Shown here: one piece after another, positions 1-64,000 of the stretch
How the letters are laid out: each line of letters starts with the position of its first letter
Position numbering within the stretch: the stretch's first letter is position 1
DNA from: a virus
DNA length: 64,000 nucleotides
Strand: one strand, 5' to 3'
Virus record (IMG/VR): IMGVR_UViG_3300042988_000771
Coordinates: 1-64,000 of that record
The notes under the pieces: generated by a model
Databases searched by the model: none
What the model was told of the DNA's origin: nothing
The model's input: the letters and a program-made list of their open reading frames with translations, nothing else
Program-made: the position numbers and the translations under genes

Positions 1-745
1 TCCGTGCCCTCGCGATCCGGCTGTCCGTGCGCGAGATGACCCGCTCGTTGACGGTGTTCTGGCTGCCGATCCTGCGCGCCTGCTGACCCGCCTGGCGGGA
101 CTTGTAGCCCAGGACACCGGCTGCCCCCGCGCTTCCCGCTGCCCCACCGGCCAGCCCGTACTGCTCGGCCTTCATCCGGCGCTGGCGACGGTCCTCGGGA
201 TTCAGGCCTGAGTACCTCTTGCGCTTGGGCGGAGCAGCAGGCTTGGGTGCCATCTTGAACTTGCGCTGCTGCGGAGGAGCGACCATCTTCTTGCCCTCGT
301 CATCGACGTCGTCCTCGTAGCGGACGAACTTCCCCGCGGCGATCTTGTTGCGGTAGTCCTTCATCCCCTCGGCCTTGGCGCGTCGCGCGTCTGCCTCTGC
401 CCTCTTGGACTCCATGTCGACGACGGCCTTGTGGACGACTCCGAAGGCTGACTTGGCCACCTTCTCTTCCCTTCTCGCTAGGGCTCGCTCGTTGGCGGCG
501 AAGGTCAGGCCGCTGACCCCACCTACGCCTGCTCCGGTAGTGACCAGGCCCAGCGAGGTCTTGTCCAGGTTGTCAGCAGCCTTGGGCGTCAGGCGCAGCT
601 TCTCGGCGACCTGTGGCGCCCGCTTGAGGGCAGACCGCGTGGCAGCAGCCCCGCCCTTGGTTCCCAGCGCAGACAGGCCCAGCGTGGCTCCCGTGACCGA
701 GAGTCCCGCCTGAATCCGATGGCGCCGGGCCATGTCCTTGGCCAT
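1..745 (-). CDS. AFGV-tagged basic Gly/Ala-rich protein, truncated at window edge
   Basis: Not in the ORF track. ATG at 743-745 overlaps the upstream stop and the frame is open to the edge. Reads MAKDMARR...EKVAKSAFGVVHKAVVD..., with the internal tag at 425-460. Confidence 0.8.
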   Translation of the reverse strand, partial: MAKDMARRHRIQAGLSVTGATLGLSALGTKGGAAATRSALKRAPQVAEKLRLTPKAADNLDKTSLGLVTTGAGVGGVSGLTFAANERALARREEKVAKSAFGVVHKAVVDMESKRAEADARRAKAEGMKDYRNKIAAGKFVRYEDDVDDEGKKMVAPPQQRKFKMAPKPAAPPKRKRYSGLNPEDRRQRRMKAEQYGLAGGAAGSAGAAGVLGYKSRQAGQQARRIGSQNTVNERVISRTDSRIARAR

Positions 746-1212
746 CAGAACCTGTTCTTCCCCGAGACCGGGACGATCTTGATCTTGGAGTTGTGCCTGC
801 CCGCGTTGTACTGGCGGGCGATCTTGTTGGACCGGGCGTTGTGGGCCATGCCAGCCCCGGTCACACCCGCGCCCGCCGTGAAGACGCCGCCCAGCAGGCC
901 AGCGGCGGCCAGCTTGGGCTTGTCCGCCACCCGGCTGATGACCTTCGCCGCCCGCATGGAGCGTGGGCCGACGACCTTGTAGCCGCCGACATCCGTGGTC
1001 TTCTTGTTCGCCAGGAACGCCTGGTGGTTGACCGCGCGAACAGCCTCCGCCACCTGCTCGGGCCTTGCTGCCGCATACGCCCCGCCAGCAGCGGCTGCGC
1101 CCATGAGCGTTCCGCCCGCCGCCCGCCGCCTGTTGGCCTTCTGGCGATGCGACTGCACGCGGGTGATCTCGTCCGAGTAGAGGCCCTTGGAGACCCCGAA
1201 GGCGTCCCTCAT
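745..1212 (-). CDS. AFGV-tagged protein, putative capsid-internal cargo
   Basis: Start moved to MRDAFGVSKG (ATG 1210-1212, just after the upstream stop). Contains two Gly/Ala hydrophobic segments and basic linkers. Confidence 0.8.
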   Translation of the reverse strand: MRDAFGVSKGLYSDEITRVQSHRQKANRRRAAGGTLMGAAAAGGAYAAARPEQVAEAVRAVNHQAFLANKKTTDVGGYKVVGPRSMRAAKVISRVADKPKLAAAGLLGGVFTAGAGVTGAGMAHNARSNKIARQYNAGRHNSKIKIVPVSGKNRF

Positions 1213-1213
1213 G

Positions 1214-2479
1214 TCAGTACCTACGCTGCTTGCCCATGCCGTAGCCCGCTGCCCCAGCCGTGCCAGCAGTAGCGCCAATGGTGCCGACAGCCGCACCCGT
1301 CGGGTGTGCAGCGGCGAAGTTGCCGACCTTGGTCGCGCCGGTCTTGATCTGGTTGAGGCCGGACTTGATGCCCGCTCCCGCGCCTACCGCCCGCGCACCG
1401 GCAGTGCCCGGCTTGTAGGGGGTCACGCCACCCTTGAAGCCAGTCTTGACTGCTCCGATGAGGGGCTTGAAGGAGATCTTCGAGACCTCCTCGTACTCGT
1501 GGTCCACCCCGAATGCGCTCTTGTGAATGTAGGACACGTTCGCCTCCCGCTCTGCGAGCCGCTGACGCAGCGACGCGTTCTCGGCCTCCATGGCCTTGCC
1601 ACGGGCCTTCTGGTACTTCTTCTTGGGGACGATGACGCCGTTGTGATACTCGCTCGCCCGCTCGCCCTTGCGGGCCGCACGCCAGTCGCCGGAGGCCAGC
1701 GCCTCGTTCTGGGCATCGCGTCCTGCGCGGTACTCGTTGGTGGCGGCACCGGACAACGCCCCCATGCCAGCGCCGACTCCTGCACCAATGCCCGCACCAG
1801 CGAGGAGCACCTTGCTCGGCACCCGCCCACCACTGGCAGCCATGCCAGCACCCGACGCCGCGCCCAGCCCTGCGCCCACGGCTGTGTGACCGCCCAGGGT
1901 CCGCCAGTTCTTGCCCGGCCGCTCGCCCTTCTTGGTGTAGCCAGCCTTGGACCGGATGTTGGCAGCGGCCCGCTCGCGCGCGTCCTCGGAGTCGAAGCCC
2001 CAGCCGCGGTCCTTCTTCTTCTCGATCTTGGACTTGTTGGGGTTGGCGCGCAGGTGACTGAGCTCGGCGCTGCGTCGCGCCTCCTGACCGGCAACAGACG
2101 CGCCGATGCGGCGCTTGCCCGACTTGCCGTGCCGGTAGGCCGCGTAGCCACCCACGGCGGCAGTGGTGCCAAGGAGCCCGCCAACGGCCCCGCCCGCACG
2201 CACGCGCGAGGCGCCCTCAACGGCCTTCATGGCGCTGAGGGTTCCGCCCACATTCGCGCTGCCCCCACTAGCAGCCCGCACGCCGTTCTCCACGGCGATG
2301 GCGCGCTGGGCACGGCTCACGTTGCGCAGCCTGGTGCCCGCCGTCCGTGCGCCGATCCGCTTGCCCGCGCTCTGGCCGACGATTGAGCCGCCCAGGAAGG
2401 CACCGGCGTACTTGGTGTTCCGCTTGTCGCCTTCCTCGCCCTTCCAGGCCTTGGCAACGCCGAACGCATCGGTGGTCAT
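1214..2479 (-). CDS. AFGV-tagged polyprotein with glycine-zipper segments
   Basis: Start MTTDAFGVAKA (ATGA overlap with the upstream gene). Internal YIHKSAFGVDHEYEEVSK and several GxxxG-rich helices. Confidence 0.8.
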   Translation of the reverse strand: MTTDAFGVAKAWKGEEGDKRNTKYAGAFLGGSIVGQSAGKRIGARTAGTRLRNVSRAQRAIAVENGVRAASGGSANVGGTLSAMKAVEGASRVRAGGAVGGLLGTTAAVGGYAAYRHGKSGKRRIGASVAGQEARRSAELSHLRANPNKSKIEKKKDRGWGFDSEDARERAAANIRSKAGYTKKGERPGKNWRTLGGHTAVGAGLGAASGAGMAASGGRVPSKVLLAGAGIGAGVGAGMGALSGAATNEYRAGRDAQNEALASGDWRAARKGERASEYHNGVIVPKKKYQKARGKAMEAENASLRQRLAEREANVSYIHKSAFGVDHEYEEVSKISFKPLIGAVKTGFKGGVTPYKPGTAGARAVGAGAGIKSGLNQIKTGATKVGNFAAAHPTGAAVGTIGATAGTAGAAGYGMGKQRRY

Positions 2480-4803
2480 TTCACTGCTCTCCCTACCCGC
2501 AAAACCTCGTCGGCATGCGAAATGGCGTTGTTGATCTTGGCGGCCAGCTTGGGCTGGGGCTTGCTTGCTTCGGCACGCAGTTCCTCGATGGGACGGGCTG
2601 CGTTGGGCTTGCGGGCACGGCGTACGTGCCCGCTCATGAACCTGTCCGTCACCACCGTGGCCAGCGTGCGTGGGGCCTTCTCCGGGCGGTCCACGACCTT
2701 CACCGGGACCTTGTCCAGCCCCGCCCACTCGGATGCCTGGAGGCGATGGTGGCCGCCCCGGATGACCGACTTCCCGTTCTTGTAGCGGTGGACGACGATC
2801 GGCTCGTCGGGCTTGAACCCCGACTCGGCCATGTTGACGGCGATGCGGGCGGTGTGGGACCGGTTGCCCGCTCGCGCTCCGCCCCCGCGCGCGATGGCCC
2901 GCAGGTCGGACACGGAGGCCTGGCCGCTCTTGGCCGACTCCGAGATGCGCTCGGACGCCCCGCCGTCGTCAGGAAGCTTCTTCCAGTAGGGGGTGGCTGC
3001 TCCTCCTGCGACCGCCACGCCACCAGCGACGGCCGCTTCCTCCTTGTGGCCCTTGGAGATGTAGTTCTTCTCCACCCGCTTGCCCGAGCCGTGGATGGAG
3101 AAGCCCGTGCGCTCTCCGTTCTTGACCATGTCCCACTGCTTGTCGTCGTTCACCTTGAAGCCCACCCACCAGCCGTGGGGGAGAGCGTCCGAGCGCAGGC
3201 CCATCTTCTGGAGCTTCTCGGGGGTGACGACGAAGGACTCCACCATGTCCGAGGTGTGCAGGGGCAGCTCTCCGTCACGGGAGTGCATGTCCCCGCCCTT
3301 GCGGGAGTCGATGACGTAGGAGTACGCCGCCTTCTCGATCTCCTCCAGCGGGATGTAGTCGCCCTGGAGGTCGATGACCTCCTCGCCGTTCAGGTGGGTG
3401 ACCGTGCACCAGCCGAACACCTGGCGCTTGTCGGTGTCCATCTTGGCGATCTCGCCCGTCCAGGTCAGTTCGGGACCGGCATCCTTGCGGACCTTCTGCT
3501 TCTTGGGCTTGAGCGTCTTGCGGGGTGCATGGCCGATCGGCACGCCGTACTTCTTGGCCCGGTGGTTGGCACCCAGCTGAGCCACGCCCACCGGGATGGT
3601 CGCCGCGCCTGCCACGCCGCCCGCGCCGATGAGGGCGAGCTTGCGGCCCTTGCGGTAGAGCTTGTCACCCGTCTGGTTGACGGTGTTCGCAACGTGGTCG
3701 GCGGCGCCCTTGATCTGGCCACCGACGTTGTCGGCCGCCGTCTTGACGGAGCCTGCCGCGCCCTTGACGGCGTCCCGCGTCTCGTTGACGCCCGCCCGCA
3801 CGTCCCCGACAGTCCCGCGAACCTCGTCCACCGTGCGGTTGACGCTCTCGGGCAGCTTGCGCGACTCGGCACCTGCGGACTGAATCGTGGACCGGGCCTC
3901 CGTGCCTGCCGCCCGCACAGTGGTGCGAGCCTCCTCGCCCGCTGCCTTCATGCCGCCACGGATGACGTTCTGGGCCTCGTCCCCGCCCGCCTTGAGGGCG
4001 GCCAGGCCGATCTTGCCCGCCTCGGTCTTGAAGCTCTTGGTGATGTCGTCACGACGACGCAGGGCCAGCGGCTTGGTGGCCGCCTTGGCCTTCTTGTAGT
4101 TGCCGATCGCCTTCGTGGCGGCCGGGTCGATTGCCCGGTAGCCCTCCCGTGCCATCTGGACCTTCTTGGACGGGACGATCGCGCTCATGTCCACGAGCTG
4201 CTCGGCAGCCTGGTGGATCGCCCGCGCATCGGGGGAGTCGGCCTTGGCGACCGTGTCGAGCAGGTCGCTGGCCATGCGCACGGCGGTGTCCGTGTCGATG
4301 CGTCCTGCCCGGCGAGCCTGGACGATGTCCCCGAGCGCCTTCTTGATCTCCTTCTTGGCCTCGCGACCGAGCACCCGGTTGGCCACGACGTCGCCCACGG
4401 TGTTGCCCGCCTGGAGGGTGACCGCGCCACCGGCGCCGATCCGGTACAGCCGGGCACGCCCCTCCTTCGTGGCGAGGTAGCGCCCGGCAGCCGTCGATGG
4501 CTCCTTCGAGTGCTTCCCCGATGCCGCGAGCATGCTGGTGACCGGACCGCCCTTGTAGGCGTCCGGGATGCTGCGGCGCAGGGCGGGGTTCTTGGCAGCC
4601 GCGACGAGGGCGGCGCCACCGGCTGCCAGCCCGACGACGTTGGAGGCGAGGCCAACCTGAGCCTCGCGCTTCTCCCGCTTCGCCTTGGCGCTGGGAACAT
4701 GGACCTCGGACGCATCTGCCTGCTTGGACACCACATCCCAGAGTTCACGGGAGTCGACGGCGTTTCCGAAGAGCTCGGCCACGATCACGTCGAAGGCGTC
4801 CAT
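2476..4803 (-). CDS. Prohead protease polyprotein: XkdF-like (peptidase S78-type) domain plus C-terminal ParB-like domain
   Basis: KRQVFGW...IDLQGD...GDMH...VESF...GWWVGFKV...TGFSIHG matches XkdF-type phage proteases (~3070-3460). IVV...IRGGHHRLQA...VPVKV is ParB/Srx-like (~2680-2900). Start MDAFDV is inferred from promoter spacing; the alternative start is 4821. Confidence 0.8.
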   Translation of the reverse strand: MDAFDVIVAELFGNAVDSRELWDVVSKQADASEVHVPSAKAKREKREAQVGLASNVVGLAAGGAALVAAAKNPALRRSIPDAYKGGPVTSMLAASGKHSKEPSTAAGRYLATKEGRARLYRIGAGGAVTLQAGNTVGDVVANRVLGREAKKEIKKALGDIVQARRAGRIDTDTAVRMASDLLDTVAKADSPDARAIHQAAEQLVDMSAIVPSKKVQMAREGYRAIDPAATKAIGNYKKAKAATKPLALRRRDDITKSFKTEAGKIGLAALKAGGDEAQNVIRGGMKAAGEEARTTVRAAGTEARSTIQSAGAESRKLPESVNRTVDEVRGTVGDVRAGVNETRDAVKGAAGSVKTAADNVGGQIKGAADHVANTVNQTGDKLYRKGRKLALIGAGGVAGAATIPVGVAQLGANHRAKKYGVPIGHAPRKTLKPKKQKVRKDAGPELTWTGEIAKMDTDKRQVFGWCTVTHLNGEEVIDLQGDYIPLEEIEKAAYSYVIDSRKGGDMHSRDGELPLHTSDMVESFVVTPEKLQKMGLRSDALPHGWWVGFKVNDDKQWDMVKNGERTGFSIHGSGKRVEKNYISKGHKEEAAVAGGVAVAGGAATPYWKKLPDDGGASERISESAKSGQASVSDLRAIARGGGARAGNRSHTARIAVNMAESGFKPDEPIVVHRYKNGKSVIRGGHHRLQASEWAGLDKVPVKVVDRPEKAPRTLATVVTDRFMSGHVRRARKPNAARPIEELRAEASKPQPKLAAKINNAISHADEVLRVGRAVK

Positions 4804-4809
4804 GTTCCT

Positions 4810-4828
4810 ATCGTCCTGCATCAGTCAC
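4810..4828 (-). promoter_or_regulatory. Late promoter motif, protease gene
   Basis: GTGAC-TGATGCAG-GACGAT-N6-ATG. Confidence 0.55.
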
Positions 4829-4834
4829 TCCACT

Positions 4835-6934
4835 TCACGGTGCGTCCAGCAGTTCGAGGTCGATGATGAGCACGCTCCTGACGGCCGGATCACCATCAGG
4901 TGACGGAACGTACTCATGCCTGGTCACCTTGTACTTGCCCTCGATCACCGACTTGTTTGGCGCATAGGGGCTGAGGTCTACCGGTCCCTCGTCGGTTCCC
5001 CACCATCCGTTCTTGAAGCGGAACAGGATGGGGACGATCGCGCGCGTGGAGCCCTCGTCCATTCCGTACCGGCTGATGGAGACGTCCTCGGGATCGTAGG
5101 AGCCGTACTGGCGTGCCTGTCGTGCGGCGTCCTGCCACAGTTCGCCCAGATTGTTCTCGCGCTCGTTGTTGACCGCAGCGGTCATCTCAATGGCAATCTC
5201 GCTGGCGCTGGCGCTCTTGATCCAGTGAGGATTGGTGAGCTCCTCGCTGGCCGCCGCCCGAGCAGAGTCTGCGGTCAGCGTCCGAGCGGCAAGGTGGGTC
5301 AGGTAGGTCTTCTCCTTTCCGGAGAAGGCCTCGGCAGCAGCACCCACCTCTGGGTCTGTGTAGATGTCGATCGCCCCGTCGATCTCGGCGTAGGAGGAGA
5401 TCGTCACGCCCATCCCATCGGCACCGATCTGGTTGCGCAGGAGATCGACCTCATCCGCCGCCATGGCCGCGTCGTAGGCGGAGGTGAAGGCAGGATGGTC
5501 GGCAAGGTCATCGACGAAGTTGTCCTCGGCATGGAGGACGGCGAACCCCTCCACCCCGTGCACGGAGGACGGGTCCTTCTGGATCACGCTGAAGTCGACG
5601 ATCTCCCCCTCGGAGGGCGGATCGTTCGCGTCGATATCAAGGCGTGTCGCGAGCACGTCGGGAACAGCCATCCACGCGTCCGTGTGGTGGACCCCCTCGC
5701 CGCCGAGGTTGGGGCGATCGTGATGCTGGACGATCGTCAGCGCCTGCTTCTTCTCGCCCACCAGGGCGTTCAGCACCGAGGCGTCCGCGACCTGCTGCTT
5801 GGTGTCCACCATCGTGCTCAGCACGGACGCGTCCGCGGCTCCGATGCTGTCCAGCACCGAGGCGTCAGCCAAGGCGCCCAGCACGGCAGCATCCGCCACC
5901 TGCTGGCCCTCGCGTGCCTTGGTGCGCACGGTCGTGCGCGCGTTGACCCGCGTGACCTTCGTGGCCTTGCGGGACTCCGTGGCGGCGAACTCCCCGTCGG
6001 CGTTCCGGTCGAACGGGTCCTTGCCCATCGCCTTGACGACATCGGTGCCCAGGTCGGGGTAGACCAGTTCCAGGTCGCACCGGCAGTTGGGATGGACGAC
6101 AGGGGCGTAGAACCGCTCCCCGCCGATGGTCTCGAAGCGCTCGTTGAGCGGGATGGTCACCCCGTGCAGCGGCCCGCACACCCCGCAGACCAGTTCGTCC
6201 TCGGCGGTGATCCACTTCTTCATGGTCCCCGGAGGCAACTGCCCGGTGCCCTCCATGATCATCCAGACCATGTTCTTGCCCACGCGCGAGGCCTTGTACG
6301 CCTCGGTGGTGCCCAGCCGGTCAGCCCGGTAGAGGAAGGCCCGGTCCACGAACATGCGGCTCGCGACCGGGATGGGATCGGTGACGTACTCGGTCTTGTC
6401 CAGCTTCGTCAGGCCCTGGACGTAGGACTGCATCTGGCGGGCGTCCAGTCCGTACGCCTCCCGCGAGCGCTGCCACGCGAGGTTGGCGCTCCATCCGGAG
6501 TTGACCTGGGCGTTGAACCCCTCCAGCAGCGCCTGCGTGGAGGTGCCGTGGACGTAGTCACCCAGTTCCGAGGCGTAGGAGGTCGCCAGCCGGGTCATCT
6601 CCTCGTAGGTCAACTGCTGGGTGGCACCCAGCCGATAGGCCTGGAGAACGGCTGGCACGGACGCCTGGAGCCACGCGGGGATGACCCGCTTGTAGATCCG
6701 CGCTGCTGCCTCGGCGATCTCCTTGTCGGTGAGCAGGTCCTCCTTGGAGAACTCGTGCTTCATCAGCAGGCGCAGGACCACCAGCGCAGCAGCGATCCCG
6801 ATGCCGATCTTGAGGTAGTCGGGGTGAGTGTCCACAGGCGCGTCCACAGCCTGTGGACCAGTCTCAAGGAAGGAAGGCTGGTTCAGGAACGCCGAGGGGC
6901 TCTGCGCGAGGAACTCCTCGGGCTGGATGCTCAC
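4835..6934 (-). CDS. MuF (SPP1 gp7-like) minor head protein with long C-terminal extension
   Basis: RADRLGTTE...KKWITAEDELVCGVCGPLHG...PVVHPNCRC is the MuF signature. About 400 aa follow it. Confidence 0.85.
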   Translation of the reverse strand: MSIQPEEFLAQSPSAFLNQPSFLETGPQAVDAPVDTHPDYLKIGIGIAAALVVLRLLMKHEFSKEDLLTDKEIAEAAARIYKRVIPAWLQASVPAVLQAYRLGATQQLTYEEMTRLATSYASELGDYVHGTSTQALLEGFNAQVNSGWSANLAWQRSREAYGLDARQMQSYVQGLTKLDKTEYVTDPIPVASRMFVDRAFLYRADRLGTTEAYKASRVGKNMVWMIMEGTGQLPPGTMKKWITAEDELVCGVCGPLHGVTIPLNERFETIGGERFYAPVVHPNCRCDLELVYPDLGTDVVKAMGKDPFDRNADGEFAATESRKATKVTRVNARTTVRTKAREGQQVADAAVLGALADASVLDSIGAADASVLSTMVDTKQQVADASVLNALVGEKKQALTIVQHHDRPNLGGEGVHHTDAWMAVPDVLATRLDIDANDPPSEGEIVDFSVIQKDPSSVHGVEGFAVLHAEDNFVDDLADHPAFTSAYDAAMAADEVDLLRNQIGADGMGVTISSYAEIDGAIDIYTDPEVGAAAEAFSGKEKTYLTHLAARTLTADSARAAASEELTNPHWIKSASASEIAIEMTAAVNNERENNLGELWQDAARQARQYGSYDPEDVSISRYGMDEGSTRAIVPILFRFKNGWWGTDEGPVDLSPYAPNKSVIEGKYKVTRHEYVPSPDGDPAVRSVLIIDLELLDAP

Positions 6935-9900
6935 GCGACCTTCTTGCGCCGGACAGCAGGAGGCTTCAGGCCCATGGCCCTGACGGCGTACTCCACGTCC
7001 GATGTGGTGAACTCGTCCTCCATCTCCGGCGTGACCTGGGGATGCGCCAGCAGCCGCTCGTCATGAGCATCGGCCACCTTCCCCAGGAAGGTGTCCACGA
7101 CGTCGCGTGCGTTGCCGTTGTACTTGGGGTGGGCGTGGATCTGGGCCACCGCATTGGAGATGCGCTTCTTGGTGGCCGCATTGGCCGTGCGGCCCTGCTT
7201 GTCCATCGCGTGGCTGGCGATCTGCACCAGCTCGGGCGCCGTGTAGTCGCGGAACTCGATCACCGTGTTCAGGCGCGACTGGAGGCCGGGGTTGGTCTCC
7301 TCGCGGAACTCCTGCATCTCCTTGGGGTAGCCCGCGAAGATGAACACCGTGTCGGGGTTCTCCGACATGAACGGCACCAGCTCGTCGATGACCTCACGTC
7401 CGTACTCGTTGGAGTTGAGGGTGTAGGCCTCGTCGATGAAGATCACCCCGCCCTTGCCCATCTCCAACTGGTTGCGGGTTCGCTCGGCGATGTCGTTGGC
7501 CGTGCCGCCCACGAGGTCCTTCTTGGACAGCTTGAGGAAGTTGGTGTTCTCGGTCAGGCCGATGTCGTAGTACAGCTTGGTCATGATCTCGGCCACAGTG
7601 GTCTTGCCGGTGCCGGGGTTGCCCGCGAAGATCATGCTCATCGGGCGGTCGGCGTTGGGCTTGCCCATTCGCTCGCGGCGCTTGGCGGCAGCCGCACGCG
7701 CGACCAGGCGGTCCATCTGGCCGACCATCTCGTCCATGCCCACCATCGAGGCGAGCTCGTTGCGGTAGGGAGCCGCTGCTGCCTTCAGGGCGTCGACCTC
7801 GTCGGCAGCCCCCTCCTCGGGGGCGTCATCTTTTGGGACGACCCCCGACAGCGCCTGCTTGGTCTCCTCGTCCGAGAAGGTGTGGATGACGCGGGATGCC
7901 TCGGCATCTGCCGCGGCCTTCTCCGCGTCCGCGCGCTCCTGACGCAGCCTGAAGGCCGTGGAGATGGCGGCGAGGTCCTCGGCCTCCCTGCGAATGTCCT
8001 TGCGCGAGAGGCTCGGCTGAGTGGAGATCAGCTCCTTGTCGTAGTTGTCCCACGCCTGCAAGAACCCGCGCAGGTTGGCGGCACGATCCTTGACGGCGGC
8101 CTTGACCTCGGCATGCGTGCTGTCCATCGTGATGCCCAGCGAGGCCACCTGGGGGTTGACGCTCTTGTTCAGCATCGGCGTGATGACCGACTCGTACCAC
8201 GCCGTCGTCTCCCCGCTGGGGATGCGGGACATGGCGAAGTCCCGGACGCCGAGATTGTTGACCAGCGTCATGTCGTCCTCGGGGAGGGGGATGACCTTGG
8301 GCGAGCGATCCCACATGCCCGCGTCGACGTCGAACATCTTCTTGCTCTTGATGAAGGTGAGTGCGGCCTCCACCTCGCGCTGCCCCGCGGGGTCAGCAAG
8401 GCGAGCCCGGACCTCGTCCTCGGTCCCTCCCAGGACGGCCTTGACCGGATCGGCCTCGCGGAACGCATCGGTGATCGCGCCCTGCGTTCCCGTGGTGTTC
8501 ATCGGGCTGAGCACCGTCTGCGCGCGCAGGGCGCGGATGAGGTCCAGTGTGGCGCTCTGGCGCGACTGCGCGGGATCAACAGGGGCGGGAGTGCGATCGG
8601 GAGACGGGCTGCTCACCCGCACTGTGGTCTGCTGCTCCTCCTCGTCAACGAACTCGTCGGCAGTGGGCTCAGGAGCGTCGCCGCTCTTCTTCCGACTGGA
8701 CCAGTTCTGGTAGTTGATCTGGTCCCCGTGGACCTTCCCCCGGCCCGTGATGGACTCGTCGTAGTAGCCAGTGGCGACCGAGTGCGGGCGGATGTAGCGA
8801 GGCTTGACGTAGCCCCTGTCAGTCTTGTCCGCCGCCAGTCCATCCGTCCACGGGGTGAAGACGGGGTCCTTGATGTAGTACGGGAACTGCTCCTTGAGGG
8901 CGTTCATGGCCGTGGCGTACCCGCGGGCGTTCAGGCGCAGGGGGTTGATCGACTCCGCGTAGACGCGGGTGGCCTTGTCGACCGCACGCTCCACGTCCTT
9001 GATGGCGGCCAGCTCCTCGGCCGCGGAGTCGGGGTTGGCCATCCGTGCGCGGAAGGCGGCCTTGTCCCCGCCCTGGCGGTCGATCTGGATCTCGCGGCGC
9101 TGCGCCCACTCGTCGACGTTGTTGCCCTTGGCGTTGTCGATGACGTGCTGGTTGATGGCGTCCCACTTGACCTTGTTGGTGGCCACCTCGCTGAGCTTCG
9201 GCTCCCTGGGCTCCTTCTCGATCAGGTCGTCCAGCGCCTTGCGGTAGCGATCAGAGTCCTTGGCCCCGTACTTGACGGCCTCCATCTCCAGCTCCACGCG
9301 GCGGTCATGCGGGATGCTCCCCAGGGAGACCTTCTCCGACTTGACCGCATCCAGGACCTGCCCGTAGCGGCCCACCATGCGGGCAGCCTTGTCGTTGTAG
9401 CGACGGGAGCCACGGAAGTCATCGTCGAACTCCATGGTGAACACCCCGGAATGCGACACCACAGTGACCGAGCGAGCGCCGCCCACCAGACCCGTGTAGA
9501 TGTCCTCGGTAGTAAGCCCACCATATGCGCGTGTGCGGATGTACTCCCCGCCCTGGAGCTTCGAGAGGTTCTTGAGGTTGAACGGGAGGTACCAGTCGTC
9601 CCCATAGCCCATCGCCTCCGTGACAACCTCGCCCTTGCGGTCGATGATGATGCCCTGCGAGGGAGGGATCGTCCCCGACTTCCGGTTCAGCTCGTACAGG
9701 CCAGGATCGGGAAGCAGCGAGCGCATGTGCTGGATGGTCCGCGACGGACGGCGATCCTCGCGGACGCCCTCCTCCGGGCGACGGGAGTTGCCCGTCTCGT
9801 CCTTGTACCCGTGGATGAGGGTGTCATGGGCAGCGCGGCCTGACCCCTTCTGCTGGCGCAGGGTGTCGATCTCGTCCTGGTAGCCGGTCCACGGCTTCTT

Positions 9901-10977
9901 CTCCACGCCGCGGTAGCGGTACGCGCTCTTGCGTGCGGTGGGGCCGATGACCTTCTCCGCCTCGGGCGCGTACTTGCCCGCCCACTCTCCGACATGCAGG
10001 GCGAGCTGGGCCTTCGGGGGCAGGTACTTGCCGCCCATGTCCAGCGCGAGCTTGGAGGAGGCCTCCAGGCGCCGCCACAGGCGATTGGTGTTGGAGGTCT
10101 GGTCCCGGTTCTGCCGGTCCGTCCAGGAGTCGCGGAATGCCCCGCCGCCTGCGACTCCTGCCACCCCAGCGCCCGTGGCGAAGTCAGCGAAGCCGGGAGA
10201 CCCGGTCATCGCCGTCAGGGCGTCCAGGGACAGCGTGCGCGCGTCCCCATTCCTCTCGGAGAGAGCAATGACCCGCTCCACACGGCGGTCGTTGGCGTAG
10301 TCACTCTCGGTGACCAGGCCGCGATCGGTCTGTGGGCTGGCCTGGTCGGTGAGCACCTGCGCGGCGCGCTGGGCCTGCCCGACCGTGCCATCGGTGTAGG
10401 CCGCCTGGACATAGGTGTCCGCGAGGCTGTTCCCCAGCGTTCCCCGCAGGTCATCCAGTGCACGGACCACCTGTGCGTAGTCATGCTGATAGGCGGCCTT
10501 GCGATCGGGGCTGAGCGTGGTGGGGTGCGCGCGCAGGCCGGTGGTCGCTGCCGCCACGTCGTCCGTCATGGGCGTACGAGGGCTGTTGTGGATGATCTTG
10601 CGGTTCATCACGCGCCAGCGACCACGCGCGTCGCGCATCTGGTCCTTGACCTCCTGGGAGCGCTCCCACTCGGTGAGCTGGCTGGCCTTGGAGATGAGCT
10701 CGACGATCCCCCGCGCATCCTGGGCGGACTTGGAGACCGAGCGGCTCAGGCCACGGGTGACCTCCTCGATGCGCTTGGAGACGTAGGCGCGGGAGACCTG
10801 CTCGATGTAGCCGGAGTTGTGCTCCATGAGCTGGGTGGTGTTGTCGAACAGCGCCTTGGAGACGACGAAGGGAGCCTCCTGGGGATGCTCCATGACCCAC
10901 TCGTAGGCATCGACCGCAGCCGCGAGGTTGAACGGCTCGTCCTCACCGATGCCGAAGAACTCCTTGGAGTACGTCAC
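6931..10977 (-). CDS. Large multidomain head-associated protein with a degenerate JAB-like domain and a C-terminal CbbX/SpoVK/EccA-family AAA+ ATPase
   Basis: GNPGTGKT (Walker A), GGVIFIDEAY (Walker B), NPGLQSR and GNARDV are typical of CbbX-family AAA. The gene lies between portal and MuF. Confidence 0.8.
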   Translation of the reverse strand: MTYSKEFFGIGEDEPFNLAAAVDAYEWVMEHPQEAPFVVSKALFDNTTQLMEHNSGYIEQVSRAYVSKRIEEVTRGLSRSVSKSAQDARGIVELISKASQLTEWERSQEVKDQMRDARGRWRVMNRKIIHNSPRTPMTDDVAAATTGLRAHPTTLSPDRKAAYQHDYAQVVRALDDLRGTLGNSLADTYVQAAYTDGTVGQAQRAAQVLTDQASPQTDRGLVTESDYANDRRVERVIALSERNGDARTLSLDALTAMTGSPGFADFATGAGVAGVAGGGAFRDSWTDRQNRDQTSNTNRLWRRLEASSKLALDMGGKYLPPKAQLALHVGEWAGKYAPEAEKVIGPTARKSAYRYRGVEKKPWTGYQDEIDTLRQQKGSGRAAHDTLIHGYKDETGNSRRPEEGVREDRRPSRTIQHMRSLLPDPGLYELNRKSGTIPPSQGIIIDRKGEVVTEAMGYGDDWYLPFNLKNLSKLQGGEYIRTRAYGGLTTEDIYTGLVGGARSVTVVSHSGVFTMEFDDDFRGSRRYNDKAARMVGRYGQVLDAVKSEKVSLGSIPHDRRVELEMEAVKYGAKDSDRYRKALDDLIEKEPREPKLSEVATNKVKWDAINQHVIDNAKGNNVDEWAQRREIQIDRQGGDKAAFRARMANPDSAAEELAAIKDVERAVDKATRVYAESINPLRLNARGYATAMNALKEQFPYYIKDPVFTPWTDGLAADKTDRGYVKPRYIRPHSVATGYYDESITGRGKVHGDQINYQNWSSRKKSGDAPEPTADEFVDEEEQQTTVRVSSPSPDRTPAPVDPAQSRQSATLDLIRALRAQTVLSPMNTTGTQGAITDAFREADPVKAVLGGTEDEVRARLADPAGQREVEAALTFIKSKKMFDVDAGMWDRSPKVIPLPEDDMTLVNNLGVRDFAMSRIPSGETTAWYESVITPMLNKSVNPQVASLGITMDSTHAEVKAAVKDRAANLRGFLQAWDNYDKELISTQPSLSRKDIRREAEDLAAISTAFRLRQERADAEKAAADAEASRVIHTFSDEETKQALSGVVPKDDAPEEGAADEVDALKAAAAPYRNELASMVGMDEMVGQMDRLVARAAAAKRRERMGKPNADRPMSMIFAGNPGTGKTTVAEIMTKLYYDIGLTENTNFLKLSKKDLVGGTANDIAERTRNQLEMGKGGVIFIDEAYTLNSNEYGREVIDELVPFMSENPDTVFIFAGYPKEMQEFREETNPGLQSRLNTVIEFRDYTAPELVQIASHAMDKQGRTANAATKKRISNAVAQIHAHPKYNGNARDVVDTFLGKVADAHDERLLAHPQVTPEMEDEFTTSDVEYAVRAMGLKPPAVRRKKVA

Positions 10978-11822
10978 GACTTCTCCTTCTTCTTCGGGTA
11001 GCGCAGTTCCAGTCGGTGGACGCGCTTCTCGTCCCTCTGGTGCTGGCGGTAGTTGGCGACCGTCAGCGGTGCGCCCACAGCCACCACGGTGCCGCCCAGC
11101 AGCGCCGGATGGCTCACGATCCTGCCAGCCTTGCCGGGGAGATTCTTGCCTGCGCTCTGGGCCAGCGAGACCGGCTTGAGGACGCGGGTGTTGGTCAGCG
11201 CACCCGAGCCCGGAGCCTTCAACTGCCGCAGGTTGGGGTACTTCTCCGCCCAGCGGTTGTAGGTGCCGATGGCGGCGTGAGAGGCGCCTGCGGCCGTCGC
11301 CGTGCCCGCGAGGTCGGTGTTCAGGCCAGACTGGCGCTCCTTGAGCTTGGCCCGGCGCACGCGCTTGTCGTCCCCGATGGTGAAGGCCTTGGACACGCCC
11401 TTGGCACTGCGCATGGGCGGGTAGTACTCCTTGGTCTCCGGGTCGGTGTAGCCGTGCTTCTCGTAGTGGAGAAGTTCCTTCATCTCGCGATCCTGCGTCT
11501 TCTTGCGCTGGGCGCGAAGGTACGCAGGAGAGTCGTACTTGGACCGCTCGATGCCGCCTGTGGGTGCCTCGAAGCGCCCCGGCAGCGGCTGGCCGCCGCG
11601 ACCATGCAGGAGGCGCTTAATCCCCTTGTTGCGTGGGGCGAAGCCGTGGGTAGCTGGGCGCGTGTACTCCACGCCCTTGGCAGTGTTGCGCGACTGGACC
11701 TTGGCCGTCTTGGCCCACTCCTGCGCCTCACCCTGGTTGTAGGTGGAGTACTTGACCCGACCCTCAGGCACCAGTGGTCCGTCGGACTTGGACACGCGCT
11801 CTACACCGAAGGCGTCCTTCAC
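10974..11822 (-). CDS. AFGV-tagged basic protein
   Basis: Starts (M)KDAFGVERVSKS, has internal GVSKA and C-terminal hydrophobic segments, and overlaps the portal stop by GTGA. Confidence 0.8.
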   Translation of the reverse strand: MKDAFGVERVSKSDGPLVPEGRVKYSTYNQGEAQEWAKTAKVQSRNTAKGVEYTRPATHGFAPRNKGIKRLLHGRGGQPLPGRFEAPTGGIERSKYDSPAYLRAQRKKTQDREMKELLHYEKHGYTDPETKEYYPPMRSAKGVSKAFTIGDDKRVRRAKLKERQSGLNTDLAGTATAAGASHAAIGTYNRWAEKYPNLRQLKAPGSGALTNTRVLKPVSLAQSAGKNLPGKAGRIVSHPALLGGTVVAVGAPLTVANYRQHQRDEKRVHRLELRYPKKKEKS

Positions 11823-13723
11823 TTCTTCTCCTCCGGCTTCTTCTTGGCAGCGTCAGCCTTGGGCTTGAACTTCATCGCCTTGAGCTTCTCGCCGTGGACC
11901 TCCTGGCCCTGCTTGGACTGCAAGCGGGCCTGACGGACCTTCTCCGCGGCCAACTGCGCCTCGGTCTTGGTGCCGATCTTCTCCCGCTCAAGGGCCTGCC
12001 GGTTGACGGCGTCGGTGTGCTTGAGCGCCATCTCCTTGTCGCGGGTGTCCGGGGGCTGGGTCTTGAGGGCGGCCTGAGCCTTCATCTCCTCCAGCGTCAA
12101 CTGGTGCTTCTCCTCGGCATGGCGCTGGAGCTGCTTCTTGCCCTCCAGGTCCAGTTCGCCCGACTGCACGGTCTGGGCAGCCTGAGCCGCCTGCACCTCG
12201 GGGTTGGACTGCTCGGAGGCCTGCTGCTCGGCCAGCGTCATCTGCTGGGCCTGCTGCTCCATGCCCATCTTCTGCTGCTCCATCTGCATGGCGCCCTGCT
12301 CCGCCTGCTGGCTCAGCCCGATCATCTCCACGCGCTGCTGCGCGAGGCGCATGATGTTGGCCTGCCGTGCCTCGGTCTCCTTGACCGCCTCGGACGTCTC
12401 GTCCAGCTTGGGCAGGCGAGCGGCATCGCGCAGGAACTTCTCCAGCTCCGGGTCCGGGAACCACTGGATGCCCGCGCTCTGCAACTGGCCCATGAAGGAG
12501 GACAACTGGGTGATGTCGGGCGGGTCGATGTCCCCGGCGATCAACTGGGGCAGCTCGTCCAGCTTCCACCCGTTGACCTCGAACAGGCGGGGGATGGCGT
12601 AGCGGTTGAAGACGTCCGCGATGGAGTCCGCGATGGACTGGATGCCCGCGCGGAACAGCCCGGTCTTGTCGGTGTGCAGGGAGTAGGAGCCCACGGACTG
12701 ATGGCCCACCAGGATGAAGTCGGCCAGCACCGTGCCGAGGATGCGCTCCTCGTAGCGCCGGATGATGCCGTTGATGTCGAACTGCCGCGTTCCTCCGCCG
12801 CCCAGCAGCGAGAAGTCGAACATGTCCTGCTTGGTGTCGGGGTCGATCATCCGCGGGATGATCACGCCCTCCTGCTCGTTGCGGCGCACGGAGCGGACCA
12901 TCGTCTTGAAGGCCTGGACCATCTTCTCCTTGTCCGTGCCCTTGGGGGCGGACAGGTAGTCGGCCGGGACGCGGGCCATCGGCAGGCCAGCGAGGTCGCG
13001 CTCGGCGCCGATCCCCTCCAGTTCCTCCAGGCGCTTCTTCATGTACCAGGGGCGGTAGGCGTTCCTCAGGAAGGAGCGGCCCTCAGGGTTGCCCTTGGCC
13101 GTGCTCACGCGGAAGAGCAGGGACTTCTCGATGGGGATGACGACCTGCTTGTAGGCCGGGGGAGCCATCTGCACCATGGCGCGGATGCCGCCCGTGTCAT
13201 CGAACACCCAGCGGGTGAGGGTCTCCTGAGCGCGGATGGGGATCTTCCGCCATCCGATGCGCCCGTCCGTGAACTTGGAGCGCTTCTTGGGGTCCTTCTC
13301 CCACGGGGAGACCCGGCGCTTGTAGACGATCTCGTGCCAGGACCAGCCGAAGGGCAGCATGGACAGCACCTCGGAGATGACGTCGTCCCAGGTGGAGGAC
13401 ATGTCCTCCATGCACTGCTCCACGAACTCCGCGGCCTTCTTGGCCTCGGCATCGGACCCCGAGGGCTCCACGCGCCAGTCGATGCCGCGCAGGAGGCGAT
13501 CCACGGCGAACAGCAGCGCCCCCACGATGGGGTCGTTGTCGGACATCTCCTTGTAGACCTGGACGGCCTTGCGCCCCTTGAGCTGGGGCAGGAACTCCTC
13601 GTTGATGAAGCCCGAGGTGCGACGAAGGCCCGTCGCGCCCAACTCGATGGTGGGCGAGACGTTCTTGGGGATCTCCTGACCGGGGAAGAGATCAGTCCCG
13701 CCCTCGTACTGGGTCGCACTCAT
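11819..13723 (-). CDS. Portal protein (Mu gp29/DUF935-like) with Gln/Glu-rich coiled-coil tail
   Basis: YKEMSDNDPIVGALL, GWSWHEIVY, GNPEGRSFLR and ERDLAGLP motifs. Directly downstream of terL. Confidence 0.85.
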   Translation of the reverse strand: MSATQYEGGTDLFPGQEIPKNVSPTIELGATGLRRTSGFINEEFLPQLKGRKAVQVYKEMSDNDPIVGALLFAVDRLLRGIDWRVEPSGSDAEAKKAAEFVEQCMEDMSSTWDDVISEVLSMLPFGWSWHEIVYKRRVSPWEKDPKKRSKFTDGRIGWRKIPIRAQETLTRWVFDDTGGIRAMVQMAPPAYKQVVIPIEKSLLFRVSTAKGNPEGRSFLRNAYRPWYMKKRLEELEGIGAERDLAGLPMARVPADYLSAPKGTDKEKMVQAFKTMVRSVRRNEQEGVIIPRMIDPDTKQDMFDFSLLGGGGTRQFDINGIIRRYEERILGTVLADFILVGHQSVGSYSLHTDKTGLFRAGIQSIADSIADVFNRYAIPRLFEVNGWKLDELPQLIAGDIDPPDITQLSSFMGQLQSAGIQWFPDPELEKFLRDAARLPKLDETSEAVKETEARQANIMRLAQQRVEMIGLSQQAEQGAMQMEQQKMGMEQQAQQMTLAEQQASEQSNPEVQAAQAAQTVQSGELDLEGKKQLQRHAEEKHQLTLEEMKAQAALKTQPPDTRDKEMALKHTDAVNRQALEREKIGTKTEAQLAAEKVRQARLQSKQGQEVHGEKLKAMKFKPKADAAKKKPEEKK

Positions 13724-13729
13724 AGGTCA

Positions 13730-13748
13730 ATCCTCTCAGGCGCGTCAC
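13730..13748 (-). promoter_or_regulatory. Late promoter motif, portal gene
   Basis: GTGAC-GCGCCTGA-GAGGAT-N6-ATG. Confidence 0.55.
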
Positions 13749-15223
13749 ACCAGCAGGCTGAATCCGTTCGGGGTCTCATCCTTGACGTAGACCTCGATGG
13801 AGGCGGCAGGGGAGAACATCTTCTCCAACTGGCTCGGCTCATCATCGCGCTTGACCGTAACCGGCCCCGCGGCCCTTCCGCCGCGCCCCATGACCCGGAA
13901 GGCCAGGGCGAAGGAGCAGACCTCGTCGGGAAGGTGGAACTCCTGGCTGCGGGAGTACAGGTCGCCCACCTGCGCGTACTTGTGGGCGAGGTAGGCGCTC
14001 TTGACCCGCGGGGCCTTGAGGCGGCCCTTCTCCACGGCGTTGACGTACTCGGACAGCATGGCGTCCCGCTTCTCGCCCGTCATCAGGAACGAGCGAGCGC
14101 GGACATCAACGTAGTCATTGACCACGTTGCCAAGTCCAGTGCCATCGTGAATAGCATCCGCGCTATATCGCTGTATCGCATCGTTGAACCACCCGATCAT
14201 CTGTGGGTAGGGCCTGCGGTTCACCCGCATGTAGTAGACCAGTTCGAAGGGCTCGCGGTCGGCTCGCCACACGCTGATGACCGTGTAGTCCTGCTCCTTG
14301 CCCCAGTCGGCGCCTGCGACGTAGTGGCCGTCCCGCTCGTACTCCGCGAAGGTGTACTCCTCGAAGTCCTTGCTGACCTTCTCCTTCAGGGGCTCGGGAG
14401 CCTTGTCGAACATCCTGTCCACGGCCTCGGTGTTGAAGGCGCGGTTGCCGATGGCAGGCTCACCGAGCTCGTACTCGGTGCGCCACATCTCGGCCGGGAT
14501 CTCCAGCTTCTTGGCGTCGATGGTCTCCTGGGTGAGCCAGCCGTCGATGGGGTTGGCCGAGCACTGGTAGCACCACTGCACGATGGGCAGCCCGCGGTCC
14601 TCGAAGCGCTTCCTGACCTCAGTGAAGGTTCCCTCAGGGTTCTGCCAAGTAGAGCACATTACGGTGTAGGGCTGGATGACCTCGCCGAGGTAGTTCTTCT
14701 GTGGCATCGGCTGGCCGAGGGCCGCATCGAGGATGTCGATGTCCATCTCGTCGATCTCGTCGAGGATGAGGAACGGCGGGTGGGGGCCACGGACGGTCTT
14801 CTGGCTTGCCGTCAGCGGGCGGATCTTGGCCTTGTTCGTCAGCTTGATGAGCGTCTGGCTCTCGGTCTCGATCATGTACCGAGGGCTGTTCTCGTAGTTG
14901 AGGGCGTTCCTCATGTGCTCATGGAGGTTGGAGGACTGCGCGAGGGAGCCGCCCAGCAGGTTGGTGTCCGCGCCCAGCAGGAAGGTCTTGGTCAGCCCCA
15001 GGATGCCCAGCATGAAGGACTTGCCCGACAGGCCGCGGCTCCCATGCCACAGGCAGGTGCTCGGCCCCCTGTTGAAGTACGCGTCCGCGAAGGCCGTGAA
15101 GGGCGGGGTGTGGTCGGGGTTCCCGCAGGTGTGGCGCGGGATGACCACGCCCCACATCGTGTTGACGACGTGCCAGAGCTCGTCATCGGTCTCCGGCAGC
15201 CGCCCGAGGTAGAACTGCGGCAC
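13745..15223 (-). CDS. terL: Terminase large subunit
   Basis: SRGLSGKS (Walker A-like), LILDEID (Walker B), GADWG...DYT and PDEVCSFALA nuclease motifs. GTG start at 15221-15223 follows the upstream stop. Confidence 0.88.
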   Translation of the reverse strand: MPQFYLGRLPETDDELWHVVNTMWGVVIPRHTCGNPDHTPPFTAFADAYFNRGPSTCLWHGSRGLSGKSFMLGILGLTKTFLLGADTNLLGGSLAQSSNLHEHMRNALNYENSPRYMIETESQTLIKLTNKAKIRPLTASQKTVRGPHPPFLILDEIDEMDIDILDAALGQPMPQKNYLGEVIQPYTVMCSTWQNPEGTFTEVRKRFEDRGLPIVQWCYQCSANPIDGWLTQETIDAKKLEIPAEMWRTEYELGEPAIGNRAFNTEAVDRMFDKAPEPLKEKVSKDFEEYTFAEYERDGHYVAGADWGKEQDYTVISVWRADREPFELVYYMRVNRRPYPQMIGWFNDAIQRYSADAIHDGTGLGNVVNDYVDVRARSFLMTGEKRDAMLSEYVNAVEKGRLKAPRVKSAYLAHKYAQVGDLYSRSQEFHLPDEVCSFALAFRVMGRGGRAAGPVTVKRDDEPSQLEKMFSPAASIEVYVKDETPNGFSLLV

Positions 15224-15224
15224 C

Positions 15225-15905
15225 TCAGGCTCCGGGGTACTCGGCGACCGTGCCGTCCCCGGAAGCCTGGTAGTGGAAGTCGAAGGAGAGACCGAAGGCA
15301 CCCACGGTGAAGGTGTCGGCCGCGTTCGCGCCCTCGCGGAACAGGCGGCAGGAGAACACGCTGCTCACCCGCTTGCCCGTCCCATCCAGCGGGGCGAACT
15401 GCGCGATCTGGTGGGAGTAGGCCACTCCCGCCGCAGCGGCATTCACGTAGAGCGTGGTGCTCGCCGGGAAGGCCTCCGTGGCGTTGGCCCACGTGTACTC
15501 CAGCCCCCAGCGGACCACACCCGTGTTCGTGGAGTTGCCCGGCGACCAGTGCAGGTGCGGGCGGATCTCCGTGCCCTCGTCCCACGTGTGCGGGATCTGG
15601 GCGTCGAACATCACCGAGTTGGTGGCGTCCTGGATGAACCGGAAGCCCATCGTGGTGTTGCGGAAGTTGACCAGGGTCGGCGGGTCGGTGGACACCGCTG
15701 CCCGCACGATGGACACCCGCAGGTCGTCCCACAGCGGGTTGTCCCCACTGGCCGACCCCACGGGGGCACCATCAGCCGTGATCAGGCCCTGCTTGATCCG
15801 CAGCAGAGCCGATGACCCCAGCGACGCCGAAGGCACGACATCGCCGGGGCCATAGGTCACGCCGCCCACTGTGAGGGGGCGGACGGCGTAGTACGTAAGT
15901 GCCAC
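15225..15905 (-). CDS. Probable virion structural protein
   Basis: Short N-terminal YxxGDVV module and beta-rich body, in the late operon with coupled starts and stops. Confidence 0.5.
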   Translation of the reverse strand: MALTYYAVRPLTVGGVTYGPGDVVPSASLGSSALLRIKQGLITADGAPVGSASGDNPLWDDLRVSIVRAAVSTDPPTLVNFRNTTMGFRFIQDATNSVMFDAQIPHTWDEGTEIRPHLHWSPGNSTNTGVVRWGLEYTWANATEAFPASTTLYVNAAAAGVAYSHQIAQFAPLDGTGKRVSSVFSCRLFREGANAADTFTVGAFGLSFDFHYQASGDGTVAEYPGA

Positions 15906-16312
15906 TAGTGCTTCAACTCACCGAACGGGGTCCAGAACGAGTAGCCCAGGTAGCGCAGGCCCCAGCCAGGGAACGTGCGCGGGGCGTAGTCGATCTTGCC
16001 CTGCCGGACGTAGTCGTTGCTCAGGCACTTGTCGTGGGTCTTGATCCCCGCAGCAATGGCCACGTGTCCGTACTTTCCGCCCGCATAGTAGAGAAGCGCT
16101 CCGCGGGGAGCGGCCGTCACGGGCCGCCCGACGACCTTCTCGCGCCGGGGGATCTTGCCCCAGGCCGTGATGGCACTCGGGGCCCACGCCCTTACACCGT
16201 AAGCCTGCCTACAGTGGCTCTGGCAAAGTCCCTCCCACGACTGGGAGGGGTGCAGGATCTGGCCGCGGCTGAACAGGATGGCTTCGCGGACCGTGCGATC
16301 GAGGCTACTCAT
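15905..16312 (-). CDS. Endolysin-like CHAP/NlpC-P60 cysteine peptidase
   Basis: GLCQSHC...SAITAW...PRGALLYY...YGHVAI gives a Cys/His dyad. Next to the holin. Confidence 0.72.
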   Translation of the reverse strand: MSSLDRTVREAILFSRGQILHPSQSWEGLCQSHCRQAYGVRAWAPSAITAWGKIPRREKVVGRPVTAAPRGALLYYAGGKYGHVAIAAGIKTHDKCLSNDYVRQGKIDYAPRTFPGWGLRYLGYSFWTPFGELKH

Positions 16313-16416
16313 CGCCCTCCTCCTCATTGGGCTGGTCGATGAACTTGCCGCTGGGAGCGGAAGTCTTCAGGTCGCCGTCCTCGTCATCGAACGGCAGGGC
16401 AGGCTGGTCATTCTCA

Positions 16417-16722
16417 TCAGGCATTGGGCACATCCTTCTTGGGCGAGGTGGCTACCTCGATCTTCGGAGAGACCCCGTTCGGCTGCCAGAACCCCTTGTA
16501 CGTGGCGATGGTCGTGACCATGACGACGAGGATGGCCGTGGTGATGTCCACCCCGTTCAGCCTCCCCTCGAACCATGCCGTCCCGAAGCCTGCAATGGCT
16601 GAGGCAGCGAACATGACCAGCGAGCGCACCGGCTCGCTCCACGAAGGCTGCTGGACGACCGAGATGAGGATCGGCATGAAGAAGCCGACCACGAGTCCCC
16701 ACATGACGAGATTGGTATCCAC
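16417..16722 (-). CDS. Holin
   Basis: 101 aa with about three hydrophobic helices and a charged C-terminus (YKGFWQP motif), adjacent to the peptidase. Confidence 0.7.
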   Translation of the reverse strand: MDTNLVMWGLVVGFFMPILISVVQQPSWSEPVRSLVMFAASAIAGFGTAWFEGRLNGVDITTAILVVMVTTIATYKGFWQPNGVSPKIEVATSPKKDVPNA

Positions 16723-16745
16723 TTGGGCACCTCCCTTTCCCCTTT

Positions 16746-16764
16746 AGTCTTTCACTCGTGTCAC
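16746..16764 (-). promoter_or_regulatory. Late promoter motif, holin gene
   Basis: GTGAC-ACGAGTGA-AAGACT. Confidence 0.55.
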
Positions 16765-17015
16765 CTAGGCCGGTTGATGACGATCTGCTCGGGGATGTGC
16801 CCGCCTACCGCCCTGGCCCATGCCAGACCCTCCTCGGTGATGTTCCGGGAGTGGCAGGGGCGCAGCCCCGCCTCGTTGGCGAGGCTCCACATGAAACGCC
16901 CGACGCCCTTGCGCCTCCACTCAGGTTCCACCCACACCTTGTCGATCACGCCGTCCTCCCTGACGACGAGCCTGCCGATCTGCCTGCCCGAGACGCAGAC
17001 GGTGATCTCGTCCAT
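16761..17015 (-). CDS. Small GNAT acetyltransferase
   Basis: IDKVWVEPEWRRKGVG matches GNAT motif A (acetyl-CoA binding). Confidence 0.75.
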   Translation of the reverse strand: MDEITVCVSGRQIGRLVVREDGVIDKVWVEPEWRRKGVGRFMWSLANEAGLRPCHSRNITEEGLAWARAVGGHIPEQIVINRPR

Positions 17016-17371
17016 CAGTCGTAGGTGTTGCTGCCGAAGGAGTGGATGCGCGTGCTCGCCGTGCTGGAACTCGCCCTCTCCTCCCTCATGGTCCGGATGC
17101 GCGAGTGCCTCTCGTCAACCCCATAGCCATCATCCCTCTGCTTCATGCGCATGGGAATGACGTCCCCTAGATCCGCGACAACGTGCGGCAGGGAGAAGAC
17201 CGCATATTCTCCCCAGTCCTCGTACTCGAACAGCGTGGTCTTGTAGCCCACCGCGAGGACGCTCTCCGCATACACCGTGACGGTGTTCCCGGTCTGCTCG
17301 TTGAACCGCGTGAGCGACACCTGCGAGGCGGCCGTCTCGCCCGTGACGGTGTTGAGCCAGTAGACCTTCAC
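17015..17371 (-). CDS. Hypothetical protein, tail block
   Basis: GTG start overlaps the upstream stop. Codon usage is consistent with its neighbours. Confidence 0.55.
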   Translation of the reverse strand: MKVYWLNTVTGETAASQVSLTRFNEQTGNTVTVYAESVLAVGYKTTLFEYEDWGEYAVFSLPHVVADLGDVIPMRMKQRDDGYGVDERHSRIRTMREERASSSTASTRIHSFGSNTYD

Positions 17372-19191
17372 GTGGGCACGCCCTTGTCGAGCCACGGGGC
17401 GAAGGCGACATGTCCCAGCCACGAGCTGGCCCTGATCTGGGAGACAGAGTGCGGCTCCCAGTCTGGCGTGGGAATCGTCCGCCAGTCGTTCGTGTATGCC
17501 AGCACGTCACCCGCGGTAGTCAACTGGCGATAGTTGATGGAAGACCCGCCGTACTGGTAGAACAACATGTCCCTTGGGCTGATGGGCATTCGCTCCCAGA
17601 ACTGCTCGCCTAGGCTCTCTATCGAACTGAGCGGTGGAGTGGCCCCTGTCCTATTGGGCCCCCACGGGGAGTTGAGGTCGCGCAGCTCGTAGTACCCGCC
17701 TCCTCGGTCAGTGGAGTCGATCTTGAACGTCATCGTCCCGGCTCCCCTACTCATCCACCCAGTGTTGCCGCACGGGTAGCTGTCGTAGCTGTAGTTCCTC
17801 CCCTGGATGGGATCGACGCTGTACTCCCAGTAGGGAGGGCTGATGTCCTGATATCCCGCGACCGAGTGGTAGAAGGGACCGCCATACCCGAGGACGTCGT
17901 ATGGGGTGGCGCCACCGTCGTCCAGCTCCTCGTCCGTGGGCCACCGTGTGTCGATCTCCACATGGAAGTCGTGATAGCCGGGTGGCGGGATCGGGATGTC
18001 GAACGACACGGATGCCGTGCACCATTCGGTGTAGTGGATGCTGCCCATGCTCGTGCCGAGGTAGATGTGCCCGGTCCCGTACCCGATGTTCGTGGCCACC
18101 ACCTCGCCGTTCACCCACATCGTCCCGTTGTGAGGGCCGTTCGCTGTCATGCGCTTGATGAAGGTCGGGTTGTTCTCGTAGCCGCCGAAGATGCCCGCGA
18201 GGAAGTAGCTGCTCCCCAATCCCCACGGGACCGAGAAGGTCATCGTGCACGACTCTGGGGTGTATACCGTGTCAAGCGTGTACCACGACCCGCCCCCGTA
18301 GGACCACCTCTCGCCGTTCGCATAGTCGGGCACGTAGAAGGTGTAGTCGTACTCCCCCTTGCTCCGCACCTCATTGGGGAACGTGGTCACGTCTTCATCG
18401 ACAGGGCGCATTCCTGTCATCAAGCCTGGTTCGTAGGGGTACTCAGGCCAGGTGAACTCGTACGACTCCCATCGGTAGTTCCGCAGGAAGTGCACGGGGT
18501 AGATGACCGTCCCACTGCTGCCCTCCAGGGACGAGTACATGCCGAAGTCGTTCCACCAGAACGGAGGAGTCGTGTTCTTCCACAGAAGCCTGTCGCCGGT
18601 GACGAACGACAGGATCTCGCCCGAGTAGGGGTCCTCTTCGTAGGCATGGTCGATCTGCCTTTCCAGGACGTGAGCGCCAGTCAGGTCCCAGCCGTCGATG
18701 ACGTAATCGTCGTAGATGAAGATCCTCTGCGAGTCCTGACTCACAAACAGCGCTCCTGACTTCAGGCTGCTGTTCTGGAGAAGGATCTTGGTCACCTTGA
18801 GCTTCGACTTGCTCCGCTCGATGATGAGGGCGAATGTCTCCGTCTCGGGGTCCGCCCAGTTGTCCGGGTACGTGGCTACGCACAGCCCTGCATCGTTGAA
18901 CGCGGTGTTGAACCTCTGGTCGGCCTCGAACCCGACCACGTAGGTGTCGATCACGATGGCGGGGATGTTCGTTATAGGGCTCGTCCGCCACAGCTGGAGC
19001 ACCCGGTGATCTGCATCGGTCCATGTCGTAGTGACGAAGTAGTCAGTGTCCAGGACTCCGACGATCCACGTCCCTGCGACTTCGCCACTGGGCACGTAGG
19101 TTTCGTAGTTGAATCCCCCGTTGTACGTTCCCGTCAGCGGCTGCGGCACCTCGGGAGAGGGAACCTTGGCAGGATCGAAGGGGTAGGCCAC
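17368..19191 (-). CDS. Minor tail / receptor-binding-like protein
   Basis: 607 aa, aromatic and beta-rich, at the end of the tail block. Confidence 0.5.
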   Translation of the reverse strand: MAYPFDPAKVPSPEVPQPLTGTYNGGFNYETYVPSGEVAGTWIVGVLDTDYFVTTTWTDADHRVLQLWRTSPITNIPAIVIDTYVVGFEADQRFNTAFNDAGLCVATYPDNWADPETETFALIIERSKSKLKVTKILLQNSSLKSGALFVSQDSQRIFIYDDYVIDGWDLTGAHVLERQIDHAYEEDPYSGEILSFVTGDRLLWKNTTPPFWWNDFGMYSSLEGSSGTVIYPVHFLRNYRWESYEFTWPEYPYEPGLMTGMRPVDEDVTTFPNEVRSKGEYDYTFYVPDYANGERWSYGGGSWYTLDTVYTPESCTMTFSVPWGLGSSYFLAGIFGGYENNPTFIKRMTANGPHNGTMWVNGEVVATNIGYGTGHIYLGTSMGSIHYTEWCTASVSFDIPIPPPGYHDFHVEIDTRWPTDEELDDGGATPYDVLGYGGPFYHSVAGYQDISPPYWEYSVDPIQGRNYSYDSYPCGNTGWMSRGAGTMTFKIDSTDRGGGYYELRDLNSPWGPNRTGATPPLSSIESLGEQFWERMPISPRDMLFYQYGGSSINYRQLTTAGDVLAYTNDWRTIPTPDWEPHSVSQIRASSWLGHVAFAPWLDKGVPT

Positions 19192-19193
19192 GG

Positions 19194-21791
19194 CTACCTC
19201 GTGCTCAGGTCGCGGTACGCACGGCCCTTGACGTAGATCCAGCCAGCGTCACCGCTGACCACCTCGCCATCCTCGAACTGCGCATAGAGGGCAACACCGA
19301 TGGAGATGCCGTTCAGGCCCGTCAGGACCTCCGTCCTGTTCTTGCCCTCCTCGCTGGGGTTGAAGTCCTTGTTCTGCCCAGAGAAGTCGAACGACCAGCC
19401 AGCGCCGTCCACCATCATGCCCGTGGGGGTGGCGATGCCGTCCTTCATCCTCGGAGAGTAGCCAGCAGGGCGCTCGTAGGTGCCCCAGCCGATGATGAAG
19501 CCCTCCTGCGTGCGCGGGGCATACAGGTCGGGGTTGGGCCAGGGATTGCCGTTGGGCTGCCTGCTCTCGAAGGCGTTGGGGAACAGGGCAGCGTGCTGCG
19601 AGGTGTCGGGGTTGAGCGGCATGGACGATCGGTCGATGTTCCACACGTAGTAGAAGCTGACGTGGAACTCCACGGGCGCGAGCGTGCCGTCCTCGTAGTA
19701 GGCGGCGAACTCGGTGCGGTTGATCGACCCTGCCTGGGCCAGCAGCATGGGCATGAAGGCCCAGCGACGGTTCTGGTCGGCATCTCCCGCGTGCACGGCC
19801 ACGTAGGGGTTCTTCCCCTGGTGGACGTCCTTGGTCACCGTGTTGAGCATCTTCTCCCCCATGAGGATGTGCCTGGGGGTGTTCGGCCAGTCGGTGATGG
19901 TGGTGCGATGGTCGGTCTTGTAGAACTTGGATGGCGGGTCGGACAAGGTGCTGACCTCCCCGTCCAAGTGGGGGAAGGACGTGCTCCAGTCCGTGAAGCG
20001 CTGGGAGCGCGGGAAGTAGCCCGAGCCAGCGGTGTTGTTCCACGGGTAGACGAGGTCGTCGATCATCACCGATCGCTTGTTGACCTGGAGCGCCTTGATG
20101 GGTGTGAGGGTGTCACGACCGGAGGCGATGGCCTCCTCCACGGTCAGCAGGTCGCGGAACTTGGTGTCCACCGTCAGGGAGACCGACCCGCCCTGGGGGT
20201 TCATGTTCACCTGCGAGATGTGGAACTTGTTGATCCCCTGCTCCTCGGTGTTGAAGCCGTTGAAGCCCTTGACCAGGATGCACATGCCCGCGCGGATGTC
20301 CCACTTGCACACGGGGTCGCCATTGGAGTCGCGCAGGTCCACCTGGATGGTGATCTCCCCTGACCAGCCGGGGTCCTTGTCCCGCTCCAGCCAGTTCTCC
20401 GAGATCTCCTGCGCATCGGCGAGGTTGATCCCATCGGGGAACTGCGCCATGCGCTCGGCCACCACGATGCCCTCGGTGCGCTCCGTCCAGCCCTCGTAGC
20501 CGTCATAGAGCCGCTGCACCTGGTCGTCGCTCCAGTAGAGCTCGGCCGGGTTCTTGGGGCTGGGCGTGGGGTCACGCAGCTCAGGGATGTCAGGATCGGT
20601 CGGGAGGGGCTCGTAGCCGTAGTGGTAGACGTTGATGCCCCGGACGTCCTTGATGCTCGCCAGCGGCTCCCATGCGCTCCACGGGGCATCGTCAGGCTGG
20701 AAGACCGTCGTCCACGAGGTGTCGTCCATGCCGCGGCCGTTGCCGAACACCACGTTGGAGGCCTGATTGCCATCCCTGTTGACGCGCACCTCCACGCCCG
20801 GCTGCCCGTACCAGCACACCAGGTCGGGCACGCGCGTCTGCTTGCGCACGTACAGGCGCGGGATGCGGCCGGGGTCCTTGGTGATCGTCCACTGGTCGCC
20901 CTTCATCAGGGCTGTGGAGGAGTCGGACTTGGTGTAGAGGATGCTCAGCTGGCCCTGGATGTAGCCCGTCAGGGCCTTCTCCCATGACCCCGAGTTGCGC
21001 GTGACGAAGCCCGTGAAGGGCGGGTCGGGCTTGACCACGTAGGTCGACAGGTCCGGGTCCCACTCGGTCCCACCGGGGTAGATGCCCGTGGGCACGTAGC
21101 GCGGGCCGAGGTCGCGGTACTTCTTGCGCTTGGCGACGGTGTAGCGGCGCGTCCAGTCCTCGCCGTCCCTGATCACGCAGTCCTTGGAGTCGGGGACCGT
21201 ATCGGTGTAGGGGCCGTCCCCGAACTCGATCACCAGCGGCTGCGTCCACAGCCCGCGCCTGCGCGGGTCGAAGTAGCGGGCGATCATCGACTCCACGGTC
21301 TTGGGGCGCCACGGGAACAGGGGCTTGGCGAAGTAGCGATCCAGTTGGTACAGGCAGCCCTGGCAGGTGACCGATGTCCCTTCGGGAGAGGGATCGAGGC
21401 TGACGAAGAAGCCCTCCCACATGGGCAGGATGGGATCGCCCAACTGGTCCTTCTCGTGCAGATAGAGCGTGCGCTGGTTGGTGATGGGGTCGATGACCAA
21501 CTGCTCGCCTGTGTTCCACTGCGTGGAGGTGCAGGGCAGCCAGTAGATGTCGACGTTGGTGAACTCCTTGAGCCACGGCAGGCTGGTCACCCCGTCGAAG
21601 CCTGTCACCTGGGCGAACTTGAGCACGGCCGTGGCATCCCCGAAGGGGTCGGCGAAGGTCATGTTCTCCACGACTGTGGGCACGCCGCGAAGGTAGGTGA
21701 CGTCGTACTCGTCCCCCTTGGTGTTCCACACCTTGATCCAGAACAGCCCGTACCCGTTCGGGTTGACGCTGGTGTCGTAGGTCCAGCTCAT
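19194..21791 (-). CDS. Minor tail / baseplate hub-like protein
   Basis: 865 aa downstream of Dit-like genes. WEGFFVSL and DIRAGMCILV resemble actinophage minor tail proteins. Confidence 0.55.
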   Translation of the reverse strand: MSWTYDTSVNPNGYGLFWIKVWNTKGDEYDVTYLRGVPTVVENMTFADPFGDATAVLKFAQVTGFDGVTSLPWLKEFTNVDIYWLPCTSTQWNTGEQLVIDPITNQRTLYLHEKDQLGDPILPMWEGFFVSLDPSPEGTSVTCQGCLYQLDRYFAKPLFPWRPKTVESMIARYFDPRRRGLWTQPLVIEFGDGPYTDTVPDSKDCVIRDGEDWTRRYTVAKRKKYRDLGPRYVPTGIYPGGTEWDPDLSTYVVKPDPPFTGFVTRNSGSWEKALTGYIQGQLSILYTKSDSSTALMKGDQWTITKDPGRIPRLYVRKQTRVPDLVCWYGQPGVEVRVNRDGNQASNVVFGNGRGMDDTSWTTVFQPDDAPWSAWEPLASIKDVRGINVYHYGYEPLPTDPDIPELRDPTPSPKNPAELYWSDDQVQRLYDGYEGWTERTEGIVVAERMAQFPDGINLADAQEISENWLERDKDPGWSGEITIQVDLRDSNGDPVCKWDIRAGMCILVKGFNGFNTEEQGINKFHISQVNMNPQGGSVSLTVDTKFRDLLTVEEAIASGRDTLTPIKALQVNKRSVMIDDLVYPWNNTAGSGYFPRSQRFTDWSTSFPHLDGEVSTLSDPPSKFYKTDHRTTITDWPNTPRHILMGEKMLNTVTKDVHQGKNPYVAVHAGDADQNRRWAFMPMLLAQAGSINRTEFAAYYEDGTLAPVEFHVSFYYVWNIDRSSMPLNPDTSQHAALFPNAFESRQPNGNPWPNPDLYAPRTQEGFIIGWGTYERPAGYSPRMKDGIATPTGMMVDGAGWSFDFSGQNKDFNPSEEGKNRTEVLTGLNGISIGVALYAQFEDGEVVSGDAGWIYVKGRAYRDLSTR

Positions 21792-23092
21792 GAGGAGGGC
21801 TTCCCGTCCGTGATCGTGGGAGTGTCCATGTCCACCACGATGCCATGCAGCGCACGCAGGATGATGCCTCCCGCGACGGGTGGCGTGACGTCGATGGCAG
21901 CCTCAGGCGGGTCCTCGGGATCGGGCGTGGGCGGAACGTGGGGAGCAGGGGGCTCAGGCACCACGATGGTCTTGTGGACGATGGCACGACGCATCGTGGT
22001 GTCCATCGAGAAGGTGGCCGACCCCAGGGCGATCTCCGTGTAGAGGCTGGGCGGTTCGACTTCCGTGAGGTCCATGATCAGGATCTCCGAGAACACGGGG
22101 GCGAACAGCCACGGGGCGAACTGGAACACCCGCGAGGCATGCACGGTCAGCTCGGTGGCCATGTCCATGGAGCCGCTCAGTCCCTGGAAGGTCCAGATGT
22201 CCCCGGCAGGCTCGGTGCTGGCGTCGATGTTCCCGCTCAACCACTGGTACTCGTTCAGCTTCAGGTGTGCGGAGAGCTCCATGTCCATGGTCATGGACAG
22301 GTCGCCGTAGAAGGTCCGCTGGTCCCACATGACGGCGTCACCCACGAGGTCCGTCGCCATGTCCATGCGGCCGACAGCGTTCCAGGAGTAGTCCAGGTGG
22401 AGCGGGTCAACCTCAGCCGTGGCGTCGATGTCGCCATGGAGCTGGCCCACCATCGCGATGTCCTGGGAGAACTCCAGCCAGGTGTTGAGCGTGGTGGTCG
22501 TGGACCCGCTGGCTGTGGCATCGGCGTAGGAGCCGTAAGCCATAGCCTGGATGCTGGCGCTCATGGAGGTGGCCGAGACGTTGAATGCCCGGACGCCCAC
22601 CTCGACGACGAGGCGATCCCCATCGAGGGCATCCACGCTGCTCAGGGTTGCCCCTGTCGAGGCCCCACCGGGGAACCACGTCGTGTAGTACGAGGACGTC
22701 GACTGGGTCAGCTCATTGGCCAGCGTGGTGGCGAGGTCACCTGCATAGAGCGTGCCCCGCACGGTCGTGCCATCCCCGGACACGACCTTGGCGATGATCT
22801 GCGGTCGGTAGTCGCCCGCCGTGCTGGACTCACGCGCGCGTAGGAGCGTCTTGAGCGTGCCCGAGATGGTCTGGTCACCGATCAAGGGGGCGGACACGAA
22901 CTGGTAGGCGAGGTAGTCCAGTTGGGCTGTGGTGGAGGTCTCGGTGTTCACCACTGTCGTGGTGGTGGTCACCAAGGAGGGACGATGCTGGATGGCACGC
23001 CGAAGAGCGCTGGCGGTGACGTTCCACTCAGCGTCAAAGGCAGGCGATACCGGGGGAGTAGTCGCCTGGTCGACATACAGGCGAGTGGCCAT
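21788..23092 (-). CDS. Minor tail protein
   Basis: Thr-rich and beta-rich, within the tail block. Confidence 0.5.
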   Translation of the reverse strand: MATRLYVDQATTPPVSPAFDAEWNVTASALRRAIQHRPSLVTTTTTVVNTETSTTAQLDYLAYQFVSAPLIGDQTISGTLKTLLRARESSTAGDYRPQIIAKVVSGDGTTVRGTLYAGDLATTLANELTQSTSSYYTTWFPGGASTGATLSSVDALDGDRLVVEVGVRAFNVSATSMSASIQAMAYGSYADATASGSTTTTLNTWLEFSQDIAMVGQLHGDIDATAEVDPLHLDYSWNAVGRMDMATDLVGDAVMWDQRTFYGDLSMTMDMELSAHLKLNEYQWLSGNIDASTEPAGDIWTFQGLSGSMDMATELTVHASRVFQFAPWLFAPVFSEILIMDLTEVEPPSLYTEIALGSATFSMDTTMRRAIVHKTIVVPEPPAPHVPPTPDPEDPPEAAIDVTPPVAGGIILRALHGIVVDMDTPTITDGKPSS

Positions 23093-23095
23093 GGA

Positions 23096-23518
23096 CTACG
23101 TCCCAGGCATCGTGATGGTGAGTGCTCCTGGAGCGAAGGCAGCCTGGACACCAGTGAGGACAGGAGCGGGGTTGTCCAAGGCTCCCCAGCCCACGAAGTT
23201 GCCACCCGAGATGGCGTCGTAGATCACGAAGTGGGTGAGGTCTGAGCCCGAGGCCCAGTCGGCGGTGGCCACGGCGAAGGTGACGTTCTGGGCGTTGGCC
23301 TTGACCCGCGAGACTGCTGCGCTCCAGTAGGTGGCGCTGTTGGTCACGCCCACACGCGCATACCCGCTGCCTCCCGCAGGCTCGGTGACATTGGTGCCGG
23401 TGTCCGTGGGCTCGGTGCTGGACAGCCCGACGTAGAAGATCGCGGGGAAGGTGTTGGTCGCCTTGCCAAAGGCGATGTCCAACGTGAGGTTCGCGTACGT
23501 GTTCGACAACTTGCCCAT
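23096..23518 (-). CDS. Small tail protein, paralog 1 of 3
   Basis: YVGL...P...E..G.GYAR...N...TF...THFVIYDA..GGN pattern shared with its two neighbours. Confidence 0.65.
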   Translation of the reverse strand: MGKLSNTYANLTLDIAFGKATNTFPAIFYVGLSSTEPTDTGTNVTEPAGGSGYARVGVTNSATYWSAAVSRVKANAQNVTFAVATADWASGSDLTHFVIYDAISGGNFVGWGALDNPAPVLTGVQAAFAPGALTITMPGT

Positions 23519-23534
23519 CAGTTCTCCTCAGTAG

Positions 23535-23960
23535 TCATCCTTCGCCGCCACCGCCACCGCCATCAGGCGGAAGGGCTGTCGTCCCGTCGTTCATCTGCAA
23601 GATCACCCGGTTCCACCCCAGCACGAGGCTATCGCCCTCGCCCACGTTCACGTAGGTGCTGAATCCACCCGACCATGACACGTCCATCTCGGTCAGCCCG
23701 TTGACCACGAACCATCCCGCGATGGCCCCTGCGGGCAGGTTGAGGAAGGTGATGTCCGCGTTGTTCGTCAACGCCGTCGTGTCATAGGGCTGGAGATCGG
23801 CATCGGGGACGAGGGCGACGCGGGTGCCAGCAATCTCACAGGCGGCCAGGTCCACCTTGGGCTCGCCTCCTGGGGTGTAGAGGCCGATGTACCACTCGTA
23901 GGCGAGGAAGGGCTCGATGCCCATGATGTGGTTGAGGATGGGGACGAGGTAGGAGCCCAT
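23535..23960 (-). CDS. Small tail protein, paralog 2 of 3
   Basis: WYIGLYT...E...TR...N.ADITF pattern. Confidence 0.55.
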   Translation of the reverse strand: MGSYLVPILNHIMGIEPFLAYEWYIGLYTPGGEPKVDLAACEIAGTRVALVPDADLQPYDTTALTNNADITFLNLPAGAIAGWFVVNGLTEMDVSWSGGFSTYVNVGEGDSLVLGWNRVILQMNDGTTALPPDGGGGGGEG

Positions 23961-24367
23961 CAGAACGCCTCCACCGAGAGGGAGTTGGACGGGATCGTGA
24001 CGAAGGACAGGGCCTTGATCGTCACCGTGTAGGGCAGGGGCGCATAGAGGACGACCTCACCATCGACGCTCTCGGTGCACAGCGCGTAGTGGCGCAGGAT
24101 GGGCCAGTCGGCATCGGCGTTGGAGTAGATGAGCGGTGCCGTGAACAGGCTGGCACCCGCCGTGGTCGCCGTCCAGGAGGTCAGCCCGTCCAGGGGGATC
24201 TCCTGGCGCACGTAGGCAGGGTCCGTGGGCTCGTAGGCGGCGATGTCCGTGCCCGTGTCATCGGCGGCAGCGGTGGTGTCCAGCAGGGCGAGCCACAGGC
24301 TGGTGGGCATGGTCTGCTGCCCGGTGAGCACGCCCACCATGAGGTTGGCCCCGTACTGGCTCAGCAT
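23960..24367 (-). CDS. Small tail protein, paralog 3 of 3
   Basis: LWLALL...EP...YVRQ...ADWP...HYAL...G pattern. Confidence 0.6.
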   Translation of the reverse strand: MLSQYGANLMVGVLTGQQTMPTSLWLALLDTTAAADDTGTDIAAYEPTDPAYVRQEIPLDGLTSWTATTAGASLFTAPLIYSNADADWPILRHYALCTESVDGEVVLYAPLPYTVTIKALSFVTIPSNSLSVEAF

Positions 24368-24813
24368 CAGAACGCTCCGCTCAGCGCGACGGGCTTGCGC
24401 GGGACCTGGAAGGTCGTCACCGCGTAGAGGGCGTGCAGGTGGACGGTGTCGAACTGGACCATGTAGTCCGCGGCCTCACAGTCCCATGCGTGCTGCTGGG
24501 AGCCCACGGTGATCATCAGGGTGTAGCGGTCCTGGCAGAAGGCGGTGATGAGGGCACCGATCTTGGTGTCCATGTCCGCCTGCGTGCTGCCCTTGACGTA
24601 CACGCTCAGGGGCTCCATGACGTTGGTCCGCCTGCGGGAGACGGTGATGTCCCCATCCACCCAGGGGGCGGACACCTGCCTGCGGTCCCAGGACACCTGC
24701 GCGCCCATGGCCGAGGGACCTGCCAGCACATAGGAGGTGTGGTCGTTGATGTCCAGGTCACCCAGGCTCAGGGCTGTCCTGGTGACCTTGGCGACGATGG
24801 TGAGATCGGTCAT
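24367..24813 (-). CDS. Distal tail (Dit)-like protein
   Basis: SAPWVDG...RR...LSVYVKG...D.KI..L pattern and position at the head of the tail block. Confidence 0.45.
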   Translation of the reverse strand: MTDLTIVAKVTRTALSLGDLDINDHTSYVLAGPSAMGAQVSWDRRQVSAPWVDGDITVSRRRTNVMEPLSVYVKGSTQADMDTKIGALITAFCQDRYTLMITVGSQQHAWDCEAADYMVQFDTVHLHALYAVTTFQVPRKPVALSGAF

Positions 24814-25292
24814 GCGGTCCTCAGCAGGGTCTTGGGCAGGCTTGCTGCTGCCATCCCAAGGTAGTCAGGCCGGTAGCCGATCTGCTGCATGAAGGCGCCC
24901 ATGGCGCGTCGTCCACGCTTGCTGGAGTGCACGAGCTTGTCCCCTGCGGACAGGACGTTGACCTGCGCCTTGACGGGCGCCTCCTTGGCCTTGAGCGTGA
25001 GCGTCCTGCCCCGCGAGATGACCTTCTGCGCTCCTGCGCCCTTGGACACGTGCTCAACCCCGAAGGCATCGCTCTTGCCGAACGACATGCGGGTGGCGTA
25101 GCGCTCCTGCTGGGTGGCAACGGCCTTCTTCGTTGCGGGATCGAGGAGAGCCTTGGCCTTCACCGGGTCCCAGTGGACGAAGTTGCCGGGCTGTGCTGGT
25201 ACGAGCTTGACCTTCTGAGCAGCCTGAGCGCCCCTCTTGACTGGACGAACCACATCCAGGAGGGACTTGTTGACTCCGAAGGCATCGGTCAT
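24810..25292 (-). CDS. AFGV-tagged protein with two tags
   Basis: MTDAFGVNKS at the N-terminus and internal FGKSDAFGVEHVSKG. Confidence 0.8.
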   Translation of the reverse strand: MTDAFGVNKSLLDVVRPVKRGAQAAQKVKLVPAQPGNFVHWDPVKAKALLDPATKKAVATQQERYATRMSFGKSDAFGVEHVSKGAGAQKVISRGRTLTLKAKEAPVKAQVNVLSAGDKLVHSSKRGRRAMGAFMQQIGYRPDYLGMAAASLPKTLLRTA

Positions 25293-25519
25293 CGGCGCAC
25301 CAGCTTGAGCAGCTTGGCAGCCACCTTGCCCTTCTTGCGCGGGAAGGCGTCAGAGGCCGTGTAGCGCATGACCTCGCGGGTGTCCATCCGCGCCATCAGG
25401 CGGCCACGCTCGGTCATGTCCGGGCCGGTGTACTTGGGCTTGGGTGTTCCTCCCCGCAGCATGGCATCGGCCTGAGCCTCGGTCATGGCCTTGTGAACGA
25501 CCCCGAACGCGCTGATCAC
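25289..25519 (-). CDS. AFGV-tagged small basic protein
   Basis: Starts (M)ISAFGVVHKA. Confidence 0.75.
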   Translation of the reverse strand: MISAFGVVHKAMTEAQADAMLRGGTPKPKYTGPDMTERGRLMARMDTREVMRYTASDAFPRKKGKVAAKLLKLVRR

Positions 25520-26250
25520 AGGTGGACCTTCGCGTCCTTGTTGCGCCCACGACCAGCAACGGCTCCTGCACCCGCGAGCAGGACAGCAGGGGCAGCGACA
25601 GCAGCGGCCGTCTTGCCCTTGCCCCAGCGACCGATGCGCCCGAGCTTGGGGTTGAACACCTTGCCCGCAGCCTTCTCCCCCGGCGTGCGGATGTCCTTCA
25701 TGGAGGGCGTTCCGCCCTCATGGAGCTGGTGACCTGCCCAGATCTTGCTCTCCAGGGGCGTCTGGGCCTTCGTGGGCAGATGGTCGGCGTTCCACGTCTT
25801 GCGTCCCGCTGCCACCACGCCAGCCCCAGCGCCTGCGCCTGCACCGCCACCGGCAATGCCCATGACCGTCGAGGTCTTGTCGGACTTGGCCACCTTGGTC
25901 TTGTGGGCGGCGAACGAGCCACCTGCGGCTGCGCCACCGAGGACGGGGACCGCTGCCAGGGCAAGGCCTGTCTTGCCGCCCTTGACCCGCGCTGTGCGTG
26001 CCCACTCCATCGGGTTGTACGCCCCGCCTACGCCCTTGGCTGCGCCCTTGAGCGCTCCGCTGCGGGAGTGGACAGCGTGCTTGCCCTTCTCGCCGTAGCC
26101 CACTGAGCCACGCTGGGCTGCTGCCAGGGCTGCCAGAGGGGCATTGCCCAGCACTGCACCACCTGCTGCTGACCCACCGATGATGGCTGCTCGCTTGGTC
26201 TTCTCGCCCTTGCTCACGAGGTCCCGGTCAACACCGAATGCGTCCTGCAT
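25516..26250 (-). CDS. AFGV-tagged glycine-zipper protein
   Basis: Starts MQDAFGVDRDLVSKG. An internal KVAKS separates two units, each with two Gly/Ala helices. Confidence 0.8.
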   Translation of the reverse strand: MQDAFGVDRDLVSKGEKTKRAAIIGGSAAGGAVLGNAPLAALAAAQRGSVGYGEKGKHAVHSRSGALKGAAKGVGGAYNPMEWARTARVKGGKTGLALAAVPVLGGAAAGGSFAAHKTKVAKSDKTSTVMGIAGGGAGAGAGAGVVAAGRKTWNADHLPTKAQTPLESKIWAGHQLHEGGTPSMKDIRTPGEKAAGKVFNPKLGRIGRWGKGKTAAAVAAPAVLLAGAGAVAGRGRNKDAKVHL

Positions 26251-26308
26251 CTGTCCTCCTAAGTCGGGCCAGCAGGGCTATGCCCACCTCACCCTGCTGG
26301 CTATGACC

Positions 26309-26327
26309 AGTCTCTCAGGGGCGTCAC
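26309..26327 (-). promoter_or_regulatory. Late promoter motif, AFGV/tail operon
   Basis: GTGAC-GCCCCTGA-GAGACT. Confidence 0.55.
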
Positions 26328-26337
26328 GCAGGGCTGA

Positions 26338-26625
26338 CTACTGCGACGCCCTCCACCGGGCCATCTCGGCGTCATGACGACGCCCAGCAGCGAGATCCTT
26401 GTTGCTCTGCTCCACGCGTGCTGCACGCGTGGACGCAGCGTTGGCGTTCACCCTGCGCAGCTGATTGCGTCCCGCCTTGGTGGTGCGGGGGAAGTGGGTG
26501 GTCAGGTAGCGCTTGACGGGGTTGGCCCCAAAGCCCGCCCTGAAGTTGTTCTTGGCCGCTACGGCTGCTGGCTGGAACAGTCCCTTGGAGATGTCCCCGC
26601 GCTCTACCCCGAATGCGTCTCTCAT
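26338..26625 (-). CDS. AFGV-tagged small basic protein
   Basis: Starts MRDAFGVERGDISKG. Confidence 0.8.
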   Translation of the reverse strand: MRDAFGVERGDISKGLFQPAAVAAKNNFRAGFGANPVKRYLTTHFPRTTKAGRNQLRRVNANAASTRAARVEQSNKDLAAGRRHDAEMARWRASQ

Positions 26626-26631
26626 AGCTCT

Positions 26632-26650
26632 ATCCTCCCAGCGACGTCAC
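26632..26650 (-). promoter_or_regulatory. Late promoter motif, AFGV gene 26338-26625
   Basis: GTGAC-GTCGCTGG-GAGGAT-N6-ATG. Confidence 0.55.
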
Positions 26651-27072
26651 GCAGGGCTGTCGAACATGGCGGTGCGGACGTTCATGGGCTTGGCGAAGGG
26701 CTCGGGTGGCTCGGGGATGGAGATGTCATCGACCACGCTCATGTAGTTCTTCTTGTAGGCGATGGCCCACTGGTCCCAGCCGTCGGGGATGGGCCTCTTG
26801 CCGATCCAGCACGGCTCACCATTGTGGGCAACCACGAAGTCCTCGTTGAGGGTGTACTCCCCGACCCCTGCCTTGGCTGTCCCTGAGCCATAGCGCTGGG
26901 GGTTGAACCTCCAGTCCTCGGGGATGGAGTCGATGATCTCCTGCGCTGTTGCAGTGTGCCTGTGCTCCCTGCGCCACTCTTTGGCAGCGTCTGCTTCCTT
27001 CACCGGGTTGTACCCAGTGGGGGTGTACTCGAAGTGTGCCCCACAGGAGCAGGTCTCCTTGATCATCTCCAC
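26647..27072 (-). CDS. Hypothetical protein with N-terminal CxC...H motif
   Basis: ETCSCGA...WRREH, preceded by an SD-like GAGG. Confidence 0.55.
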   Translation of the reverse strand: MEMIKETCSCGAHFEYTPTGYNPVKEADAAKEWRREHRHTATAQEIIDSIPEDWRFNPQRYGSGTAKAGVGEYTLNEDFVVAHNGEPCWIGKRPIPDGWDQWAIAYKKNYMSVVDDISIPEPPEPFAKPMNVRTAMFDSPA

Positions 27073-27160
27073 CCCACCTCGTGCAGCCCTACGACCATCG
27101 CGATGAGGGCCAGCAGGCTCAGCCCGATCACGAAGGAGAGGAACGTCCCTGTGCTGTCCT

Positions 27161-27469
27161 TCATCTGGTCGGCTCCGGTTCCATCACGTCGTATCGGCAG
27201 TAGAAGCAGGCGCAGGTGCGCTCATGGGAGTTGACCCACTGGATGGGGGCGTTGCGCTGGGCAGTGCAGGAGGGCAGATGGCGGAAGTCCCTATCCCCAC
27301 AGGTAGGGCAGGTTCGCTCCTCCTCGGTGTACTCCTTGATCTCGTCAAGGATGACGAAGTGTGGGCGCATCCCGTTGATCCTCTGCCGCTTGATGTTCTT
27401 GATCTTGCCCTTCTTGGTCACCCGCAGCCCGAAGGCGCGGTAGACATCCTCCTCGCGAAAGAAGGTCAT
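27161..27469 (-). CDS. Hypothetical Cys-rich protein
   Basis: CPTC...H...C and CACFYC motifs, with ATGA coupling. Confidence 0.5.
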   Translation of the reverse strand: MTFFREEDVYRAFGLRVTKKGKIKNIKRQRINGMRPHFVILDEIKEYTEEERTCPTCGDRDFRHLPSCTAQRNAPIQWVNSHERTCACFYCRYDVMEPEPTR

Positions 27470-27702
27470 GCGTACTTCCCCTTCGGCTCAGGGTCACGGG
27501 CAATGGCAGCGTTCCCCCAGAACATGGCCTCCTCCAACTTGGTGATCGCGAGGCTCTTCTCCCGCCCATCGGGCAGGGAGGAGTCCATGATCCGCGCCAG
27601 GGCCAGGCAGGTGGTCCTCATGGTCTCGTGCTTCTGGACGATCACCTCGTCCTTGGGCGGGTGGTATCCGAAGCGGTTGATGAGGTCCTTGTCCCCGATC
27701 AT
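27466..27702 (-). CDS. Tad1/Acb2-like helical hairpin protein, possible signal-molecule sponge
   Basis: NRFGYHPP...GREKSLAITKLEEAMFWGNAAIAR resembles, as I recall it, the Tad1 C-terminal RE-x-x-x-A-x-T-x-x-EEA-x-x-W helix. Start moved to MIGDKD. Confidence 0.6.
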   Translation of the reverse strand: MIGDKDLINRFGYHPPKDEVIVQKHETMRTTCLALARIMDSSLPDGREKSLAITKLEEAMFWGNAAIARDPEPKGKYA

Positions 27703-27950
27703 GAGCCCTCCATCCAGCGAATGTGCTCCGAGCGCCTCTGGCGCTCCTGGTCCTCGCGCATCTGGGCCACTCCATCCCTGACCAGCCCATCGAGCCTGTC
27801 CAGACCTGAATAGTCGTGGGTGTAGGTCTTCTTGAGCGCTTCGCGCTCCAGCTTCCTGGAAGCCCTGATCTCCACGATGGTCATGTGGATGCCGGTGTAG
27901 GCCAATGCCCCCAGCAGCGCCCACAGGCTGTACTCGGCTATCTGCTGCAT
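27699..27950 (-). CDS. Hypothetical membrane protein
   Basis: N-terminal hydrophobic helix, coupled start and stop. Confidence 0.5.
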   Translation of the reverse strand: MQQIAEYSLWALLGALAYTGIHMTIVEIRASRKLEREALKKTYTHDYSGLDRLDGLVRDGVAQMREDQERQRRSEHIRWMEGS

Positions 27951-28044
27951 CAGTCCTCATCCTCATCGTGTTGGGTCTGGAGGTGCTCGTAGTACTTGCC
28001 CGCAGGCACGCAGGTGTTGCAGTGGGAGCAGACGACGGTGGCGT

Positions 28045-28299
28045 TCATGACTCCTCGCGGAAGTTGCTGGCATTGCGCATGAGCCTGTTCCGCAGAGTGT
28101 CCCCCATGCTCACCACCATGCCAAGGGCTTCGGTGGGCGTGAGCGACTTGGAGGTCATCTCCCGGTACCTGACCTCCCCTTCGGGGTTCAGGCACTTGAC
28201 CACCAGCACGTATTCCAGAGGAGTCCAGCCCTTCCCGAGGTTGAAGAACCCCATCGAATCTCGGGGGATTGCATCCTCAGGTTTTGGCTGTGGCTTCAC
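28045..28299 (-). CDS. Hypothetical protein
   Basis: GTGA overlap with the upstream gene and typical codon usage. Confidence 0.55.
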   Translation of the reverse strand: MKPQPKPEDAIPRDSMGFFNLGKGWTPLEYVLVVKCLNPEGEVRYREMTSKSLTPTEALGMVVSMGDTLRNRLMRNASNFREES

Positions 28300-28760
28300 T
28301 CTGACTGCCCGCCATTCACCAACTGGAGCGAGCGAATGAAGTCCTGTGTGTCCCCCTGCACGACGACAGTGTTGTGGTTGACGGTCCCATTGCCCTGGGC
28401 GATGAGTTCGAGTCCCAGCAGCTTGGCGCGGTGGGCCATGACCCGCAGCACGCTGTCCACGGCCTTGGTGTCCCCGTCCATGGCGGCATCCCACACCGCG
28501 CTCTGGAGGGCATCGAGGCGAGCCATCTCGATGCCGAGGACTTCCTCCCGCTTCGCCATGTCCATCTGGACGGCCGCGCGGGTGATGTACTGGCGCACCT
28601 CGACTTGAGCGGTCTTGCCGTTGGCGTAGCCGAGGACCTTGGCCACTTCCTCCCAGTCCTTGCCCCCGAGGTGCATCTGGTAGGCCTGGTACGCGTTGTC
28701 CTGGACGGAGCCGCGGATGGCCAGCCCGTCCTCACGCATCGCGACGTCGGATCGACTCAT
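28296..28760 (-). CDS. HTH protein, terminase small subunit-like
   Basis: GKDWEEVAKVLGY HTH followed by RLDAL...W..AM.GD..AVD.VL....RAKLLGL, as in actinophage TerS-like proteins. Confidence 0.6.
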   Translation of the reverse strand: MSRSDVAMREDGLAIRGSVQDNAYQAYQMHLGGKDWEEVAKVLGYANGKTAQVEVRQYITRAAVQMDMAKREEVLGIEMARLDALQSAVWDAAMDGDTKAVDSVLRVMAHRAKLLGLELIAQGNGTVNHNTVVVQGDTQDFIRSLQLVNGGQSE

Positions 28761-29178
28761 ACTTCTTCTCCCTCCCCTCCAGGTAGTCCTGCACCACTTC
28801 GATGATGGTGACCTCCCCCAAGTCTACGAGGGCGAGGATGCGTCCCCGTGTCCTCTTGGATGTCCCCGCCCATATTCCGTGACGTTCCGGTGTGGTCAGG
28901 GCATGGGTCAGGCACTGGACAAAAACGGGGCAGGAACGACAGAACTCCTTGACCTCACGGATCTTGGTGATGGTCAAGGAGGTCCTGGTGGTGTAGCCGT
29001 CCTCCTCCGGGTCCTTCTCCCCGAAGAACATGTCGTCGGGCTTCTCCACGGTGCGGCACTTGGCGTTCTCGTGCCACTCGGGCATCAGGTTGCGGCGGAT
29101 CACCTGCTCGGTGACCACGGCCTCGGGGTAGGTCTGGGTGGTGACGAGCAGGTCAGCCCGCACCCAGACTCGCTCCAT
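28732..29178 (-). CDS. whiB: WhiB-family Fe-S transcription factor
   Basis: W...AKC...FF...CRSCPVFVQC...GIWAG gives four Cys and the G-[IV]-W-x-G turn. Start uncertain. Confidence 0.88.
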   Translation of the reverse strand: MERVWVRADLLVTTQTYPEAVVTEQVIRRNLMPEWHENAKCRTVEKPDDMFFGEKDPEEDGYTTRTSLTITKIREVKEFCRSCPVFVQCLTHALTTPERHGIWAGTSKRTRGRILALVDLGEVTIIEVVQDYLEGREKKYESIRRRDA

Positions 29179-29608
29179 AGAGCGCGATGCAGGTGGCGTC
29201 GATGTAGTTCTGATTACCGGCACAAGCCTCAAAGTGGGCCGGATGGCGACGCTTGAGCCACCGAGCGACGAGGTCCTTTGAGGCTGACCCATTGCCTACC
29301 GTCCCGAGCTTCCACGTGGATACGGGGACGAGGGTGGCCGGTGTAGAGCAAGCCACAACGCCACTGACCTGCGATAGGTGGAGGAAAGTCTGGAGGTTGC
29401 GAGCGCCTGCCAGCGGGGGTTCTTCCGCCCACCAGGTACCAGCGGGCGGGAACTGCTGAAGCCAGGCTCTAAGGGCAGAGAGCTCAACGCATCGGTCCTG
29501 CTTGTGGATACGGAGGCTGCTATGGGAGTAGAGATCCAGGCGCCCGTCATCAAGGCGGGCAACGTAGAGGCTCCGTACTCCAAGGTCCACTCCCCAGATG
29601 GCGGTCAT
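29153..29608 (-). CDS. RuvC-like Holliday junction resolvase
   Basis: GVDLG, AEEP, TWK...GNGSASK and DA..IA motifs. Confidence 0.8.
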   Translation of the reverse strand: MTAIWGVDLGVRSLYVARLDDGRLDLYSHSSLRIHKQDRCVELSALRAWLQQFPPAGTWWAEEPPLAGARNLQTFLHLSQVSGVVACSTPATLVPVSTWKLGTVGNGSASKDLVARWLKRRHPAHFEACAGNQNYIDATCIALYGASLGAG

Positions 29609-29640
29609 CTTGGGACGGACTGTAACGCACTCTCAGGCTT

Positions 29641-29856
29641 TTAGTCCTCTTCAGGAAGCGGCGCGTCCCAGTTCTCGCGCTCATGACGATCGTCACGGCC
29701 CTCCACCCGATCGCGCTCCCGCACGCGGATGTTGACCCGACGCTCGTACTTGCGCTCCTTGGCCGCAGGTCCCCATTTGTAGTTGGCCCACAGGCCGATG
29801 GCCGTGGCGATGGCCCCCGCCAGCACGGCTATCGCGCTATCAAGACCTGGCGACAT
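29641..29856 (-). CDS. Single-pass membrane protein
   Basis: N-terminal TM helix and charged tail. Confidence 0.55.
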   Translation of the reverse strand: MSPGLDSAIAVLAGAIATAIGLWANYKWGPAAKERKYERRVNIRVRERDRVEGRDDRHERENWDAPLPEED

Positions 29857-30223
29857 TTAGACGCTCCCTCTGGCGGGCATGGCCCTCCTTGACGTAGGAG
29901 CCTATGGCGATGACCCCCACCGCCAGCCCCAGCCACACCCCTATGGCATCCCAGCCGTGGTCCACCCCGATGAACACGCTTCTGGTCACGGTCGTGAAGC
30001 CGGTGAGGATGAACCCCACCGAGAGCATCCGGGAGTTGTTGACCGCCCATCCTGCGGTGATGGACACCAGTGCCACCGAGGCGAAGGCGATGAGCAGGTC
30101 GGACAGGAAGAGGTTCTCGATCACGTCGATGTGGAAGAGGTTGAACGCGAGGATTCCGAGCAGGTAGAGGCTCAATCCCAGCCCAACCGGGTGCCAGCCG
30201 CGCTTGTTGATGAACCTGATCAT
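29840..30223 (-). CDS. Four-helix membrane protein
   Basis: Four hydrophobic segments. Confidence 0.6.
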   Translation of the reverse strand: MIRFINKRGWHPVGLGLSLYLLGILAFNLFHIDVIENLFLSDLLIAFASVALVSITAGWAVNNSRMLSVGFILTGFTTVTRSVFIGVDHGWDAIGVWLGLAVGVIAIGSYVKEGHARQRERLNVARS

Positions 30224-30265
30224 GCCTGCTCCATGGTCCTATTGTCCCCCGAGCGTCTACCGTCC

Positions 30266-30493
30266 CTACAGGCTCAGGAAGCCCCACGACTCCACCAGGG
30301 GAGGCGGAGGGGGAACGGGGTCGAACAGGAAGCTCGTCAGCATGGCCTGCACCCCGACCCCGGTGTAGGTGGTCGCTGACGCTGAGGGGAACCCTGACCC
30401 GCTGAAGATGTGGAAGCGCTGGCCCCCGTAGAAGCGCATGGGGTAGCCATCGACGTCCAGCGGCCCCAGGTGCCTGGGCGAGACGATGCTCAT
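30266..30493 (-). CDS. Hypothetical structural-block protein
   Basis: ATG at 30491-30493 is coupled to the upstream stop. Confidence 0.5.
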   Translation of the reverse strand: MSIVSPRHLGPLDVDGYPMRFYGGQRFHIFSGSGFPSASATTYTGVGVQAMLTSFLFDPVPPPPPLVESWGFLSL

Positions 30494-31290
30494 CAGCCGT
30501 TCGCAATCTCGAACAGGGCGTTCAGCCCCGCTGATGTCGCCGCGCTGGCCACCCACAGCGCGGTGTCCTGATGGACCGGCATCAGACCGGTCTCGAAGAG
30601 GTCGTAGAAGCGCTCCTCGGGGATGGTCCATGACATGGTGGGGAACAGTGGCAGTTTCCTGAGCACCCAGACGTTGAACGATCCTGTGGTGAGCGAGGTG
30701 CCGACGATGGTGATGTTCTGGACCGACTGCACCCCGGTGTCGCCTGACTGGAGGGTGAAGTAGTTCACGTATCCCGCCGCCCTGCCGGACATGCCTGTCT
30801 GGCTCGTCACCCGGCCTGCCGTCCCGTCCTGATTGGTGTAGCCCACGGTCACCGCCGACGTCCCAGACGAGGTGGCCTCACAGACCTCCCACGCCAGCAC
30901 CGTGTTGGTGTAGTCGGAGTTGGGGATGCGTCCTGAGTAGGACGGCTGGCTGGCGAGCGTGAAGGTCTGCACGGTCAGGTGGGACAGCGCTCCCACGCCG
31001 AACACCGCGTCGTAGATGGTCACCAGCCCCTGGCCCGACTGGGCTACCTGAAGGCTGGCCAGGTACCCCGTCGCCCCTGCCCCGAAGGTGTCGATGTGGG
31101 GGAAGCCAGCAGTGTCACCCGTGGGCACGATGCCCGTCGTCGTGTTGCCAAGCGTCAGGCCTGCCGACGATGCCGCCAGAGCCGTGGGGTATCCGACCTG
31201 AACTCGCGGCCCTGTGCCTTGCAGGATCTTCTGGTAGGAAAGAACCTGCGTCGGCGCAGACCGCAACTGCTCCAAGGTCGTGATCGCCAT
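30493..31290 (-). CDS. Virion beta-sandwich protein, paralog of 31290-32099
   Basis: MAITT...YTNQDGTAGR...LQSGDTGVQSVQ...EIANG. Confidence 0.65.
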   Translation of the reverse strand: MAITTLEQLRSAPTQVLSYQKILQGTGPRVQVGYPTALAASSAGLTLGNTTTGIVPTGDTAGFPHIDTFGAGATGYLASLQVAQSGQGLVTIYDAVFGVGALSHLTVQTFTLASQPSYSGRIPNSDYTNTVLAWEVCEATSSGTSAVTVGYTNQDGTAGRVTSQTGMSGRAAGYVNYFTLQSGDTGVQSVQNITIVGTSLTTGSFNVWVLRKLPLFPTMSWTIPEERFYDLFETGLMPVHQDTALWVASAATSAGLNALFEIANG

Positions 31291-32099
31291 TACAGGTTCG
31301 CAATCTCCAGCTGACAGTCCACCGTTCCGCTGGAGGTGGAGTCGGGGATCATGCACACCAGCAGCGCCGAGTCCGCGTAGACGATGGGCAGCCCCGTCTT
31401 GTCCAGCCCGTGGATGTCCTGGAAGTTGGCTGCTGGCACGCGCCCCGTCCACAGCGGACGCATGACGTTGATGTTGAAGGCACCCGTAGCCGCAGCAGTG
31501 CCGCCCACGACGATGGTCTGGATCGACTGGACACCCGAGTCGCCCGCCTGAAGGGGCAGTTCGACCCAGCGCCCGATCACGAAGCCCGACAGGGAGGCCG
31601 TGGTGCCCGAGGTCCGTCCCGTCGTGCCCGCCTGGTTGGTGTAGGTGACGTAGACCGTCGTCGCGCTCGAAGCCAGCGTGGTCGTGACCTCAAGGAAGAT
31701 CCTCAGCCCCGTGTAGTCGGAGTTGGGGACGCGGGAGGAGAACGAGGGGACCGAGGCCAGCGTGATCGTGCGGGTGGGGGTGGTGGCGTGCGCTCCGCAG
31801 GAGAACAGCCGGTCCCACACCTCAAGCCTGCCTGCCACGCTCCCGCTGAAGTTGATCCGCGACAGGTAGCCGGTGGCGCTCCCTCCGAACGCGTTGATGA
31901 CCGGGTATCCCGCCGTGGCATCGGTGGGGACCACGCCGTTGGCGGTGTTGCCCGCCGACAGCGTGCCCGCGCCGGGGTTGCCCGCCTTGTCGAAGGATGA
32001 GCAGCGGTTGGCTGCCACGACGGTGGTCGTCGCCGTCTTCACGTACGGGATGATCTGCTTCGATGACGCGATGTAGTCATCGACGGACGTGATGGCCAT
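31290..32099 (-). CDS. Virion beta-sandwich protein, paralog of 30493-31290
   Basis: MAITS...YTNQAGTTGR...LQAGDSGVQSIQ...EIANL. Confidence 0.65.
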   Translation of the reverse strand: MAITSVDDYIASSKQIIPYVKTATTTVVAANRCSSFDKAGNPGAGTLSAGNTANGVVPTDATAGYPVINAFGGSATGYLSRINFSGSVAGRLEVWDRLFSCGAHATTPTRTITLASVPSFSSRVPNSDYTGLRIFLEVTTTLASSATTVYVTYTNQAGTTGRTSGTTASLSGFVIGRWVELPLQAGDSGVQSIQTIVVGGTAAATGAFNINVMRPLWTGRVPAANFQDIHGLDKTGLPIVYADSALLVCMIPDSTSSGTVDCQLEIANL

Positions 32100-32122
32100 T
32101 TACATCTCCTCCAAGGGGTTGC

Positions 32123-32347
32123 TCACATCAACTCCGGCATGACGTAGATGCAGGCGTTCAGGGCGTTCATGGCGGCCAACTGGACCTCCATGCTCGGGTC
32201 GGTGGACAGGATGTTGTACATATCATCCCGCCCAGCGGACTTGGCGGCGACGATCTTGGCGCACTGGAAGCAGGTTGCCGTCTCATACAGCCCGCAGGTG
32301 ACTCCGTGAGTGGAGTGGCCGCACTCGGCCAGGTGTGGGTAGGGCAT
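32123..32347 (-). CDS. Small Cys/His-rich protein
   Basis: CGH..H..TC...CFQC, preceded by an SD (AGGAG). Confidence 0.55.
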   Translation of the reverse strand: MPYPHLAECGHSTHGVTCGLYETATCFQCAKIVAAKSAGRDDMYNILSTDPSMEVQLAAMNALNACIYVMPELM

Positions 32348-32355
32348 GTGATCTC

Positions 32356-32712
32356 CTAAGGCTGGAACGTCACGTAACTAGACCAAGCGCCAGCGCCTAT
32401 CGCGTTGACTGCCCGAAGGCGGAAGTCGTGAGGGTCGCTGGAGCCGTCCATCATCGCAACGTCAGCGAGTGAACCGCTGACAGGACCGAACGATCCAGAA
32501 GTAGGGCTGAACGTCTGATTGGTCGCCTCCCACTCGTATCCGGTGATCGCTGATCCGCCGTTGCCGGGGACCGTCCATGTGATCGCCAGCCACCAGCCGC
32601 CAGCGTCCTCCCACGTGTTTCCCCAGTCGACAGCGAGATTGGTGACCTGATCGGGAACTGTGGCGACAACCTGCATCAAGAACGGGTTGATCAGGAGGTT
32701 CCCGCTCATCAC
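32356..32712 (-). CDS. Fibronectin type III domain protein
   Basis: P..VTNL...ITWTVP.NGGSAITGY...FRLRAVNAIGAGAWS. Confidence 0.78.
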   Translation of the reverse strand: MMSGNLLINPFLMQVVATVPDQVTNLAVDWGNTWEDAGGWWLAITWTVPGNGGSAITGYEWEATNQTFSPTSGSFGPVSGSLADVAMMDGSSDPHDFRLRAVNAIGAGAWSSYVTFQP

Positions 32713-34184
32713 GGCACCGTGTAGTAGAGGACGACTTTCAGGCCCTTGGCCCCTGTCCCGGCCACGTCGATGTCGAAGGTGATCTCCGCATCGTCAGCGA
32801 TGCTCGTGGTGACCAGGGAGGTGGCCGTGGCTGCTGTCGTGGAGGTCTTCTCGTTCGCGTCGATGGCCAGCTTGTTGGTGGCATGCAGGATGGAGGAGCC
32901 GCCCACGTTGATGTCCACCGTGGGGTTGCCCGAGCTGGACGCGGTGTTCAGGCTGGCGCGGGGGATCTGCGTGAGGATCATGGCCGAGGGCGCTCGCATG
33001 GTCACCTTGGCCGTGCCTGTCGTGATGGCTGTGGCCTCATCGCTCAGCGCCACGGTCATCGTCTGGTTGAGGATTCCGCCACCCGTGGAGTCCCGGTAGC
33101 GGATGAACACCACGAGGTCGGACCCCGCGACGGTGGAGCCGATCTGGTCGACGTCCACCGTCAGGTAGTCGCCCGCCGCGAAGGAGGTGACGTCCATGTT
33201 GGTGACCTCAGTCGCATACAGGGCGGAGTCAGCAATAGCCGGTCGGTTGCCCTGCGTAGTGAAGATCGTGGTGCCGTTCTTGTTCACGTCCACAATGAGC
33301 GAGGCACCCGTGGGTGCTGTCCCCACAGCCGCGCTCACGCCGAGGATCGTGGCGGCGAAGGGGAAGCGGAACTTGGTGACGCCGGTAGCCACCGCAATAG
33401 TCCCAGCACGCCCGTAGGGGATGACCGACTGGCCGATGGGCCCCTGAGCGCCGGGTGCGCCGTCTGCTCCAACCCCGCCGAAGGGACCGACCGTGGACCC
33501 GTTGATGCGGGCGTAGAGGCCGCTCGTGGTGGTCCAGAGGTCGCCATTGGCGGGTGAGGTCGGGGCCACCCCGTGAGGGAGGTTCATGCTCGCGTACCCC
33601 GCCACCGAGGTGGCGAGGAGGAACTTGCCACCAGCGATGCTGGCGTAGGTGGGGTAGACGAAGAGGTTGGTCTCCGCCCCGGTGTCGTAGGCGCGGATCT
33701 TGGCGTGGCCATCGGTGTACGCGATGATCTGGGTGACGGTGTTCGTCGCGCTGTCTGACGAGTAGAACGCCCCGCTGGAGCCGGTCAGCATCATGTTGAC
33801 GTCTTTGGTCCCGGCAGCCGAGAAGACGTCGACGGAGATCAGGGCTGGCGCTATCGACACGCTGCCGTAGTCCGTGGTGGGCGCGGCAGGAGCGCGGGAG
33901 ATGGTGTCGAACGTGGAAGTGGTCGTCGTGGTGGACGTCTCGTCAAAGACGTTGCTGCCCGTGAAGGTCTGGTTGTTGGCGAGGTAGACGTCTCCGCCCC
34001 CACCACCGGTTCCCAACGGGCCGACCGTTGCTCCGTTGACCCGCACGTACAGGCCTGCGGTGGTCGTCCACACGTCCCCGTTGGTAGGAGCGGAGGGCGC
34101 CGTACCGTGAGGGATGTTGGCCGAGGCCCCGGCCGTCGTGGAAGCCGGGAAGGTGAAGGGGACTAGCGACTTCCTGCTCGCCAT
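32709..34184 (-). CDS. Tail fibre-like protein with internal repeats
   Basis: Two PHG.AP..P.NGD.WTT..GLY.R.NG.TVGP repeats, a short collagen-like stretch and two tandem C-terminal beta domains. Confidence 0.65.
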   Translation of the reverse strand: MASRKSLVPFTFPASTTAGASANIPHGTAPSAPTNGDVWTTTAGLYVRVNGATVGPLGTGGGGGDVYLANNQTFTGSNVFDETSTTTTTSTFDTISRAPAAPTTDYGSVSIAPALISVDVFSAAGTKDVNMMLTGSSGAFYSSDSATNTVTQIIAYTDGHAKIRAYDTGAETNLFVYPTYASIAGGKFLLATSVAGYASMNLPHGVAPTSPANGDLWTTTSGLYARINGSTVGPFGGVGADGAPGAQGPIGQSVIPYGRAGTIAVATGVTKFRFPFAATILGVSAAVGTAPTGASLIVDVNKNGTTIFTTQGNRPAIADSALYATEVTNMDVTSFAAGDYLTVDVDQIGSTVAGSDLVVFIRYRDSTGGGILNQTMTVALSDEATAITTGTAKVTMRAPSAMILTQIPRASLNTASSSGNPTVDINVGGSSILHATNKLAIDANEKTSTTAATATSLVTTSIADDAEITFDIDVAGTGAKGLKVVLYYTVP

Positions 34185-34193
34185 AGACGAACT

Positions 34194-36044
34194 CTATCCG
34201 TGAATGACGAAGCGGTAGGTGTTGGCGGTAGGTGCAACCGCGAAGTTGAAGGTGGTCACCGAGGTGCTCGTGCACACCACGTCGACCTCCACCTGCGAGA
34301 GGGTCGCCACCTCGTAGACCTGGGCCATCACCCACTGCTGGCCGAGGTTGTGGGTGATGGCGATCGAGGTGGCCGAGGCGTGCGTGGCCGTGGTGAACAG
34401 CTGCGGGACATGGGCGTTGTTGGTGCCCGTGCGGTCCACTGCCACGGCGTCTGCCGTGACCGCGATGCCCGTGCCCGCGCCCACCGCGAGGATGTTGGAG
34501 GACTGGGTGAGGCCGTTGCCCGCCTGCGTGGCCGTGACCGTGAACATGAAGGCCCACGTGGAAGTGCTGGTTCCCGGCACCCATGGAGTGGCGGCAGTGG
34601 CGGTGCAGTAGTAGAACGTGTTCGCCACGCCCGTACCGGCTTCGACCGGGACCACCGTTCCGATGCCGATCTCGCCATTCGCATCAGCGTCTGTCGCACG
34701 CGTGGGCGCACCCGAGGAAGCAACGATGTAGATGCCGTTCTCAGCCGCTGCCGTCTGGCCTGCCAGCAGGATGCGGTCGCCCGTGGCCAGCGTGAGGCCG
34801 TTGAGGGTCTGGCCGTTGGCGTAGGCGGTGGCGAGGGCCCCCTGCGTGAGGGCGATGGTGCGGACCGAGGCCTTCCAGTCCAGCCCCTGAATGAGTCCCT
34901 GCACCTGTCCCCATGTGGCCGCGTCAGTGGCCGCCGTGCCATCAGTCAGGTTCGTGATCTTGTGCGAGGCCATCGAGAAGTCGGCGGTGGTCGCACCGAG
35001 GTGGTTGATCGTGACTGCCGAGTGGGCAGCACCGTCGTGGGTCGGCCCCTGATGCTGGTGGTTGGCCAATGCAAGCGCAGTGCCGGTTCCGTTGGAGTTG
35101 GTCCCTCCGAATGCAACGGAGACGGGGGTTCCGATGGCCACATCGAACTTGACGTCCGACTGGGACGAGACGTCCGTGGCCGTGGCCGTGGTGTAGGTGC
35201 CGTTGACGAAGTTGATGACGTTGCGCTGGGTGATCGCCGCAGCGTTGTTGGCCTTGATCGACTGGTTGTAGACCGTGCCGCCAGCCGAGGCCCACGTACC
35301 CGGCGTGCCGCCCGCGGTGCAGACCCACATCACGCCGTTCTGGGAGACGATCCAGTCACCCGTGACGAACGTGCCGGTGGCCGGAGAGCCCGAGGCGGTG
35401 GAGCCGACGTAGCGGGAGGCGGCCGTGGCACCCGTCAGGCCAGTGGCGATGAGCGCCGTGCCCGAGATGGTGTTCGACATGGTGATCGAGCCAGTGCCCG
35501 ACACCGCCGCGTTGAAGGCGTTCGTGCCCGACCACGTGTTGTTCGCGCCGAAGACCCAGTTGCCGACCCGCGCCCAGGTGCCGGGGGTGCCGCCCGAGGT
35601 GTTGATCCAGACGTCGCCGCCCGTGGTGACGATCCAGTCGCCCGTGGCGAAGGTGCCCGAGGCCGGGGCGCCGGAGGCCGTGCCGCCCGCGTACTTGGTG
35701 GACACCGCAGCGCCGGTCTGGCCGGTGGCGGTGTGCTGGGTGGCGCTGAACACGCCACCGACGCTGGACCCGCCCACGCCGGTCAGGTTGATGGTGCTAT
35801 TGCCCGTGACCGCGCCGTTGAAGACGTTGGTGGAGGTCCACGTGTTGGCCAGTCCCAGCAGGGAGGCCGGGTTCAGGTTCACCCAGGCGGAGTTGCTCCG
35901 GTACCACGGGGAGTGGGAGACCGTGTCGTGGTAGATCTGGCCCTCAACGGGGGTGCCAGGAGCTGCCGCCAGGTTCTGGATGACAGCGTTCTGGATCTCC
36001 AGCTTCTGGAAGTCGAAGGGTACGCCTACCTTGCGTGCGGCCAT
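34194..36044 (-). CDS. Tail fibre protein
   Basis: QGLDWKASVR...GDRILL..QT.A.ENGIY fibre motif, two GTF.TGDWIV...GGTPGTW repeats and a C-terminal ITHNLG domain. Confidence 0.7.
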   Translation of the reverse strand: MAARKVGVPFDFQKLEIQNAVIQNLAAAPGTPVEGQIYHDTVSHSPWYRSNSAWVNLNPASLLGLANTWTSTNVFNGAVTGNSTINLTGVGGSSVGGVFSATQHTATGQTGAAVSTKYAGGTASGAPASGTFATGDWIVTTGGDVWINTSGGTPGTWARVGNWVFGANNTWSGTNAFNAAVSGTGSITMSNTISGTALIATGLTGATAASRYVGSTASGSPATGTFVTGDWIVSQNGVMWVCTAGGTPGTWASAGGTVYNQSIKANNAAAITQRNVINFVNGTYTTATATDVSSQSDVKFDVAIGTPVSVAFGGTNSNGTGTALALANHQHQGPTHDGAAHSAVTINHLGATTADFSMASHKITNLTDGTAATDAATWGQVQGLIQGLDWKASVRTIALTQGALATAYANGQTLNGLTLATGDRILLAGQTAAAENGIYIVASSGAPTRATDADANGEIGIGTVVPVEAGTGVANTFYYCTATAATPWVPGTSTSTWAFMFTVTATQAGNGLTQSSNILAVGAGTGIAVTADAVAVDRTGTNNAHVPQLFTTATHASATSIAITHNLGQQWVMAQVYEVATLSQVEVDVVCTSTSVTTFNFAVAPTANTYRFVIHG

Positions 36045-36053
36045 GTCTATCTC

Positions 36054-36458
36054 CTAGGTGCAGTAAGCCGTTCCGGCGAATGCGAACGACGAGCGTGAGT
36101 ACAAGGAGTTCAGGTCGATGTACTCGATTTCAGTCTCCCATGACGTTCCACCAGAGTCCTGGACCGCGACGTTGGGGTGGTACCCGAGGTTGTGGACGAT
36201 CAGCCAGACGTCCGAGGCAACCATCTGGTCGTGCTTGTAGTAGACGTTCCCCGTGACCGTGACGTCGCCGGGATCGCCTTTGGGTCCGGGTGGGCCGGGG
36301 ACTCCGGGGTCCCCAGCGGGGCCGGTTCCGCCCTGCAATCCGGTGGCGGCGATCTCCACCACGACGACGGCAGGCTCAATGACCACCTCTGGGGGAGCCG
36401 TGGTGTCCACCGTGACGACGAGGAGGTCCTCGTTGAAGGTGACCTCGGAGACGCTCAT
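36054..36458 (-). CDS. Collagen-repeat fibre-associated protein
   Basis: G-x-y run (GPAGDPGVPGPPGPKGDPGD) and W.IVHNLGYHP domain. Confidence 0.7.
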   Translation of the reverse strand: MSVSEVTFNEDLLVVTVDTTAPPEVVIEPAVVVVEIAATGLQGGTGPAGDPGVPGPPGPKGDPGDVTVTGNVYYKHDQMVASDVWLIVHNLGYHPNVAVQDSGGTSWETEIEYIDLNSLYSRSSFAFAGTAYCT

Positions 36459-36847
36459 TCGGCCACGTTCTTCCAGACGATCCAGTCACCCACCACGAAG
36501 GGGACCTCCTGGCCGGACGGCTCCTCCAGGAGGATGTCCAGCTTCCCGCTTCGCAGGCCCACCAGGGTCATGTCCTCGTCGGGTACGACGATCTTCACCC
36601 AGGTCCCTGTCAGGGGCGCGAGAGCCGCCTCGAAGGTGATCGACCCATCGTCCGATGAGGCGGTGACGACAGGGGTCTCGTCGTACTTGGCGGTCATGGC
36701 GAAGCGGGCCTTGTAGCCCGTGGAGTTGGTCAGGCCAGCGTGACGGATGTTCATCCGCAGGGTCCTGCCACGGAAGACCAGGACGCTGATGGAGCCGTCG
36801 TCGTTGAGGACGATCGGCTGCTTCGGGGTCGGGTTCCCCATGAGCAC
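36455..36847 (-). CDS. Baseplate/fibre adaptor-like protein
   Basis: Beta-rich, first gene of the fibre block, preceded by GGGAGG. Confidence 0.45.
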   Translation of the reverse strand: MLMGNPTPKQPIVLNDDGSISVLVFRGRTLRMNIRHAGLTNSTGYKARFAMTAKYDETPVVTASSDDGSITFEAALAPLTGTWVKIVVPDEDMTLVGLRSGKLDILLEEPSGQEVPFVVGDWIVWKNVAE

Positions 36848-36859
36848 CTCCCAGTACCA

Positions 36860-36878
36860 AGCGTACTGAGCGGGTCAC
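36860..36878 (-). promoter_or_regulatory. Late promoter motif, fibre operon
   Basis: GTGAC-CCGCTCAG-TACGCT. Confidence 0.55.
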
Positions 36879-36883
36879 ATCAC

Positions 36884-36955
36884 TCAGAAGACTCCGACCA
36901 CGGCGAGGACCAGAAGGATCACCAGCACGATGATGATGATCCCTACGAGGCTCAT
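36884..36955 (-). CDS. 23-aa hydrophobic microprotein
   Basis: MSLVGIIIIVLVILLVLAVVGVF, ATGA-coupled to the upstream microprotein. Confidence 0.55.
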   Translation of the reverse strand: MSLVGIIIIVLVILLVLAVVGVF

Positions 36956-37035
36956 CTTCGCCAGCCGAGCAGCACCAGGATGAGGATGACGACGAGCAGG
37001 ACGGTGTCGATGATCAGCAGTACGTTGTTGTCCAT
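36952..37035 (-). CDS. 27-aa hydrophobic microprotein
   Basis: MDNNVLLIIDTVLLVVILILVLLGWRR with GC-rich third codon positions. Confidence 0.55.
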   Translation of the reverse strand: MDNNVLLIIDTVLLVVILILVLLGWRR

Positions 37036-37060
37036 ACCCACCACAGTCCTCGCATGTGGG

Positions 37061-37097
37061 GCAAAAGGAAAGGCCCCCAGGTTTCCCTAGGGGCCGT
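37061..37097 (-). terminator. Intrinsic terminator ending the replication/middle operon
   Basis: Minus strand reads GGCCCCTAGG-GAAA-CCTGGGGGCC followed by TTTCCTTTT. Confidence 0.75.
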
Positions 37098-37430
37098 CCT
37101 CGGTCAACTAACGGCCAAGGCCGGTCGTCTACCTACTTCCCCACCTACGGGATTTCAGGTCCCGCTGGAGTCCTCGGGCCACGGGGGTCCTGAGGCGCTT
37201 GAGTCCGGTTCCCTCGCAGGTTCCGGTCCGTGGTTCAGCAAGGAGGAATCTAGGTGTCCTCCGCGCTCATGTCAAGCACCCTGTAGGTGATGGAGCCATC
37301 GGGGTTGTTGAACCTCTGGAGGACGTCAGTCGTCTTCAGATTGAGCATCGTGCTCACGGTGACGGTGATCTCCCCACCCGCCTGAGCCACCAGCAGGGTG
37401 ATGGCCCGAACAGCCTCGTAGAACAGATCC

Positions 37431-38138
37431 TCATCGTCCATTGCCACTCCCGTCGATGATGGCGAGGACATCCAGCAGGTACTCCATCGCTCGCTTGACT
37501 GTCGCTGATCCGTCGTCGGTCTTAGCGATCAGTTCGCACTCAGCGATCCACTTCTCCCGCTCGTCACGCTGGCCGTAGCCAACGATCTGACGGGCGATGA
37601 CCCGCAATCCCTCGTCGGTGTAGGTGATGTCCAGACCGATGGTCTGGAGCAGTTGCACCGCGTCGTCGACGGACTGGCAGGCGTCTAGAGCGGCTCGCTC
37701 GTCCCGCACGCCCTGCTCGTAGCGCATATTCCCGTACTCCACGGTGTCGATGCGAGCGGGCGCCCCGTAGTCCTCACCAGCCGGGGCCACGCTGGTTTCG
37801 GAACCGATGGGGGCGGTGGCGTGAGGAGTTGACGCCTCACCATCGGGGGAGGTCTCTGGGTGGCAGTTGCAGGAGCCACCAGATAGGAAGGTGCAGTCCG
37901 TACCGTGGATTCCGCCACCCGCAGCGATGGCGTCACGCTGGCCCTGCTCCTCGCCGTCTGCGTACCCATCGGCGTAGGCCTGCGCCCAGTTCACGGTGAG
38001 GTTCTTGCCTTCCTTGATGCCACGTCGCTCGGCCTCCGCGACGGCGGCAACGTGGTCGGCGTAGGTGACGTAGCGGCCACCAATCGACGGTTCCATGCGC
38101 CCGACCACGCTTACCTGCGTCCACCGCTGGATGCTCAT
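37431..38138 (-). CDS. Hypothetical protein with G.RDE/RDA repeats
   Basis: Start MSIQRW. Contains EQGQRDA, EQGVRDE and YGQRDE. Confidence 0.5.
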   Translation of the reverse strand: MSIQRWTQVSVVGRMEPSIGGRYVTYADHVAAVAEAERRGIKEGKNLTVNWAQAYADGYADGEEQGQRDAIAAGGGIHGTDCTFLSGGSCNCHPETSPDGEASTPHATAPIGSETSVAPAGEDYGAPARIDTVEYGNMRYEQGVRDERAALDACQSVDDAVQLLQTIGLDITYTDEGLRVIARQIVGYGQRDEREKWIAECELIAKTDDGSATVKRAMEYLLDVLAIIDGSGNGR

Positions 38139-38957
38139 GGTGTCTCCTCCCCGTCGATGACAGCGAGGATGCCATCTACTGACGTGACAGCCGTCAGGTG
38201 CGCCCACTTGTCACCGGGGTCTGCCCAAGTGACGTGGATGACCTTCAACCCCTCCACCGCCTTGCGGATACGGTCCTGCTCGGATTCGACAGCGACCTTG
38301 ATGTGACCCGGCTCACCCCACCCGTCGTCCATCGCCTCGCCGTACCCACGGTCGCGTGCCAGGCGAAGCCGGTCGCAGATGCAGACGCCGCTCACGATGA
38401 CGGTTTCGGCTAGGAAGCACTCGGGCAGATGCTCAGCCATTGAGAGCCTTCACGTTGATGTCGGGATGGACGTAGACCGGCCACTTGCGACGGTCGGTCT
38501 CGTTGCCCTCGTCGTCCACGTAGATCCGCGCCATCCACTCCAGCCGGTACCGGATGACAGGGAACTCGGCCAAGGGAGTCTCCTCAGCGGTGAGGAAGGC
38601 AGCAGGCGGCAGCATTCCCGGCTCCATGTACTCCTGCGGAAGCGGATCGGGGACGTTGTACTCCTCGCCATCCCTATGACCGCCGAAGATGGTGACCCTA
38701 GTCATGGACGTGCCCGACGTCCACGGCCTCCTCGTGGACATGGTCGTCAGCGCGGTGGATCTCGTAGACCCGCTTGGTGACCATGACGTCCCCGTTGTGG
38801 AGCATCAGCTGACCGGCGATCTTCCCGCCGTCTACGGGCACCCGCACGTAGAGGGTGATGATCACGCCGTTGGGGCTGATCAGGATCTCGGCCACATCGT
38901 TGGGGTCGACCTCGGCCTCAAGGATGAGGGCGTTGATGGTGTCGAACTCGATCATGT

Positions 38958-39362
38958 TCATAGCGAATCCGCCCTTCTGGCGTCTGCGAGGAGTGCTTCC
39001 TGGGTGAGTCGTCGGGAACCGAGGTCAGCGCACTTGCGAGCAAGCTCGATGAAGGCCTTCAGTTCCCCTGTCCTGAACTTATAGAGCGGCGAGCCACGGT
39101 GGACCAGCCCCTCGCGCTCGGCCGCGTGGATGCGCATGTCGATCTCCTGCGCTCGGGCGTAGTAGGCCGTAGCGACCTCCATCATGGCGAGGTAGGGCGA
39201 GTCAATGGGCGAGGGCTCGCGGCCCAGCAGGATGTCCACGTAGCCCTGCAACTCGGCCCACAGGTGCTCCACGGAGTCCAGGCCGATCTCGACCTCGACG
39301 CTGGACAGCGTCCTGCCGAACTGGACGTCCGTGGAGCTGGCACGCCGGATGCGAACGCTCAC
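38958..39362 (-). CDS. Hypothetical helical protein
   Basis: GTGA-coupled to the Cas4-like gene. Confidence 0.55.
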   Translation of the reverse strand: MSVRIRRASSTDVQFGRTLSSVEVEIGLDSVEHLWAELQGYVDILLGREPSPIDSPYLAMMEVATAYYARAQEIDMRIHAAEREGLVHRGSPLYKFRTGELKAFIELARKCADLGSRRLTQEALLADARRADSL

Positions 39363-40129
39363 TCCTTCCCCCTCGGGAAGATCTTGATCTTCAGGCAGGA
39401 GTCCTTGAACGGGCAGTTGCGGAAGGGACCGACCGGAGACATCGCCGCGCACTCAGGCAGGACGGGCGGCAGCTTCTTGTTGTCCAGGTACTCGTTCAGC
39501 CGCTCGATGGACTCGCGGACGTCCCTGATCGTCTTCTCGTTGCGGGGGACGAGGAACTCCCGCCACTCCTGGGTGTCCTTGTTCTCGTAGACGATGGAGA
39601 AGTGGTCCAGGCCCCCGAGGTACATGTAGTGATGGACCTGGAAGTCGTGCATGTCCTTCGGGCCGTAGGTGTTGACCGACCCGAAGCCACGGGAGTTGAT
39701 GCTCTTGAGCTCGAACCCGCCGTCGTCATGGCAGATCCCGTCCATCGTGCCACCGGCCCGCAGGTCGTCCCGGTCCACCGGGACCTCGGCCACCTTGAGC
39801 CAGCCCGCCGTCAGGCCCTGCATCTGCCACTTGAGGTGGATGAAGTGGCCCGTGGCGAAGATGGCGGCGAGGTCGGGGGTGATCTTCTCCATCTTCGGGA
39901 CACCTGCCATGGCGAGCACCTGCCTGCGGGTGCACTGACCCGCCGAGGATGCGCGGAACATGCGCTTGCGCAGCCGCTGGGAGCCGGACTTGCCTGCCAA
40001 CTGCGTGGCGGCGAACTCCTGGGCTGCCTTGGAGTAGTGCGGCTCGGGGTTGGCAGTCATCCACTCCTCGTGCATGACCGTGATGGGCAGGCCCTTCTGG
40101 ACCGCCGCGATCTGGCTCTTGAGACTCAC
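39359..40129 (-). CDS. Cas4/RecB-like PD-(D/E)XK exonuclease
   Basis: RASSAGQC.R, GTMDG, FELKS, QVHHY and C-terminal C...CPF...C. Confidence 0.8.
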   Translation of the reverse strand: MSLKSQIAAVQKGLPITVMHEEWMTANPEPHYSKAAQEFAATQLAGKSGSQRLRKRMFRASSAGQCTRRQVLAMAGVPKMEKITPDLAAIFATGHFIHLKWQMQGLTAGWLKVAEVPVDRDDLRAGGTMDGICHDDGGFELKSINSRGFGSVNTYGPKDMHDFQVHHYMYLGGLDHFSIVYENKDTQEWREFLVPRNEKTIRDVRESIERLNEYLDNKKLPPVLPECAAMSPVGPFRNCPFKDSCLKIKIFPRGKE

Positions 40130-40531
40130 ATCTGCTCCTCGTACGGCTCGGTGTAGGTCCAGCGGATCTCCCACGTCGGCTCAGCGTCGTCAGGCCAGCC
40201 TTCCTTGGCCTTTGTCTTCTCGAACGACTTGCGTAGGGTCCCCATGAAGATGCCCACGATGTCCACCGCCGCCCGGTTGAGCGCCGCGTCAGTGAACAAG
40301 GTGTGGTCGCCCCACGTCCTCGGCATGCGGCTCATGCCCGGCACGCGTTCCCGCGGTCGATGAGCTGCCGGGACAACTCGGAGACGTAGCCCTCCCACGC
40401 GGGCGGCGTGTCGGCCGGATCAAGGTTGATGAGCATGGTCGCCAGCGCGAAGGCATCGGTCGCGTCCATCTCCATGACGACCCTCTTGGACTGCGTGCTC
40501 GGAGTCATCGTCAGGGCGGTGTAGATCTGGA

Positions 40532-40867
40532 TCATGAGGCCCTCCTCGGGTACTTGGCGGACAGGTACTGGTCGGACCCGTCGTAGACGATCTGGCCGTT
40601 CTCAGTGGTGATGTAACCGTCGATGAGGACATCGCCCTTGTAGGCATCCCCGCCATCAGCGCACTCATGGCAGCGAGGGCACAGCGCGATGAGGTGGTAG
40701 GTCTCGTTGATGGAGTCGAGGATGCGTCCTCCACGGGCCTTGGTCAACGCGTGGTGAACCTCCACGGGTCCGAGCCCGCATCTAGTCCAAGCGTCGGAGC
40801 CTTCGATGTAGACCATCGCCTCACAGTGTCCGTTGGCCCTCTGACGGACCAGTTCGATGTTCTTCAC
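40532..40867 (-). CDS. HNH endonuclease
   Basis: CE...C...EVHH...RGG...LIALCPRCH. Confidence 0.72.
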   Translation of the reverse strand: MKNIELVRQRANGHCEAMVYIEGSDAWTRCGLGPVEVHHALTKARGGRILDSINETYHLIALCPRCHECADGGDAYKGDVLIDGYITTENGQIVYDGSDQYLSAKYPRRAS

Positions 40868-43542
40868 CGGCCCTCCAGGAGATCGTCCAGCGCCCCGGCC
40901 TCGTGCAGCTTGCCGATGACCCCGATCTGGAGGTCGCCGTCCTCCAAGTAGGGGCCGGACCCGCTGACCTTGGTCAGGCGGCACAGTTCCTCCATCGAGG
41001 TGAACCCCTCGGCAGGGCGGGCAGCGGTGATCTTGTCCGCCGTCTTCGGGCCGATGCCCTTGATCGACCCCAGCCCCTTGCGGATGGCGTTCGTCCTCTT
41101 GTCCACGGTGTAGGACGAGCCGGAGATGTTGACGTCCGCACGGCGCAGGCTGATGCCCCGCTCGCGGGCGTTGCGGAGGTAGATCTGCTCCTTGGTCTCC
41201 CGCTCCCCCTTGCGCTTCTGGCTGCCCTCAGCGACCTTCAGCAGGGCGGCGAAGAACTCCACGGGGTGGTGGGTGGCGAGGTAGGCGCAGCGGTAGGCGG
41301 TCAGCCCGTAGGCCGTGGAGTGGGCCTGGTTGAACCCGTAAGCGGCGAAGCCCTCGATGGCCTCCCACAGCCAGTCCCAGTCCTTGCTGGTGAAGCCCTC
41401 GTCGATGGCCATGTCCCGCACCTGCGCCCGGTAGCCCTCGATCACCTTGCCCGCGTCCCCGATGGACTCGTTCGACGCCTTGACCGCCTTCAGGAAGGCG
41501 GTGAGGTCGTCGGCGCCCATCCCCAGGTCGCGCAGGATGGAGATGACCTGCTCCTGGAAGAGCATGATCCCGTAGGTCTTGAGGGTGTGGCGTTCGATGA
41601 TCTCGTGGCGCTTGGGCACCTCCCACTCGCCCTTGCGCCGGGAGATGTAGTCGTCCGTGGCACCGGAGTTCATCGTGGCCGGGCGGAACAGCGCCATGGC
41701 CGCGACGATGTCGGCGATCTTGGTGGGCTTGAGACGACGGCAGCCCTTGGCGGCCGTGTAGCCCTCCAGCTGGAAGACGCCCGCGGTGTCGCCGCGGCTG
41801 ATGGCTGCGTACGTCTTGGGGTCCGACAGCGGAATCCAGTCCAGCCCCGCGTAGATGTCCCGGCCGAGGTTGTCCATGCACTCGTGCAGCACGGACAGCG
41901 TCTTGAGGCCGAGGACGTCCAGCTTGACCAGCCCAAGTGCTTCGACGTCCTTCATCTCGTACTGGGTGACGATGGTGTCGCTGGACGCCACCTTCATCAG
42001 CGGGACGAGGTTGTTCAGCTCCGCTTCGGTGGTGGTGATGACAAGACCCGCCGCATGAGTCCCATACGCGCTAAACGGCGCGATGTCGGCGATGGCCTGG
42101 AGGTGTGCCTTGTCTGCCTCAGGGACTTCAGACCAAGCGCCAACAGGGCTGCCAGCCCGAGACTGAGCAGCGTAGTACTTGACGCGAAGGCTGCCCTTTG
42201 CCCCGTCGTCATCCTCGTCTTCTCCATGAAGGCTGTACTCCTGCCATGTGCCGATCTGCGTGACCGAGAACCGACCGCGCAGGTAGGTGATCAACTCCTT
42301 GCGTCGGGAGTGCTCCACATCCAAGTCGATGTCCGGGGGCTTTGTCCTGTCACGCGAGATGAACCTCTCGAACGACAGCCCCCACTTGAGCGGGTCGAAC
42401 TGCGTGATGCCCAGCAGCCAGCAGGCCATGGACCCCGAGGCCGACCCGCGCGCCTGGTAGAACACCTTGTTGATCCGGCACCAGTCGGTGACCTCCTTGA
42501 CCAGCAGGAGGTAGCCCGCCATCCCGGTGTCCTTGATGACCTCCAACTCGCTCGCCAGACGCGCACCGCGCTCGGCCTGCGCCTTGCCGCCGAACTTCAT
42601 GTCCAGCAAGGCGTTGAAGCAGGTCGCCTCCAACTCCTTGTCGGGGTCGTCGACGGTGAACGGGATGTTGTAGTGGTAGGTGTCTAACTCGGGAATGGCA
42701 AGGTCATGGGCTCCCAGGAGGTCTGCAAGTCCCTCGGCGCCGTAGGCGTATCGGGCAGCATCGTGGCGATCTGCGAACCAGAGCGCGTCGGCAAGTCCAA
42801 AGCCGTCTCCTGGAAACGTGGCGTCGTCGGGGTCAGGTCCGAACGAAACAAGTCGCTTGAGCGCATTGTGAATCTCCTGATCGTCATGCTCGCAGTAGTG
42901 CGAGTCCTGGGTGAGAACGGCTGGTATGCCCAGCCCGTAAGACATCTGGAACAACTGCTCGGCAAGGTCGTTGTCGTTCCAGCCGTCGCCGTGGTCGATG
43001 TTGTGGTTCTGCAACTCCACGTAGAACTTGTCGAACCAGCCGTTATAGGCCTTCATCAACTGCATGGAGTGCTTGAAGTCGCCCGTGACGATGCCCTGAG
43101 CGATGAAGCCGAAGTAGCAGCCGGAAGTGGCGGCGATGCCCTTGAGCAGCCCCGCCTCGCTCAACTCCGCCATGTCGGCGTGGTCGATGACCGGCTTGTT
43201 GTAGAAGTTGCGGTGCGTCTGGCTGCTGAGTCGAACGAGGTTCTTGTAACCCTCGGTCGTGTAGGCCACGACGCACATGTGGTGGCGCTTGGCCTTCTTG
43301 TCGTTGCGGTCGTGCACGACGTACAACTCGGAGCCGGGGAAGGGCTTGATGCCCGCGGCCTTGCAGTGCTTGTAGAGCTGGATGGTCCCCGCCATATTGC
43401 CGTGGTCCGTCAAGCCAAGGGCGGGCTGCCCGTAGCGAGCGACGGTCTTGACCATGTCCTTAACGTCGGGCAGCGCGTCGCCAGCGGAGAAGCGCGAGTG
43501 CGAGTGAAGGTTCCAGATGCTGCTGCTGCGCTTGATCCTCAC
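40864..43542 (-). CDS. dnaE: DNA polymerase III alpha subunit, phage type
   Basis: LHSHS.FS..D and TDHG (PHP domain), RGSASGS, FERF, PDIDLD, HAAG, KLDVLGL, GVFQLE, YGFNQAH. No C-terminal OB domain is evident. Confidence 0.93.
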   Translation of the reverse strand: MRIKRSSSIWNLHSHSRFSAGDALPDVKDMVKTVARYGQPALGLTDHGNMAGTIQLYKHCKAAGIKPFPGSELYVVHDRNDKKAKRHHMCVVAYTTEGYKNLVRLSSQTHRNFYNKPVIDHADMAELSEAGLLKGIAATSGCYFGFIAQGIVTGDFKHSMQLMKAYNGWFDKFYVELQNHNIDHGDGWNDNDLAEQLFQMSYGLGIPAVLTQDSHYCEHDDQEIHNALKRLVSFGPDPDDATFPGDGFGLADALWFADRHDAARYAYGAEGLADLLGAHDLAIPELDTYHYNIPFTVDDPDKELEATCFNALLDMKFGGKAQAERGARLASELEVIKDTGMAGYLLLVKEVTDWCRINKVFYQARGSASGSMACWLLGITQFDPLKWGLSFERFISRDRTKPPDIDLDVEHSRRKELITYLRGRFSVTQIGTWQEYSLHGEDEDDDGAKGSLRVKYYAAQSRAGSPVGAWSEVPEADKAHLQAIADIAPFSAYGTHAAGLVITTTEAELNNLVPLMKVASSDTIVTQYEMKDVEALGLVKLDVLGLKTLSVLHECMDNLGRDIYAGLDWIPLSDPKTYAAISRGDTAGVFQLEGYTAAKGCRRLKPTKIADIVAAMALFRPATMNSGATDDYISRRKGEWEVPKRHEIIERHTLKTYGIMLFQEQVISILRDLGMGADDLTAFLKAVKASNESIGDAGKVIEGYRAQVRDMAIDEGFTSKDWDWLWEAIEGFAAYGFNQAHSTAYGLTAYRCAYLATHHPVEFFAALLKVAEGSQKRKGERETKEQIYLRNARERGISLRRADVNISGSSYTVDKRTNAIRKGLGSIKGIGPKTADKITAARPAEGFTSMEELCRLTKVSGSGPYLEDGDLQIGVIGKLHEAGALDDLLEGR

Positions 43543-43868
43543 TTCTTGGACCCCCGCAACTGCCTGGTGTTGAACATGCCCGCCCACTCGGGATGCACGC
43601 GCATCATCTTGCGCGAGTAGTAGGCGGCGAAGTTCTGGTTGATCTTGTACTGGTCGCCCGAGGTGCGCATCATCGACCGCCACCGGAACTGCCCGATGAT
43701 CATCTCGAACCCGCAGCGCTTGACGCCTGCGTCACGTACCTCCGCGCAGATGCGCTCCAACTCCGGGAACACGTGCGGATTCTTGCTGTCGAACTCCTTG
43801 GCGAGCCGCTCCCACTTGGTTGAGCGGTCCTCAGGCTCCTTGCTTCGCTTGACGATGATGACTGCCAT
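43539..43868 (-). CDS. Hypothetical phage protein
   Basis: NPHVF...RW...YKINQNF.AYYSR...P...F..R, preceded by an SD (GGAGG). Confidence 0.6.
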   Translation of the reverse strand: MAVIIVKRSKEPEDRSTKWERLAKEFDSKNPHVFPELERICAEVRDAGVKRCGFEMIIGQFRWRSMMRTSGDQYKINQNFAAYYSRKMMRVHPEWAGMFNTRQLRGSKK

Positions 43869-43956
43869 GTCGTACCTCCGTGCACTGGCCCGACTCGAAC
43901 GGGCAAGCGGCCACCGCACCTTCCCACGGATTGCGGCCCACGCAGCGCTGGTGTTG

Positions 43957-44754
43957 CTAGACCCCTGCCTCATCCAGCAGGAGCCGAATGATGGTCGACT
44001 TCTTCGCCCCAGCGGGGATGTCGACCTCGGCCTTGGCCGCGATGGCCTTCAGCTCGGGGATCGTCATGTCGATGAGGGCATCCTCATCCAGCACCAAGTC
44101 GTCATCCTCTGCGGCAGAGGACTTGGTCTCAGAAGGGATCTCGTCCTCGTCGTCCTTGACGACACGGCGAGCCGAGCGCGGCACGACCTCGTCGCCCTCG
44201 TCGTCCTTCTCGAAGCGGGACGCCTTGGCGGGCTTGGCAGCCTGACCGGGGGCGTTCTCCTCGAAGGACTTCGCCAGGATCTCCTCGATGTCCTTGCCAT
44301 CCTTCAGCAAGGCCTTGATGTTGACCTCGTACTTGTCGTCGGCCTCCACGTCGTAGTCCGTCTCCAGACCCTTGCCCGACCGCATGACGATGTAGTCGCG
44401 GTTGGTGATCGTCCCGTCGTTGCGCTCGGCGCGGGCGAACATGCGCTTCGCGAGGCTGATCGGGATGCGGTGAGGAGCAACGTAGTTGCCCTTGACCACG
44501 TGGACGTTGGTGGCGTACTTGCGGCTGGACCGCTGCACGTCCTCGTCGTCGCTGGTGCAGCCGGGGCACGTGTCCTTGTCCCGCGTGCACGGGAAGGAGC
44601 GGCGGTCGGAGGTGTAGTGCTCGCGGAACTCGATCCAGTCGTCCGTCTCCTGGAGGAAGCGGACCTTCTGCTCGCCGTCCTTGAAGTTGCGGAGGTACAG
44701 GCCGTCGTTGTCGAACTCTTCGGGTGCTTCTGACTTCTTTGTTCCAAAGCGCAT
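43957..44754 (-). CDS. ssDNA-binding protein (gp32-like) with acidic linker and C-terminal Rho-N/HeH-like module
   Basis: LRNFKDGEQKVRFL...H...C...CPGC...R.GKGLETDY, then MTIPELKAIA...KKSTII. Confidence 0.65.
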   Translation of the reverse strand: MRFGTKKSEAPEEFDNDGLYLRNFKDGEQKVRFLQETDDWIEFREHYTSDRRSFPCTRDKDTCPGCTSDDEDVQRSSRKYATNVHVVKGNYVAPHRIPISLAKRMFARAERNDGTITNRDYIVMRSGKGLETDYDVEADDKYEVNIKALLKDGKDIEEILAKSFEENAPGQAAKPAKASRFEKDDEGDEVVPRSARRVVKDDEDEIPSETKSSAAEDDDLVLDEDALIDMTIPELKAIAAKAEVDIPAGAKKSTIIRLLLDEAGV

Positions 44755-44961
44755 TGTGCTCTGCTCTCTACTGGTAGTTGCTGACTGTTTCCACTGTCTG
44801 CTCGATGATCTCGATCAGCTTCTTGTTGACCTGCTCGGCCAGCAGGTCGATATGGGTGTTGACGTCCATGCCCTCGGACACGTCGTCCGAGATGGCCAGA
44901 CGCACCCACGACTTGTCACCCTTGATGGTGACCTCGTGGGTGATGCCGACTTCGATGCGCG

Positions 44962-45438
44962 TCACTTCTTCTTCAACTCCTTGACGATCTCGTCCACGCG
45001 CTTCTGCGCCGCGGCTGCCCCGGCTTCGTCGCCCCGCTCGGTGAGCAGCTTGACCCTGTTCTTCCAGTACCAGGACTTGGAGTACATCCGCGAGCGCCAG
45101 TCCCGCTCGGACTGGGTGTAGCGCGGAGGACGGCCGATCCGCTTGGCCTGCCCGTCGTGCTCGAACACCACGGTCTTGGACTTCATGTAGTTCTGGATGC
45201 TCTTGATGTCCTCGCGGGTGTAGAGGTAGATCTTCACCTTGCCGAACATCGTGTACTTGCTGGGCTGGCATCCCGGCACGTCGTCCGCGATGTACTTGCG
45301 CAGCACGTAGTCGCTCACCCCGCAGGAGGCAGCAGCCTCGCGGAGGAGGAAGTAGTCGCCCGGCAGCGAGCGCACGAAGCGCGTGGCCGGGTCGATGGTC
45401 ACCGTGCGGTCCATGACCTCAGGCGGGGTGATGCTCAT
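44962..45438 (-). CDS. HTH DNA-binding protein (MerR/excisionase-like)
   Basis: LREAAASCGVSDYVLRKY...YLYTREDI. Confidence 0.6.
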   Translation of the reverse strand: MSITPPEVMDRTVTIDPATRFVRSLPGDYFLLREAAASCGVSDYVLRKYIADDVPGCQPSKYTMFGKVKIYLYTREDIKSIQNYMKSKTVVFEHDGQAKRIGRPPRYTQSERDWRSRMYSKSWYWKNRVKLLTERGDEAGAAAAQKRVDEIVKELKKK

Positions 45439-45830
45439 TCGGGGTCTCCCGTGTCCTTGGTCACCCGCACATAGGGCTTGTTCGGGGTGATGGAGATGAA
45501 GGCCGACAGGCTCTCAGGCGAGAGCGGCATTGCCGGGTCCTTGATCGCGGCCTCCAGCAGCTTCTTGTCCACCTTGTAGGTGCACAGGCGCTTGAACACG
45601 CGCTTGCCGAGGTACTTCTCCAAGCCCTTCTCGTCCACGCGCACGGTCTCCCCTGCGACGACGGTGACCTTGTAGTCGTCGCCCCGAACGCAAACGAGGT
45701 CCGACTTGGTCTGGCTGACCAGCATCTCCTGGCACAGCTCGTTCTCGACCTTGTCGAACCTCTCCTTGGCGACCTCCAAGGCCGCCTTTGCGACCTGGTA
45801 CTCGAAGACCAGTTCCTCGTTGATTGCCAT
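45435..45830 (-). CDS. Hypothetical coiled-coil protein
   Basis: N-terminal coiled coil and VDKKLLEAAI motif. Confidence 0.5.
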   Translation of the reverse strand: MAINEELVFEYQVAKAALEVAKERFDKVENELCQEMLVSQTKSDLVCVRGDDYKVTVVAGETVRVDEKGLEKYLGKRVFKRLCTYKVDKKLLEAAIKDPAMPLSPESLSAFISITPNKPYVRVTKDTGDPE

Positions 45831-45840
45831 GAGTGTGACC

Positions 45841-46662
45841 CTACCTTTGAGTAGATGTAGATGCAAGTGTCTTTGCCAAAGTATCCGAACGTGTATCAAG
45901 GTCCATCTCGCCAAGGTCCTTGAAGCGGTCGGACCAGAACAGGCGGCGGGTCAGGACGCCCGCGAGGTTGAGCGCCCACTCCGCCTTGCTGGCGCCCAGA
46001 TGCCCCGCCCTGTCCATGTCGTAGGCGATCCAGACGATGCGTGGGCCCAGCGCCACGATCTGCTTGACCTGCTTGTCGTCCAGCAGCGAGCCGTAGGACC
46101 CAATGGCATCATGCCCTGCCTGCCTGACAGCGCAGACGTCCATCGCGCCCTCCACGAGCACCAGGACGTCGGTCTGCACCAACTCGGGTACGCCGAACAG
46201 CAGCTCGGTCTTGCGTACGCCCTTGGGGTAGCGGTACTTGGGTCCACCGGGGTCGTCGATGTTGCGGTGCACCACGCCCAGCGGCCTGCCGTTCATGGCG
46301 CGGATCGGGTAGCAGGGCTGGTCCTTGAACCCGTCCCAGCCGAGACGGTAGGTGCGGGAGGTCTCCTCCTCGAAGCGGGCGATCCAGTAGTCGTGCACGG
46401 GGCCGGAGTCGAACTGGTCCAGCCACGACTCGGACTTCTCCAGCGACAGGTAGTCCAGCGTCTCCATGGCCTGGTCCAGCAGGAGGTCGACATCGGGGGT
46501 GTAGCCCTGCGTCGTGCCCTTGGCCCCGCAGACCATGCACACCCACTTGCCGGTGTTCACGTTCACCCGCGCCGAGGGGTTGGTGTCGTCGTGCTTGGGA
46601 CAGGTGAACGATCGCCACTGGCCATGCCCCTTGGCCAGCGCCTGGTCCAACGTGATGAGCAT
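45841..46662 (-). CDS. DNA primase (Zn finger plus TOPRIM)
   Basis: CPKHDDTNPS...CMVC, LVEGAMD and YDMDRAG. Confidence 0.85.
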   Translation of the reverse strand: MLITLDQALAKGHGQWRSFTCPKHDDTNPSARVNVNTGKWVCMVCGAKGTTQGYTPDVDLLLDQAMETLDYLSLEKSESWLDQFDSGPVHDYWIARFEEETSRTYRLGWDGFKDQPCYPIRAMNGRPLGVVHRNIDDPGGPKYRYPKGVRKTELLFGVPELVQTDVLVLVEGAMDVCAVRQAGHDAIGSYGSLLDDKQVKQIVALGPRIVWIAYDMDRAGHLGASKAEWALNLAGVLTRRLFWSDRFKDLGEMDLDTRSDTLAKTLASTSTQR

Positions 46663-47927
46663 CAGTCGTCCTCCTCCATCTGCGCGTCGCGCATGGCGAT
46701 CTCCTTGGCCCGCTCCATCTTGATCTCCTCGAACCGCCCCTCGTTGGGCAGGAACATCGTGGAGTAGATGACTCCCGACTCCCCCGAGCGATTGGCGTCG
46801 ATGAGGTAGGTGGCGACCGACTTGCTGCGGCGCTTCATGGTGACGATGACGTCGGCGTCCTGACCGAGGGCGTCGGACTGCGCGAGGTTCTTGGTGCGCG
46901 GTGGCTTCCAGCCCTTGACCTCGCCCTCGCGGTTGATCTGCGCGGCAGCGACGATGGGGACGGAGTTGACCTGCGCGATCTCCTTGGTGATGTTGGAGAT
47001 CGCGGCCATCATGCGCCAGTCCTCCACCGCCCTCTTGCCGAACGGGCTGATCAGCAGGCCCATGTGGTCGATCACGGCGAACTCGGTCTCCTTGGTGTGG
47101 GCGGCGATGGTCGCCGTGGAGATGCCGCCCTTGGAGGTGTCGATGACGAACAGTTCCGCACCGTTGAGGTGCTCGTTGATCTGCCCGACGAGCTTGCGGT
47201 AGCGGATGGGATCGAAGTGGCGCCCGTGCAGGTCCGTGTGCCGCACGTCCCTGATGCCCAACTCGTAGGCGAGCATGACGTGGATGCGGGTCATCACCTG
47301 CTTGCTCGGCATCTCACAGGAGAACAGCGTCGTGCGCCTGCCCGCGAGCAGCGCGTGGACGATCATGCTCGCCAGCGTCCATGACTTGCCCTGCTTGAGC
47401 CGGGCGGCGACCACCCAGAAGTCCCCAGCAGAAGGCCCACCCGTCGTCTTCTGAAGGGTGGGCCAGGGCATTTCGATGGAGTCGATCTTCTCGTCGTAGG
47501 TGTCCAGGAAGCTGAGGTCCTGCAACGCATTCGTCAGCTTGTAGGTGGCGAAGTTGCTGGGGTGCTGGATGGACGAGAAGAACGCGTAGGCCTCGTCGGT
47601 GTCGCCGTTCCGCAACGCCTCTCCTGCTCCTTGGAGTGCGGTCACCATGGTGCGGTGCGTGTGCTTGTCCTTGACCTCGTCGCAGATGAAGCCGACATCG
47701 ACGAACGCCTCGGAGTAGGGGAAGTCGGGGTACTTGGTCTTCAGCGCCTCGGCGCTGGGCTGCTTGTCGTAGTTCGACGGGTAGGCGATGAGCCAGCGGT
47801 ACTCCGACTGGTAGGTCTGGAACATCTCCGGAACCACCCCATACAGAGCCGCGGCCGAGGCATCGCCGATGTTGATCAGCGCACTGATCAACCTGGACTC
47901 GGTATTCGGTCGTTCGGGCATGGGCAC
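46662..47927 (-). CDS. dnaB: DnaB-like replicative helicase
   Basis: AARLKQGKS, FSCEM, IDHMGL, AQINR and SDALGQDAD. Confidence 0.88.
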   Translation of the reverse strand: MPMPERPNTESRLISALINIGDASAAALYGVVPEMFQTYQSEYRWLIAYPSNYDKQPSAEALKTKYPDFPYSEAFVDVGFICDEVKDKHTHRTMVTALQGAGEALRNGDTDEAYAFFSSIQHPSNFATYKLTNALQDLSFLDTYDEKIDSIEMPWPTLQKTTGGPSAGDFWVVAARLKQGKSWTLASMIVHALLAGRRTTLFSCEMPSKQVMTRIHVMLAYELGIRDVRHTDLHGRHFDPIRYRKLVGQINEHLNGAELFVIDTSKGGISTATIAAHTKETEFAVIDHMGLLISPFGKRAVEDWRMMAAISNITKEIAQVNSVPIVAAAQINREGEVKGWKPPRTKNLAQSDALGQDADVIVTMKRRSKSVATYLIDANRSGESGVIYSTMFLPNEGRFEEIKMERAKEIAMRDAQMEEDD

Positions 47928-47976
47928 ATTCCTACACTCTATTTACTATTCTGTCCAGACAAGTAGAATCTTCAGC

Positions 47977-48435
47977 ATGAGAGAGCATCGTGGCCCTTCG
48001 TGGGAAGAGCGCTTCTGGAAGTACGTCACCGTTGGCGCACCGGACGAGTGCTGGTTGTGGAAGGGATCGCGGACCCGCGCATACGGGTCGATGATCATCC
48101 GCGGCAGGCATTGGTATGCCCATCGAGTGTCGTGGACCATCGCGAACGGACCGATTCCCGATGGGGCCTTCATCCTCCACTCGTGTGACGTTCCGCTTTG
48201 CGTCAATCCGAGCCACCTGCGCCCTGGTGACGCCGCTATGAACGCTCGCGACATGGTCGAGCGGGGACGGCACTTGTTCGCAGCGGGAGGCTGGTGCATC
48301 AACGGGCATCAGTACACGCCTGACAACCTGATGCCCCCAGATCATCAGTGGAAGTGTCGTGCGTGCTACGAGGCACGACGTGCTCCTATGTCCAAGCGAG
48401 GCAACCGCGGCATGGAGCTTGTCCTTCCTGCTTAG
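47977..48435 (+). CDS. HNH homing endonuclease
   Basis: RFW..V...CWLW...YG...AHR.SW...LHSCD.P.CVNP.HL...N..DM, plus a C.NGH...C..C tail. TAGAAT lies 7 nt before the ATG. Confidence 0.85.
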   Translation: MREHRGPSWEERFWKYVTVGAPDECWLWKGSRTRAYGSMIIRGRHWYAHRVSWTIANGPIPDGAFILHSCDVPLCVNPSHLRPGDAAMNARDMVERGRHLFAAGGWCINGHQYTPDNLMPPDHQWKCRACYEARRAPMSKRGNRGMELVLPA

Positions 48436-48656
48436 ACCTTGCTGTCCAGTCCCCTGTGCCGGGCGGGGCAGGTACTCCTGTTCCCGGAAAGCAAGGGGTC
48501 ATGGGAGTCCTTGAGGCGAAAGGGTCAAGCTCCTACGACCCCGCCCGGCTGTGCATCCACACCGCCAGGAGACGGACGTCGAACGTAGCACCGCGTCCAT
48601 GTACGTGTCTCGCCATAGCCCGTACCCTGAGTAAGCGGGACAACCCGCGCATGAAG

Positions 48657-49070
48657 ATGGGAGCGCCGTTGTTCAACCACGATCTGACGGCCTTGGAGCA
48701 CAAGATCGACCTGCTTGCCCACGCCCTTCACCACATCGACGCACGACTAGACAGATTGGAACACCGCATGGCTACTCTCGAAGAGGTCACCGTTGCCCTT
48801 GAGGCCGCTGTCGACCGCATCGGCACGATCCTGACGGACGTCACGGCCGTCGCTACCAACGCACAGGCCGCTGCCACCGCAGCGCAGGAGGCCCTCGATG
48901 CCGCGAACGCCGCGGATGCCACCGAGGACGCCGACTTCCAGGCGCAGATCGACGCGCTGACCGCTGCCCTCACCGAGGCGCAGGCTGCTCTCCAGGCCCA
49001 GGCCGACGCGAACACCAACGCCGCTGCGCTCGTGCAGTCGCAGGTGGACGAGCTGAACGCCCTTCAGTAG
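48657..49070 (+). CDS. Ala-rich coiled-coil protein
   Basis: Heptad pattern throughout. Start uncertain. Confidence 0.6.
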   Translation: MGAPLFNHDLTALEHKIDLLAHALHHIDARLDRLEHRMATLEEVTVALEAAVDRIGTILTDVTAVATNAQAAATAAQEALDAANAADATEDADFQAQIDALTAALTEAQAALQAQADANTNAAALVQSQVDELNALQ

Positions 49071-49090
49071 CCCCCCACGCTGAAGGGGAA

Positions 49091-49123
49091 GAGGCCCGCC
49101 ACCGGTCAGCGGTGGCGGGCCTC
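49091..49123. terminator. Perfect 14-bp hairpin after the coiled-coil gene
   Basis: GAGGCCCGCCACCG-GTCAG-CGGTGGCGGGCCTC. Confidence 0.6.
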
Positions 49124-49276
49124 GCTGTTGACACCGGTCGGGATCGGGGTCTAGAAATGGACCACCCCCGCCGACCGAGGCAGGTCAACGGGGGTGAACG
49201 TCCAGCGAGGTGGTGCCCTCGCGTATTCCGATCCTACGGAATACCCACACCTCGTGACAAGCCCGAGGTGTTTTCC

Positions 49277-49474
49277 ATGAACAACGGACAGCGTGGGTAT
49301 TCCCAGCGCGAAGCCAAGCGCCGCCACCAGAAGACCATCTGGGTTGGCCGCACTCTTGGACGCGACGTCATCTGCCACAAGTGCAACAGCAGGATCTCGC
49401 GCGGCGAGCAGGGATTCACCAAGGCGAATCAGGTTGATCTCACCGAGTGGCACTGCGAGCCCTGCGTGACCTAG
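49277..49474 (+). CDS. Small Zn-finger protein
   Basis: CHKC...I..GE...HCEPC. Confidence 0.55.
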   Translation: MNNGQRGYSQREAKRRHQKTIWVGRTLGRDVICHKCNSRISRGEQGFTKANQVDLTEWHCEPCVT

Positions 49475-49869
49475 TCGGCTGGCGCCGACATCATCCCCGA
49501 GCGGCGTGGTTACAGCGGGGAGGCTGTCTGTCGGGTCCCGGTGGTTGGGCGACGGATACGCGAAGGATGCAGAACGCCCCCCCGCCTATAGGTGGCTCTT
49601 GTCTGAAAGCTGGTCACTGATGCTGGTGAGGGGGGGCTCCGCCCCCCCCAAGCATGTGACTTGCGACATACGAACGAACTGTCTAACCTCAGACTATGGA
49701 AGCGATGGGTATTGGAGAGTGCGATTCCTGCACTCGCCTCTACTTCCCCGGTGATGAGGTCTTCTCCCACATGGGTCAGACCTTCTGTTCCGCGTGCCAT
49801 GTGAAGTCTTCCTCGCGGTTCGCTGGCATCCTGCTCTGCTCTCATTAGGGACAGGTCTGCCCTGCGGGC

Positions 49870-49898
49870 TTGCACCACAGTAGAAGGTGCGCTATAGT
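49870..49898 (+). promoter_or_regulatory. SigA-type promoter for the putative ncRNA
   Basis: TTGCAC-N17-TATAGT. Confidence 0.6.
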
Positions 49899-49902
49899 GA
49901 AC

Positions 49903-50040
49903 GTGTAAGTCGAGGTTGGCTCTGCTGATCATCCAACCGCCCACAGCCTGAACAAGTGGTCACCCCGGTCGCCGGGAGGGGTTCGAGTCCCCAAAGGGCT
50001 GAGACTGACACCCAGGCCGCTGAGGATTCCCTCGCGGCCT
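49903..50040 (+). ncRNA. Putative structured ncRNA with a tRNA-like T-arm
   Basis: Closing stem GTGTAAGTC/GACTGACAC, hairpin GGTTGG/CCAACC, stem CAGCC/GGCTG enclosing GGGG-TTCGAGT-CCCC, and 3' hairpin AGGCCGC/GCGGCCT. Confidence 0.55.
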
Positions 50041-50046
50041 TCGATC

Positions 50047-50075
50047 TTGAGTCACACACGAAAGTGTGGTAAACT
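50047..50075 (+). promoter_or_regulatory. Early promoter 1 with palindromic spacer
   Basis: TTGAGT-N17-TAAACT with extended TG. Spacer contains CACAC-GAAA-GTGTG. Confidence 0.65.
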
Positions 50076-50188
50076 GTATGCGAGCGCCAGAGGTGTATCT
50101 GTCTCCCCCGTCAGATTGCCTCTGGCGCTCGCTTTTTGACCCCCAGGCACTCCCGCCTGGGGGTTTCGTCGTGTAGGAGGTGGTCACC

Positions 50189-51235
50189 TTGGTCGCTGAC
50201 CTTGGTGGTTTCGATGACATGTCCAAGAAGCTCATCCGCTCGATGGAGGCGTGTGGATGGACGGGACGACGAACAAGCAAGGGGCACTGGATAGGCAAGG
50301 CGCCTGATGGCTACACCATCACCGTCCCGCCGAAGATGTCCCGCGGCAATCGCACAGCGCAAAACTGCGAAGCGCAGTTCGCCCGCTGGCTACGCAGGCA
50401 AGCGCCTGAGGAGATTGCCGCCATCGAGGGAACCGACCTCATCGAGGACCCCATCCTCGCGGAGACGGTTCGCAACAAGGCTGTTCAGAAGGCCACGGAC
50501 GCCCTCTTGAAGAAGGCTCCCGTGGACCCGCTCAAGCAGTTCGAGCACGACATGGAGGTCCTCACCACGGCTATCACCGGCCCCAAGCCGGAGACCCGCG
50601 AGTTGGTCTCCACTCGCCCCTGGCTGGCCCGCAAGAAGCATGGGCCGATCGGTGGCGAGCGGTACGAGTCAGAGGCAGTGGTGGAGAACCGCTACTCCGA
50701 TGGCTCCGTGGAGTACGTCTGCGCCTTCGGGTGCGGCTACTCCAATCCGAACCCCAAGGGTGTGGCCGTCCACTACGGGCGCTCCCACACCATGAAGGGC
50801 GAGGTAGCGCCAGCCGGTGAGGGTCCACGCCACGTGGACGTCACCTACACCGAGCCGTCGTTCCACCGCGCCTACAACCCGCAGGAGCGCCTCGTGAAGG
50901 CGCTCACGTCGTGGTTGGAGGAGAACTGGACGGCCGAGCTGGACATGGACGAGGTCGCCACCATGTTCCTCACTTGGGCGCACGAGCGCCCCGATCTGGA
51001 GCATGTGGAGCGGGACGTCACCGCCTACACCGACGAGGAGATGGTCCAGCGCATCCGCGCGATCGTGGGCCAGCCCTTCTCAGTGGAGTTGAAGGACGCC
51101 ACTGCTGAGAACGACGCTCTGAAGGCGCTGGTGGAACAGCGCACGATAGAGCGTGATGAGGTCACCGCGCAGCTCGCGAAGGTGCAGCGTGACCTCGATG
51201 CCATCCGGGACATGTTGGGTGGCATAGGGCACTAA
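50189..51235 (+). CDS. HicA-like N-terminal domain, C2H2 finger and coiled coil
   Basis: GW..RRTSKGHW...PDG..ITVP...R...N, YVCAFGCGY...H...H and C-terminal heptads. TTG start follows AGGAGG. Confidence 0.6.
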   Translation: MVADLGGFDDMSKKLIRSMEACGWTGRRTSKGHWIGKAPDGYTITVPPKMSRGNRTAQNCEAQFARWLRRQAPEEIAAIEGTDLIEDPILAETVRNKAVQKATDALLKKAPVDPLKQFEHDMEVLTTAITGPKPETRELVSTRPWLARKKHGPIGGERYESEAVVENRYSDGSVEYVCAFGCGYSNPNPKGVAVHYGRSHTMKGEVAPAGEGPRHVDVTYTEPSFHRAYNPQERLVKALTSWLEENWTAELDMDEVATMFLTWAHERPDLEHVERDVTAYTDEEMVQRIRAIVGQPFSVELKDATAENDALKALVEQRTIERDEVTAQLAKVQRDLDAIRDMLGGIGH

Positions 51236-51238
51236 CCC

Positions 51239-51268
51239 TTGACACTAAGTGTTAGGGTGTGGCATACT
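51239..51268 (+). promoter_or_regulatory. Early promoter 2
   Basis: TTGACA-N18-CATACT with TGTGG upstream of the -10 and an ACAC-TAA-GTGT palindrome. Confidence 0.65.
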
Positions 51269-51351
51269 AAAGGCATCGGGCGACAGCTGTCTCTCGATGC
51301 AGCCCCCACAGGGCCTTCCTGTGGGGGCTTTCGGCGTTCTAAGGAGTCATC

Positions 51352-51519
51352 GTGGCTACCACGACAACCGTTCGTACCGCTGGTCACCTGAGCGAGATGC
51401 TGGTGGACGGCGTCCAAATCCTGGTCGGATGCACCTGTGGCTGGACGTGCAGCTGCGCAGTCTCCGACCAGGTCACGGCGTACGCGATGTACGCCTCCCA
51501 CGCCAAGGCTGCTCAGTAG
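51352..51519 (+). CDS. 55-aa Cys/His protein, not in the ORF track
   Basis: AAGGAG SD and GTG start. H...CTCGW...H. Confidence 0.55.
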   Translation: MATTTTVRTAGHLSEMLVDGVQILVGCTCGWTCSCAVSDQVTAYAMYASHAKAAQ

Positions 51520-51527
51520 CCAAGGCG

Positions 51528-51571
51528 AGCCCGCATAGGCGCAAGTGCCAGGTTCGAATCCTGGGCGGGCT
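51528..51571 (+). ncRNA. Mini tRNA-like element (acceptor stem plus T-arm only)
   Basis: AGCCCGC...CCAGG-TTCGAAT-CCTGG-GCGGGCT, with only 13 nt where the D and anticodon arms should be. Confidence 0.5.
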
Positions 51572-51622
51572 GCTAAGCCCCAGTCAACCGGCTGGGGCTT
51601 CTTCAATGATGAGGGAGTCATC

Positions 51623-51925
51623 ATGAGCATCTTCACCGACTTCACCGCAGCCCGCGAGACCCGCTACCCCGTGGGTGCCTATGTCGGGTACGACGGTTCC
51701 GTCGCAGAGTTCAAGGGCCACTGCGCCTTCGTGACGGACAGCGTCACGCTGGGCAGCGAGACCCGCTACACCCTCCGGTTCGGTAGCCGGGACGCCCTGA
51801 CCAACGTCAGGGGCCAGTCGATCTACTACGTCGCCATCACGCCTGAGACGCGTGAGCGCGGCGAGGCCATCCGCCGAGCGTGGATGCTCAAGCGGGGCCG
51901 ACTGAACGACCCCTACGCGAAGTAG
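51623..51925 (+). CDS. Hypothetical early protein
   Basis: GAGGGAG SD and ATG. Confidence 0.65.
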   Translation: MSIFTDFTAARETRYPVGAYVGYDGSVAEFKGHCAFVTDSVTLGSETRYTLRFGSRDALTNVRGQSIYYVAITPETRERGEAIRRAWMLKRGRLNDPYAK

Positions 51926-52209
51926 GGAGCAGGGCGAAACGCCGTGAGGCGTCCGCGGGTTGGTCCCGCGCTGATGAGCCCATCAGACAGCGGTGAGGGA
52001 GTCACCATGACCAAAGACGAGTACATCCGCGCTCAGTTCCAAGCGCAGATCGACGTCGCCTCGCTAGAGCTGACCACCACCCCGCTGGGGCGTCTGCTGG
52101 CTGTCGTCAGCGGCACTCCTCCCCTGGGGTGGACGAAGGAGCAGTTCGAGTCCGCCGTCGCAGCCCGCGGCGGTGTGCTGTGATTTTCAACTACAAGAAG
52201 GAGGAGCCC

Positions 52210-52812
52210 ATGGCACAAGCCGGTGGCAGCAAGGAAGCGTGGAACGCCCGTCAGAACCTGATGGACGCTGCACACCTGATCGAATCCGCCTGCGCATGGG
52301 CGGAGAAGGACGAGGAGGTCTACGACCGACTCGCCGCGTTCGAGTGGAACGTCGTCTCTGCTCCACTCGAAGAGAGCGCCCAGGAACTCCGCAGGGCCGC
52401 GGAGTCCATCGTCACCGCTCCTGCCCAGAAGTTCGAGGTCTGGGAGACCACCGAGCACCTGTGTGGCTACAGCGTGGCCTCCGGGGAATCGGACTACTGC
52501 TTCCACGAGGGCTGCTGGGAGGAGATGGTCTCGATCCGGCAGGCGCTCAGCTTGCAGCAGGCCGCGCGTCACCTCCTCCACAACTTCGAGGTGGACGAGG
52601 AGGACCGCTGGGACCAGGGCTACTCCTCCATGGTCACCAATCTTGCCGAGTGGCATGAGTGGTGGAACGCCTACATGAGCGGCTCCAAGAAGCAGTACGA
52701 CGCGCTCACCGAGGAGCAGAAGCAGCGGATCTCCTCCGTTGTGGACAACGGAGGGAAGTTCGAGGACTTCATCGCCCGCGAACTCTTCTTCATCGAGGAG
52801 GGGTCGAAGTGA
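52210..52812 (+). CDS. Hypothetical early protein
   Basis: GGAGGAG SD, acidic protein. Confidence 0.65.
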   Translation: MAQAGGSKEAWNARQNLMDAAHLIESACAWAEKDEEVYDRLAAFEWNVVSAPLEESAQELRRAAESIVTAPAQKFEVWETTEHLCGYSVASGESDYCFHEGCWEEMVSIRQALSLQQAARHLLHNFEVDEEDRWDQGYSSMVTNLAEWHEWWNAYMSGSKKQYDALTEEQKQRISSVVDNGGKFEDFIARELFFIEEGSK

Positions 52813-53025
52813 AGATCAAGAAGTGGAACCCGATCTTCAAGGAGATGATCCGGCAGTACAAAGAGTGGAAGTTCCTGGACGGTAAGGACTTCACGGTCCA
52901 CGTCGTTCCGCTGGATGTCTCCGACGACATCTCCAACGTGCTCAACGGAGAGCCCATCCCCGACGACCTACGTCGAAGGTGGGCAGACACCTTGGTCTAC
53001 GCCAAGACTCCGTCGATCATGAAAG

Positions 53026-53049
53026 CCACACACTAAAGTGTGGTAGACT
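53026..53049 (+). promoter_or_regulatory. Early promoter 3 (extended -10)
   Basis: CACAC-TAAA-GTGTGG-TAGACT, with the same spacer palindrome as promoters 1 and 2. The -35 is weak. Confidence 0.55.
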
Positions 53050-53183
53050 AAGGGCCTTCCCTGCGACAGCTCTATCCGAAATCCACCTGTCAGCCGGTCT
53101 CGTACCGGCTGGCACCGAGGCTTTTCGGAGCACTCAGCCCCAGACACTCCGTCTGGGGCTTTCGTCATGTTGAGGGAGTCATC

Positions 53184-53714
53184 ATGTCCAAGTCCGACAA
53201 CGCTCTGACCGTCGCCAAGATCGCTGGCCTGTTCGCGCTGGCCGGTCTCGCAGGCTACGGCGCCTACGTGCAGGCAGAGGCCGAGGCCGCCACCGAGGCG
53301 ACCGACGACCTGGCGACCCGCTTCGCCAAGGGCCTGCTCACCGAGGAGTACACCTTCTCGGGCATCCGCCGCACCAACGAGAACACCGTCTTCGTCCTCC
53401 ATGTGGTGGGCAAGGATGAGCAGTTCATCGACATCGCCCTCCAGCAGGGCGAGCAGGCGCTCGTGATCGACACCAACCTGCCCGGCGTCAAGGTCGGCAA
53501 GGCTGTCGTCATCACCAACGAGCGCCTCAGCGCGGAGGTTGACCGCTACGTCCGCACGGGCCACTCCTACTACGCGACCGATCGCCGCGTGCGGTTCTTC
53601 AGCATGCCGTTCGGCCAGCGCAACGAGGCCTTCCTCTTCGAGGTCCTCAAGAAGGGCGAGTTCGTCCCGATGTTCCTCGCGAACACGACGGACATGACCC
53701 TCTCGGTGCTCTGA
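53184..53714 (+). CDS. Hypothetical protein with N-terminal TM helix
   Basis: GAGGGAG SD and hydrophobic N-terminus. Confidence 0.65.
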   Translation: MSKSDNALTVAKIAGLFALAGLAGYGAYVQAEAEAATEATDDLATRFAKGLLTEEYTFSGIRRTNENTVFVLHVVGKDEQFIDIALQQGEQALVIDTNLPGVKVGKAVVITNERLSAEVDRYVRTGHSYYATDRRVRFFSMPFGQRNEAFLFEVLKKGEFVPMFLANTTDMTLSVL

Positions 53715-54169
53715 TGGAGCGCATCGAGCCCAAGCCGGGAGGCATCGTCCTCCCGGTGTTCGAGGAGAACGCCATCGTGCTGCATGCCGATGGGCAGTTC
53801 CACACCGTGGAGTTCCCCGAGAGCGAGAGTGAGCTGAACACGCTCCTCCACTCCACGGTGAACGGGTCACCGGAGCGCGTCGCCACCTACGTGGAGGGCG
53901 AGCGCTACGACCTGTGGGTCAACGACGAGTTCCTCGTCATCCCTGACCCGCCACCGTTCAACGTCATCGCGACGTTCTTCCACATGCTCGGACTCAAGGA
54001 CGAGTTCAAGGACACGGCCTTCATCGCGGGTGACGCCATCCTCACGGGTGGCGTCTCCTGGGATGGCATGACCCAGTCCTTGCGTCCCGAGCAGACCATG
54101 GCGCTCCTTGATCTCATCGCCTCGATCAAGGAAGCCGTCGAACACCATAGGAGGCGCATGGAGGGGTAG
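53714..54169 (+). CDS. DUF3846-like protein
   Basis: V.G..E...LWVNDE...P.N..AT...IAGDAILTG. Confidence 0.6.
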   Translation: MERIEPKPGGIVLPVFEENAIVLHADGQFHTVEFPESESELNTLLHSTVNGSPERVATYVEGERYDLWVNDEFLVIPDPPPFNVIATFFHMLGLKDEFKDTAFIAGDAILTGGVSWDGMTQSLRPEQTMALLDLIASIKEAVEHHRRRMEG

Positions 54170-54688
54170 ATGGGCAAGGACCACTTGATGGTGCTGTCCG
54201 TCTGCCCCGAGCGGGCTCGACCGCCAAATCGCCCGCCCGGATACGAGCAGGCGGACAACATGCTCATAGTCGGCGCCAGCAAGTACGACTGCTGGACCGT
54301 CGCGCAGGACATCCTGCATCAGAACCAGCCGTCTTCGCAGTACCCCGACGAGGGGTTCGTGGAGAGCGATTGCTGGGTCCTCTCGTGTGACTTCGACTGG
54401 CCGGAGAACGGCGTGGTTCTGGTCGACGAAGAGGACGAGGACTATCAGTACGACGACATCTTCAGTCGCATCGACGCACTGTCCGACATGGTGTCGCAAG
54501 ACGGTACCTACCTCGCCCATATGGACGGGGTGGATGCCACGCAAAACTGCGCCTGGTTGGTTGGGGACCTCCTCAACCTGACCTATCCCCAGGAGGGCGT
54601 CGATTTCTGGGAAGCGCGATGCGAGCCCTACGTGGAATGGCGGGCTTCGCTGTATGGCGGGAGGTTCCGCAACCGCACGGCCAGCTAG
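54170..54688 (+). CDS. Hypothetical acidic protein
   Basis: Abuts the upstream gene. Confidence 0.55.
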   Translation: MGKDHLMVLSVCPERARPPNRPPGYEQADNMLIVGASKYDCWTVAQDILHQNQPSSQYPDEGFVESDCWVLSCDFDWPENGVVLVDEEDEDYQYDDIFSRIDALSDMVSQDGTYLAHMDGVDATQNCAWLVGDLLNLTYPQEGVDFWEARCEPYVEWRASLYGGRFRNRTAS

Positions 54689-54952
54689 ACCGGACCCGTC
54701 AATCGTCGGGTCTGTGGCATCGAGGGAAGGAGCGGCCATGCGCCGCAACTCTCTGTCACGCGCCGACAACGCGACCTTCCTGGGTCTCGTCGTGCTCGTG
54801 GTGCTGCTCACGGCTCCCATGTGGGCAGTTGCAGCGGCTGGCCTTGCCGCCCCGCTGCTGATCGCAGGCGTCATCGCCGTCGCGATCGTCGCTGGCATCG
54901 CCAGCATCTTCAGCTAGGCCTTCTAACCAACCAACCCTAGGAGCTGGGACAC

Positions 54953-55687
54953 ATGTCCGAGACCACCATCACGACGGCCGAGCCCGTCGTCGAGACGACT
55001 GAGGTCGTCTCCGAGGAGACTCCCAAGCGGGGCTTCCTCAAGCGCTTCGCCTCGGCCTTTGCGGCCAAGGTCACCCAGGCGGCCAAGGCCGTCCAGTCCG
55101 CGTTCGTCCGCCTCTTCGGAGACAACGAGACCGAGATCCCCGAGAACGAGGGCTTCGTTCGCAAGGCCGCACGGTTCATCACCGCGATCCCGAAGTGGGC
55201 CACGCTGGTGGCCCTCAAGGCAGCGCAGGCCGTCGTGTGGTTCGCGCTGCTCGTCATCACCGTGGTCGTCACAGTGGTGCTGCTCATCGCAGCCGCTATC
55301 GTCTTCGCAATCGCGCTGGCGATCCAGACGGTCTTCAAGGTGCTCCAGGGCATCGCGCTGATCGCCCGCACTCCCTACCTGCTGGTCCGTGGCGACGACT
55401 GCTTCGCGACCGACTGGAAGGGCTACCTCCTCGGCTGGACCCCGCGCTTCTTCATGACGACCAGCATCCAGCAGGTCTACTTCATGAGGCAGTTGGACGC
55501 CGAGACGGCCGAGATCGTGGCGGAGAACCTCGCGGAGACCGAGGCCCCGCTGGAGGCCAAGCCCACGCTGACCGCTCACGCGGGTGGCAAGGGCAAAGCC
55601 ACGCCGCGGCGCAAGCCGAAGTCCAGCCCGCGCACCAAGCGGACTGAACTCCACACGCTTGCTGGCACGGCCGTTGCGCCTGCGTAG
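54953..55687 (+). CDS. Membrane protein with a long hydrophobic hairpin
   Basis: Hydrophobic stretch of about 45 aa, preceded by the start-associated motif. Confidence 0.65.
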   Translation: MSETTITTAEPVVETTEVVSEETPKRGFLKRFASAFAAKVTQAAKAVQSAFVRLFGDNETEIPENEGFVRKAARFITAIPKWATLVALKAAQAVVWFALLVITVVVTVVLLIAAAIVFAIALAIQTVFKVLQGIALIARTPYLLVRGDDCFATDWKGYLLGWTPRFFMTTSIQQVYFMRQLDAETAEIVAENLAETEAPLEAKPTLTAHAGGKGKATPRRKPKSSPRTKRTELHTLAGTAVAPA

Positions 55688-56172
55688 ATGTCGTTCCTGA
55701 CGCTGCGCAACACGAAGTGGACGGGCGGCGACGTCACCATCTCCGACGACGGTGAGTACATCGTCATCGAGATACGTGACGTCGCCCCCGTTCGCGGGTA
55801 CATGATCGTCGAGATCGCCACTGGCCAGGTCATCAAGGGCCAGTGGCGTTCGCTGTTTGAGGCCCAGACGGCTGCGAACAGCCTCCGCAAGTCAACCAAT
55901 CAACCGGAAGAGGGAGAAACCCGTGGCTAAGGAGCCAGTGGTTCTTGTCGTCCACGTCGAGATCGTTCTCGACGACGGCAAGCTCAAGCCTGGTGTCAAC
56001 CTGGACACCATCGCTGAGCAGATCGACACCGCAGTGTGGGGAGTGGTTGTCCCCCACAGCGAGATCAAGGCGACGCGCAAGCGCTGCCTGAAGTCCAAGG
56101 CGCACGTCCACGACGGTGCTGCGCCCTGCCAGAAGTGCGTCAACTACGCCTACAACGAGAGGAACTCCGAGA

Positions 56173-57798
56173 ATGTCTAAGCCCGCGACCATCAGTTACG
56201 AGGACCGCGAGTCCCTCTCCGTCGGCATTGACCACGGCGACCTGAAGAACCTGGACAAGATCGCCTATGCGGTCAACCTCGCCTCTGAGGACGCCCAGGA
56301 GGAGTACGGCAAGGATGCCGTCCTCACCGTCAACGGCCAGCCGATCGACCCGCTGGTCGGTGCAGCAGCCATCCGTGCGGCCTACATCAAGATGCACGGG
56401 ATCGAGCCGATCGGCATGGAGTGGCAGGGGATGCTCCCGGTCACCAAGCCGTTCGAGACCCAGGACCGCCTGTTCCGCCTCATCAGCGGGGAGACCGTCC
56501 TGGAGACCGTCTTGGAGTCCCCGCGCATCTGGAACGCCGAGAAGCTCTCGATCTACCTGTCCGAGTGGCACCCCGAGTTCGTCCAGCCCAAGGTCGTCTA
56601 CCCCAGCCACCGCAAGATGCTGCTGGCGGAGGTGCTCAAGGGCGCGACGATGATCGGCATGCCCACTCGCACGGTGGACGTGCCGTGGGGCGGCGTGGCG
56701 TGGCCGGTCAACGAGGACCGGGTGGACATGACCATCGTGGCCACCGAGAAGCCGGGCAACGAGTTCGGCCTGCCGAACAAGATGGTCGCTCGGTTCATCG
56801 TGGTCGCCAAGAAGATGCACGCCGGGGCTGTGGACGAGTTCTACAGCCTGGTCCTGGAGGAGGTGCGCCGGGTCTACCAGAACAAGTACATCGTCTGGAA
56901 CGACGGCCGCATCTCCTACGAGGACGTCCACACCAAGGTCAAGGTCGGGGAGATCATCCTCAACGAGGACTTCGAGGCGGAGCTGGAGACGCGCATCTAC
57001 AAGCGCATCCGCAACGTCGAGGAGTGCCGTCGCACCGACCGCCGGATGCTCAGCGCCAAGTACGTCTTCTCGGGCGAGGCGGGCACCGGCAAGACCATGA
57101 CCGCCCAGTTGATCGCGATGGAGTCGCTCAACAACAACTGGACGGTTGTCCTCATCCAGCCGGGCGACGACGAGGACTTCGGTCGCGCGATGGACTTCGT
57201 CGCCCAGTTGGACGGTCCGGTCCTCGTGATCGTGGAGGACCTGGAGAAGATGATGCCCGACCAGGAGGGCCTGACCACCAAGCAGCGGATGGAGGAGCGC
57301 TCCAAGCTCCTTGACCGCTTCGACGGCGGGGTCATCAAGGGCAAGGAGATCGTCTTCATCCTGACGACGAACTTCAAGATGATGTGGATCAGCGCCATGG
57401 CTCGCCACGGTCGCTGCGACGGATTCTGGGAGTTCGTCCCGCTCGATCGGGTGGGCTTCGAGAAGCTCATGCGGATCAAGCTCAAGGGGCGGCTCGCCGA
57501 CGACGTGGACTTCGACATCGTCTTCGAGTACGTCAAGGACATGTCGTCCTCGTTCCTGGCAGCCATGGCGGACTACGCCCGCGACGACTGCCTCGGTGAG
57601 GGCACGGACTACCGGCTGACCACGGATCGTCTGGTCGTGCTCACGCGCGGCCTGCGTCGCCAGTACCAGTGGTACATCGAGCTCGTGGACAACGAGTTGT
57701 CCCAGCGGGCTCAGACGCTCAGCGAGCACTACGAGGCGCTGGTCGGTCCTATCGTGGACGCGAGGTTCGCAGCGGCGGGCTTCGCAACCGTCAAGTAG
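56173..57798 (+). CDS. AAA+ ATPase (classical clade)
   Basis: GEAGTGKT, VIVEDLE, ILTTN and RHGRCD (Arg finger). Confidence 0.85.
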   Translation: MSKPATISYEDRESLSVGIDHGDLKNLDKIAYAVNLASEDAQEEYGKDAVLTVNGQPIDPLVGAAAIRAAYIKMHGIEPIGMEWQGMLPVTKPFETQDRLFRLISGETVLETVLESPRIWNAEKLSIYLSEWHPEFVQPKVVYPSHRKMLLAEVLKGATMIGMPTRTVDVPWGGVAWPVNEDRVDMTIVATEKPGNEFGLPNKMVARFIVVAKKMHAGAVDEFYSLVLEEVRRVYQNKYIVWNDGRISYEDVHTKVKVGEIILNEDFEAELETRIYKRIRNVEECRRTDRRMLSAKYVFSGEAGTGKTMTAQLIAMESLNNNWTVVLIQPGDDEDFGRAMDFVAQLDGPVLVIVEDLEKMMPDQEGLTTKQRMEERSKLLDRFDGGVIKGKEIVFILTTNFKMMWISAMARHGRCDGFWEFVPLDRVGFEKLMRIKLKGRLADDVDFDIVFEYVKDMSSSFLAAMADYARDDCLGEGTDYRLTTDRLVVLTRGLRRQYQWYIELVDNELSQRAQTLSEHYEALVGPIVDARFAAAGFATVK

Positions 57799-58483
57799 AG
57801 AGCCGGGGTCGGGGCGGGGTTCACGACTCCCTCGCCCCGCCTCGGCCCCCTACAACGAAGGAGAGACATGTCAGACGATCTGTTGCAGGACGCCTTGGCG
57901 ATGATGGAGGGCACCGAGGAGGTTCCTCCGTTCATCAGTGAGGCCACGATCGAGCACGTCGCCACCGACTTGGCGACGTGGTGCTTCGAGTCATTCCAGA
58001 AGGCGAACGAGGAGGCCCCCGAGGGGCTGGCCGAGGACGTCTTCATCGCGTTCGTGACGAACGCCATCGGGGCTGCCTTCATCGCAGGCTGCCTCAGCAC
58101 ATCAACCAACCCGCAAGAAGCCCCCAGCCACACCGTGGTCGGCGGGCAGTCAGGAGCCATCTACAACTTCTATTTCAACTAGGAGGACCCCGTGGGGTTC
58201 ATCGAAGCATTCAAGTCCATCTGCAAGCGCGTGATCGCCAACGTCATCTCGGCGATCCAGCGCATGTCAGCACAGGAGGTCGTCGTCTCCGAGGACGGCG
58301 AGATCATCATCCGCGAGCCGCTCGTCAAGGACATCGCGGACAAGCTCAGTGCGGTCGTCGTGGCCAGCGCTGCCCTGTTCTTCCTGATGTCTCCGCTCCA
58401 GGGAGCGACGGCGATGAAGATCGGGGACCAGTTGCTCCGCCTGGCCACCGTGATGTGGAACGGCGAACCGGAGGTGGTGGTCA

Positions 58484-58804
58484 GTGGCTAAGCCCTACGT
58501 TCTTCCCGGCACTACGACGGAGACGCTGGAACTGTGCGACTACTGCTTCCAGCAGCGAGAGCGTGAGACGCGTCTCAGCAAGCACACGGACGTCGCCATC
58601 TGCCGCGAGGAGAACCTCATCGTGGAGGACGACTACGCCCACTACTTCTCGTCCTACACGCTGGAGACCTTGTGGTACTGCGATTACTGCGAGGAGATGA
58701 AGAACAGCGAGGACGTGTACGAGAAGGCCGTGGCGACCTGGTGCTGTCCGACCTGCCACGAGCAGTACGGCGACGAGTACGACGCAGCGAACTGCTGCGA
58801 CTAA
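58484..58804 (+). CDS. Cys-rich protein
   Basis: CDYC twice, CPTC and terminal CC. Confidence 0.6.
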   Translation: MAKPYVLPGTTTETLELCDYCFQQRERETRLSKHTDVAICREENLIVEDDYAHYFSSYTLETLWYCDYCEEMKNSEDVYEKAVATWCCPTCHEQYGDEYDAANCCD

Positions 58805-58824
58805 CCAACCGGGAAAGAGGGAGC

Positions 58825-59319
58825 ATGGAAGAAGTCAGGATGTACGACAGCTTCGAACAGATGCTGGCGGACATCGAACAGAACACCCAGATCGCCATCG
58901 CCAGCATGACTGACGAGCAGCGCGACCTGTGCGACGGCAACGAGCACTACGCGTTCTACCTCGATGCCGCAGACGGATCACTCGCCGTGGTCCACGTCCT
59001 GTCCCGCCAGCAGATCCTGGATGGCAAGTACCCCGACGAGGTCGACCTCTGGTTCGACGACGAGGGGAAGGCCAGCCGGGGCTACCTGCCGTGTCGGACC
59101 TGGGACGCCGTGTACTACGTGTGGCCTGACGATCCGGACCTGCACGACCGGCATGCGTCGATCCTCATGAAGTGCAGCAAGGAGGAGTTCGAGCACATGC
59201 GCGAGAACAAGTGTCTTTTCGCGCCCCTGTTGAACGACATGCACTACGTCAACCTGCTCAACAGGTACGTTGCCCTCCTCCACGAGAAGTACAGGAAGGA
59301 GCGCGATGCCAGGGCTTGA
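58825..59319 (+). CDS. Hypothetical protein
   Basis: Start-associated motif and GAGGGAG SD. Confidence 0.6.
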   Translation: MEEVRMYDSFEQMLADIEQNTQIAIASMTDEQRDLCDGNEHYAFYLDAADGSLAVVHVLSRQQILDGKYPDEVDLWFDDEGKASRGYLPCRTWDAVYYVWPDDPDLHDRHASILMKCSKEEFEHMRENKCLFAPLLNDMHYVNLLNRYVALLHEKYRKERDARA

Positions 59320-59881
59320 GAAGCAGGCAGTTGCCGCCATGGAAGGGGCGCGCGAGACCTACATGACCTTGGGGCACGACAACTTCGATCCCATGCTCCA
59401 TGTCATCCAGAAGAACGACGACCGCGACGTCATCATCCTGATGAAGGGTGTTCCCACGGGCTACCTCTACGAGGCGGTCCAGCGAGTGCTGTCGGAGATG
59501 GGACTTGATCCCGAGGCCATCTTCGTCATCAACGACGCCTACGGGGTCTACTACGGAGAGGAATCCACGCAGGAGCAGCGCGAGTACGAGGAGGCGCAGC
59601 TGGCTCTCGGAGGCATGCGTACACCCCTGGGCGAGCGATTCGCCAAGGGTGATCCGTGGGTCCGGGAGATGCTCACGGTGACCGGGCTCTCGTCTACCGA
59701 GACGGTCCTGGTCAATCAGATCTACCGGTGGACACCGGTAGACGGATGGGAGTGGAATGAGCCCAAGATCACCTCGGAGTCCACTACCGACTGGGTATGG
59801 GACAGGCTGGTCAACGGCCAGCCCAAGCCCGAGATGACCGAGATGATCAACAGGGCTAAGGAGATCGGGGAGCAGGAGTGA
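59306..59881 (+). CDS. Hypothetical protein
   Basis: AAGGAG SD, overlapping the upstream gene. Confidence 0.6.
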   Translation: MPGLEKQAVAAMEGARETYMTLGHDNFDPMLHVIQKNDDRDVIILMKGVPTGYLYEAVQRVLSEMGLDPEAIFVINDAYGVYYGEESTQEQREYEEAQLALGGMRTPLGERFAKGDPWVREMLTVTGLSSTETVLVNQIYRWTPVDGWEWNEPKITSESTTDWVWDRLVNGQPKPEMTEMINRAKEIGEQE

Positions 59882-60180
59882 GCGTGTGGGTGGGGTTCTG
59901 GGTTCTTGGCGTTCTGGCTTTCGTGGCGAGCATCTGCTCGGCATACTGGTTCGGCAAGGACGCAGGGACACGTGAGGCCTACAAGTGGCGCACACGGTAC
60001 GAGCATCAGCGGCGGGAGAACTCCCTTCTCCGGCAGACGATGAGCGCACCCTTCGAGTCCGCCTGGAACAACGTACGAGTCGTTCCAGACGAGTCCTACG
60101 ACGCGTCGTAGGCGCCCTTCGGGGCACGGCGGTTAGCGAAAGCGCCGCCACTCCTTGTAGTCGAAAGGAAGGACGAGCAT

Positions 60181-60504
60181 GTGTTTGACGCTCTGATGAT
60201 GACAGCCGCTCTAGCACTGCCCGCCAAGGACACAGCATCTCCTGCTGTGTCCTTTCTCAACTGCGTGATCGCGCATGAGAGTGGCGGGAATCCGCGGGCT
60301 GAGAATCCGACTAGCACGGCTAGTGGGCTTTTTCAGTTCATCGACGGAACCTGGAGGCATTACGCCTCCAAGGTTCCCAGCGCTAGGAAGTACTACCACG
60401 CAGCGCACGCTCCTGCGAAGGTTCAATGGGAGGTCGCACTGCTGGCAGTCAAGTGGAACGGCCACGGGCATTGGCGTGGCACCAACTGCGGATATGGCAC
60501 CTAG
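60181..60504 (+). CDS. Rpf/SLT-like lytic transglycosylase with signal-like N-terminus
   Basis: CVIAHESGGNP...TASGLFQFIDGTW...Q...A...W...CG, with a catalytic Glu and paired Cys. Confidence 0.8.
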   Translation: MFDALMMTAALALPAKDTASPAVSFLNCVIAHESGGNPRAENPTSTASGLFQFIDGTWRHYASKVPSARKYYHAAHAPAKVQWEVALLAVKWNGHGHWRGTNCGYGT

Positions 60505-60579
60505 GAACACGCAACACTGATCGCCCACAGGGAGGCCCCCGGTTCACGCCGGGGGCCTCTCGCTCATTGAGGGAGGAAC

Positions 60580-61008
60580 ATGTTCGGATCACGAGTCTGC
60601 ACATCGACAGACCTGCTCTACATGGCCACCATGGCCGACAAGCACGAGTTCAACCGCAGGGTCGAAACAGAGAAGCTCGCTGCTCAGATCGACCACAACG
60701 GCATCAACATCATCGAGTGCATGATGATGTACCACCGCGCGTCCTTCGGGCCGACGCCCAAGGACAAGCCCATCTGGCCGGACCATCACCGCTGCTACGT
60801 CTACGCCAAGATCAAGGGCCAGGACGAGCCGGTCAACTTCTTCCTGGACGTGGAGGCGTCCTTCTGGGACCGCCTCAAGACCGTGGAGGAGTTGGAGGCG
60901 GCGATGGCCGACCCCATCACGATGGGGATCGCCCGCGCACGACTGGCCTCCGTCGAGGAGCAGTTGATCCTGGACGGCGCATCGACCGTGGAGGACTCCG
61001 ATGGCTGA
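60580..61008 (+). CDS. Hypothetical protein
   Basis: GGAGG SD after a hairpin. Confidence 0.6.
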   Translation: MFGSRVCTSTDLLYMATMADKHEFNRRVETEKLAAQIDHNGINIIECMMMYHRASFGPTPKDKPIWPDHHRCYVYAKIKGQDEPVNFFLDVEASFWDRLKTVEELEAAMADPITMGIARARLASVEEQLILDGASTVEDSDG

Positions 61009-61131
61009 GCACTACCGCAAGGGCGTTACCTGCGAGCCGTGCTTGGACGGAGAGCACGCGACCACCGAGCACATCCTGGACAACGACGGCAAGTACGTGT
61101 CCACCGTGTGCCTGTGCTGTGAGGAGGAAGT

Positions 61132-61788
61132 ATGAGAAGCGAGGGCGAGTACGACCCCACGATGAACGTGGGACACATCATCACGGGACTGATGGACAAG
61201 ATCAGCCAGCTCAAGGAGCAGCGCGACAACCTGGATGCTCGGGTGGCTTCTCTGGCAACGGAGAACGCCGACATACGCATCGAGTCAAACGACACGCTCA
61301 AGAGTCTGAGGGCGCAGGTCGATCAGCTGACCTACCGCAACGGCGTCCTGCACAACGAGATTCGCAATGAGCGTGAGCAGATCGGCAAACTGGAGGAGCA
61401 TCTCCGCGCTTCTGAGAAGACCGCCAAGTACTGGGAGCAGGAGGCTGTTGCCCGCGCTCGTGCGGTCACTGACCTCATCAAGGCGAATCAGGAGTTGAAG
61501 GGCAACCCGCTCATTCAAGTAGACACGACGGCCCAGGCGAGGGTTGAGGAGCTGGAGGAAGAACTCCGTTCGGTTCAGTCTGACCGCGACTATTGGAAGA
61601 CCTTGGCGCTGGAACATGGCGCGGCGCTTGCCGAACTGCGGGCCAAGGGACAGGCTCCTGTCTCTCATCCCGACGTCCTCTTGCAGCAGGCGCGCATTGA
61701 CGACCTGCTCAAGGACAACGAGGACCTGCGCCACAACATGCGCAACATCCGCGACAACGTCATGCGCTGGACTAACAAGTTCGTCTAA
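61132..61788 (+). CDS. Coiled-coil protein
   Basis: Long heptad repeats. Confidence 0.65.
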   Translation: MRSEGEYDPTMNVGHIITGLMDKISQLKEQRDNLDARVASLATENADIRIESNDTLKSLRAQVDQLTYRNGVLHNEIRNEREQIGKLEEHLRASEKTAKYWEQEAVARARAVTDLIKANQELKGNPLIQVDTTAQARVEELEEELRSVQSDRDYWKTLALEHGAALAELRAKGQAPVSHPDVLLQQARIDDLLKDNEDLRHNMRNIRDNVMRWTNKFV

Positions 61789-61807
61789 CCAACCGAAAGA
61801 GGGAGTC

Positions 61808-62653
61808 ATGAGTCACTTCGTAGTGCTGGTCCTCGGGGGTACGCCCGAGACCATCGACGAGTACCTGGAGAAGACGCTGGAGCCGTACAACGAGAACACC
61901 CCGGTCGCGCCCTACTGGGAGGAAGAGGCCACCAACGCCCAGGACCACTGGGCATGGAGCTACACCGAGGAGGCCGTGGTCCCCATCGCGACGATGGTGG
62001 AGTACGCCGAGTTCCTCAACAAGCGCTACTCGGAGGACGGGTACAAGTACCGCGTCCGCGATGGCGTGCTCCAGCGTCAGTCCACCTACAACCCTGAGTC
62101 CAAGTGGGACTGGTGGGTCGTCGGCGGTCGCTGGTCGAACATGCTGATGCTCAAGGACGGCAGGCACGTGGACGAGGCCTACATCCGCGACGTCGACTGG
62201 GTGGGCATGCGCGCCGTCGCCCGCAAGAAGGCCGAGGACGACTTCGACCTGATGTGGAACATCATCGGCAAGCGCACTCCGCTGGTCGCATGGAAGTCGT
62301 TCATGGCCAAGTACCCGAACGACATCGCCAAGGCTCGCGAGGAGTACAACGCGCAGGAGACCCTCAAGGTCCTGCGCAGCTCCAACGTCGCAGCGCCCGT
62401 CTTCGGATGCCCGGTGGAGACCTACCACCTGGACGCCCCCAATCCGAGGGAGTCCTTCGTCGAGGCCAGCGTCAACGCCATCCCCTGGTGCTACGCCGTC
62501 GTCAAGGACGGCAAGTGGGTCACCCAGGGGAGCATGGGCTGGTGGGGCATGTCGAAGGACGACATGACCGACGACGAGTGGAAGGCCATCGTCCGCAAGC
62601 TCATCGACGACAGCCCCGATGAGTACGTCACCGTCGTGGACTGCCACATCTGA
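61808..62653 (+). CDS. Hypothetical phage protein (YNP.SKWDWW.VGGRW family)
   Basis: MSHFVVLV...YNPESKWDWWVVGGRW...GWWG...VVDCHI. Confidence 0.7.
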   Translation: MSHFVVLVLGGTPETIDEYLEKTLEPYNENTPVAPYWEEEATNAQDHWAWSYTEEAVVPIATMVEYAEFLNKRYSEDGYKYRVRDGVLQRQSTYNPESKWDWWVVGGRWSNMLMLKDGRHVDEAYIRDVDWVGMRAVARKKAEDDFDLMWNIIGKRTPLVAWKSFMAKYPNDIAKAREEYNAQETLKVLRSSNVAAPVFGCPVETYHLDAPNPRESFVEASVNAIPWCYAVVKDGKWVTQGSMGWWGMSKDDMTDDEWKAIVRKLIDDSPDEYVTVVDCHI

Positions 62654-63208
62654 TGGAGACGCGACTCAGCCCTGAGGCGAAGTGCAACAGGTGCGGGTAT
62701 CCGATCGACACGGCCACCGGGATCACAGGAAGGATTCCCGATCCCGGTGACCTGTCGGTCTGCATCGCCTGCGGCATGCCGGAGATGTTCATCATGTGCC
62801 CGACGGGGATGATCACCCGCCCGTGCACGGAGGAGGAACTGACACAGGTCCTCACCGACGATGTGGCGGTCAAGCTGATCGCCATCATCGCTGTCAAGAG
62901 CGCCACCGATCCCGACTGGCCGAAGGGACCAAGGGAATGACATTCGACGACGACTTCATTCGCATCCCCATCTCAGTGATCGACCGGAGCATCAACGTCC
63001 CGCTGAAGATGTTGGGACTGGAGTGGCCTCCTCCCGAGGAGATCTCCTACTCAGGCTTGATCTACAAGCGCGAGCGCTACTCCGAGATCACCGACGAGCA
63101 GCGCAAGGACATGACTCACGTCGTTCGCGGCGCGGAGTACTCCTACGTCGGGCTGGACCCCGACTACGTCAGAGGGCAGCAGTAACCAACCAACCGAAGA
63201 GAGGGAGC

Positions 63209-63631
63209 ATGGACGAACACTTCTGGAAAGACTGGGAGGAGGCCACGAACAAGTTCGTGGTCGTTGAGCATCGTGTGTGGGGTGTCCCCACCATGATGAA
63301 CCGCTACCTGCACGCGGAGGCCGACACGGGCTCCAAGTACGAGGTGCTGGGAATGGACGCGCAGGCCGACTGGCGCTCGGTTGACGAGACGTACTTCATC
63401 ACGGTGTCGCTGCCGTGGTGCGCGACGTGGACGTCGGCCTTCGGGTCGGTCATCTACCCCAACTACGCGATGGAGCACTGGCGCTCGCCCCGCAGGACGA
63501 TGAACGAGATGCACGGCGGCGACGCAGCCGCCCTGACCATCGCGCTCAACATCATCTGCGGGCACAACCTGGAGCACGCAGTCTCCTTCGCCAAGTCGTT
63601 CATCGTTCCGGAGGCCAGCGATGCACAGTGA
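63209..63631 (+). CDS. Hypothetical protein
   Basis: Start-associated motif and SD. Confidence 0.6.
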   Translation: MDEHFWKDWEEATNKFVVVEHRVWGVPTMMNRYLHAEADTGSKYEVLGMDAQADWRSVDETYFITVSLPWCATWTSAFGSVIYPNYAMEHWRSPRRTMNEMHGGDAAALTIALNIICGHNLEHAVSFAKSFIVPEASDAQ

Positions 63632-63929
63632 GTCGCATCCCCTGAAGGACAAGATCGTCCTTCTCAACTCCACCACCGAGGACCCCCTGAGGGGGCTGGT
63701 GGTGGAGGGAGCAGCCTTCGAGATTCTGGACTGGTGGGACCTGCTCACCGGCAAGTCCTGGATGGACTCGAACGGCAATCCCGCCTGCTTGCAGTACGCA
63801 GCGCGTTCGGGGCTCTCGCCCGCGAACATCCCCACGGACGACGAGGTCGTCTACGGGAAGATCCGCACCAAGGATGGGATTGGCCTCGGCCACCTCGTCC
63901 ACGTCACGGAACTCGGAGAGGAGATCTGA
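63621..63929 (+). CDS. Hypothetical phage protein
   Basis: DWWD.L.GKSWM..GNPAC..YA.R...VVYGKI...GHLVH.TE. Confidence 0.65.
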   Translation: MHSESHPLKDKIVLLNSTTEDPLRGLVVEGAAFEILDWWDLLTGKSWMDSNGNPACLQYAARSGLSPANIPTDDEVVYGKIRTKDGIGLGHLVHVTELGEEI

Positions 63930-64000
63930 TGGGCTGGTGGAGCACGAACAAGGAAGGTCGGTCGTTCGCGGAGAACGACGGCCCGGAGATGCTGTGGGGC

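Follow-up and report, generated by a model that had tools for sequence, protein, structure and literature searches.

The sequence analysed here, referred to as the window, is a 64,000-nt stretch covering positions 1 to 64,000 of IMG/VR record IMGVR_UViG_3300042988_000771. Its minus strand encodes a head module, a terminase and a set of proteins sharing a short peptide tag (Table 1). Ten in-frame copies of [DS]AFGV, all on the minus strand, are carried by eight proteins, and all ten lie where a preliminary description of the window had placed them. The eleventh copy, MYSAFGVDHGDVVSK, belongs to a ninth tagged protein beyond the window, whose gene begins at genome position 74856 and sits immediately downstream of the major capsid gene. 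These nine proteins have no mutual BLAST similarity.

Table 1. Tagged genes, internal tags and head genes of the window, in order of transcription. N-terminal tags begin at the higher coordinate of their gene; slashes border the tag or follow a Lys site.
Feature	Position (nt)	Strand	Tag or other data
Tagged 95-aa basic protein	26338..26625	-	MRDAFGVERGDISK (nt 26584-26625); pI 11.8
Tagged 244-aa basic protein, four uncharged Gly/Ala-rich segments	25516..26250	-	MQDAFGVDRDLVSK
Tagged 76-aa basic protein, GTG start	25289..25519	-	Short tag ISAFGVVHK
Tagged 160-aa protein	24810..25292	-	N-terminal MTDAFGVNK
Internal tag of 160-aa protein	~25041-25076	-	FGK/SDAFGVEHVSK/G
Large terminase subunit	13745..15301	-	Pfam Terminase_6C, phrog_9
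Portal protein, Mu / P23-45 type	11819..13723	-	Pfam Portal_Mu 2e-33, phrog_113 3e-88
Tagged 282-aa basic protein, GTG start, slot right after portal	10974..11822	-	VKDAFGVERVSK
1348-aa head-module protein	6931..10977	-	C-terminal CbbX/EccA1-type AAA+ domain
MuF-like minor head protein, 699 aa	4835..6934	-	PHROG head morphogenesis families, weak Pfam Phage_Mu_F match
Head protease, 781 aa	2476..4821	-	Pfam Peptidase_S78_2 1e-19, ParB-like PHROGs
Tagged 421-aa basic Gly/Ala-rich protein	1214..2479	-	N-terminal MTTDAFGVAK
Internal tag of 421-aa protein	~1478-1522	-	IHK/SAFGVDHEYEEVSK/I
Tagged 155-aa basic protein	745..1212	-	Shortest tag form, MRDAFGVSK/G
427-aa basic protein, first 248 residues in window, spans circular junction of record	1..745	-	
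Internal tag of 427-aa protein	~428-454	-	VAK/SAFGVVHK/A

The start of the tagged 282-aa gene overlaps the portal stop, and the same slot is filled by a tagged gene in loci L009, L011, L012, L015, L020 and L026. Lys sites flank the internal tag of the 160-aa protein on both sides, and in the related genome G001 the homologue of the 427-aa protein has its tag at the same position. Searches of Pfam and PHROG gave no match for the 95-aa protein, which has no homologue in G001 or G002 either; family searches with the 244-aa protein were likewise without a match, and a protein atlas search with the 421-aa protein returned unnamed viral clusters only. The layout described earlier as a second cluster of tagged genes has to be corrected: this cluster lies, in transcription order, upstream of tail-tip-like genes and the terminase, and does not form part of a second head module. 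One tag cluster stands apart from the head genes, beside lysis-like, WhiB and Acb2/Tad1-like genes.

The called proteins of this phage contain 12 matches to [DS]AFG[VI], where 0.096 are expected from 2000 residue shuffles; within the first 8 residues the corresponding numbers are 8 and 0.0015. All 12 matches are read from the coding strand; translation of the opposite strand in its three frames gives none. An extra copy of [DS]AFGV, SVSAFGVMPEQ, occurs without a Lys site in a neck or tail protein and is probably unrelated to the tag. Synonymous codons vary between copies (three types for Ala, four for Gly, four for Val, and both TCN and AGC for Ser), so the tag is conserved at the peptide level, as had been proposed. 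A DNA- or RNA-level signal at the start codons was ruled out by this codon variation and by the C-terminal and internal copies.

Structure of the tag and of the tagged proteins

The tag is 7-14 residues long. A logo made from 186 distinct N-terminal copies, and in part a product of the search patterns used, reads M-x-[S/D]-A-F-G-[V/I]-[E/D]-[H/R]-..-[I/V]-[S/A]-K. F and G are invariant in 186/186 tags, and the position two before the Lys, which the filter left free, is I, V, L or F in 98% of these tags. The minimal element is SAFG[VI]xH, with D-A-F-G-V-E-R as an alternative form. Positions within the tag are coupled: S at -1 goes with H at +5 (n=123) and D with R (n=31), crossed pairs being found in 0/186 N-terminal tags; the net charge of the tag is therefore kept. 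These flavours follow phylogeny, and both are present in one genome. One internal copy in the genome studied here (G000), outside the set of 186, is of the D..H type.

A hydrophobic-x-Lys site, which resembles a head-protease cut site, always separates the tag from the body. It comes after the tag at the N-terminus, as seen in about 200 cases, and ahead of it at the C-terminus, and an internal tag is enclosed by two such sites. Additionally, about 24 genuine C-terminal tags were found; these proteins stop 0-4 residues beyond SAFG[VI]xH, and in each a Lys precedes the tag at a distance of 1-9 residues, e.g. VSK/SAFGVEHGV-stop. As to in-frame read-through behind the C-terminal tags, a tag-like continuation past TGA was seen in G006 only, and all others are true ends. 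The tag is thus not specific for the N-terminus; its presence at C-termini and at internal positions is new here. No hydrophobic signal-peptide core follows the tag.

Portability is established by the diversity of the bodies. Among the matches listed, BLAST sorts 186 tagged ORFs into 112 clusters, of which 89 have a single member, so that the portable peptide proposed in the preliminary description is borne out by at least 112 unrelated clusters with N-terminal, C-terminal and internal sites. A C-terminal tag is carried by a portal and by an HNH endonuclease, and in the relatives L176 and L177 the tag of the portal lies at its C-terminus or close to it. One lineage has its portal joined through K-tag-K to the tagged gene that follows, and a DUF6321 protein is tagged as well. 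Although the G001 portal is 81% identical, BLAST finds no homologue in G001 for any tagged G000 protein. The bodies are basic (pI 10.3-11.8, K+R 18%) and rich in Gly and Ala (G+A 28%), and glycine-zipper-like hydrophobic segments are frequent in them. Domain searches found almost no known domains in the tagged bodies; matches to VapE and GNAT domains were set aside as probably coming from chance 'tags' inside ordinary genes.

The 'variable payload' of the preliminary description consists mostly of small basic Gly/Ala-rich proteins in conserved slots rather than of enzymes, and the bodies may therefore belong to the core or be associated with the DNA in the head no less than act as effectors. 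Since the gene slots are conserved and the bodies of low complexity, part of the hypervariability may stem from fast drift of a small number of structural or assembly proteins.

Distribution among uncultured phages

Two pattern scans of IMG/VR gave at least 187 loci. At least 116 of the loci listed have good N-terminal tags, never on both strands and at most 9 per locus. Among the matches listed, homologues of the capsid, scaffold, protease or portal genes of this phage are found at 93/116 tag loci versus 8/71 tag-less loci, which ties the tag to one head-assembly module with an XkdF-type protease, a link that the preliminary description had proposed to test. The gene order of this module, where the tag is found, is Mu-like portal, large conserved protein, MuF, XkdF protease, scaffold, cement protein and HK97-fold capsid protein. 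Tags occupy the same slots, after the portal, protease and capsid genes, in 11 complete genomes of 73-83 kb, and most tags lie within the portal-to-capsid block. In related complete genomes 5 and 6 copies were counted, each of them on the coding strand, and a control with the pattern written backwards gave 0.

The number of tags per genome ranges from 0 to about 11. G006, a complete relative, has the same head module with no N-terminal tag and one C-terminal tag; the tag system is therefore dispensable, or replaceable, in building a head.

No cultured phage with the tag was found by tblastn with 21-residue queries, which is a weak test at that length, and the nearest cultured relatives (Arthrobacter phages Kovu and Ottawa, Pseudomonas phage KPP23) share no N-terminal motif. 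One pattern scan for prophages in the genomes of 185,579 species returned 3 chance matches only, and we therefore do not regard the tag as a host motif. A WhiB encoded by the phage makes an actinobacterial host plausible; the earlier label of 'actinophage' is kept at that strength. No published account of the motif was found in the literature searched, nor any paper mentioning DAFGV or SAFGV in connection with phages, in agreement with the preliminary description, which knew of none.

Head protease, scaffold and capsid

The variant of the tag reported earlier at the start of the protease, MDAFDV..DVVSK, is real and covers residues 7-33. The 781-aa protein begins with this tag-like propeptide (..MDAFDV..LFG..DVVSK/Q), followed by Gly/Ala-rich segments, the XkdF domain (aa 457-584), a linker NYISK/G and a ParB-like C-terminal domain. 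The Peptidase_S78_2 match scores 71 bits against a Pfam cut-off of 24, which places the protein in the XkdF-type family. In 21 protease homologues the propeptide is conserved as ..LLFGxGxDEL[IV][SA]K, most of them with the terminal Lys site, and the His and Ser residues H272, S288, S333 and H335 are invariant. Every long-form protease seen (five ORFs, four distinct linkers) has a Lys site in the linker on the C-terminal side of the XkdF domain. The [IF][SA]K in front of that domain was rejected as a self-cleavage site: distant, tag-less phages have it too, so it is intrinsic to the family and no independent evidence. An AlphaFold2 model of the protease (pLDDT 51) is confident for the XkdF domain only, gives no indication of propeptide docking and had no match in Foldseek. 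The literature searched has no record of the cleavage specificity of XkdF-type proteases.

The same Lys site is found in other head proteins. The scaffold has the site once or twice just before its conserved tail VFDxNPxAYDEYL, and the large head protein has it 2-4 times in the first ~100-220 residues in every genome examined. In the 1348-aa protein of the window, four [VI]SK sites and the tag-like sequence FFGIGED fall within the first 100 residues. The body of this protein is kept in 11/11 complete genomes; its AAA+ domain, considered as a reader of the tag, was rejected for that role as it is present in G000 and G001 only and absent from nine other complete tag-bearing or related genomes.

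The capsid protein has the HK97 fold, as judged from phrog_1005 (1e-76) and an AlphaFold2 model with pTM 0.64. Foldseek matched this model to 3bjq (2e-13), then to encapsulins and phage capsids (1e-5 to 1e-6). The 60 N-terminal residues are the most conserved, with 41/60 columns at 90% or above versus 114/273 elsewhere.

A putative procapsid-targeting peptide

We interpret the tag as a detachable procapsid-targeting peptide with a protease-cut linker, similar to the capsid-targeting sequence (CTS) of phage T4 and outside that family. The probability we give to this reading is about 0.55. The tag would have two elements, a recognition peptide (S-A-F-G-[V/I]-x-H or D-A-F-G-V-E-R, with a hydrophobic-Gly-hydrophobic core) and, between this and the body, a linker ending in hydrophobic-[S/A/G..]-Lys. 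As the procapsid assembles, the recognition peptide would dock on a conserved interior component, for which the scaffold and the HK97-fold capsid protein (at its inner face or N-arm) are candidates, so that the tagged proteins, including the protease, are co-assembled inside the shell. The XkdF-type protease would then cut after Lys and free the bodies from their tags. The same cutting would detach the scaffold from its capsid-binding tail and trim the large head protein. The freed basic Gly/Ala-rich bodies would stay with the DNA and probably exit the capsid with it at infection.

Capsid-targeting tags have been documented experimentally mainly in T4, and less clearly in giant phages and P1. 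As in the T4 system, where the prohead protease gp21 removes the CTS from the internal proteins IPI-III and Alt, a short common terminal peptide is found on unrelated basic hypervariable proteins, a prohead protease is encoded, a putative cleavage site adjoins the tag, and packaging of the bodies and their ejection along with the DNA are proposed. The T4 motif is of the MKTYQEFIAE type and ends in L/I-x-E, whereas the motif here is SAFG[VI]xH..[IV]SK; tags ending in [I/V]-[S/A]-K lack the gp21-type (S77) site, and the protease is of the XkdF (Peptidase_S78_2, E 1e-19) family. Furthermore, the head module here is of siphovirus type with a separate scaffold, and the tag, known so far from sequence, also occurs at C-termini and internally.

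Parts of this arrangement are known elsewhere. The HK97 protease gp4 enters the prohead via a short terminal targeting segment and cuts the scaffold-like delta domain of gp5 after Lys (K103/S104); in HK97 only the protease bears such a segment, capsid protein and scaffold form one fused protein and no family of tagged cargo is known. Adenovirus pVII and pre-mu are small, very basic DNA-associated precursors whose ends are trimmed in the particle by the viral protease. That virus is unrelated and uses a cysteine protease with the motif (M/I/L)xGx-G, and the analogy is one of logic only. The cleavage site of giant phages is S/A/G-x-E. Many head and ejection proteins of phiKZ, 201phi2-1 and SPN3US are reported to be trimmed at a consensus site by a T4-like prohead protease (PMC10052503, PMC7411985). 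This protease belongs to another family, and no single common tag sequence is described for these phages.

The scaffold core of T4 is likewise built from several processed proteins, and the tagged proteins could be auxiliary scaffold or core parts that are recruited by the tag and, after cleavage, mostly expelled or left as inert counter-ions of the DNA, none being delivered to act in the next host. The conserved head-module slots, the related motifs on scaffold and protease, and bodies that are basic, of low complexity and almost without enzyme domains all agree with this. We nevertheless find it doubtful, as the extreme turnover of bodies between close relatives is unusual for parts fitting a conserved shell, the count varies from 0 to about 11 per genome, and the glycine-zipper-like segments suggest membrane activity after ejection. 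Another view is that SAFG[VI]xH is an exosite motif bringing substrates to XkdF for the cut at Lys, by which proteins acting in the infected cell (e.g. membrane proteins), not in the capsid, would be switched on or off. The Lys site always adjoins the tag, the bodies look membrane-active and the cluster near lysis-like, WhiB and Acb2/Tad1-like genes is apart from the head genes. Prohead proteases, however, are normally active only within proheads, most tags are inside the portal-to-capsid block, and the motif on protease, scaffold and, in one lineage, portal fits co-localisation in the procapsid better; we judge this view unlikely.

It is very improbable that the tag has no separate function, being either the best-kept stretch of one fast-diverging paralogous family or a signal read by host machinery, for example that of secretion or the host protease Prp. 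Prp of Firmicute phages' hosts cuts FF/ASKK in head proteins of phage 80alpha, which the short form AFGVSKG loosely resembles, and the bodies have their basic, Gly/Ala-rich composition in common. Against this, bodies within one genome are without similarity, the tag takes N-terminal, C-terminal and internal positions and reaches a portal, an HNH endonuclease and a DUF6321 protein, the hydrophobic core of a signal peptide is absent, the scan of 185,579 species' genomes gave only the 3 chance matches, and Actinobacteria are not known to possess Prp.

Under the procapsid-targeting reading, the docking partner may be suggested by encapsulins, whose targeting peptides (T. maritima ..GGDLGIRK, consensus DGSLGIGSLKG) are short terminal peptides binding the interior of an HK97-fold shell. 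The core of these peptides is given in PMC7925596 as two hydrophobic residues separated by Gly with a basic residue nearby. The 186 tags have an invariant F-G-[V/I] with Lys or His/Arg after it, and further likeness is seen in the acidic residue before the core, the C-terminal copies and the encapsulins among the best structural matches of the capsid model, a match that is generic for the fold. Encapsulin peptides are mostly C-terminal and are retained uncut on the cargo with no protease, whereas here the capsid is viral with protease, scaffold and DNA, and a Lys site at which cleavage is predicted splits tag from body. By analogy the tag might be the viral counterpart of the encapsulin peptide, its F-G-V core fitting a homologous pocket at the inner face or N-arm, with the cut linker added to release cargo for delivery; we put this forward as a speculative and rather improbable extension. 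If true, hydrophobic-Gly-hydrophobic loading of HK97-fold shells would be common to tailed phages and encapsulins.

If the targeting reading is true, a large, abundant and entirely uncultured lineage of siphovirus-like soil phages of 73-83 kb would have a second, independent solution to targeting, with a protease family different from that of T4. Its simple grammar of tag plus Lys linker would be usable at either end of a protein, head-internal proteins would be predictable from sequence alone, and attempts could be made to load proteins into HK97-fold capsids with the 7-14-residue tag. The reading would also open a connection to encapsulin cargo loading that can be tested, and would direct attention to a large pool of uncharacterised basic, glycine-zipper-like proteins, which may reach the host together with the DNA.

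Tag copies and late gene order

All ten AFGV copies listed in the preliminary description were recovered by a six-frame scan of the window, at the positions given there, and an eleventh copy, the N-terminal MYSAFGVDHGDVVSK, was found outside the window, immediately following the major capsid gene. In the called proteome the pattern [DS]AFG[VI] was observed 12 times against 0.096 expected from residue shuffling, and within the first eight residues 8 times against 0.0015 expected in the same way. The three opposite-strand frames contained none. The codons for Ala, Gly, Val and Ser vary freely between copies, confirming the earlier claim that conservation is at the peptide level.

Genes were called heuristically from third-position GC and a ribosome-binding-site score, and the late region was annotated by Pfam and PHROG family searches. 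In this phage the minus strand carries every tagged and head-module gene discussed. The two ends of the IMG/VR record (78,015 bp, estimated 99% complete) repeat each other over 248 bases, differing only at position 128, so the genome measures about 77.8 kb and is circular or terminally redundant, despite being classed as linear by IMG/VR.

The late region is rearranged between this phage (G000) and its relative G001 on the one hand and other relatives on the other, because the terminase has the Gp80-like and large tail-tip-like genes upstream of it in these two, and in the relative G002 and most others they come directly after the tape measure gene. A WhiB-like transcription factor gene supports an actinobacterial host. 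The closest cultured relatives have hosts in Arthrobacter, Microbacterium, Pseudomonas, Roseobacter and Rhizobium, and their portal and capsid proteins are no more than 40-48% identical to those of this phage. A 166-aa protein encoded immediately upstream of the first tag cluster has an Acb2/Tad1 hairpin domain and is likely to be a sponge for cyclic-nucleotide defence signals.

Features of the late region in transcription order, followed by other features (w, window; g, genome)
Feature	Position	Strand
1. Four tagged genes	26625 down to 24810	-
2. Four Gp80-like tail-fibre-type paralogues, three large unknown proteins	after first tagged cluster	-
3. Large terminase, Mu/P23-45-type portal, tagged gene		-
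4. 1348-aa protein, MuF-like protein		-
5. 781-aa protein, XkdF (Peptidase_S78_2) domain and ParB-like tail		-
6. Two tagged genes, 427-aa protein with internal tag	last gene spans record junction	-
7. Scaffold, cement protein, major capsid protein (phrog_1005), tagged gene		-
8. Neck genes, tail tube, tape measure		-
Eleventh tag copy (N-terminal)	g 74856	
ParB-like domain behind XkdF	w 2476-3020	-
AAA+ domain (E 3e-32 to 3zuh)	w 6934-7983	-
Gene boundary matching L176 fusion junction	w 11819-11822	
Gp80-like and tail-tip-like genes	w 23096-24813	-
The same genes in G002	62644-63012	
Acb2/Tad1 domain (PF24729, 5e-19)	w 27466-27966	-
WhiB-like factor (PF02467, 3e-17)	w 28732-29292	-
Scaffold N-terminus	g 76377-77153; L053 12377-13153	-
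Large head protein of G002	38740 onward	
HNH_3 endonuclease	L161 4563-4922	+
C-terminal tag followed by TGA	L065 485-540; G006 about 65552	
Repeated record ends	g 1-248 and 77768-78015	

Anatomy of the tag and the lysine site

The logo derived from 186 different N-terminal tags is M-x-[S 131 / D 50]-A-F-G-[V 171 / I 15]-[E/D]-[H 124 / R 31]-(0-10 residues, mode 5)-[I 93 / V 69 / L 12 / F 8]-[S 156 / A 30]-K-[A/G/S]; it is partly fixed by the search patterns, the hydrophobic residue two before Lys having been left free. Two coupled flavours, both present within G000, were seen: S ahead of the core is paired with H behind it, and D with R; with no crossed pairs among the 186, net charge is thereby kept.

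The same hydrophobic-x-Lys site recurs in other head proteins. It closes the protease N-terminal propeptide (..LLFGxGxDEL[IV][SA]K) in the majority of 21 homologues, and every protease found with an extended C-terminus has it in the linker behind the XkdF domain (five ORFs, with four different linkers). In the scaffold, one or two copies immediately precede the conserved tail VFDxNPxAYDEYL. The large head protein has two to four copies within its first ~100-220 residues in each of the 10 genomes examined. An [IF][SA]K directly before the XkdF domain was not counted, being intrinsic to that family. Across G000 there are 45 instances of hydrophobic-[SA]-K where 27 would be expected, and the strict [VI]SK form is confined to late genes.

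In G000 a ParB-like nuclease domain is fused behind XkdF through a ..NYISK/G linker (a slash marks the presumed cut after Lys); in G002 a ParB-like stretch lies instead within an 827-aa tagged protein downstream of the protease. The large head protein of relatives carries a conserved ..NPYDYGY.F....F.RDP..G.F... after its N-terminal Lys-site region. In G000 and G001 only, a CbbX/EccA1-type AAA+ domain is fused at the C-terminus of this protein, which lacks it in nine other complete relatives; being absent from most tag-bearing genomes, the domain was rejected as part of the tag system. The scaffold N-terminus (..EIDEISLVDRPANQHARVAIAKR) has a weak Pfam match to the S78 protease C-terminal strand motif, and in cultured relatives reads ETSGVDHPAH, similar to the tag core FGVDHG. 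The tag may be derived from this motif of scaffold and protease.

Tagged proteins and spread of the tag

No Pfam or PHROG family was found for the tagged G000 proteins, and BLAST detected no homologue of any of them in a relative that is 81-83% identical in portal, terminase and capsid protein. When 184 bodies (proteins minus tag) from the listed loci were clustered, 112 clusters including 89 singletons resulted; the bodies have a median length of 120 aa, 28% G+A, 18% K+R and 6% D+E, and 97% are net positive. In G000 the pI is 10.3-11.8, and six of nine tagged proteins contain uncharged stretches rich in Gly and Ala, two to four per protein and 17-32 residues long. Hardly any known domains were found (DUF6321 once). 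A 120-aa HNH_3 homing-type endonuclease ending in the tag ..VSK/SAFGVEHGV-stop is either a tagged nuclease or an endonuclease gene inserted beside a tagged gene. One portal protein (L177) is tagged at its C-terminus, and another (L176) is joined through K-tag-K to a further 80 residues from the downstream tagged gene, the junction being a gene boundary in the window.

Portal relatives in IMG/VR bear the same tag, often in the gene immediately after the portal. A search of IMG/VR with two degenerate DNA patterns of the tag yielded at least 187 further loci; in 116 of the 187 listed there are one or more well-formed N-terminal tags, up to nine at a locus and never on both strands. The proposed check for linkage to a head module encoding XkdF, taken as homologues of G000 capsid, scaffold, protease, portal or related genes at the locus, showed such linkage (93 of 116 listed tag loci versus 8 of 71 tagless). 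The gene order terminase, portal, large protein, MuF, XkdF, scaffold, cement, capsid is common to eleven genomes that are complete or nearly so (73-83 kb, GC 0.59-0.69), as are the tag slots. G006, a complete relative, has this head module but a single C-terminal tag and no N-terminal one. No tagged cultured phage was found by a weak test, the closest cultured relatives share no N-terminal motif, and no published description of the motif was found in the literature.

Position rule and interpretation

That the tag is left over from paralogy, or serves as a host signal, is unlikely. The tagged G000 proteins are dissimilar, as had been noted, with no paralogues among themselves by BLAST; searching one genome from each prokaryote species produced only three chance matches, so the lineage was not encountered as prophages. 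As alternatives to the reading given next, the tagged proteins could be helpers of the core or scaffold instead of payload, or the tag could merely dock substrates on the protease. Capsid targeting, the reading put forward in the preliminary description by analogy with T4, is matched by the grammar of the tag, which would be a targeting peptide linked to cargo by a maturation-protease site. The likeness to the T4 capsid targeting sequence is in the way of working; the tag does not belong to that family, because it has another motif, another cleavage residue and another protease family. With an acidic residue ahead of it and Lys behind, the invariant F-G-[V/I] core can also be likened to encapsulin targeting peptides, a possible lead and not a test. 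The G000 capsid protein has the HK97 fold and is best conserved over its N-terminal 60 residues.

After one C-terminal tag, SAFGVDHGY, TGA is followed by in-frame DGPELEVAKQ, resembling a second tag half; this is a single case among about 24 C-terminal tags, and either read-through or a recent nonsense mutation may account for it.

Of the new results, a position rule is the most informative. In ~200 N-terminal tags the hydrophobic-x-Lys site comes after the tag. About two dozen proteins are tagged at the very C-terminus, ending SAFG[VI]xH plus 0-4 residues, with no Lys after and always a Lys 1-9 residues upstream (VSK/SAFGVEHGV-stop, VGK/SAFGIEHQ-stop, PYAK/RD..SAFGIDHAH-stop). Internal tags, including three in the window, are flanked by Lys on both sides. 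C-terminal and internal tags rule out explanations bound to the N-terminus or to translation start. Because of this Lys placement in all three positions, the unit is predicted to be a recognition element (minimal SAFG[VI]xH) plus a linker, invariably placed between this element and the body.

Follow-up and report, generated by a model that had tools for sequence, protein, structure and literature searches.

An uncultured, siphophage-like virus of a high-GC phage clade, with a genome of 78 kb, encodes an XkdF-like prohead protease next to its portal, scaffold and capsid genes in the head module, which raises the question of what this enzyme cuts and after which residues. A sequence-only reading of the locus had proposed that recurrent [VI]-x-K sites at domain boundaries form a Lys-specific maturation code of this protease, analogous to the specificity of T4 gp21. 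We followed this up in the window, i.e. the whole analysed stretch of 64,000 nucleotides (positions 1 to 64,000 of IMG/VR record IMGVR_UViG_3300042988_000771), in the rest of the genome and in relatives. Enrichment in the scaffold and in leaders, conservation of the lysines and placement at joints speak for such a code, and its broad [VI]-x-K form had to be given up: it is [VI]-[S/A/H]-K, mostly with a small residue next, that probably constitutes a site cut after the lysine by the phage's XkdF-type (assemblin/HK97-like) prohead serine protease. The genes of the head module follow the order terminase, portal, tagged proteins, MuF, protease, tagged proteins, scaffold-like protein, cement and capsid. 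Table 1 lists the features concerned; arrows mark proposed cut bonds.

Table 1 Sites, tags and domains of the head module and of a second cluster of tagged genes. Positions are those of the window unless marked as genome positions; L numbers are our handles for relatives.
Feature	Position	Strand	Remarks
Internal AFGV tag VAK↓SAFGVVHK↓A, 427-aa protein	428..460	-	tag and upstream VAK kept in L052, L057, L058
AFGV leader MRDAFGVSK↓G, 155-aa protein (gene 745-1212)	1186..1212	-	translation
Internal AFGV tag IHK↓SAFGVDHEYEEVSK↓I, 421-aa protein ORF	1478..1528	-	same arrangement in L002
AFGV leader MTTDAFGVAK↓A, 421-aa basic glycine-rich protein (gene 1214-2479)	2450..2479	-	kept in L002/L007
Protease ORF	2476-4821	-	
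ParB-like domain, ~aa 627-716, fused behind protease	2674..2943	-	PHROG ParB-like families, E=9e-6 to 5e-4
ISK↓G, aa 588-590, joint between protease and ParB-like domains	3052..3060	-	
XkdF-like (Peptidase_S78_2) prohead serine protease domain, aa 457-584	3070..3453	-	PF14550
VRK↓D, aa 444-446, ~12 residues before protease domain	3484..3492	-	
VAK↓A, aa 191-193 of protease protein	4243..4251	-	
Protease leader M..MDAFDV..LFG..VVSK↓Q, AFGV-tag variant ending VSK at aa 33	4723..4821	-	
MuF-like protein gene	4835-6934	-	
VVK↓A, aa 299-301 of MuF-like protein, end of conserved MuF part	6032..6040	-	
1348-aa protein gene	6931-10977	-	
Body of 1348-aa protein	6931..10686	-	AAA+ ATPase aa 1115-1227, PF00004, E=3.5e-12
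Helical N-terminal ~97-aa part of 1348-aa protein	10687..10977	-	FFGI variant tag
AFGV leader VKDAFGVERVSK↓S, 282-aa protein, ends VSK	11787..11822	-	translation; kept in L002/L007, L009, L010, L013
Second cluster: four small basic genes with AFGV leaders and one internal tag	24810..26628	-	
Scaffold-like protein	genome 76377-77153		

All lysine sites that the earlier reading had listed in the protease ORF, the MuF-like protein and the 1348-aa protein were found in the translations at their places. As a recurrent signal, the broad [VI]-x-K pattern did not stand up, being at chance in these three proteins (9 observed vs 8.95 expected, 4 vs 3.35 and 8 vs 7.95, respectively) and in the seven head-module proteins pooled (32 vs 30.6). 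The suggested comparison of [VI][SAH]K frequencies, made here between head/AFGV proteins and the remaining proteins, came out positive. The motif occurs 29 times in the head/AFGV group, where 8.5 are expected (3.4-fold, Poisson P=3e-8), a count in which the leader sites are not independent since they have common ancestry; the rest of the proteome contains 20 vs 15 expected. For [VI]SK the corresponding values are 16 vs 2.0 (P=6e-10) and 6 vs 5.0. The reversed motif K[SAH][VI] (9 vs 8.5) and the Arg control [VI][SAH]R (14 vs 9.2) were flat, [LMF][SAH]K was not enriched (5 vs 8.0) and [VI][non-SAH]K tended towards depletion in the head group (18 vs 29.6). It is specifically the combination of V/I at P3, S/A/H at P2 and K at P1 that is enriched, and specifically in the head/AFGV group. 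By these counts the P2 residue matters and the signal resides in [VI]-[S/A/H]-K, and the previously listed sites IKK↓A and ITK↓S are indistinguishable from chance.

A large share of these sites ends a short N-terminal leader, M-x-[D/S]-AFGV, that is common to otherwise unrelated proteins. This genome contains 12 AFGV-type tags, and 43 distinct leaders of this type were found in the phage and its relatives, including three matches on a tail-module protein that are probably unrelated; 37-38 of the 43 end in [VI]-[SAH]-K. Their first lysine has V or I at P3 in 37 and S, A or H at P2 in 38, and P1' is A, G or S in 27. The protein bodies behind this lysine are unrelated and diverge completely. In the second cluster the leaders end in ..ERGDISK↓G, ..DRDLVSK↓G, ..VHK↓A and ..NK↓S, and variant tags are found on the protease protein (AFDV..LFG) and on the 1348-aa protein (FFGI). 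Tags also lie inside ORFs, among them that of the 427-aa protein, which spans the contig ends, between 745 and genome position 77229. Internal tags carry a further hydrophobic-x-K upstream, and the bracketing by lysine sites on both sides that had been described for them was indeed seen in the 427-aa protein, in the 421-aa protein (upstream IHK↓SAFGV, downstream VSK↓I) and in the second cluster (FGK↓SDAFGVEHVSK↓G, near 25035-25073).

At the level of sequence, the motif that ends the leaders is multiplied in the scaffold-like protein, which has seven [VI][SAH]K vs 0.34 expected, on 7 of its 13 lysines. All seven are kept in relatives; LSK and VGK sites are conserved as well, and a leader-like DAFLDADISK lies near the C-terminus. 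Scaffolds next to XkdF proteases in distant relatives of low GC content (37-52%) show 6 vs 0.78, 5 vs 0.85, 4 vs 0.96, 3 vs 0.60 and 3 vs 0.86 sites, with one conserved site ~20 aa before a C-terminal NPxxYxxY end. The strongest predicted substrates, namely the scaffold-like protein and the 12 AFGV leaders, five of them in the second cluster, are partly outside the range covered by the sequence-only reading.

Motif lysines are selectively kept within otherwise poorly conserved regions. In the scaffold, their conservation is 0.98 vs 0.53 for other lysines of the same alignment; the corresponding values are 0.89 (8 of 9 relatives) vs 0.24 in the MuF-like protein, 0.75 vs 0.42 in the N-terminus of the 1348-aa protein and 0.82 vs 0.58 in the protease protein. 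Arg replaces a motif lysine in only 1 of 119 alignment cells, compared with 6-12% for other lysines.

The protease domain itself is well supported by its PF14550 match (E=1e-19; 71.2 bits vs a cut-off of 24; positions 4-126 of the 126 in the model). The presumed catalytic residues His513 (..MH) and Ser575 (FS[IV]), and the pair Glu528-Ser529, are invariant in 14 homologs down to ~30% identity, and His577 is not conserved. A sequence search found no PDB relative of the domain. Structure models of the protease and the 1348-aa protein are both of low confidence (mean pLDDT 46 and 58); the former reaches only 50-76 within the protease domain and is too poor for a fold search.

The sites of the protease ORF comprise VVSK↓Q (aa 33), IKK↓A, VAK↓A (193), ITK↓S, VRK↓D (446), IAK↓M (460) and ISK↓G (590). 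The earlier claim that such sites mark domain boundaries held for aa 33 and 590 of the protease, aa 301 of the MuF-like protein and aa 97 of the 1348-aa protein, and did not clearly hold for aa 460. Position 33 ends the leader, in which all eight relatives share L17, G19 and K33; the sequences diverge after K33, and confidence of the model falls from aa 33. Position 590 falls into a linker of low model confidence (aa 577-611). Six relatives that lack the ParB fusion terminate no more than a few residues away, and the one that has it (on the contig of L002/L007) carries VSK↓G at the joint. At aa 191-193, ISK, FAK, VSK, VAK or VQK occurs in 6-7 of 8 relatives with a conserved P....H motif behind it, and the model has a helix end and a drop in confidence there. 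Hydrophobic-x-K is also found at aa 444-446 in ~7 of 8 relatives (VKK, FAK, FRK, ITK, LAK). VRK↓D might possibly be the N-terminal release site of the protease domain, although this conservation weighs little given how often the broad motif arises by chance. IAK↓M is present as described, within the Pfam domain and in a predicted strand, and is not clearly a boundary; it is a family-wide feature of the first strand of the XkdF domain and does not have to be a site of cutting.

The VVK↓A site of the MuF-like protein lies 15 residues past HPNCRC and ends the conserved MuF part, ahead of a long C-terminal extension; a hydrophobic-x-K (VVK, IVK, FAK, IAK, VTK, LSK and others) is found here in 10 of 10 homologs. 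The 1348-aa protein contains four [VI]SK vs 0.46 expected, all within its first 97 residues (VSK↓A 41, VSK↓R 68, VSK↓S 83 and ISK↓A 97). Among 11 homologs at ~26% identity, the N-terminal 330 aa have only four invariant columns, I95 and K97 being two of them; K83 and A98 come close to invariance. In the model, helices extend up to aa 99, followed by a low-confidence linker and a folded part from ~aa 123, so that aa 97 closes the helical N-terminal part. The body behind it is putative cargo that would be released by cuts in this part. Positions 41 and 68, like aa 460 of the protease, fall inside predicted helices or strands.

The tripeptide alone does not identify a cut site because the terminase, which should never meet the protease, also carries a conserved EKVSK↓D. 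The 333-aa capsid protein of this phage, whose Phage_cap_E match of 22.4 bits is just below the Pfam cut-off of 22.9, contains no [VI][SAH]K site and no N-terminal delta domain was seen in it. Its family does not avoid the motif (10 vs 9.9 expected); portal homologs show a mild depletion (11 vs 23.4), in counts from related sequences that are not independent. Maturation of the HK97 type, in which an S78 protease acts on the delta domain of the capsid protein, is not indicated for this phage, whose capsid protein shows neither a delta domain nor the motif and which has a separate scaffold-like protein.

The same lysines could be kept for contact if AFGV...[VI]SK were an uncleaved signal that docks cargo, protease and scaffold mutually or onto the portal or capsid. 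Such docking would agree with the constant coupling of the leader motif to a conserved AFGV tag, the leader-like stretch close to the scaffold C-terminus, the sites in predicted helices and the lack of avoidance in capsid proteins. We nevertheless regard it as unlikely, since many copies have no AFGV nearby (six of the seven in the scaffold, those at aa 68, 83 and 97 of the 1348-aa protein and those at aa 193 and 590 of the protease protein), sites bracket internal tags on both sides and divergence starts right after the lysine. The near absence of Arg is easier to reconcile with a P1 pocket than with a charge contact, and the same module encodes a protease and a scaffold that must be cleared somehow. 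Cleavage might also obey another rule, with a broader hydrophobic-x-K or the AFGV core being read, or a host protease acting, so that [VI][SAH]K would merely be the commonest form. The depletion of [VI][non-SAH]K and the flat [LMF][SAH]K count argue against this, and profile searches saw no second protease in the head module. IIK↓S, VFK↓S, FAK, LSK and VTK at aligned places in distant homologs, the conserved VRK↓D-type sites ahead of the protease domain and the conserved LSK and VGK of the scaffold would fit such a rule, to which we assign a rather small probability.

That the tripeptide has no function, as a by-product of composition, of amphipathic helices or of the shared ancestry of duplicated leaders, is very improbable. 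In its favour, the broad motif is at chance level, the leaders are paralogous and an excess of [VI]-x-K (18 vs 9.2) is also found outside the head, in the tape-measure protein. However, the enrichment is strong across unrelated proteins and recurs in scaffolds of very different GC content, the reversed and Arg controls are flat and motif lysines are selectively conserved in poorly conserved regions.

Under Lys-specific cleavage by the XkdF-type protease, a procapsid would assemble from the gpE-like capsid protein around the separate scaffold-like protein on a Mu-like portal. Proteins with the N-terminal tag, including the AFDV..LFG protease and the FFGI 1348-aa protein, would enter it via this tag. 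The protease would then strip the tags at their terminal [VI]-[SAH]-K, separate tandem tag-cargo units at internal tags, release its own domain from the N-terminal extension and the ParB-like domain, and trim the AAA+ protein of 1348 aa in its N-terminal part and the MuF-like protein at the joint behind its MuF domain. The scaffold would be chopped at no fewer than seven sites into pieces small enough to exit. The targeting role of AFGV, and the packaging and ejection of cargo, are what we infer from this arrangement; the release of many small peptides inside the head, which had also been proposed, would likewise follow from it. At its N-terminus, the scaffold-like protein shows similarity to the C-terminal strand of S78 proteases, by a match that falls short of the Pfam cut-off (E=0.003). 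It may be speculated, tentatively, that AFGV tag and [VI]-S-K form a portable loading-and-release cassette in a large clade of uncultured high-GC XkdF phages, by which any protein or one-ORF tag-cargo chain could be loaded into the procapsid and freed by the Lys-specific protease, which would itself be tagged, cut itself loose from its ParB-like nuclease and perhaps depend on the scaffold's N-terminal S78-like strand for its completion and activity.

If confirmed, this would be the first substrate rule for XkdF-type prohead proteases, a widespread family for which none was found in the literature searched, and would allow the mature ends of a dozen proteins to be derived from their sequences. 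Cuts of this kind would escape standard tryptic virion proteomics because trypsin also cuts after Lys. The T4/giant-phage scheme of leader tag, consensus cut site, scaffold shredding and delivered cargo would then reach mid-sized siphophage-like viruses, running on a different protease family and with opposite P1 charge. In T4, gp21 cuts at L/I-x-E, breaks the scaffold gp22 down to several fragments, removes 10-residue capsid-targeting leaders, which sit on IPI-III/Alt, and processes itself (PMC9026906); phiKZ and SPN3US have comparable systems (PMC10052503). The phage shares with T4 a three-residue motif common to leaders on unrelated proteins, to the scaffold, where it is present in many copies, and to the protease's own ends, and, as predicted here, the removal of leaders, the cutting of the scaffold into small pieces and the retention of cargo in the head. 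It differs in that P1 would be Lys instead of Glu, in its 78-kb siphophage-like genome with a gpE-like capsid protein, and in a leader with its own conserved AFGV core and tags also placed inside ORFs as tandem tag-cargo units. Its protease, of the XkdF/S78_2 group, and the Lys at the end of its motif place it outside the gp21 family; the likeness is one of working.

The HK97 prohead protease gp4 (Peptidase S78) cuts the capsid protein gp5 at K103↓S104, within a segment that lacks structure (PMC10275583). A putatively assemblin-like serine protease, Lys at P1, a small P1' residue and a site in a flexible stretch would be common to both phages, whereas the HK97 substrate is the delta domain of the capsid protein and here a separate scaffold and about a dozen tagged proteins are predicted. 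We know of no description of a multi-substrate consensus or leader tag for HK97. For polyvalent virion proteins, among them ones with assemblin-like peptidase and ParB domains, packaging, processing into separate units and delivery along with the DNA have been predicted (Iyer et al. 2017, PMC5512222). The occurrence of MuF, ParB-like and assemblin-like peptidase domains among late virion genes is shared with them, and the architecture here is of this type, with protease and ParB-like domains in one ORF, AAA+ in the 1348-aa protein and the extended MuF-like protein. That work names neither a cut-site motif nor a leader tag and places the peptidase C-terminally; here, the ParB-like domain follows the peptidase, and most of the cargo would consist of small basic glycine-rich units rather than enzymes.

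The window covers the first 64 kb of one 78,015-bp contig with a GC content of ~62-69%. A 248-bp repeat is present at the contig ends (genome 1-248 and 77768-78015, one mismatch at offset 127) and, because the ends overlap in this way, the contig represents a circular or terminally redundant assembly. The head module lies on the minus strand and extends past the window into the remainder of the contig (L001; L001 position + 64,000 = genome position). The third of its basic glycine-rich proteins is tagged and 427 aa long, and its gene spans the contig junction. A megablast search for close cultured relatives gave no match. The best portal matches were Arthrobacter phages with ~45% identity and a different head module, and matches of the protease protein to Rhizobium and Roseobacter phages were restricted to the protease domain.

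Features of the head module in gene order, with genome coordinates
Feature	Coordinates	Strand	Remarks
Large terminase	13745-15301	-	
Mu-like portal	11819-13723	-	
282-aa protein		-	between portal and 1348-aa protein
1348-aa protein with C-terminal AAA+ domain	6931-10977	-	between 282-aa protein and MuF-like protein
MuF-like protein	4835-6934	-	
781-aa protease protein	2476-4821	-	XkdF-like protease domain (PF14550, E=1e-19, aa 457-584), then ParB-like domain
Three basic glycine-rich proteins		-	after protease gene
Scaffold-like protein	76377-77153 (L001 12377-13153)	-	past window
Cement protein		-	past window, after scaffold-like protein
gpE-like capsid protein		-	past window, after scaffold-like protein
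Small tagged protein		-	past window, after scaffold-like protein

A sequence-only reading had proposed that [VI]-x-K sites at domain boundaries are polyprotein cuts made by the XkdF-like protease. While every site it listed was found in the translations, the motif as written occurs at chance level in the protease protein (9 observed vs 8.95 expected), MuF (4 vs 3.35) and the 1348-aa protein (8 vs 7.95), as well as across seven head-module proteins (32 vs 30.6), and a broad enrichment was rejected. A comparison of head with other genes, which that reading had suggested, was positive for the narrower [VI][SAH]K, which was found 29 times in 13 head or AFGV-tagged proteins (5,046 aa; 8.5 expected, P=3e-8), with [VI]SK occurring 16 times (2.0 expected, P=6e-10). 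The corresponding counts in the remaining 75 predicted proteins were 20 vs 15 and 6 vs 5.0. Within the head group, sites with any other residue at P2 were depleted (18 vs 29.6), and controls with the tripeptide reversed, Arg in place of Lys, or Leu, Met or Phe in place of Val/Ile were flat. The motif signal is real, but narrower than originally stated; the earlier observation finds partial confirmation, and its interpretation partial support. Separately, the tape-measure protein (1657 aa, genome 66137-71110(-), L001 2137-7110) contains VSK↓AFLGV at aa 373-380 (arrows mark the bond after the Lys) and has more [VI]-x-K sites than expected (18 vs 9.2, P=0.007), which may reflect chance or helix periodicity.

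The lysines of the motif were more conserved than other lysines in four alignments, namely those of the scaffold (0.98 vs 0.53), MuF (0.89 vs 0.24), the N-terminus of the 1348-aa protein (0.75 vs 0.42) and the protease protein (0.82 vs 0.58). Furthermore, a motif lysine was replaced by Arg in only 1 of 119 alignment cells, compared to 6-12% for other lysines. Such a strict preference for Lys over other basic residues would be expected from a P1 pocket.

In the scaffold-like protein, 7 of 13 lysines fall within [VI][SAH]K (0.34 expected). All seven sites are retained in relatives, and cutting at them would give pieces of 7 to ~85 residues. In distant relatives with 37-52% GC, the XkdF protease gene is followed directly by a scaffold gene, and these scaffolds are likewise enriched (6 vs 0.78, 5 vs 0.85, 4 vs 0.96, 3 vs 0.60 and 3 vs 0.86), with one conserved site ~20 residues upstream of a common C-terminal NPxxYxxY end. 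A search for solved structures related by sequence to the scaffold or protease protein found none. Scaffold-like proteins start with E-[IV]-S-L-V-D-x-[PG]-A-N, both here (genome 76377-77153) and on three related contigs (L040 7251-8036, L043 12104-12940, L046 14542-15225). This stretch resembles the C-terminal strand of HK97-type Peptidase_S78 at a score below the cut-off (E=0.003; PHROG 'head maturation protease'), and the XkdF protease ORF directly upstream of the scaffold gene stops right past its Ser motif. One possibility is a split protease that the scaffold N-terminus completes or anchors. In the scaffold homologs of two other related contigs, L061 (~3850-4064) and L030 (upstream of 21270), conserved scaffold blocks are separated by a glycine-rich, basic, cargo-like insert, which in L061 has GVSK↓G and GK↓T at its borders. 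These inserts look like a cargo unit placed within the scaffold gene.

The genome contains 12 M-x-[D/S]-A-F-G-V tags, nine at ORF starts and three internal. Since Ala, Gly and Val are encoded by different synonymous codons from one tag copy to the next, the peptide is what selection acts on, and an origin as a DNA repeat was rejected. Our comparison covered 43 distinct matches of AFGV type, drawn from this phage and from metagenomic contigs related to it; their leader sites are not independent counts because of shared ancestry. The first Lys past AFGV was preceded by Val/Ile at P3 in 37/43 and by Ser, Ala or His at P2 in 38/43, and the next residue was Ala, Gly or Ser in 27/43. The most frequent spacing was AFGV-[ED]-[HR]-x-x-[VI]-S-K, and downstream of the leader Lys the protein sequences are unrelated. 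In this set, internal tags have another hydrophobic-x-Lys in front of them. Distant from the head module, four small basic genes with AFGV tags form a second cluster (24810-26628(-)), which lies upstream of genes 23096-23518 and 23960-24367, which match a PHROG 'head protein' family. The neighbouring gene 24367-24813 starts with MTDLTIVAK↓V, which is leader-like without AFGV.

In the 1348-aa protein, all four [VI]SK sites are located within the first 97 residues (0.46 expected). An alignment of 11 homologs (~26% identity) has only four invariant columns, which include I95 and K97, while K83 and A98 are near-invariant. An AlphaFold model of the first 330 aa (mean pLDDT 58, used for rough segment boundaries only) shows helices to residue 99, then a low-confidence linker, and better-predicted structure from ~123. 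In MuF, which has a conserved [S/E]-AFL close to its N-terminus, a hydrophobic-x-K follows the zinc-like HPNCRC motif in 10/10 homologs at the point where the conserved part ends. Both proteins and their homologs also have in common [RH]-[DP]-x-x-x-G-[RQE]-[FW], ~15-25 residues past the conserved Lys site. In MuF (window 5950-6030, aa 302-328) it takes the forms RNADGEF and HPRGxGGRF, and in the 1348-aa protein (window 10600-10690, aa 97-125) RDARGRW and RRDPxTGQF. A role in anchoring or packaging is possible.

The identity of the protease domain is confident, with invariant His513 and Ser575. A variant leader, AFDV..LFG..[VI][SA]K, ends at K33 of the protease protein and is kept in 8/8 relatives, and K193 is largely conserved. 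K590 (ISK↓G) marks the position at which six relatives lacking the ParB fusion terminate; in the only relative contig that has the fusion (L002/L007), the site reads VSK↓G. An AlphaFold model (mean pLDDT 46, again used for rough segment boundaries only) places K590 in a low-confidence linker, 577-611. K460 (IAK↓M) is kept in all 14 homologs, stand-alone proteases included. Since it lies inside the Pfam domain on a predicted strand, this lysine may be structural.

The terminase, which is not expected to meet a head protease, keeps EKVSK↓D (aa 307-311) across its homologs. The tripeptide alone is therefore not sufficient, and the context of a site, presumably flexible and inside the procapsid, must matter. 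This one inherited site explains the excess of [VI][SAH]K in the terminase family (20 vs 10.1). Among proteins that would have to stay intact, the portal family shows a mild depletion of the motif (11 vs 23.4), counted in sequences that are related to one another, and the capsid family shows no avoidance (10 vs 9.9 expected). Moreover, some motif sites fall within predicted helices of the two models, both of which are poor. In distant homologs the P2 preference loosens (IIK↓S, VFK↓S, FAK, LSK), so that the actual rule could extend beyond [SAH].

In the best-supported reading, which we consider moderately likely, the Lys of [VI]-[SAH]-K is the residue after which the XkdF-type protease cleaves. 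Cleavage there would take off the AFGV leaders, split tag-cargo units that lie in tandem, trim the MuF joint as well as the 1348-aa protein, free both the protease domain and the ParB-like domain, and shred the scaffold. We infer that AFGV could serve as a loading tag, by analogy with T4 and because variant tags are found on the protease, the 1348-aa protein and perhaps MuF. Judged by title and abstract, no literature on XkdF cleavage sites was found, and a search by Pfam name gave unrelated matches only.

The proposed scheme, predicted here from sequence, copies several established systems. In T4, gp21 cleaves at L/I-x-E, breaks the scaffold gp22 into fragments, clips off capsid-targeting leaders of 10 residues and also processes itself (PMC9026906), and giant phages follow the same scheme with cuts after Glu (PMC10052503). 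The HK97 protease, which belongs to the family nearest to XkdF, acts on an unstructured stretch of its capsid protein, which it cleaves at K103↓S104 (PMC10275583). Late-gene 'polyvalent' proteins with assemblin-like peptidase, MuF and ParB domains have been predicted to be packaged and processed (PMC5512222). A prohead-protease consensus site and capsid-targeting leaders are thus known; new are the putative Lys-specific motif, its assignment to an XkdF-family protease, the AFGV tag and the occurrence in a mid-sized uncultured phage clade.
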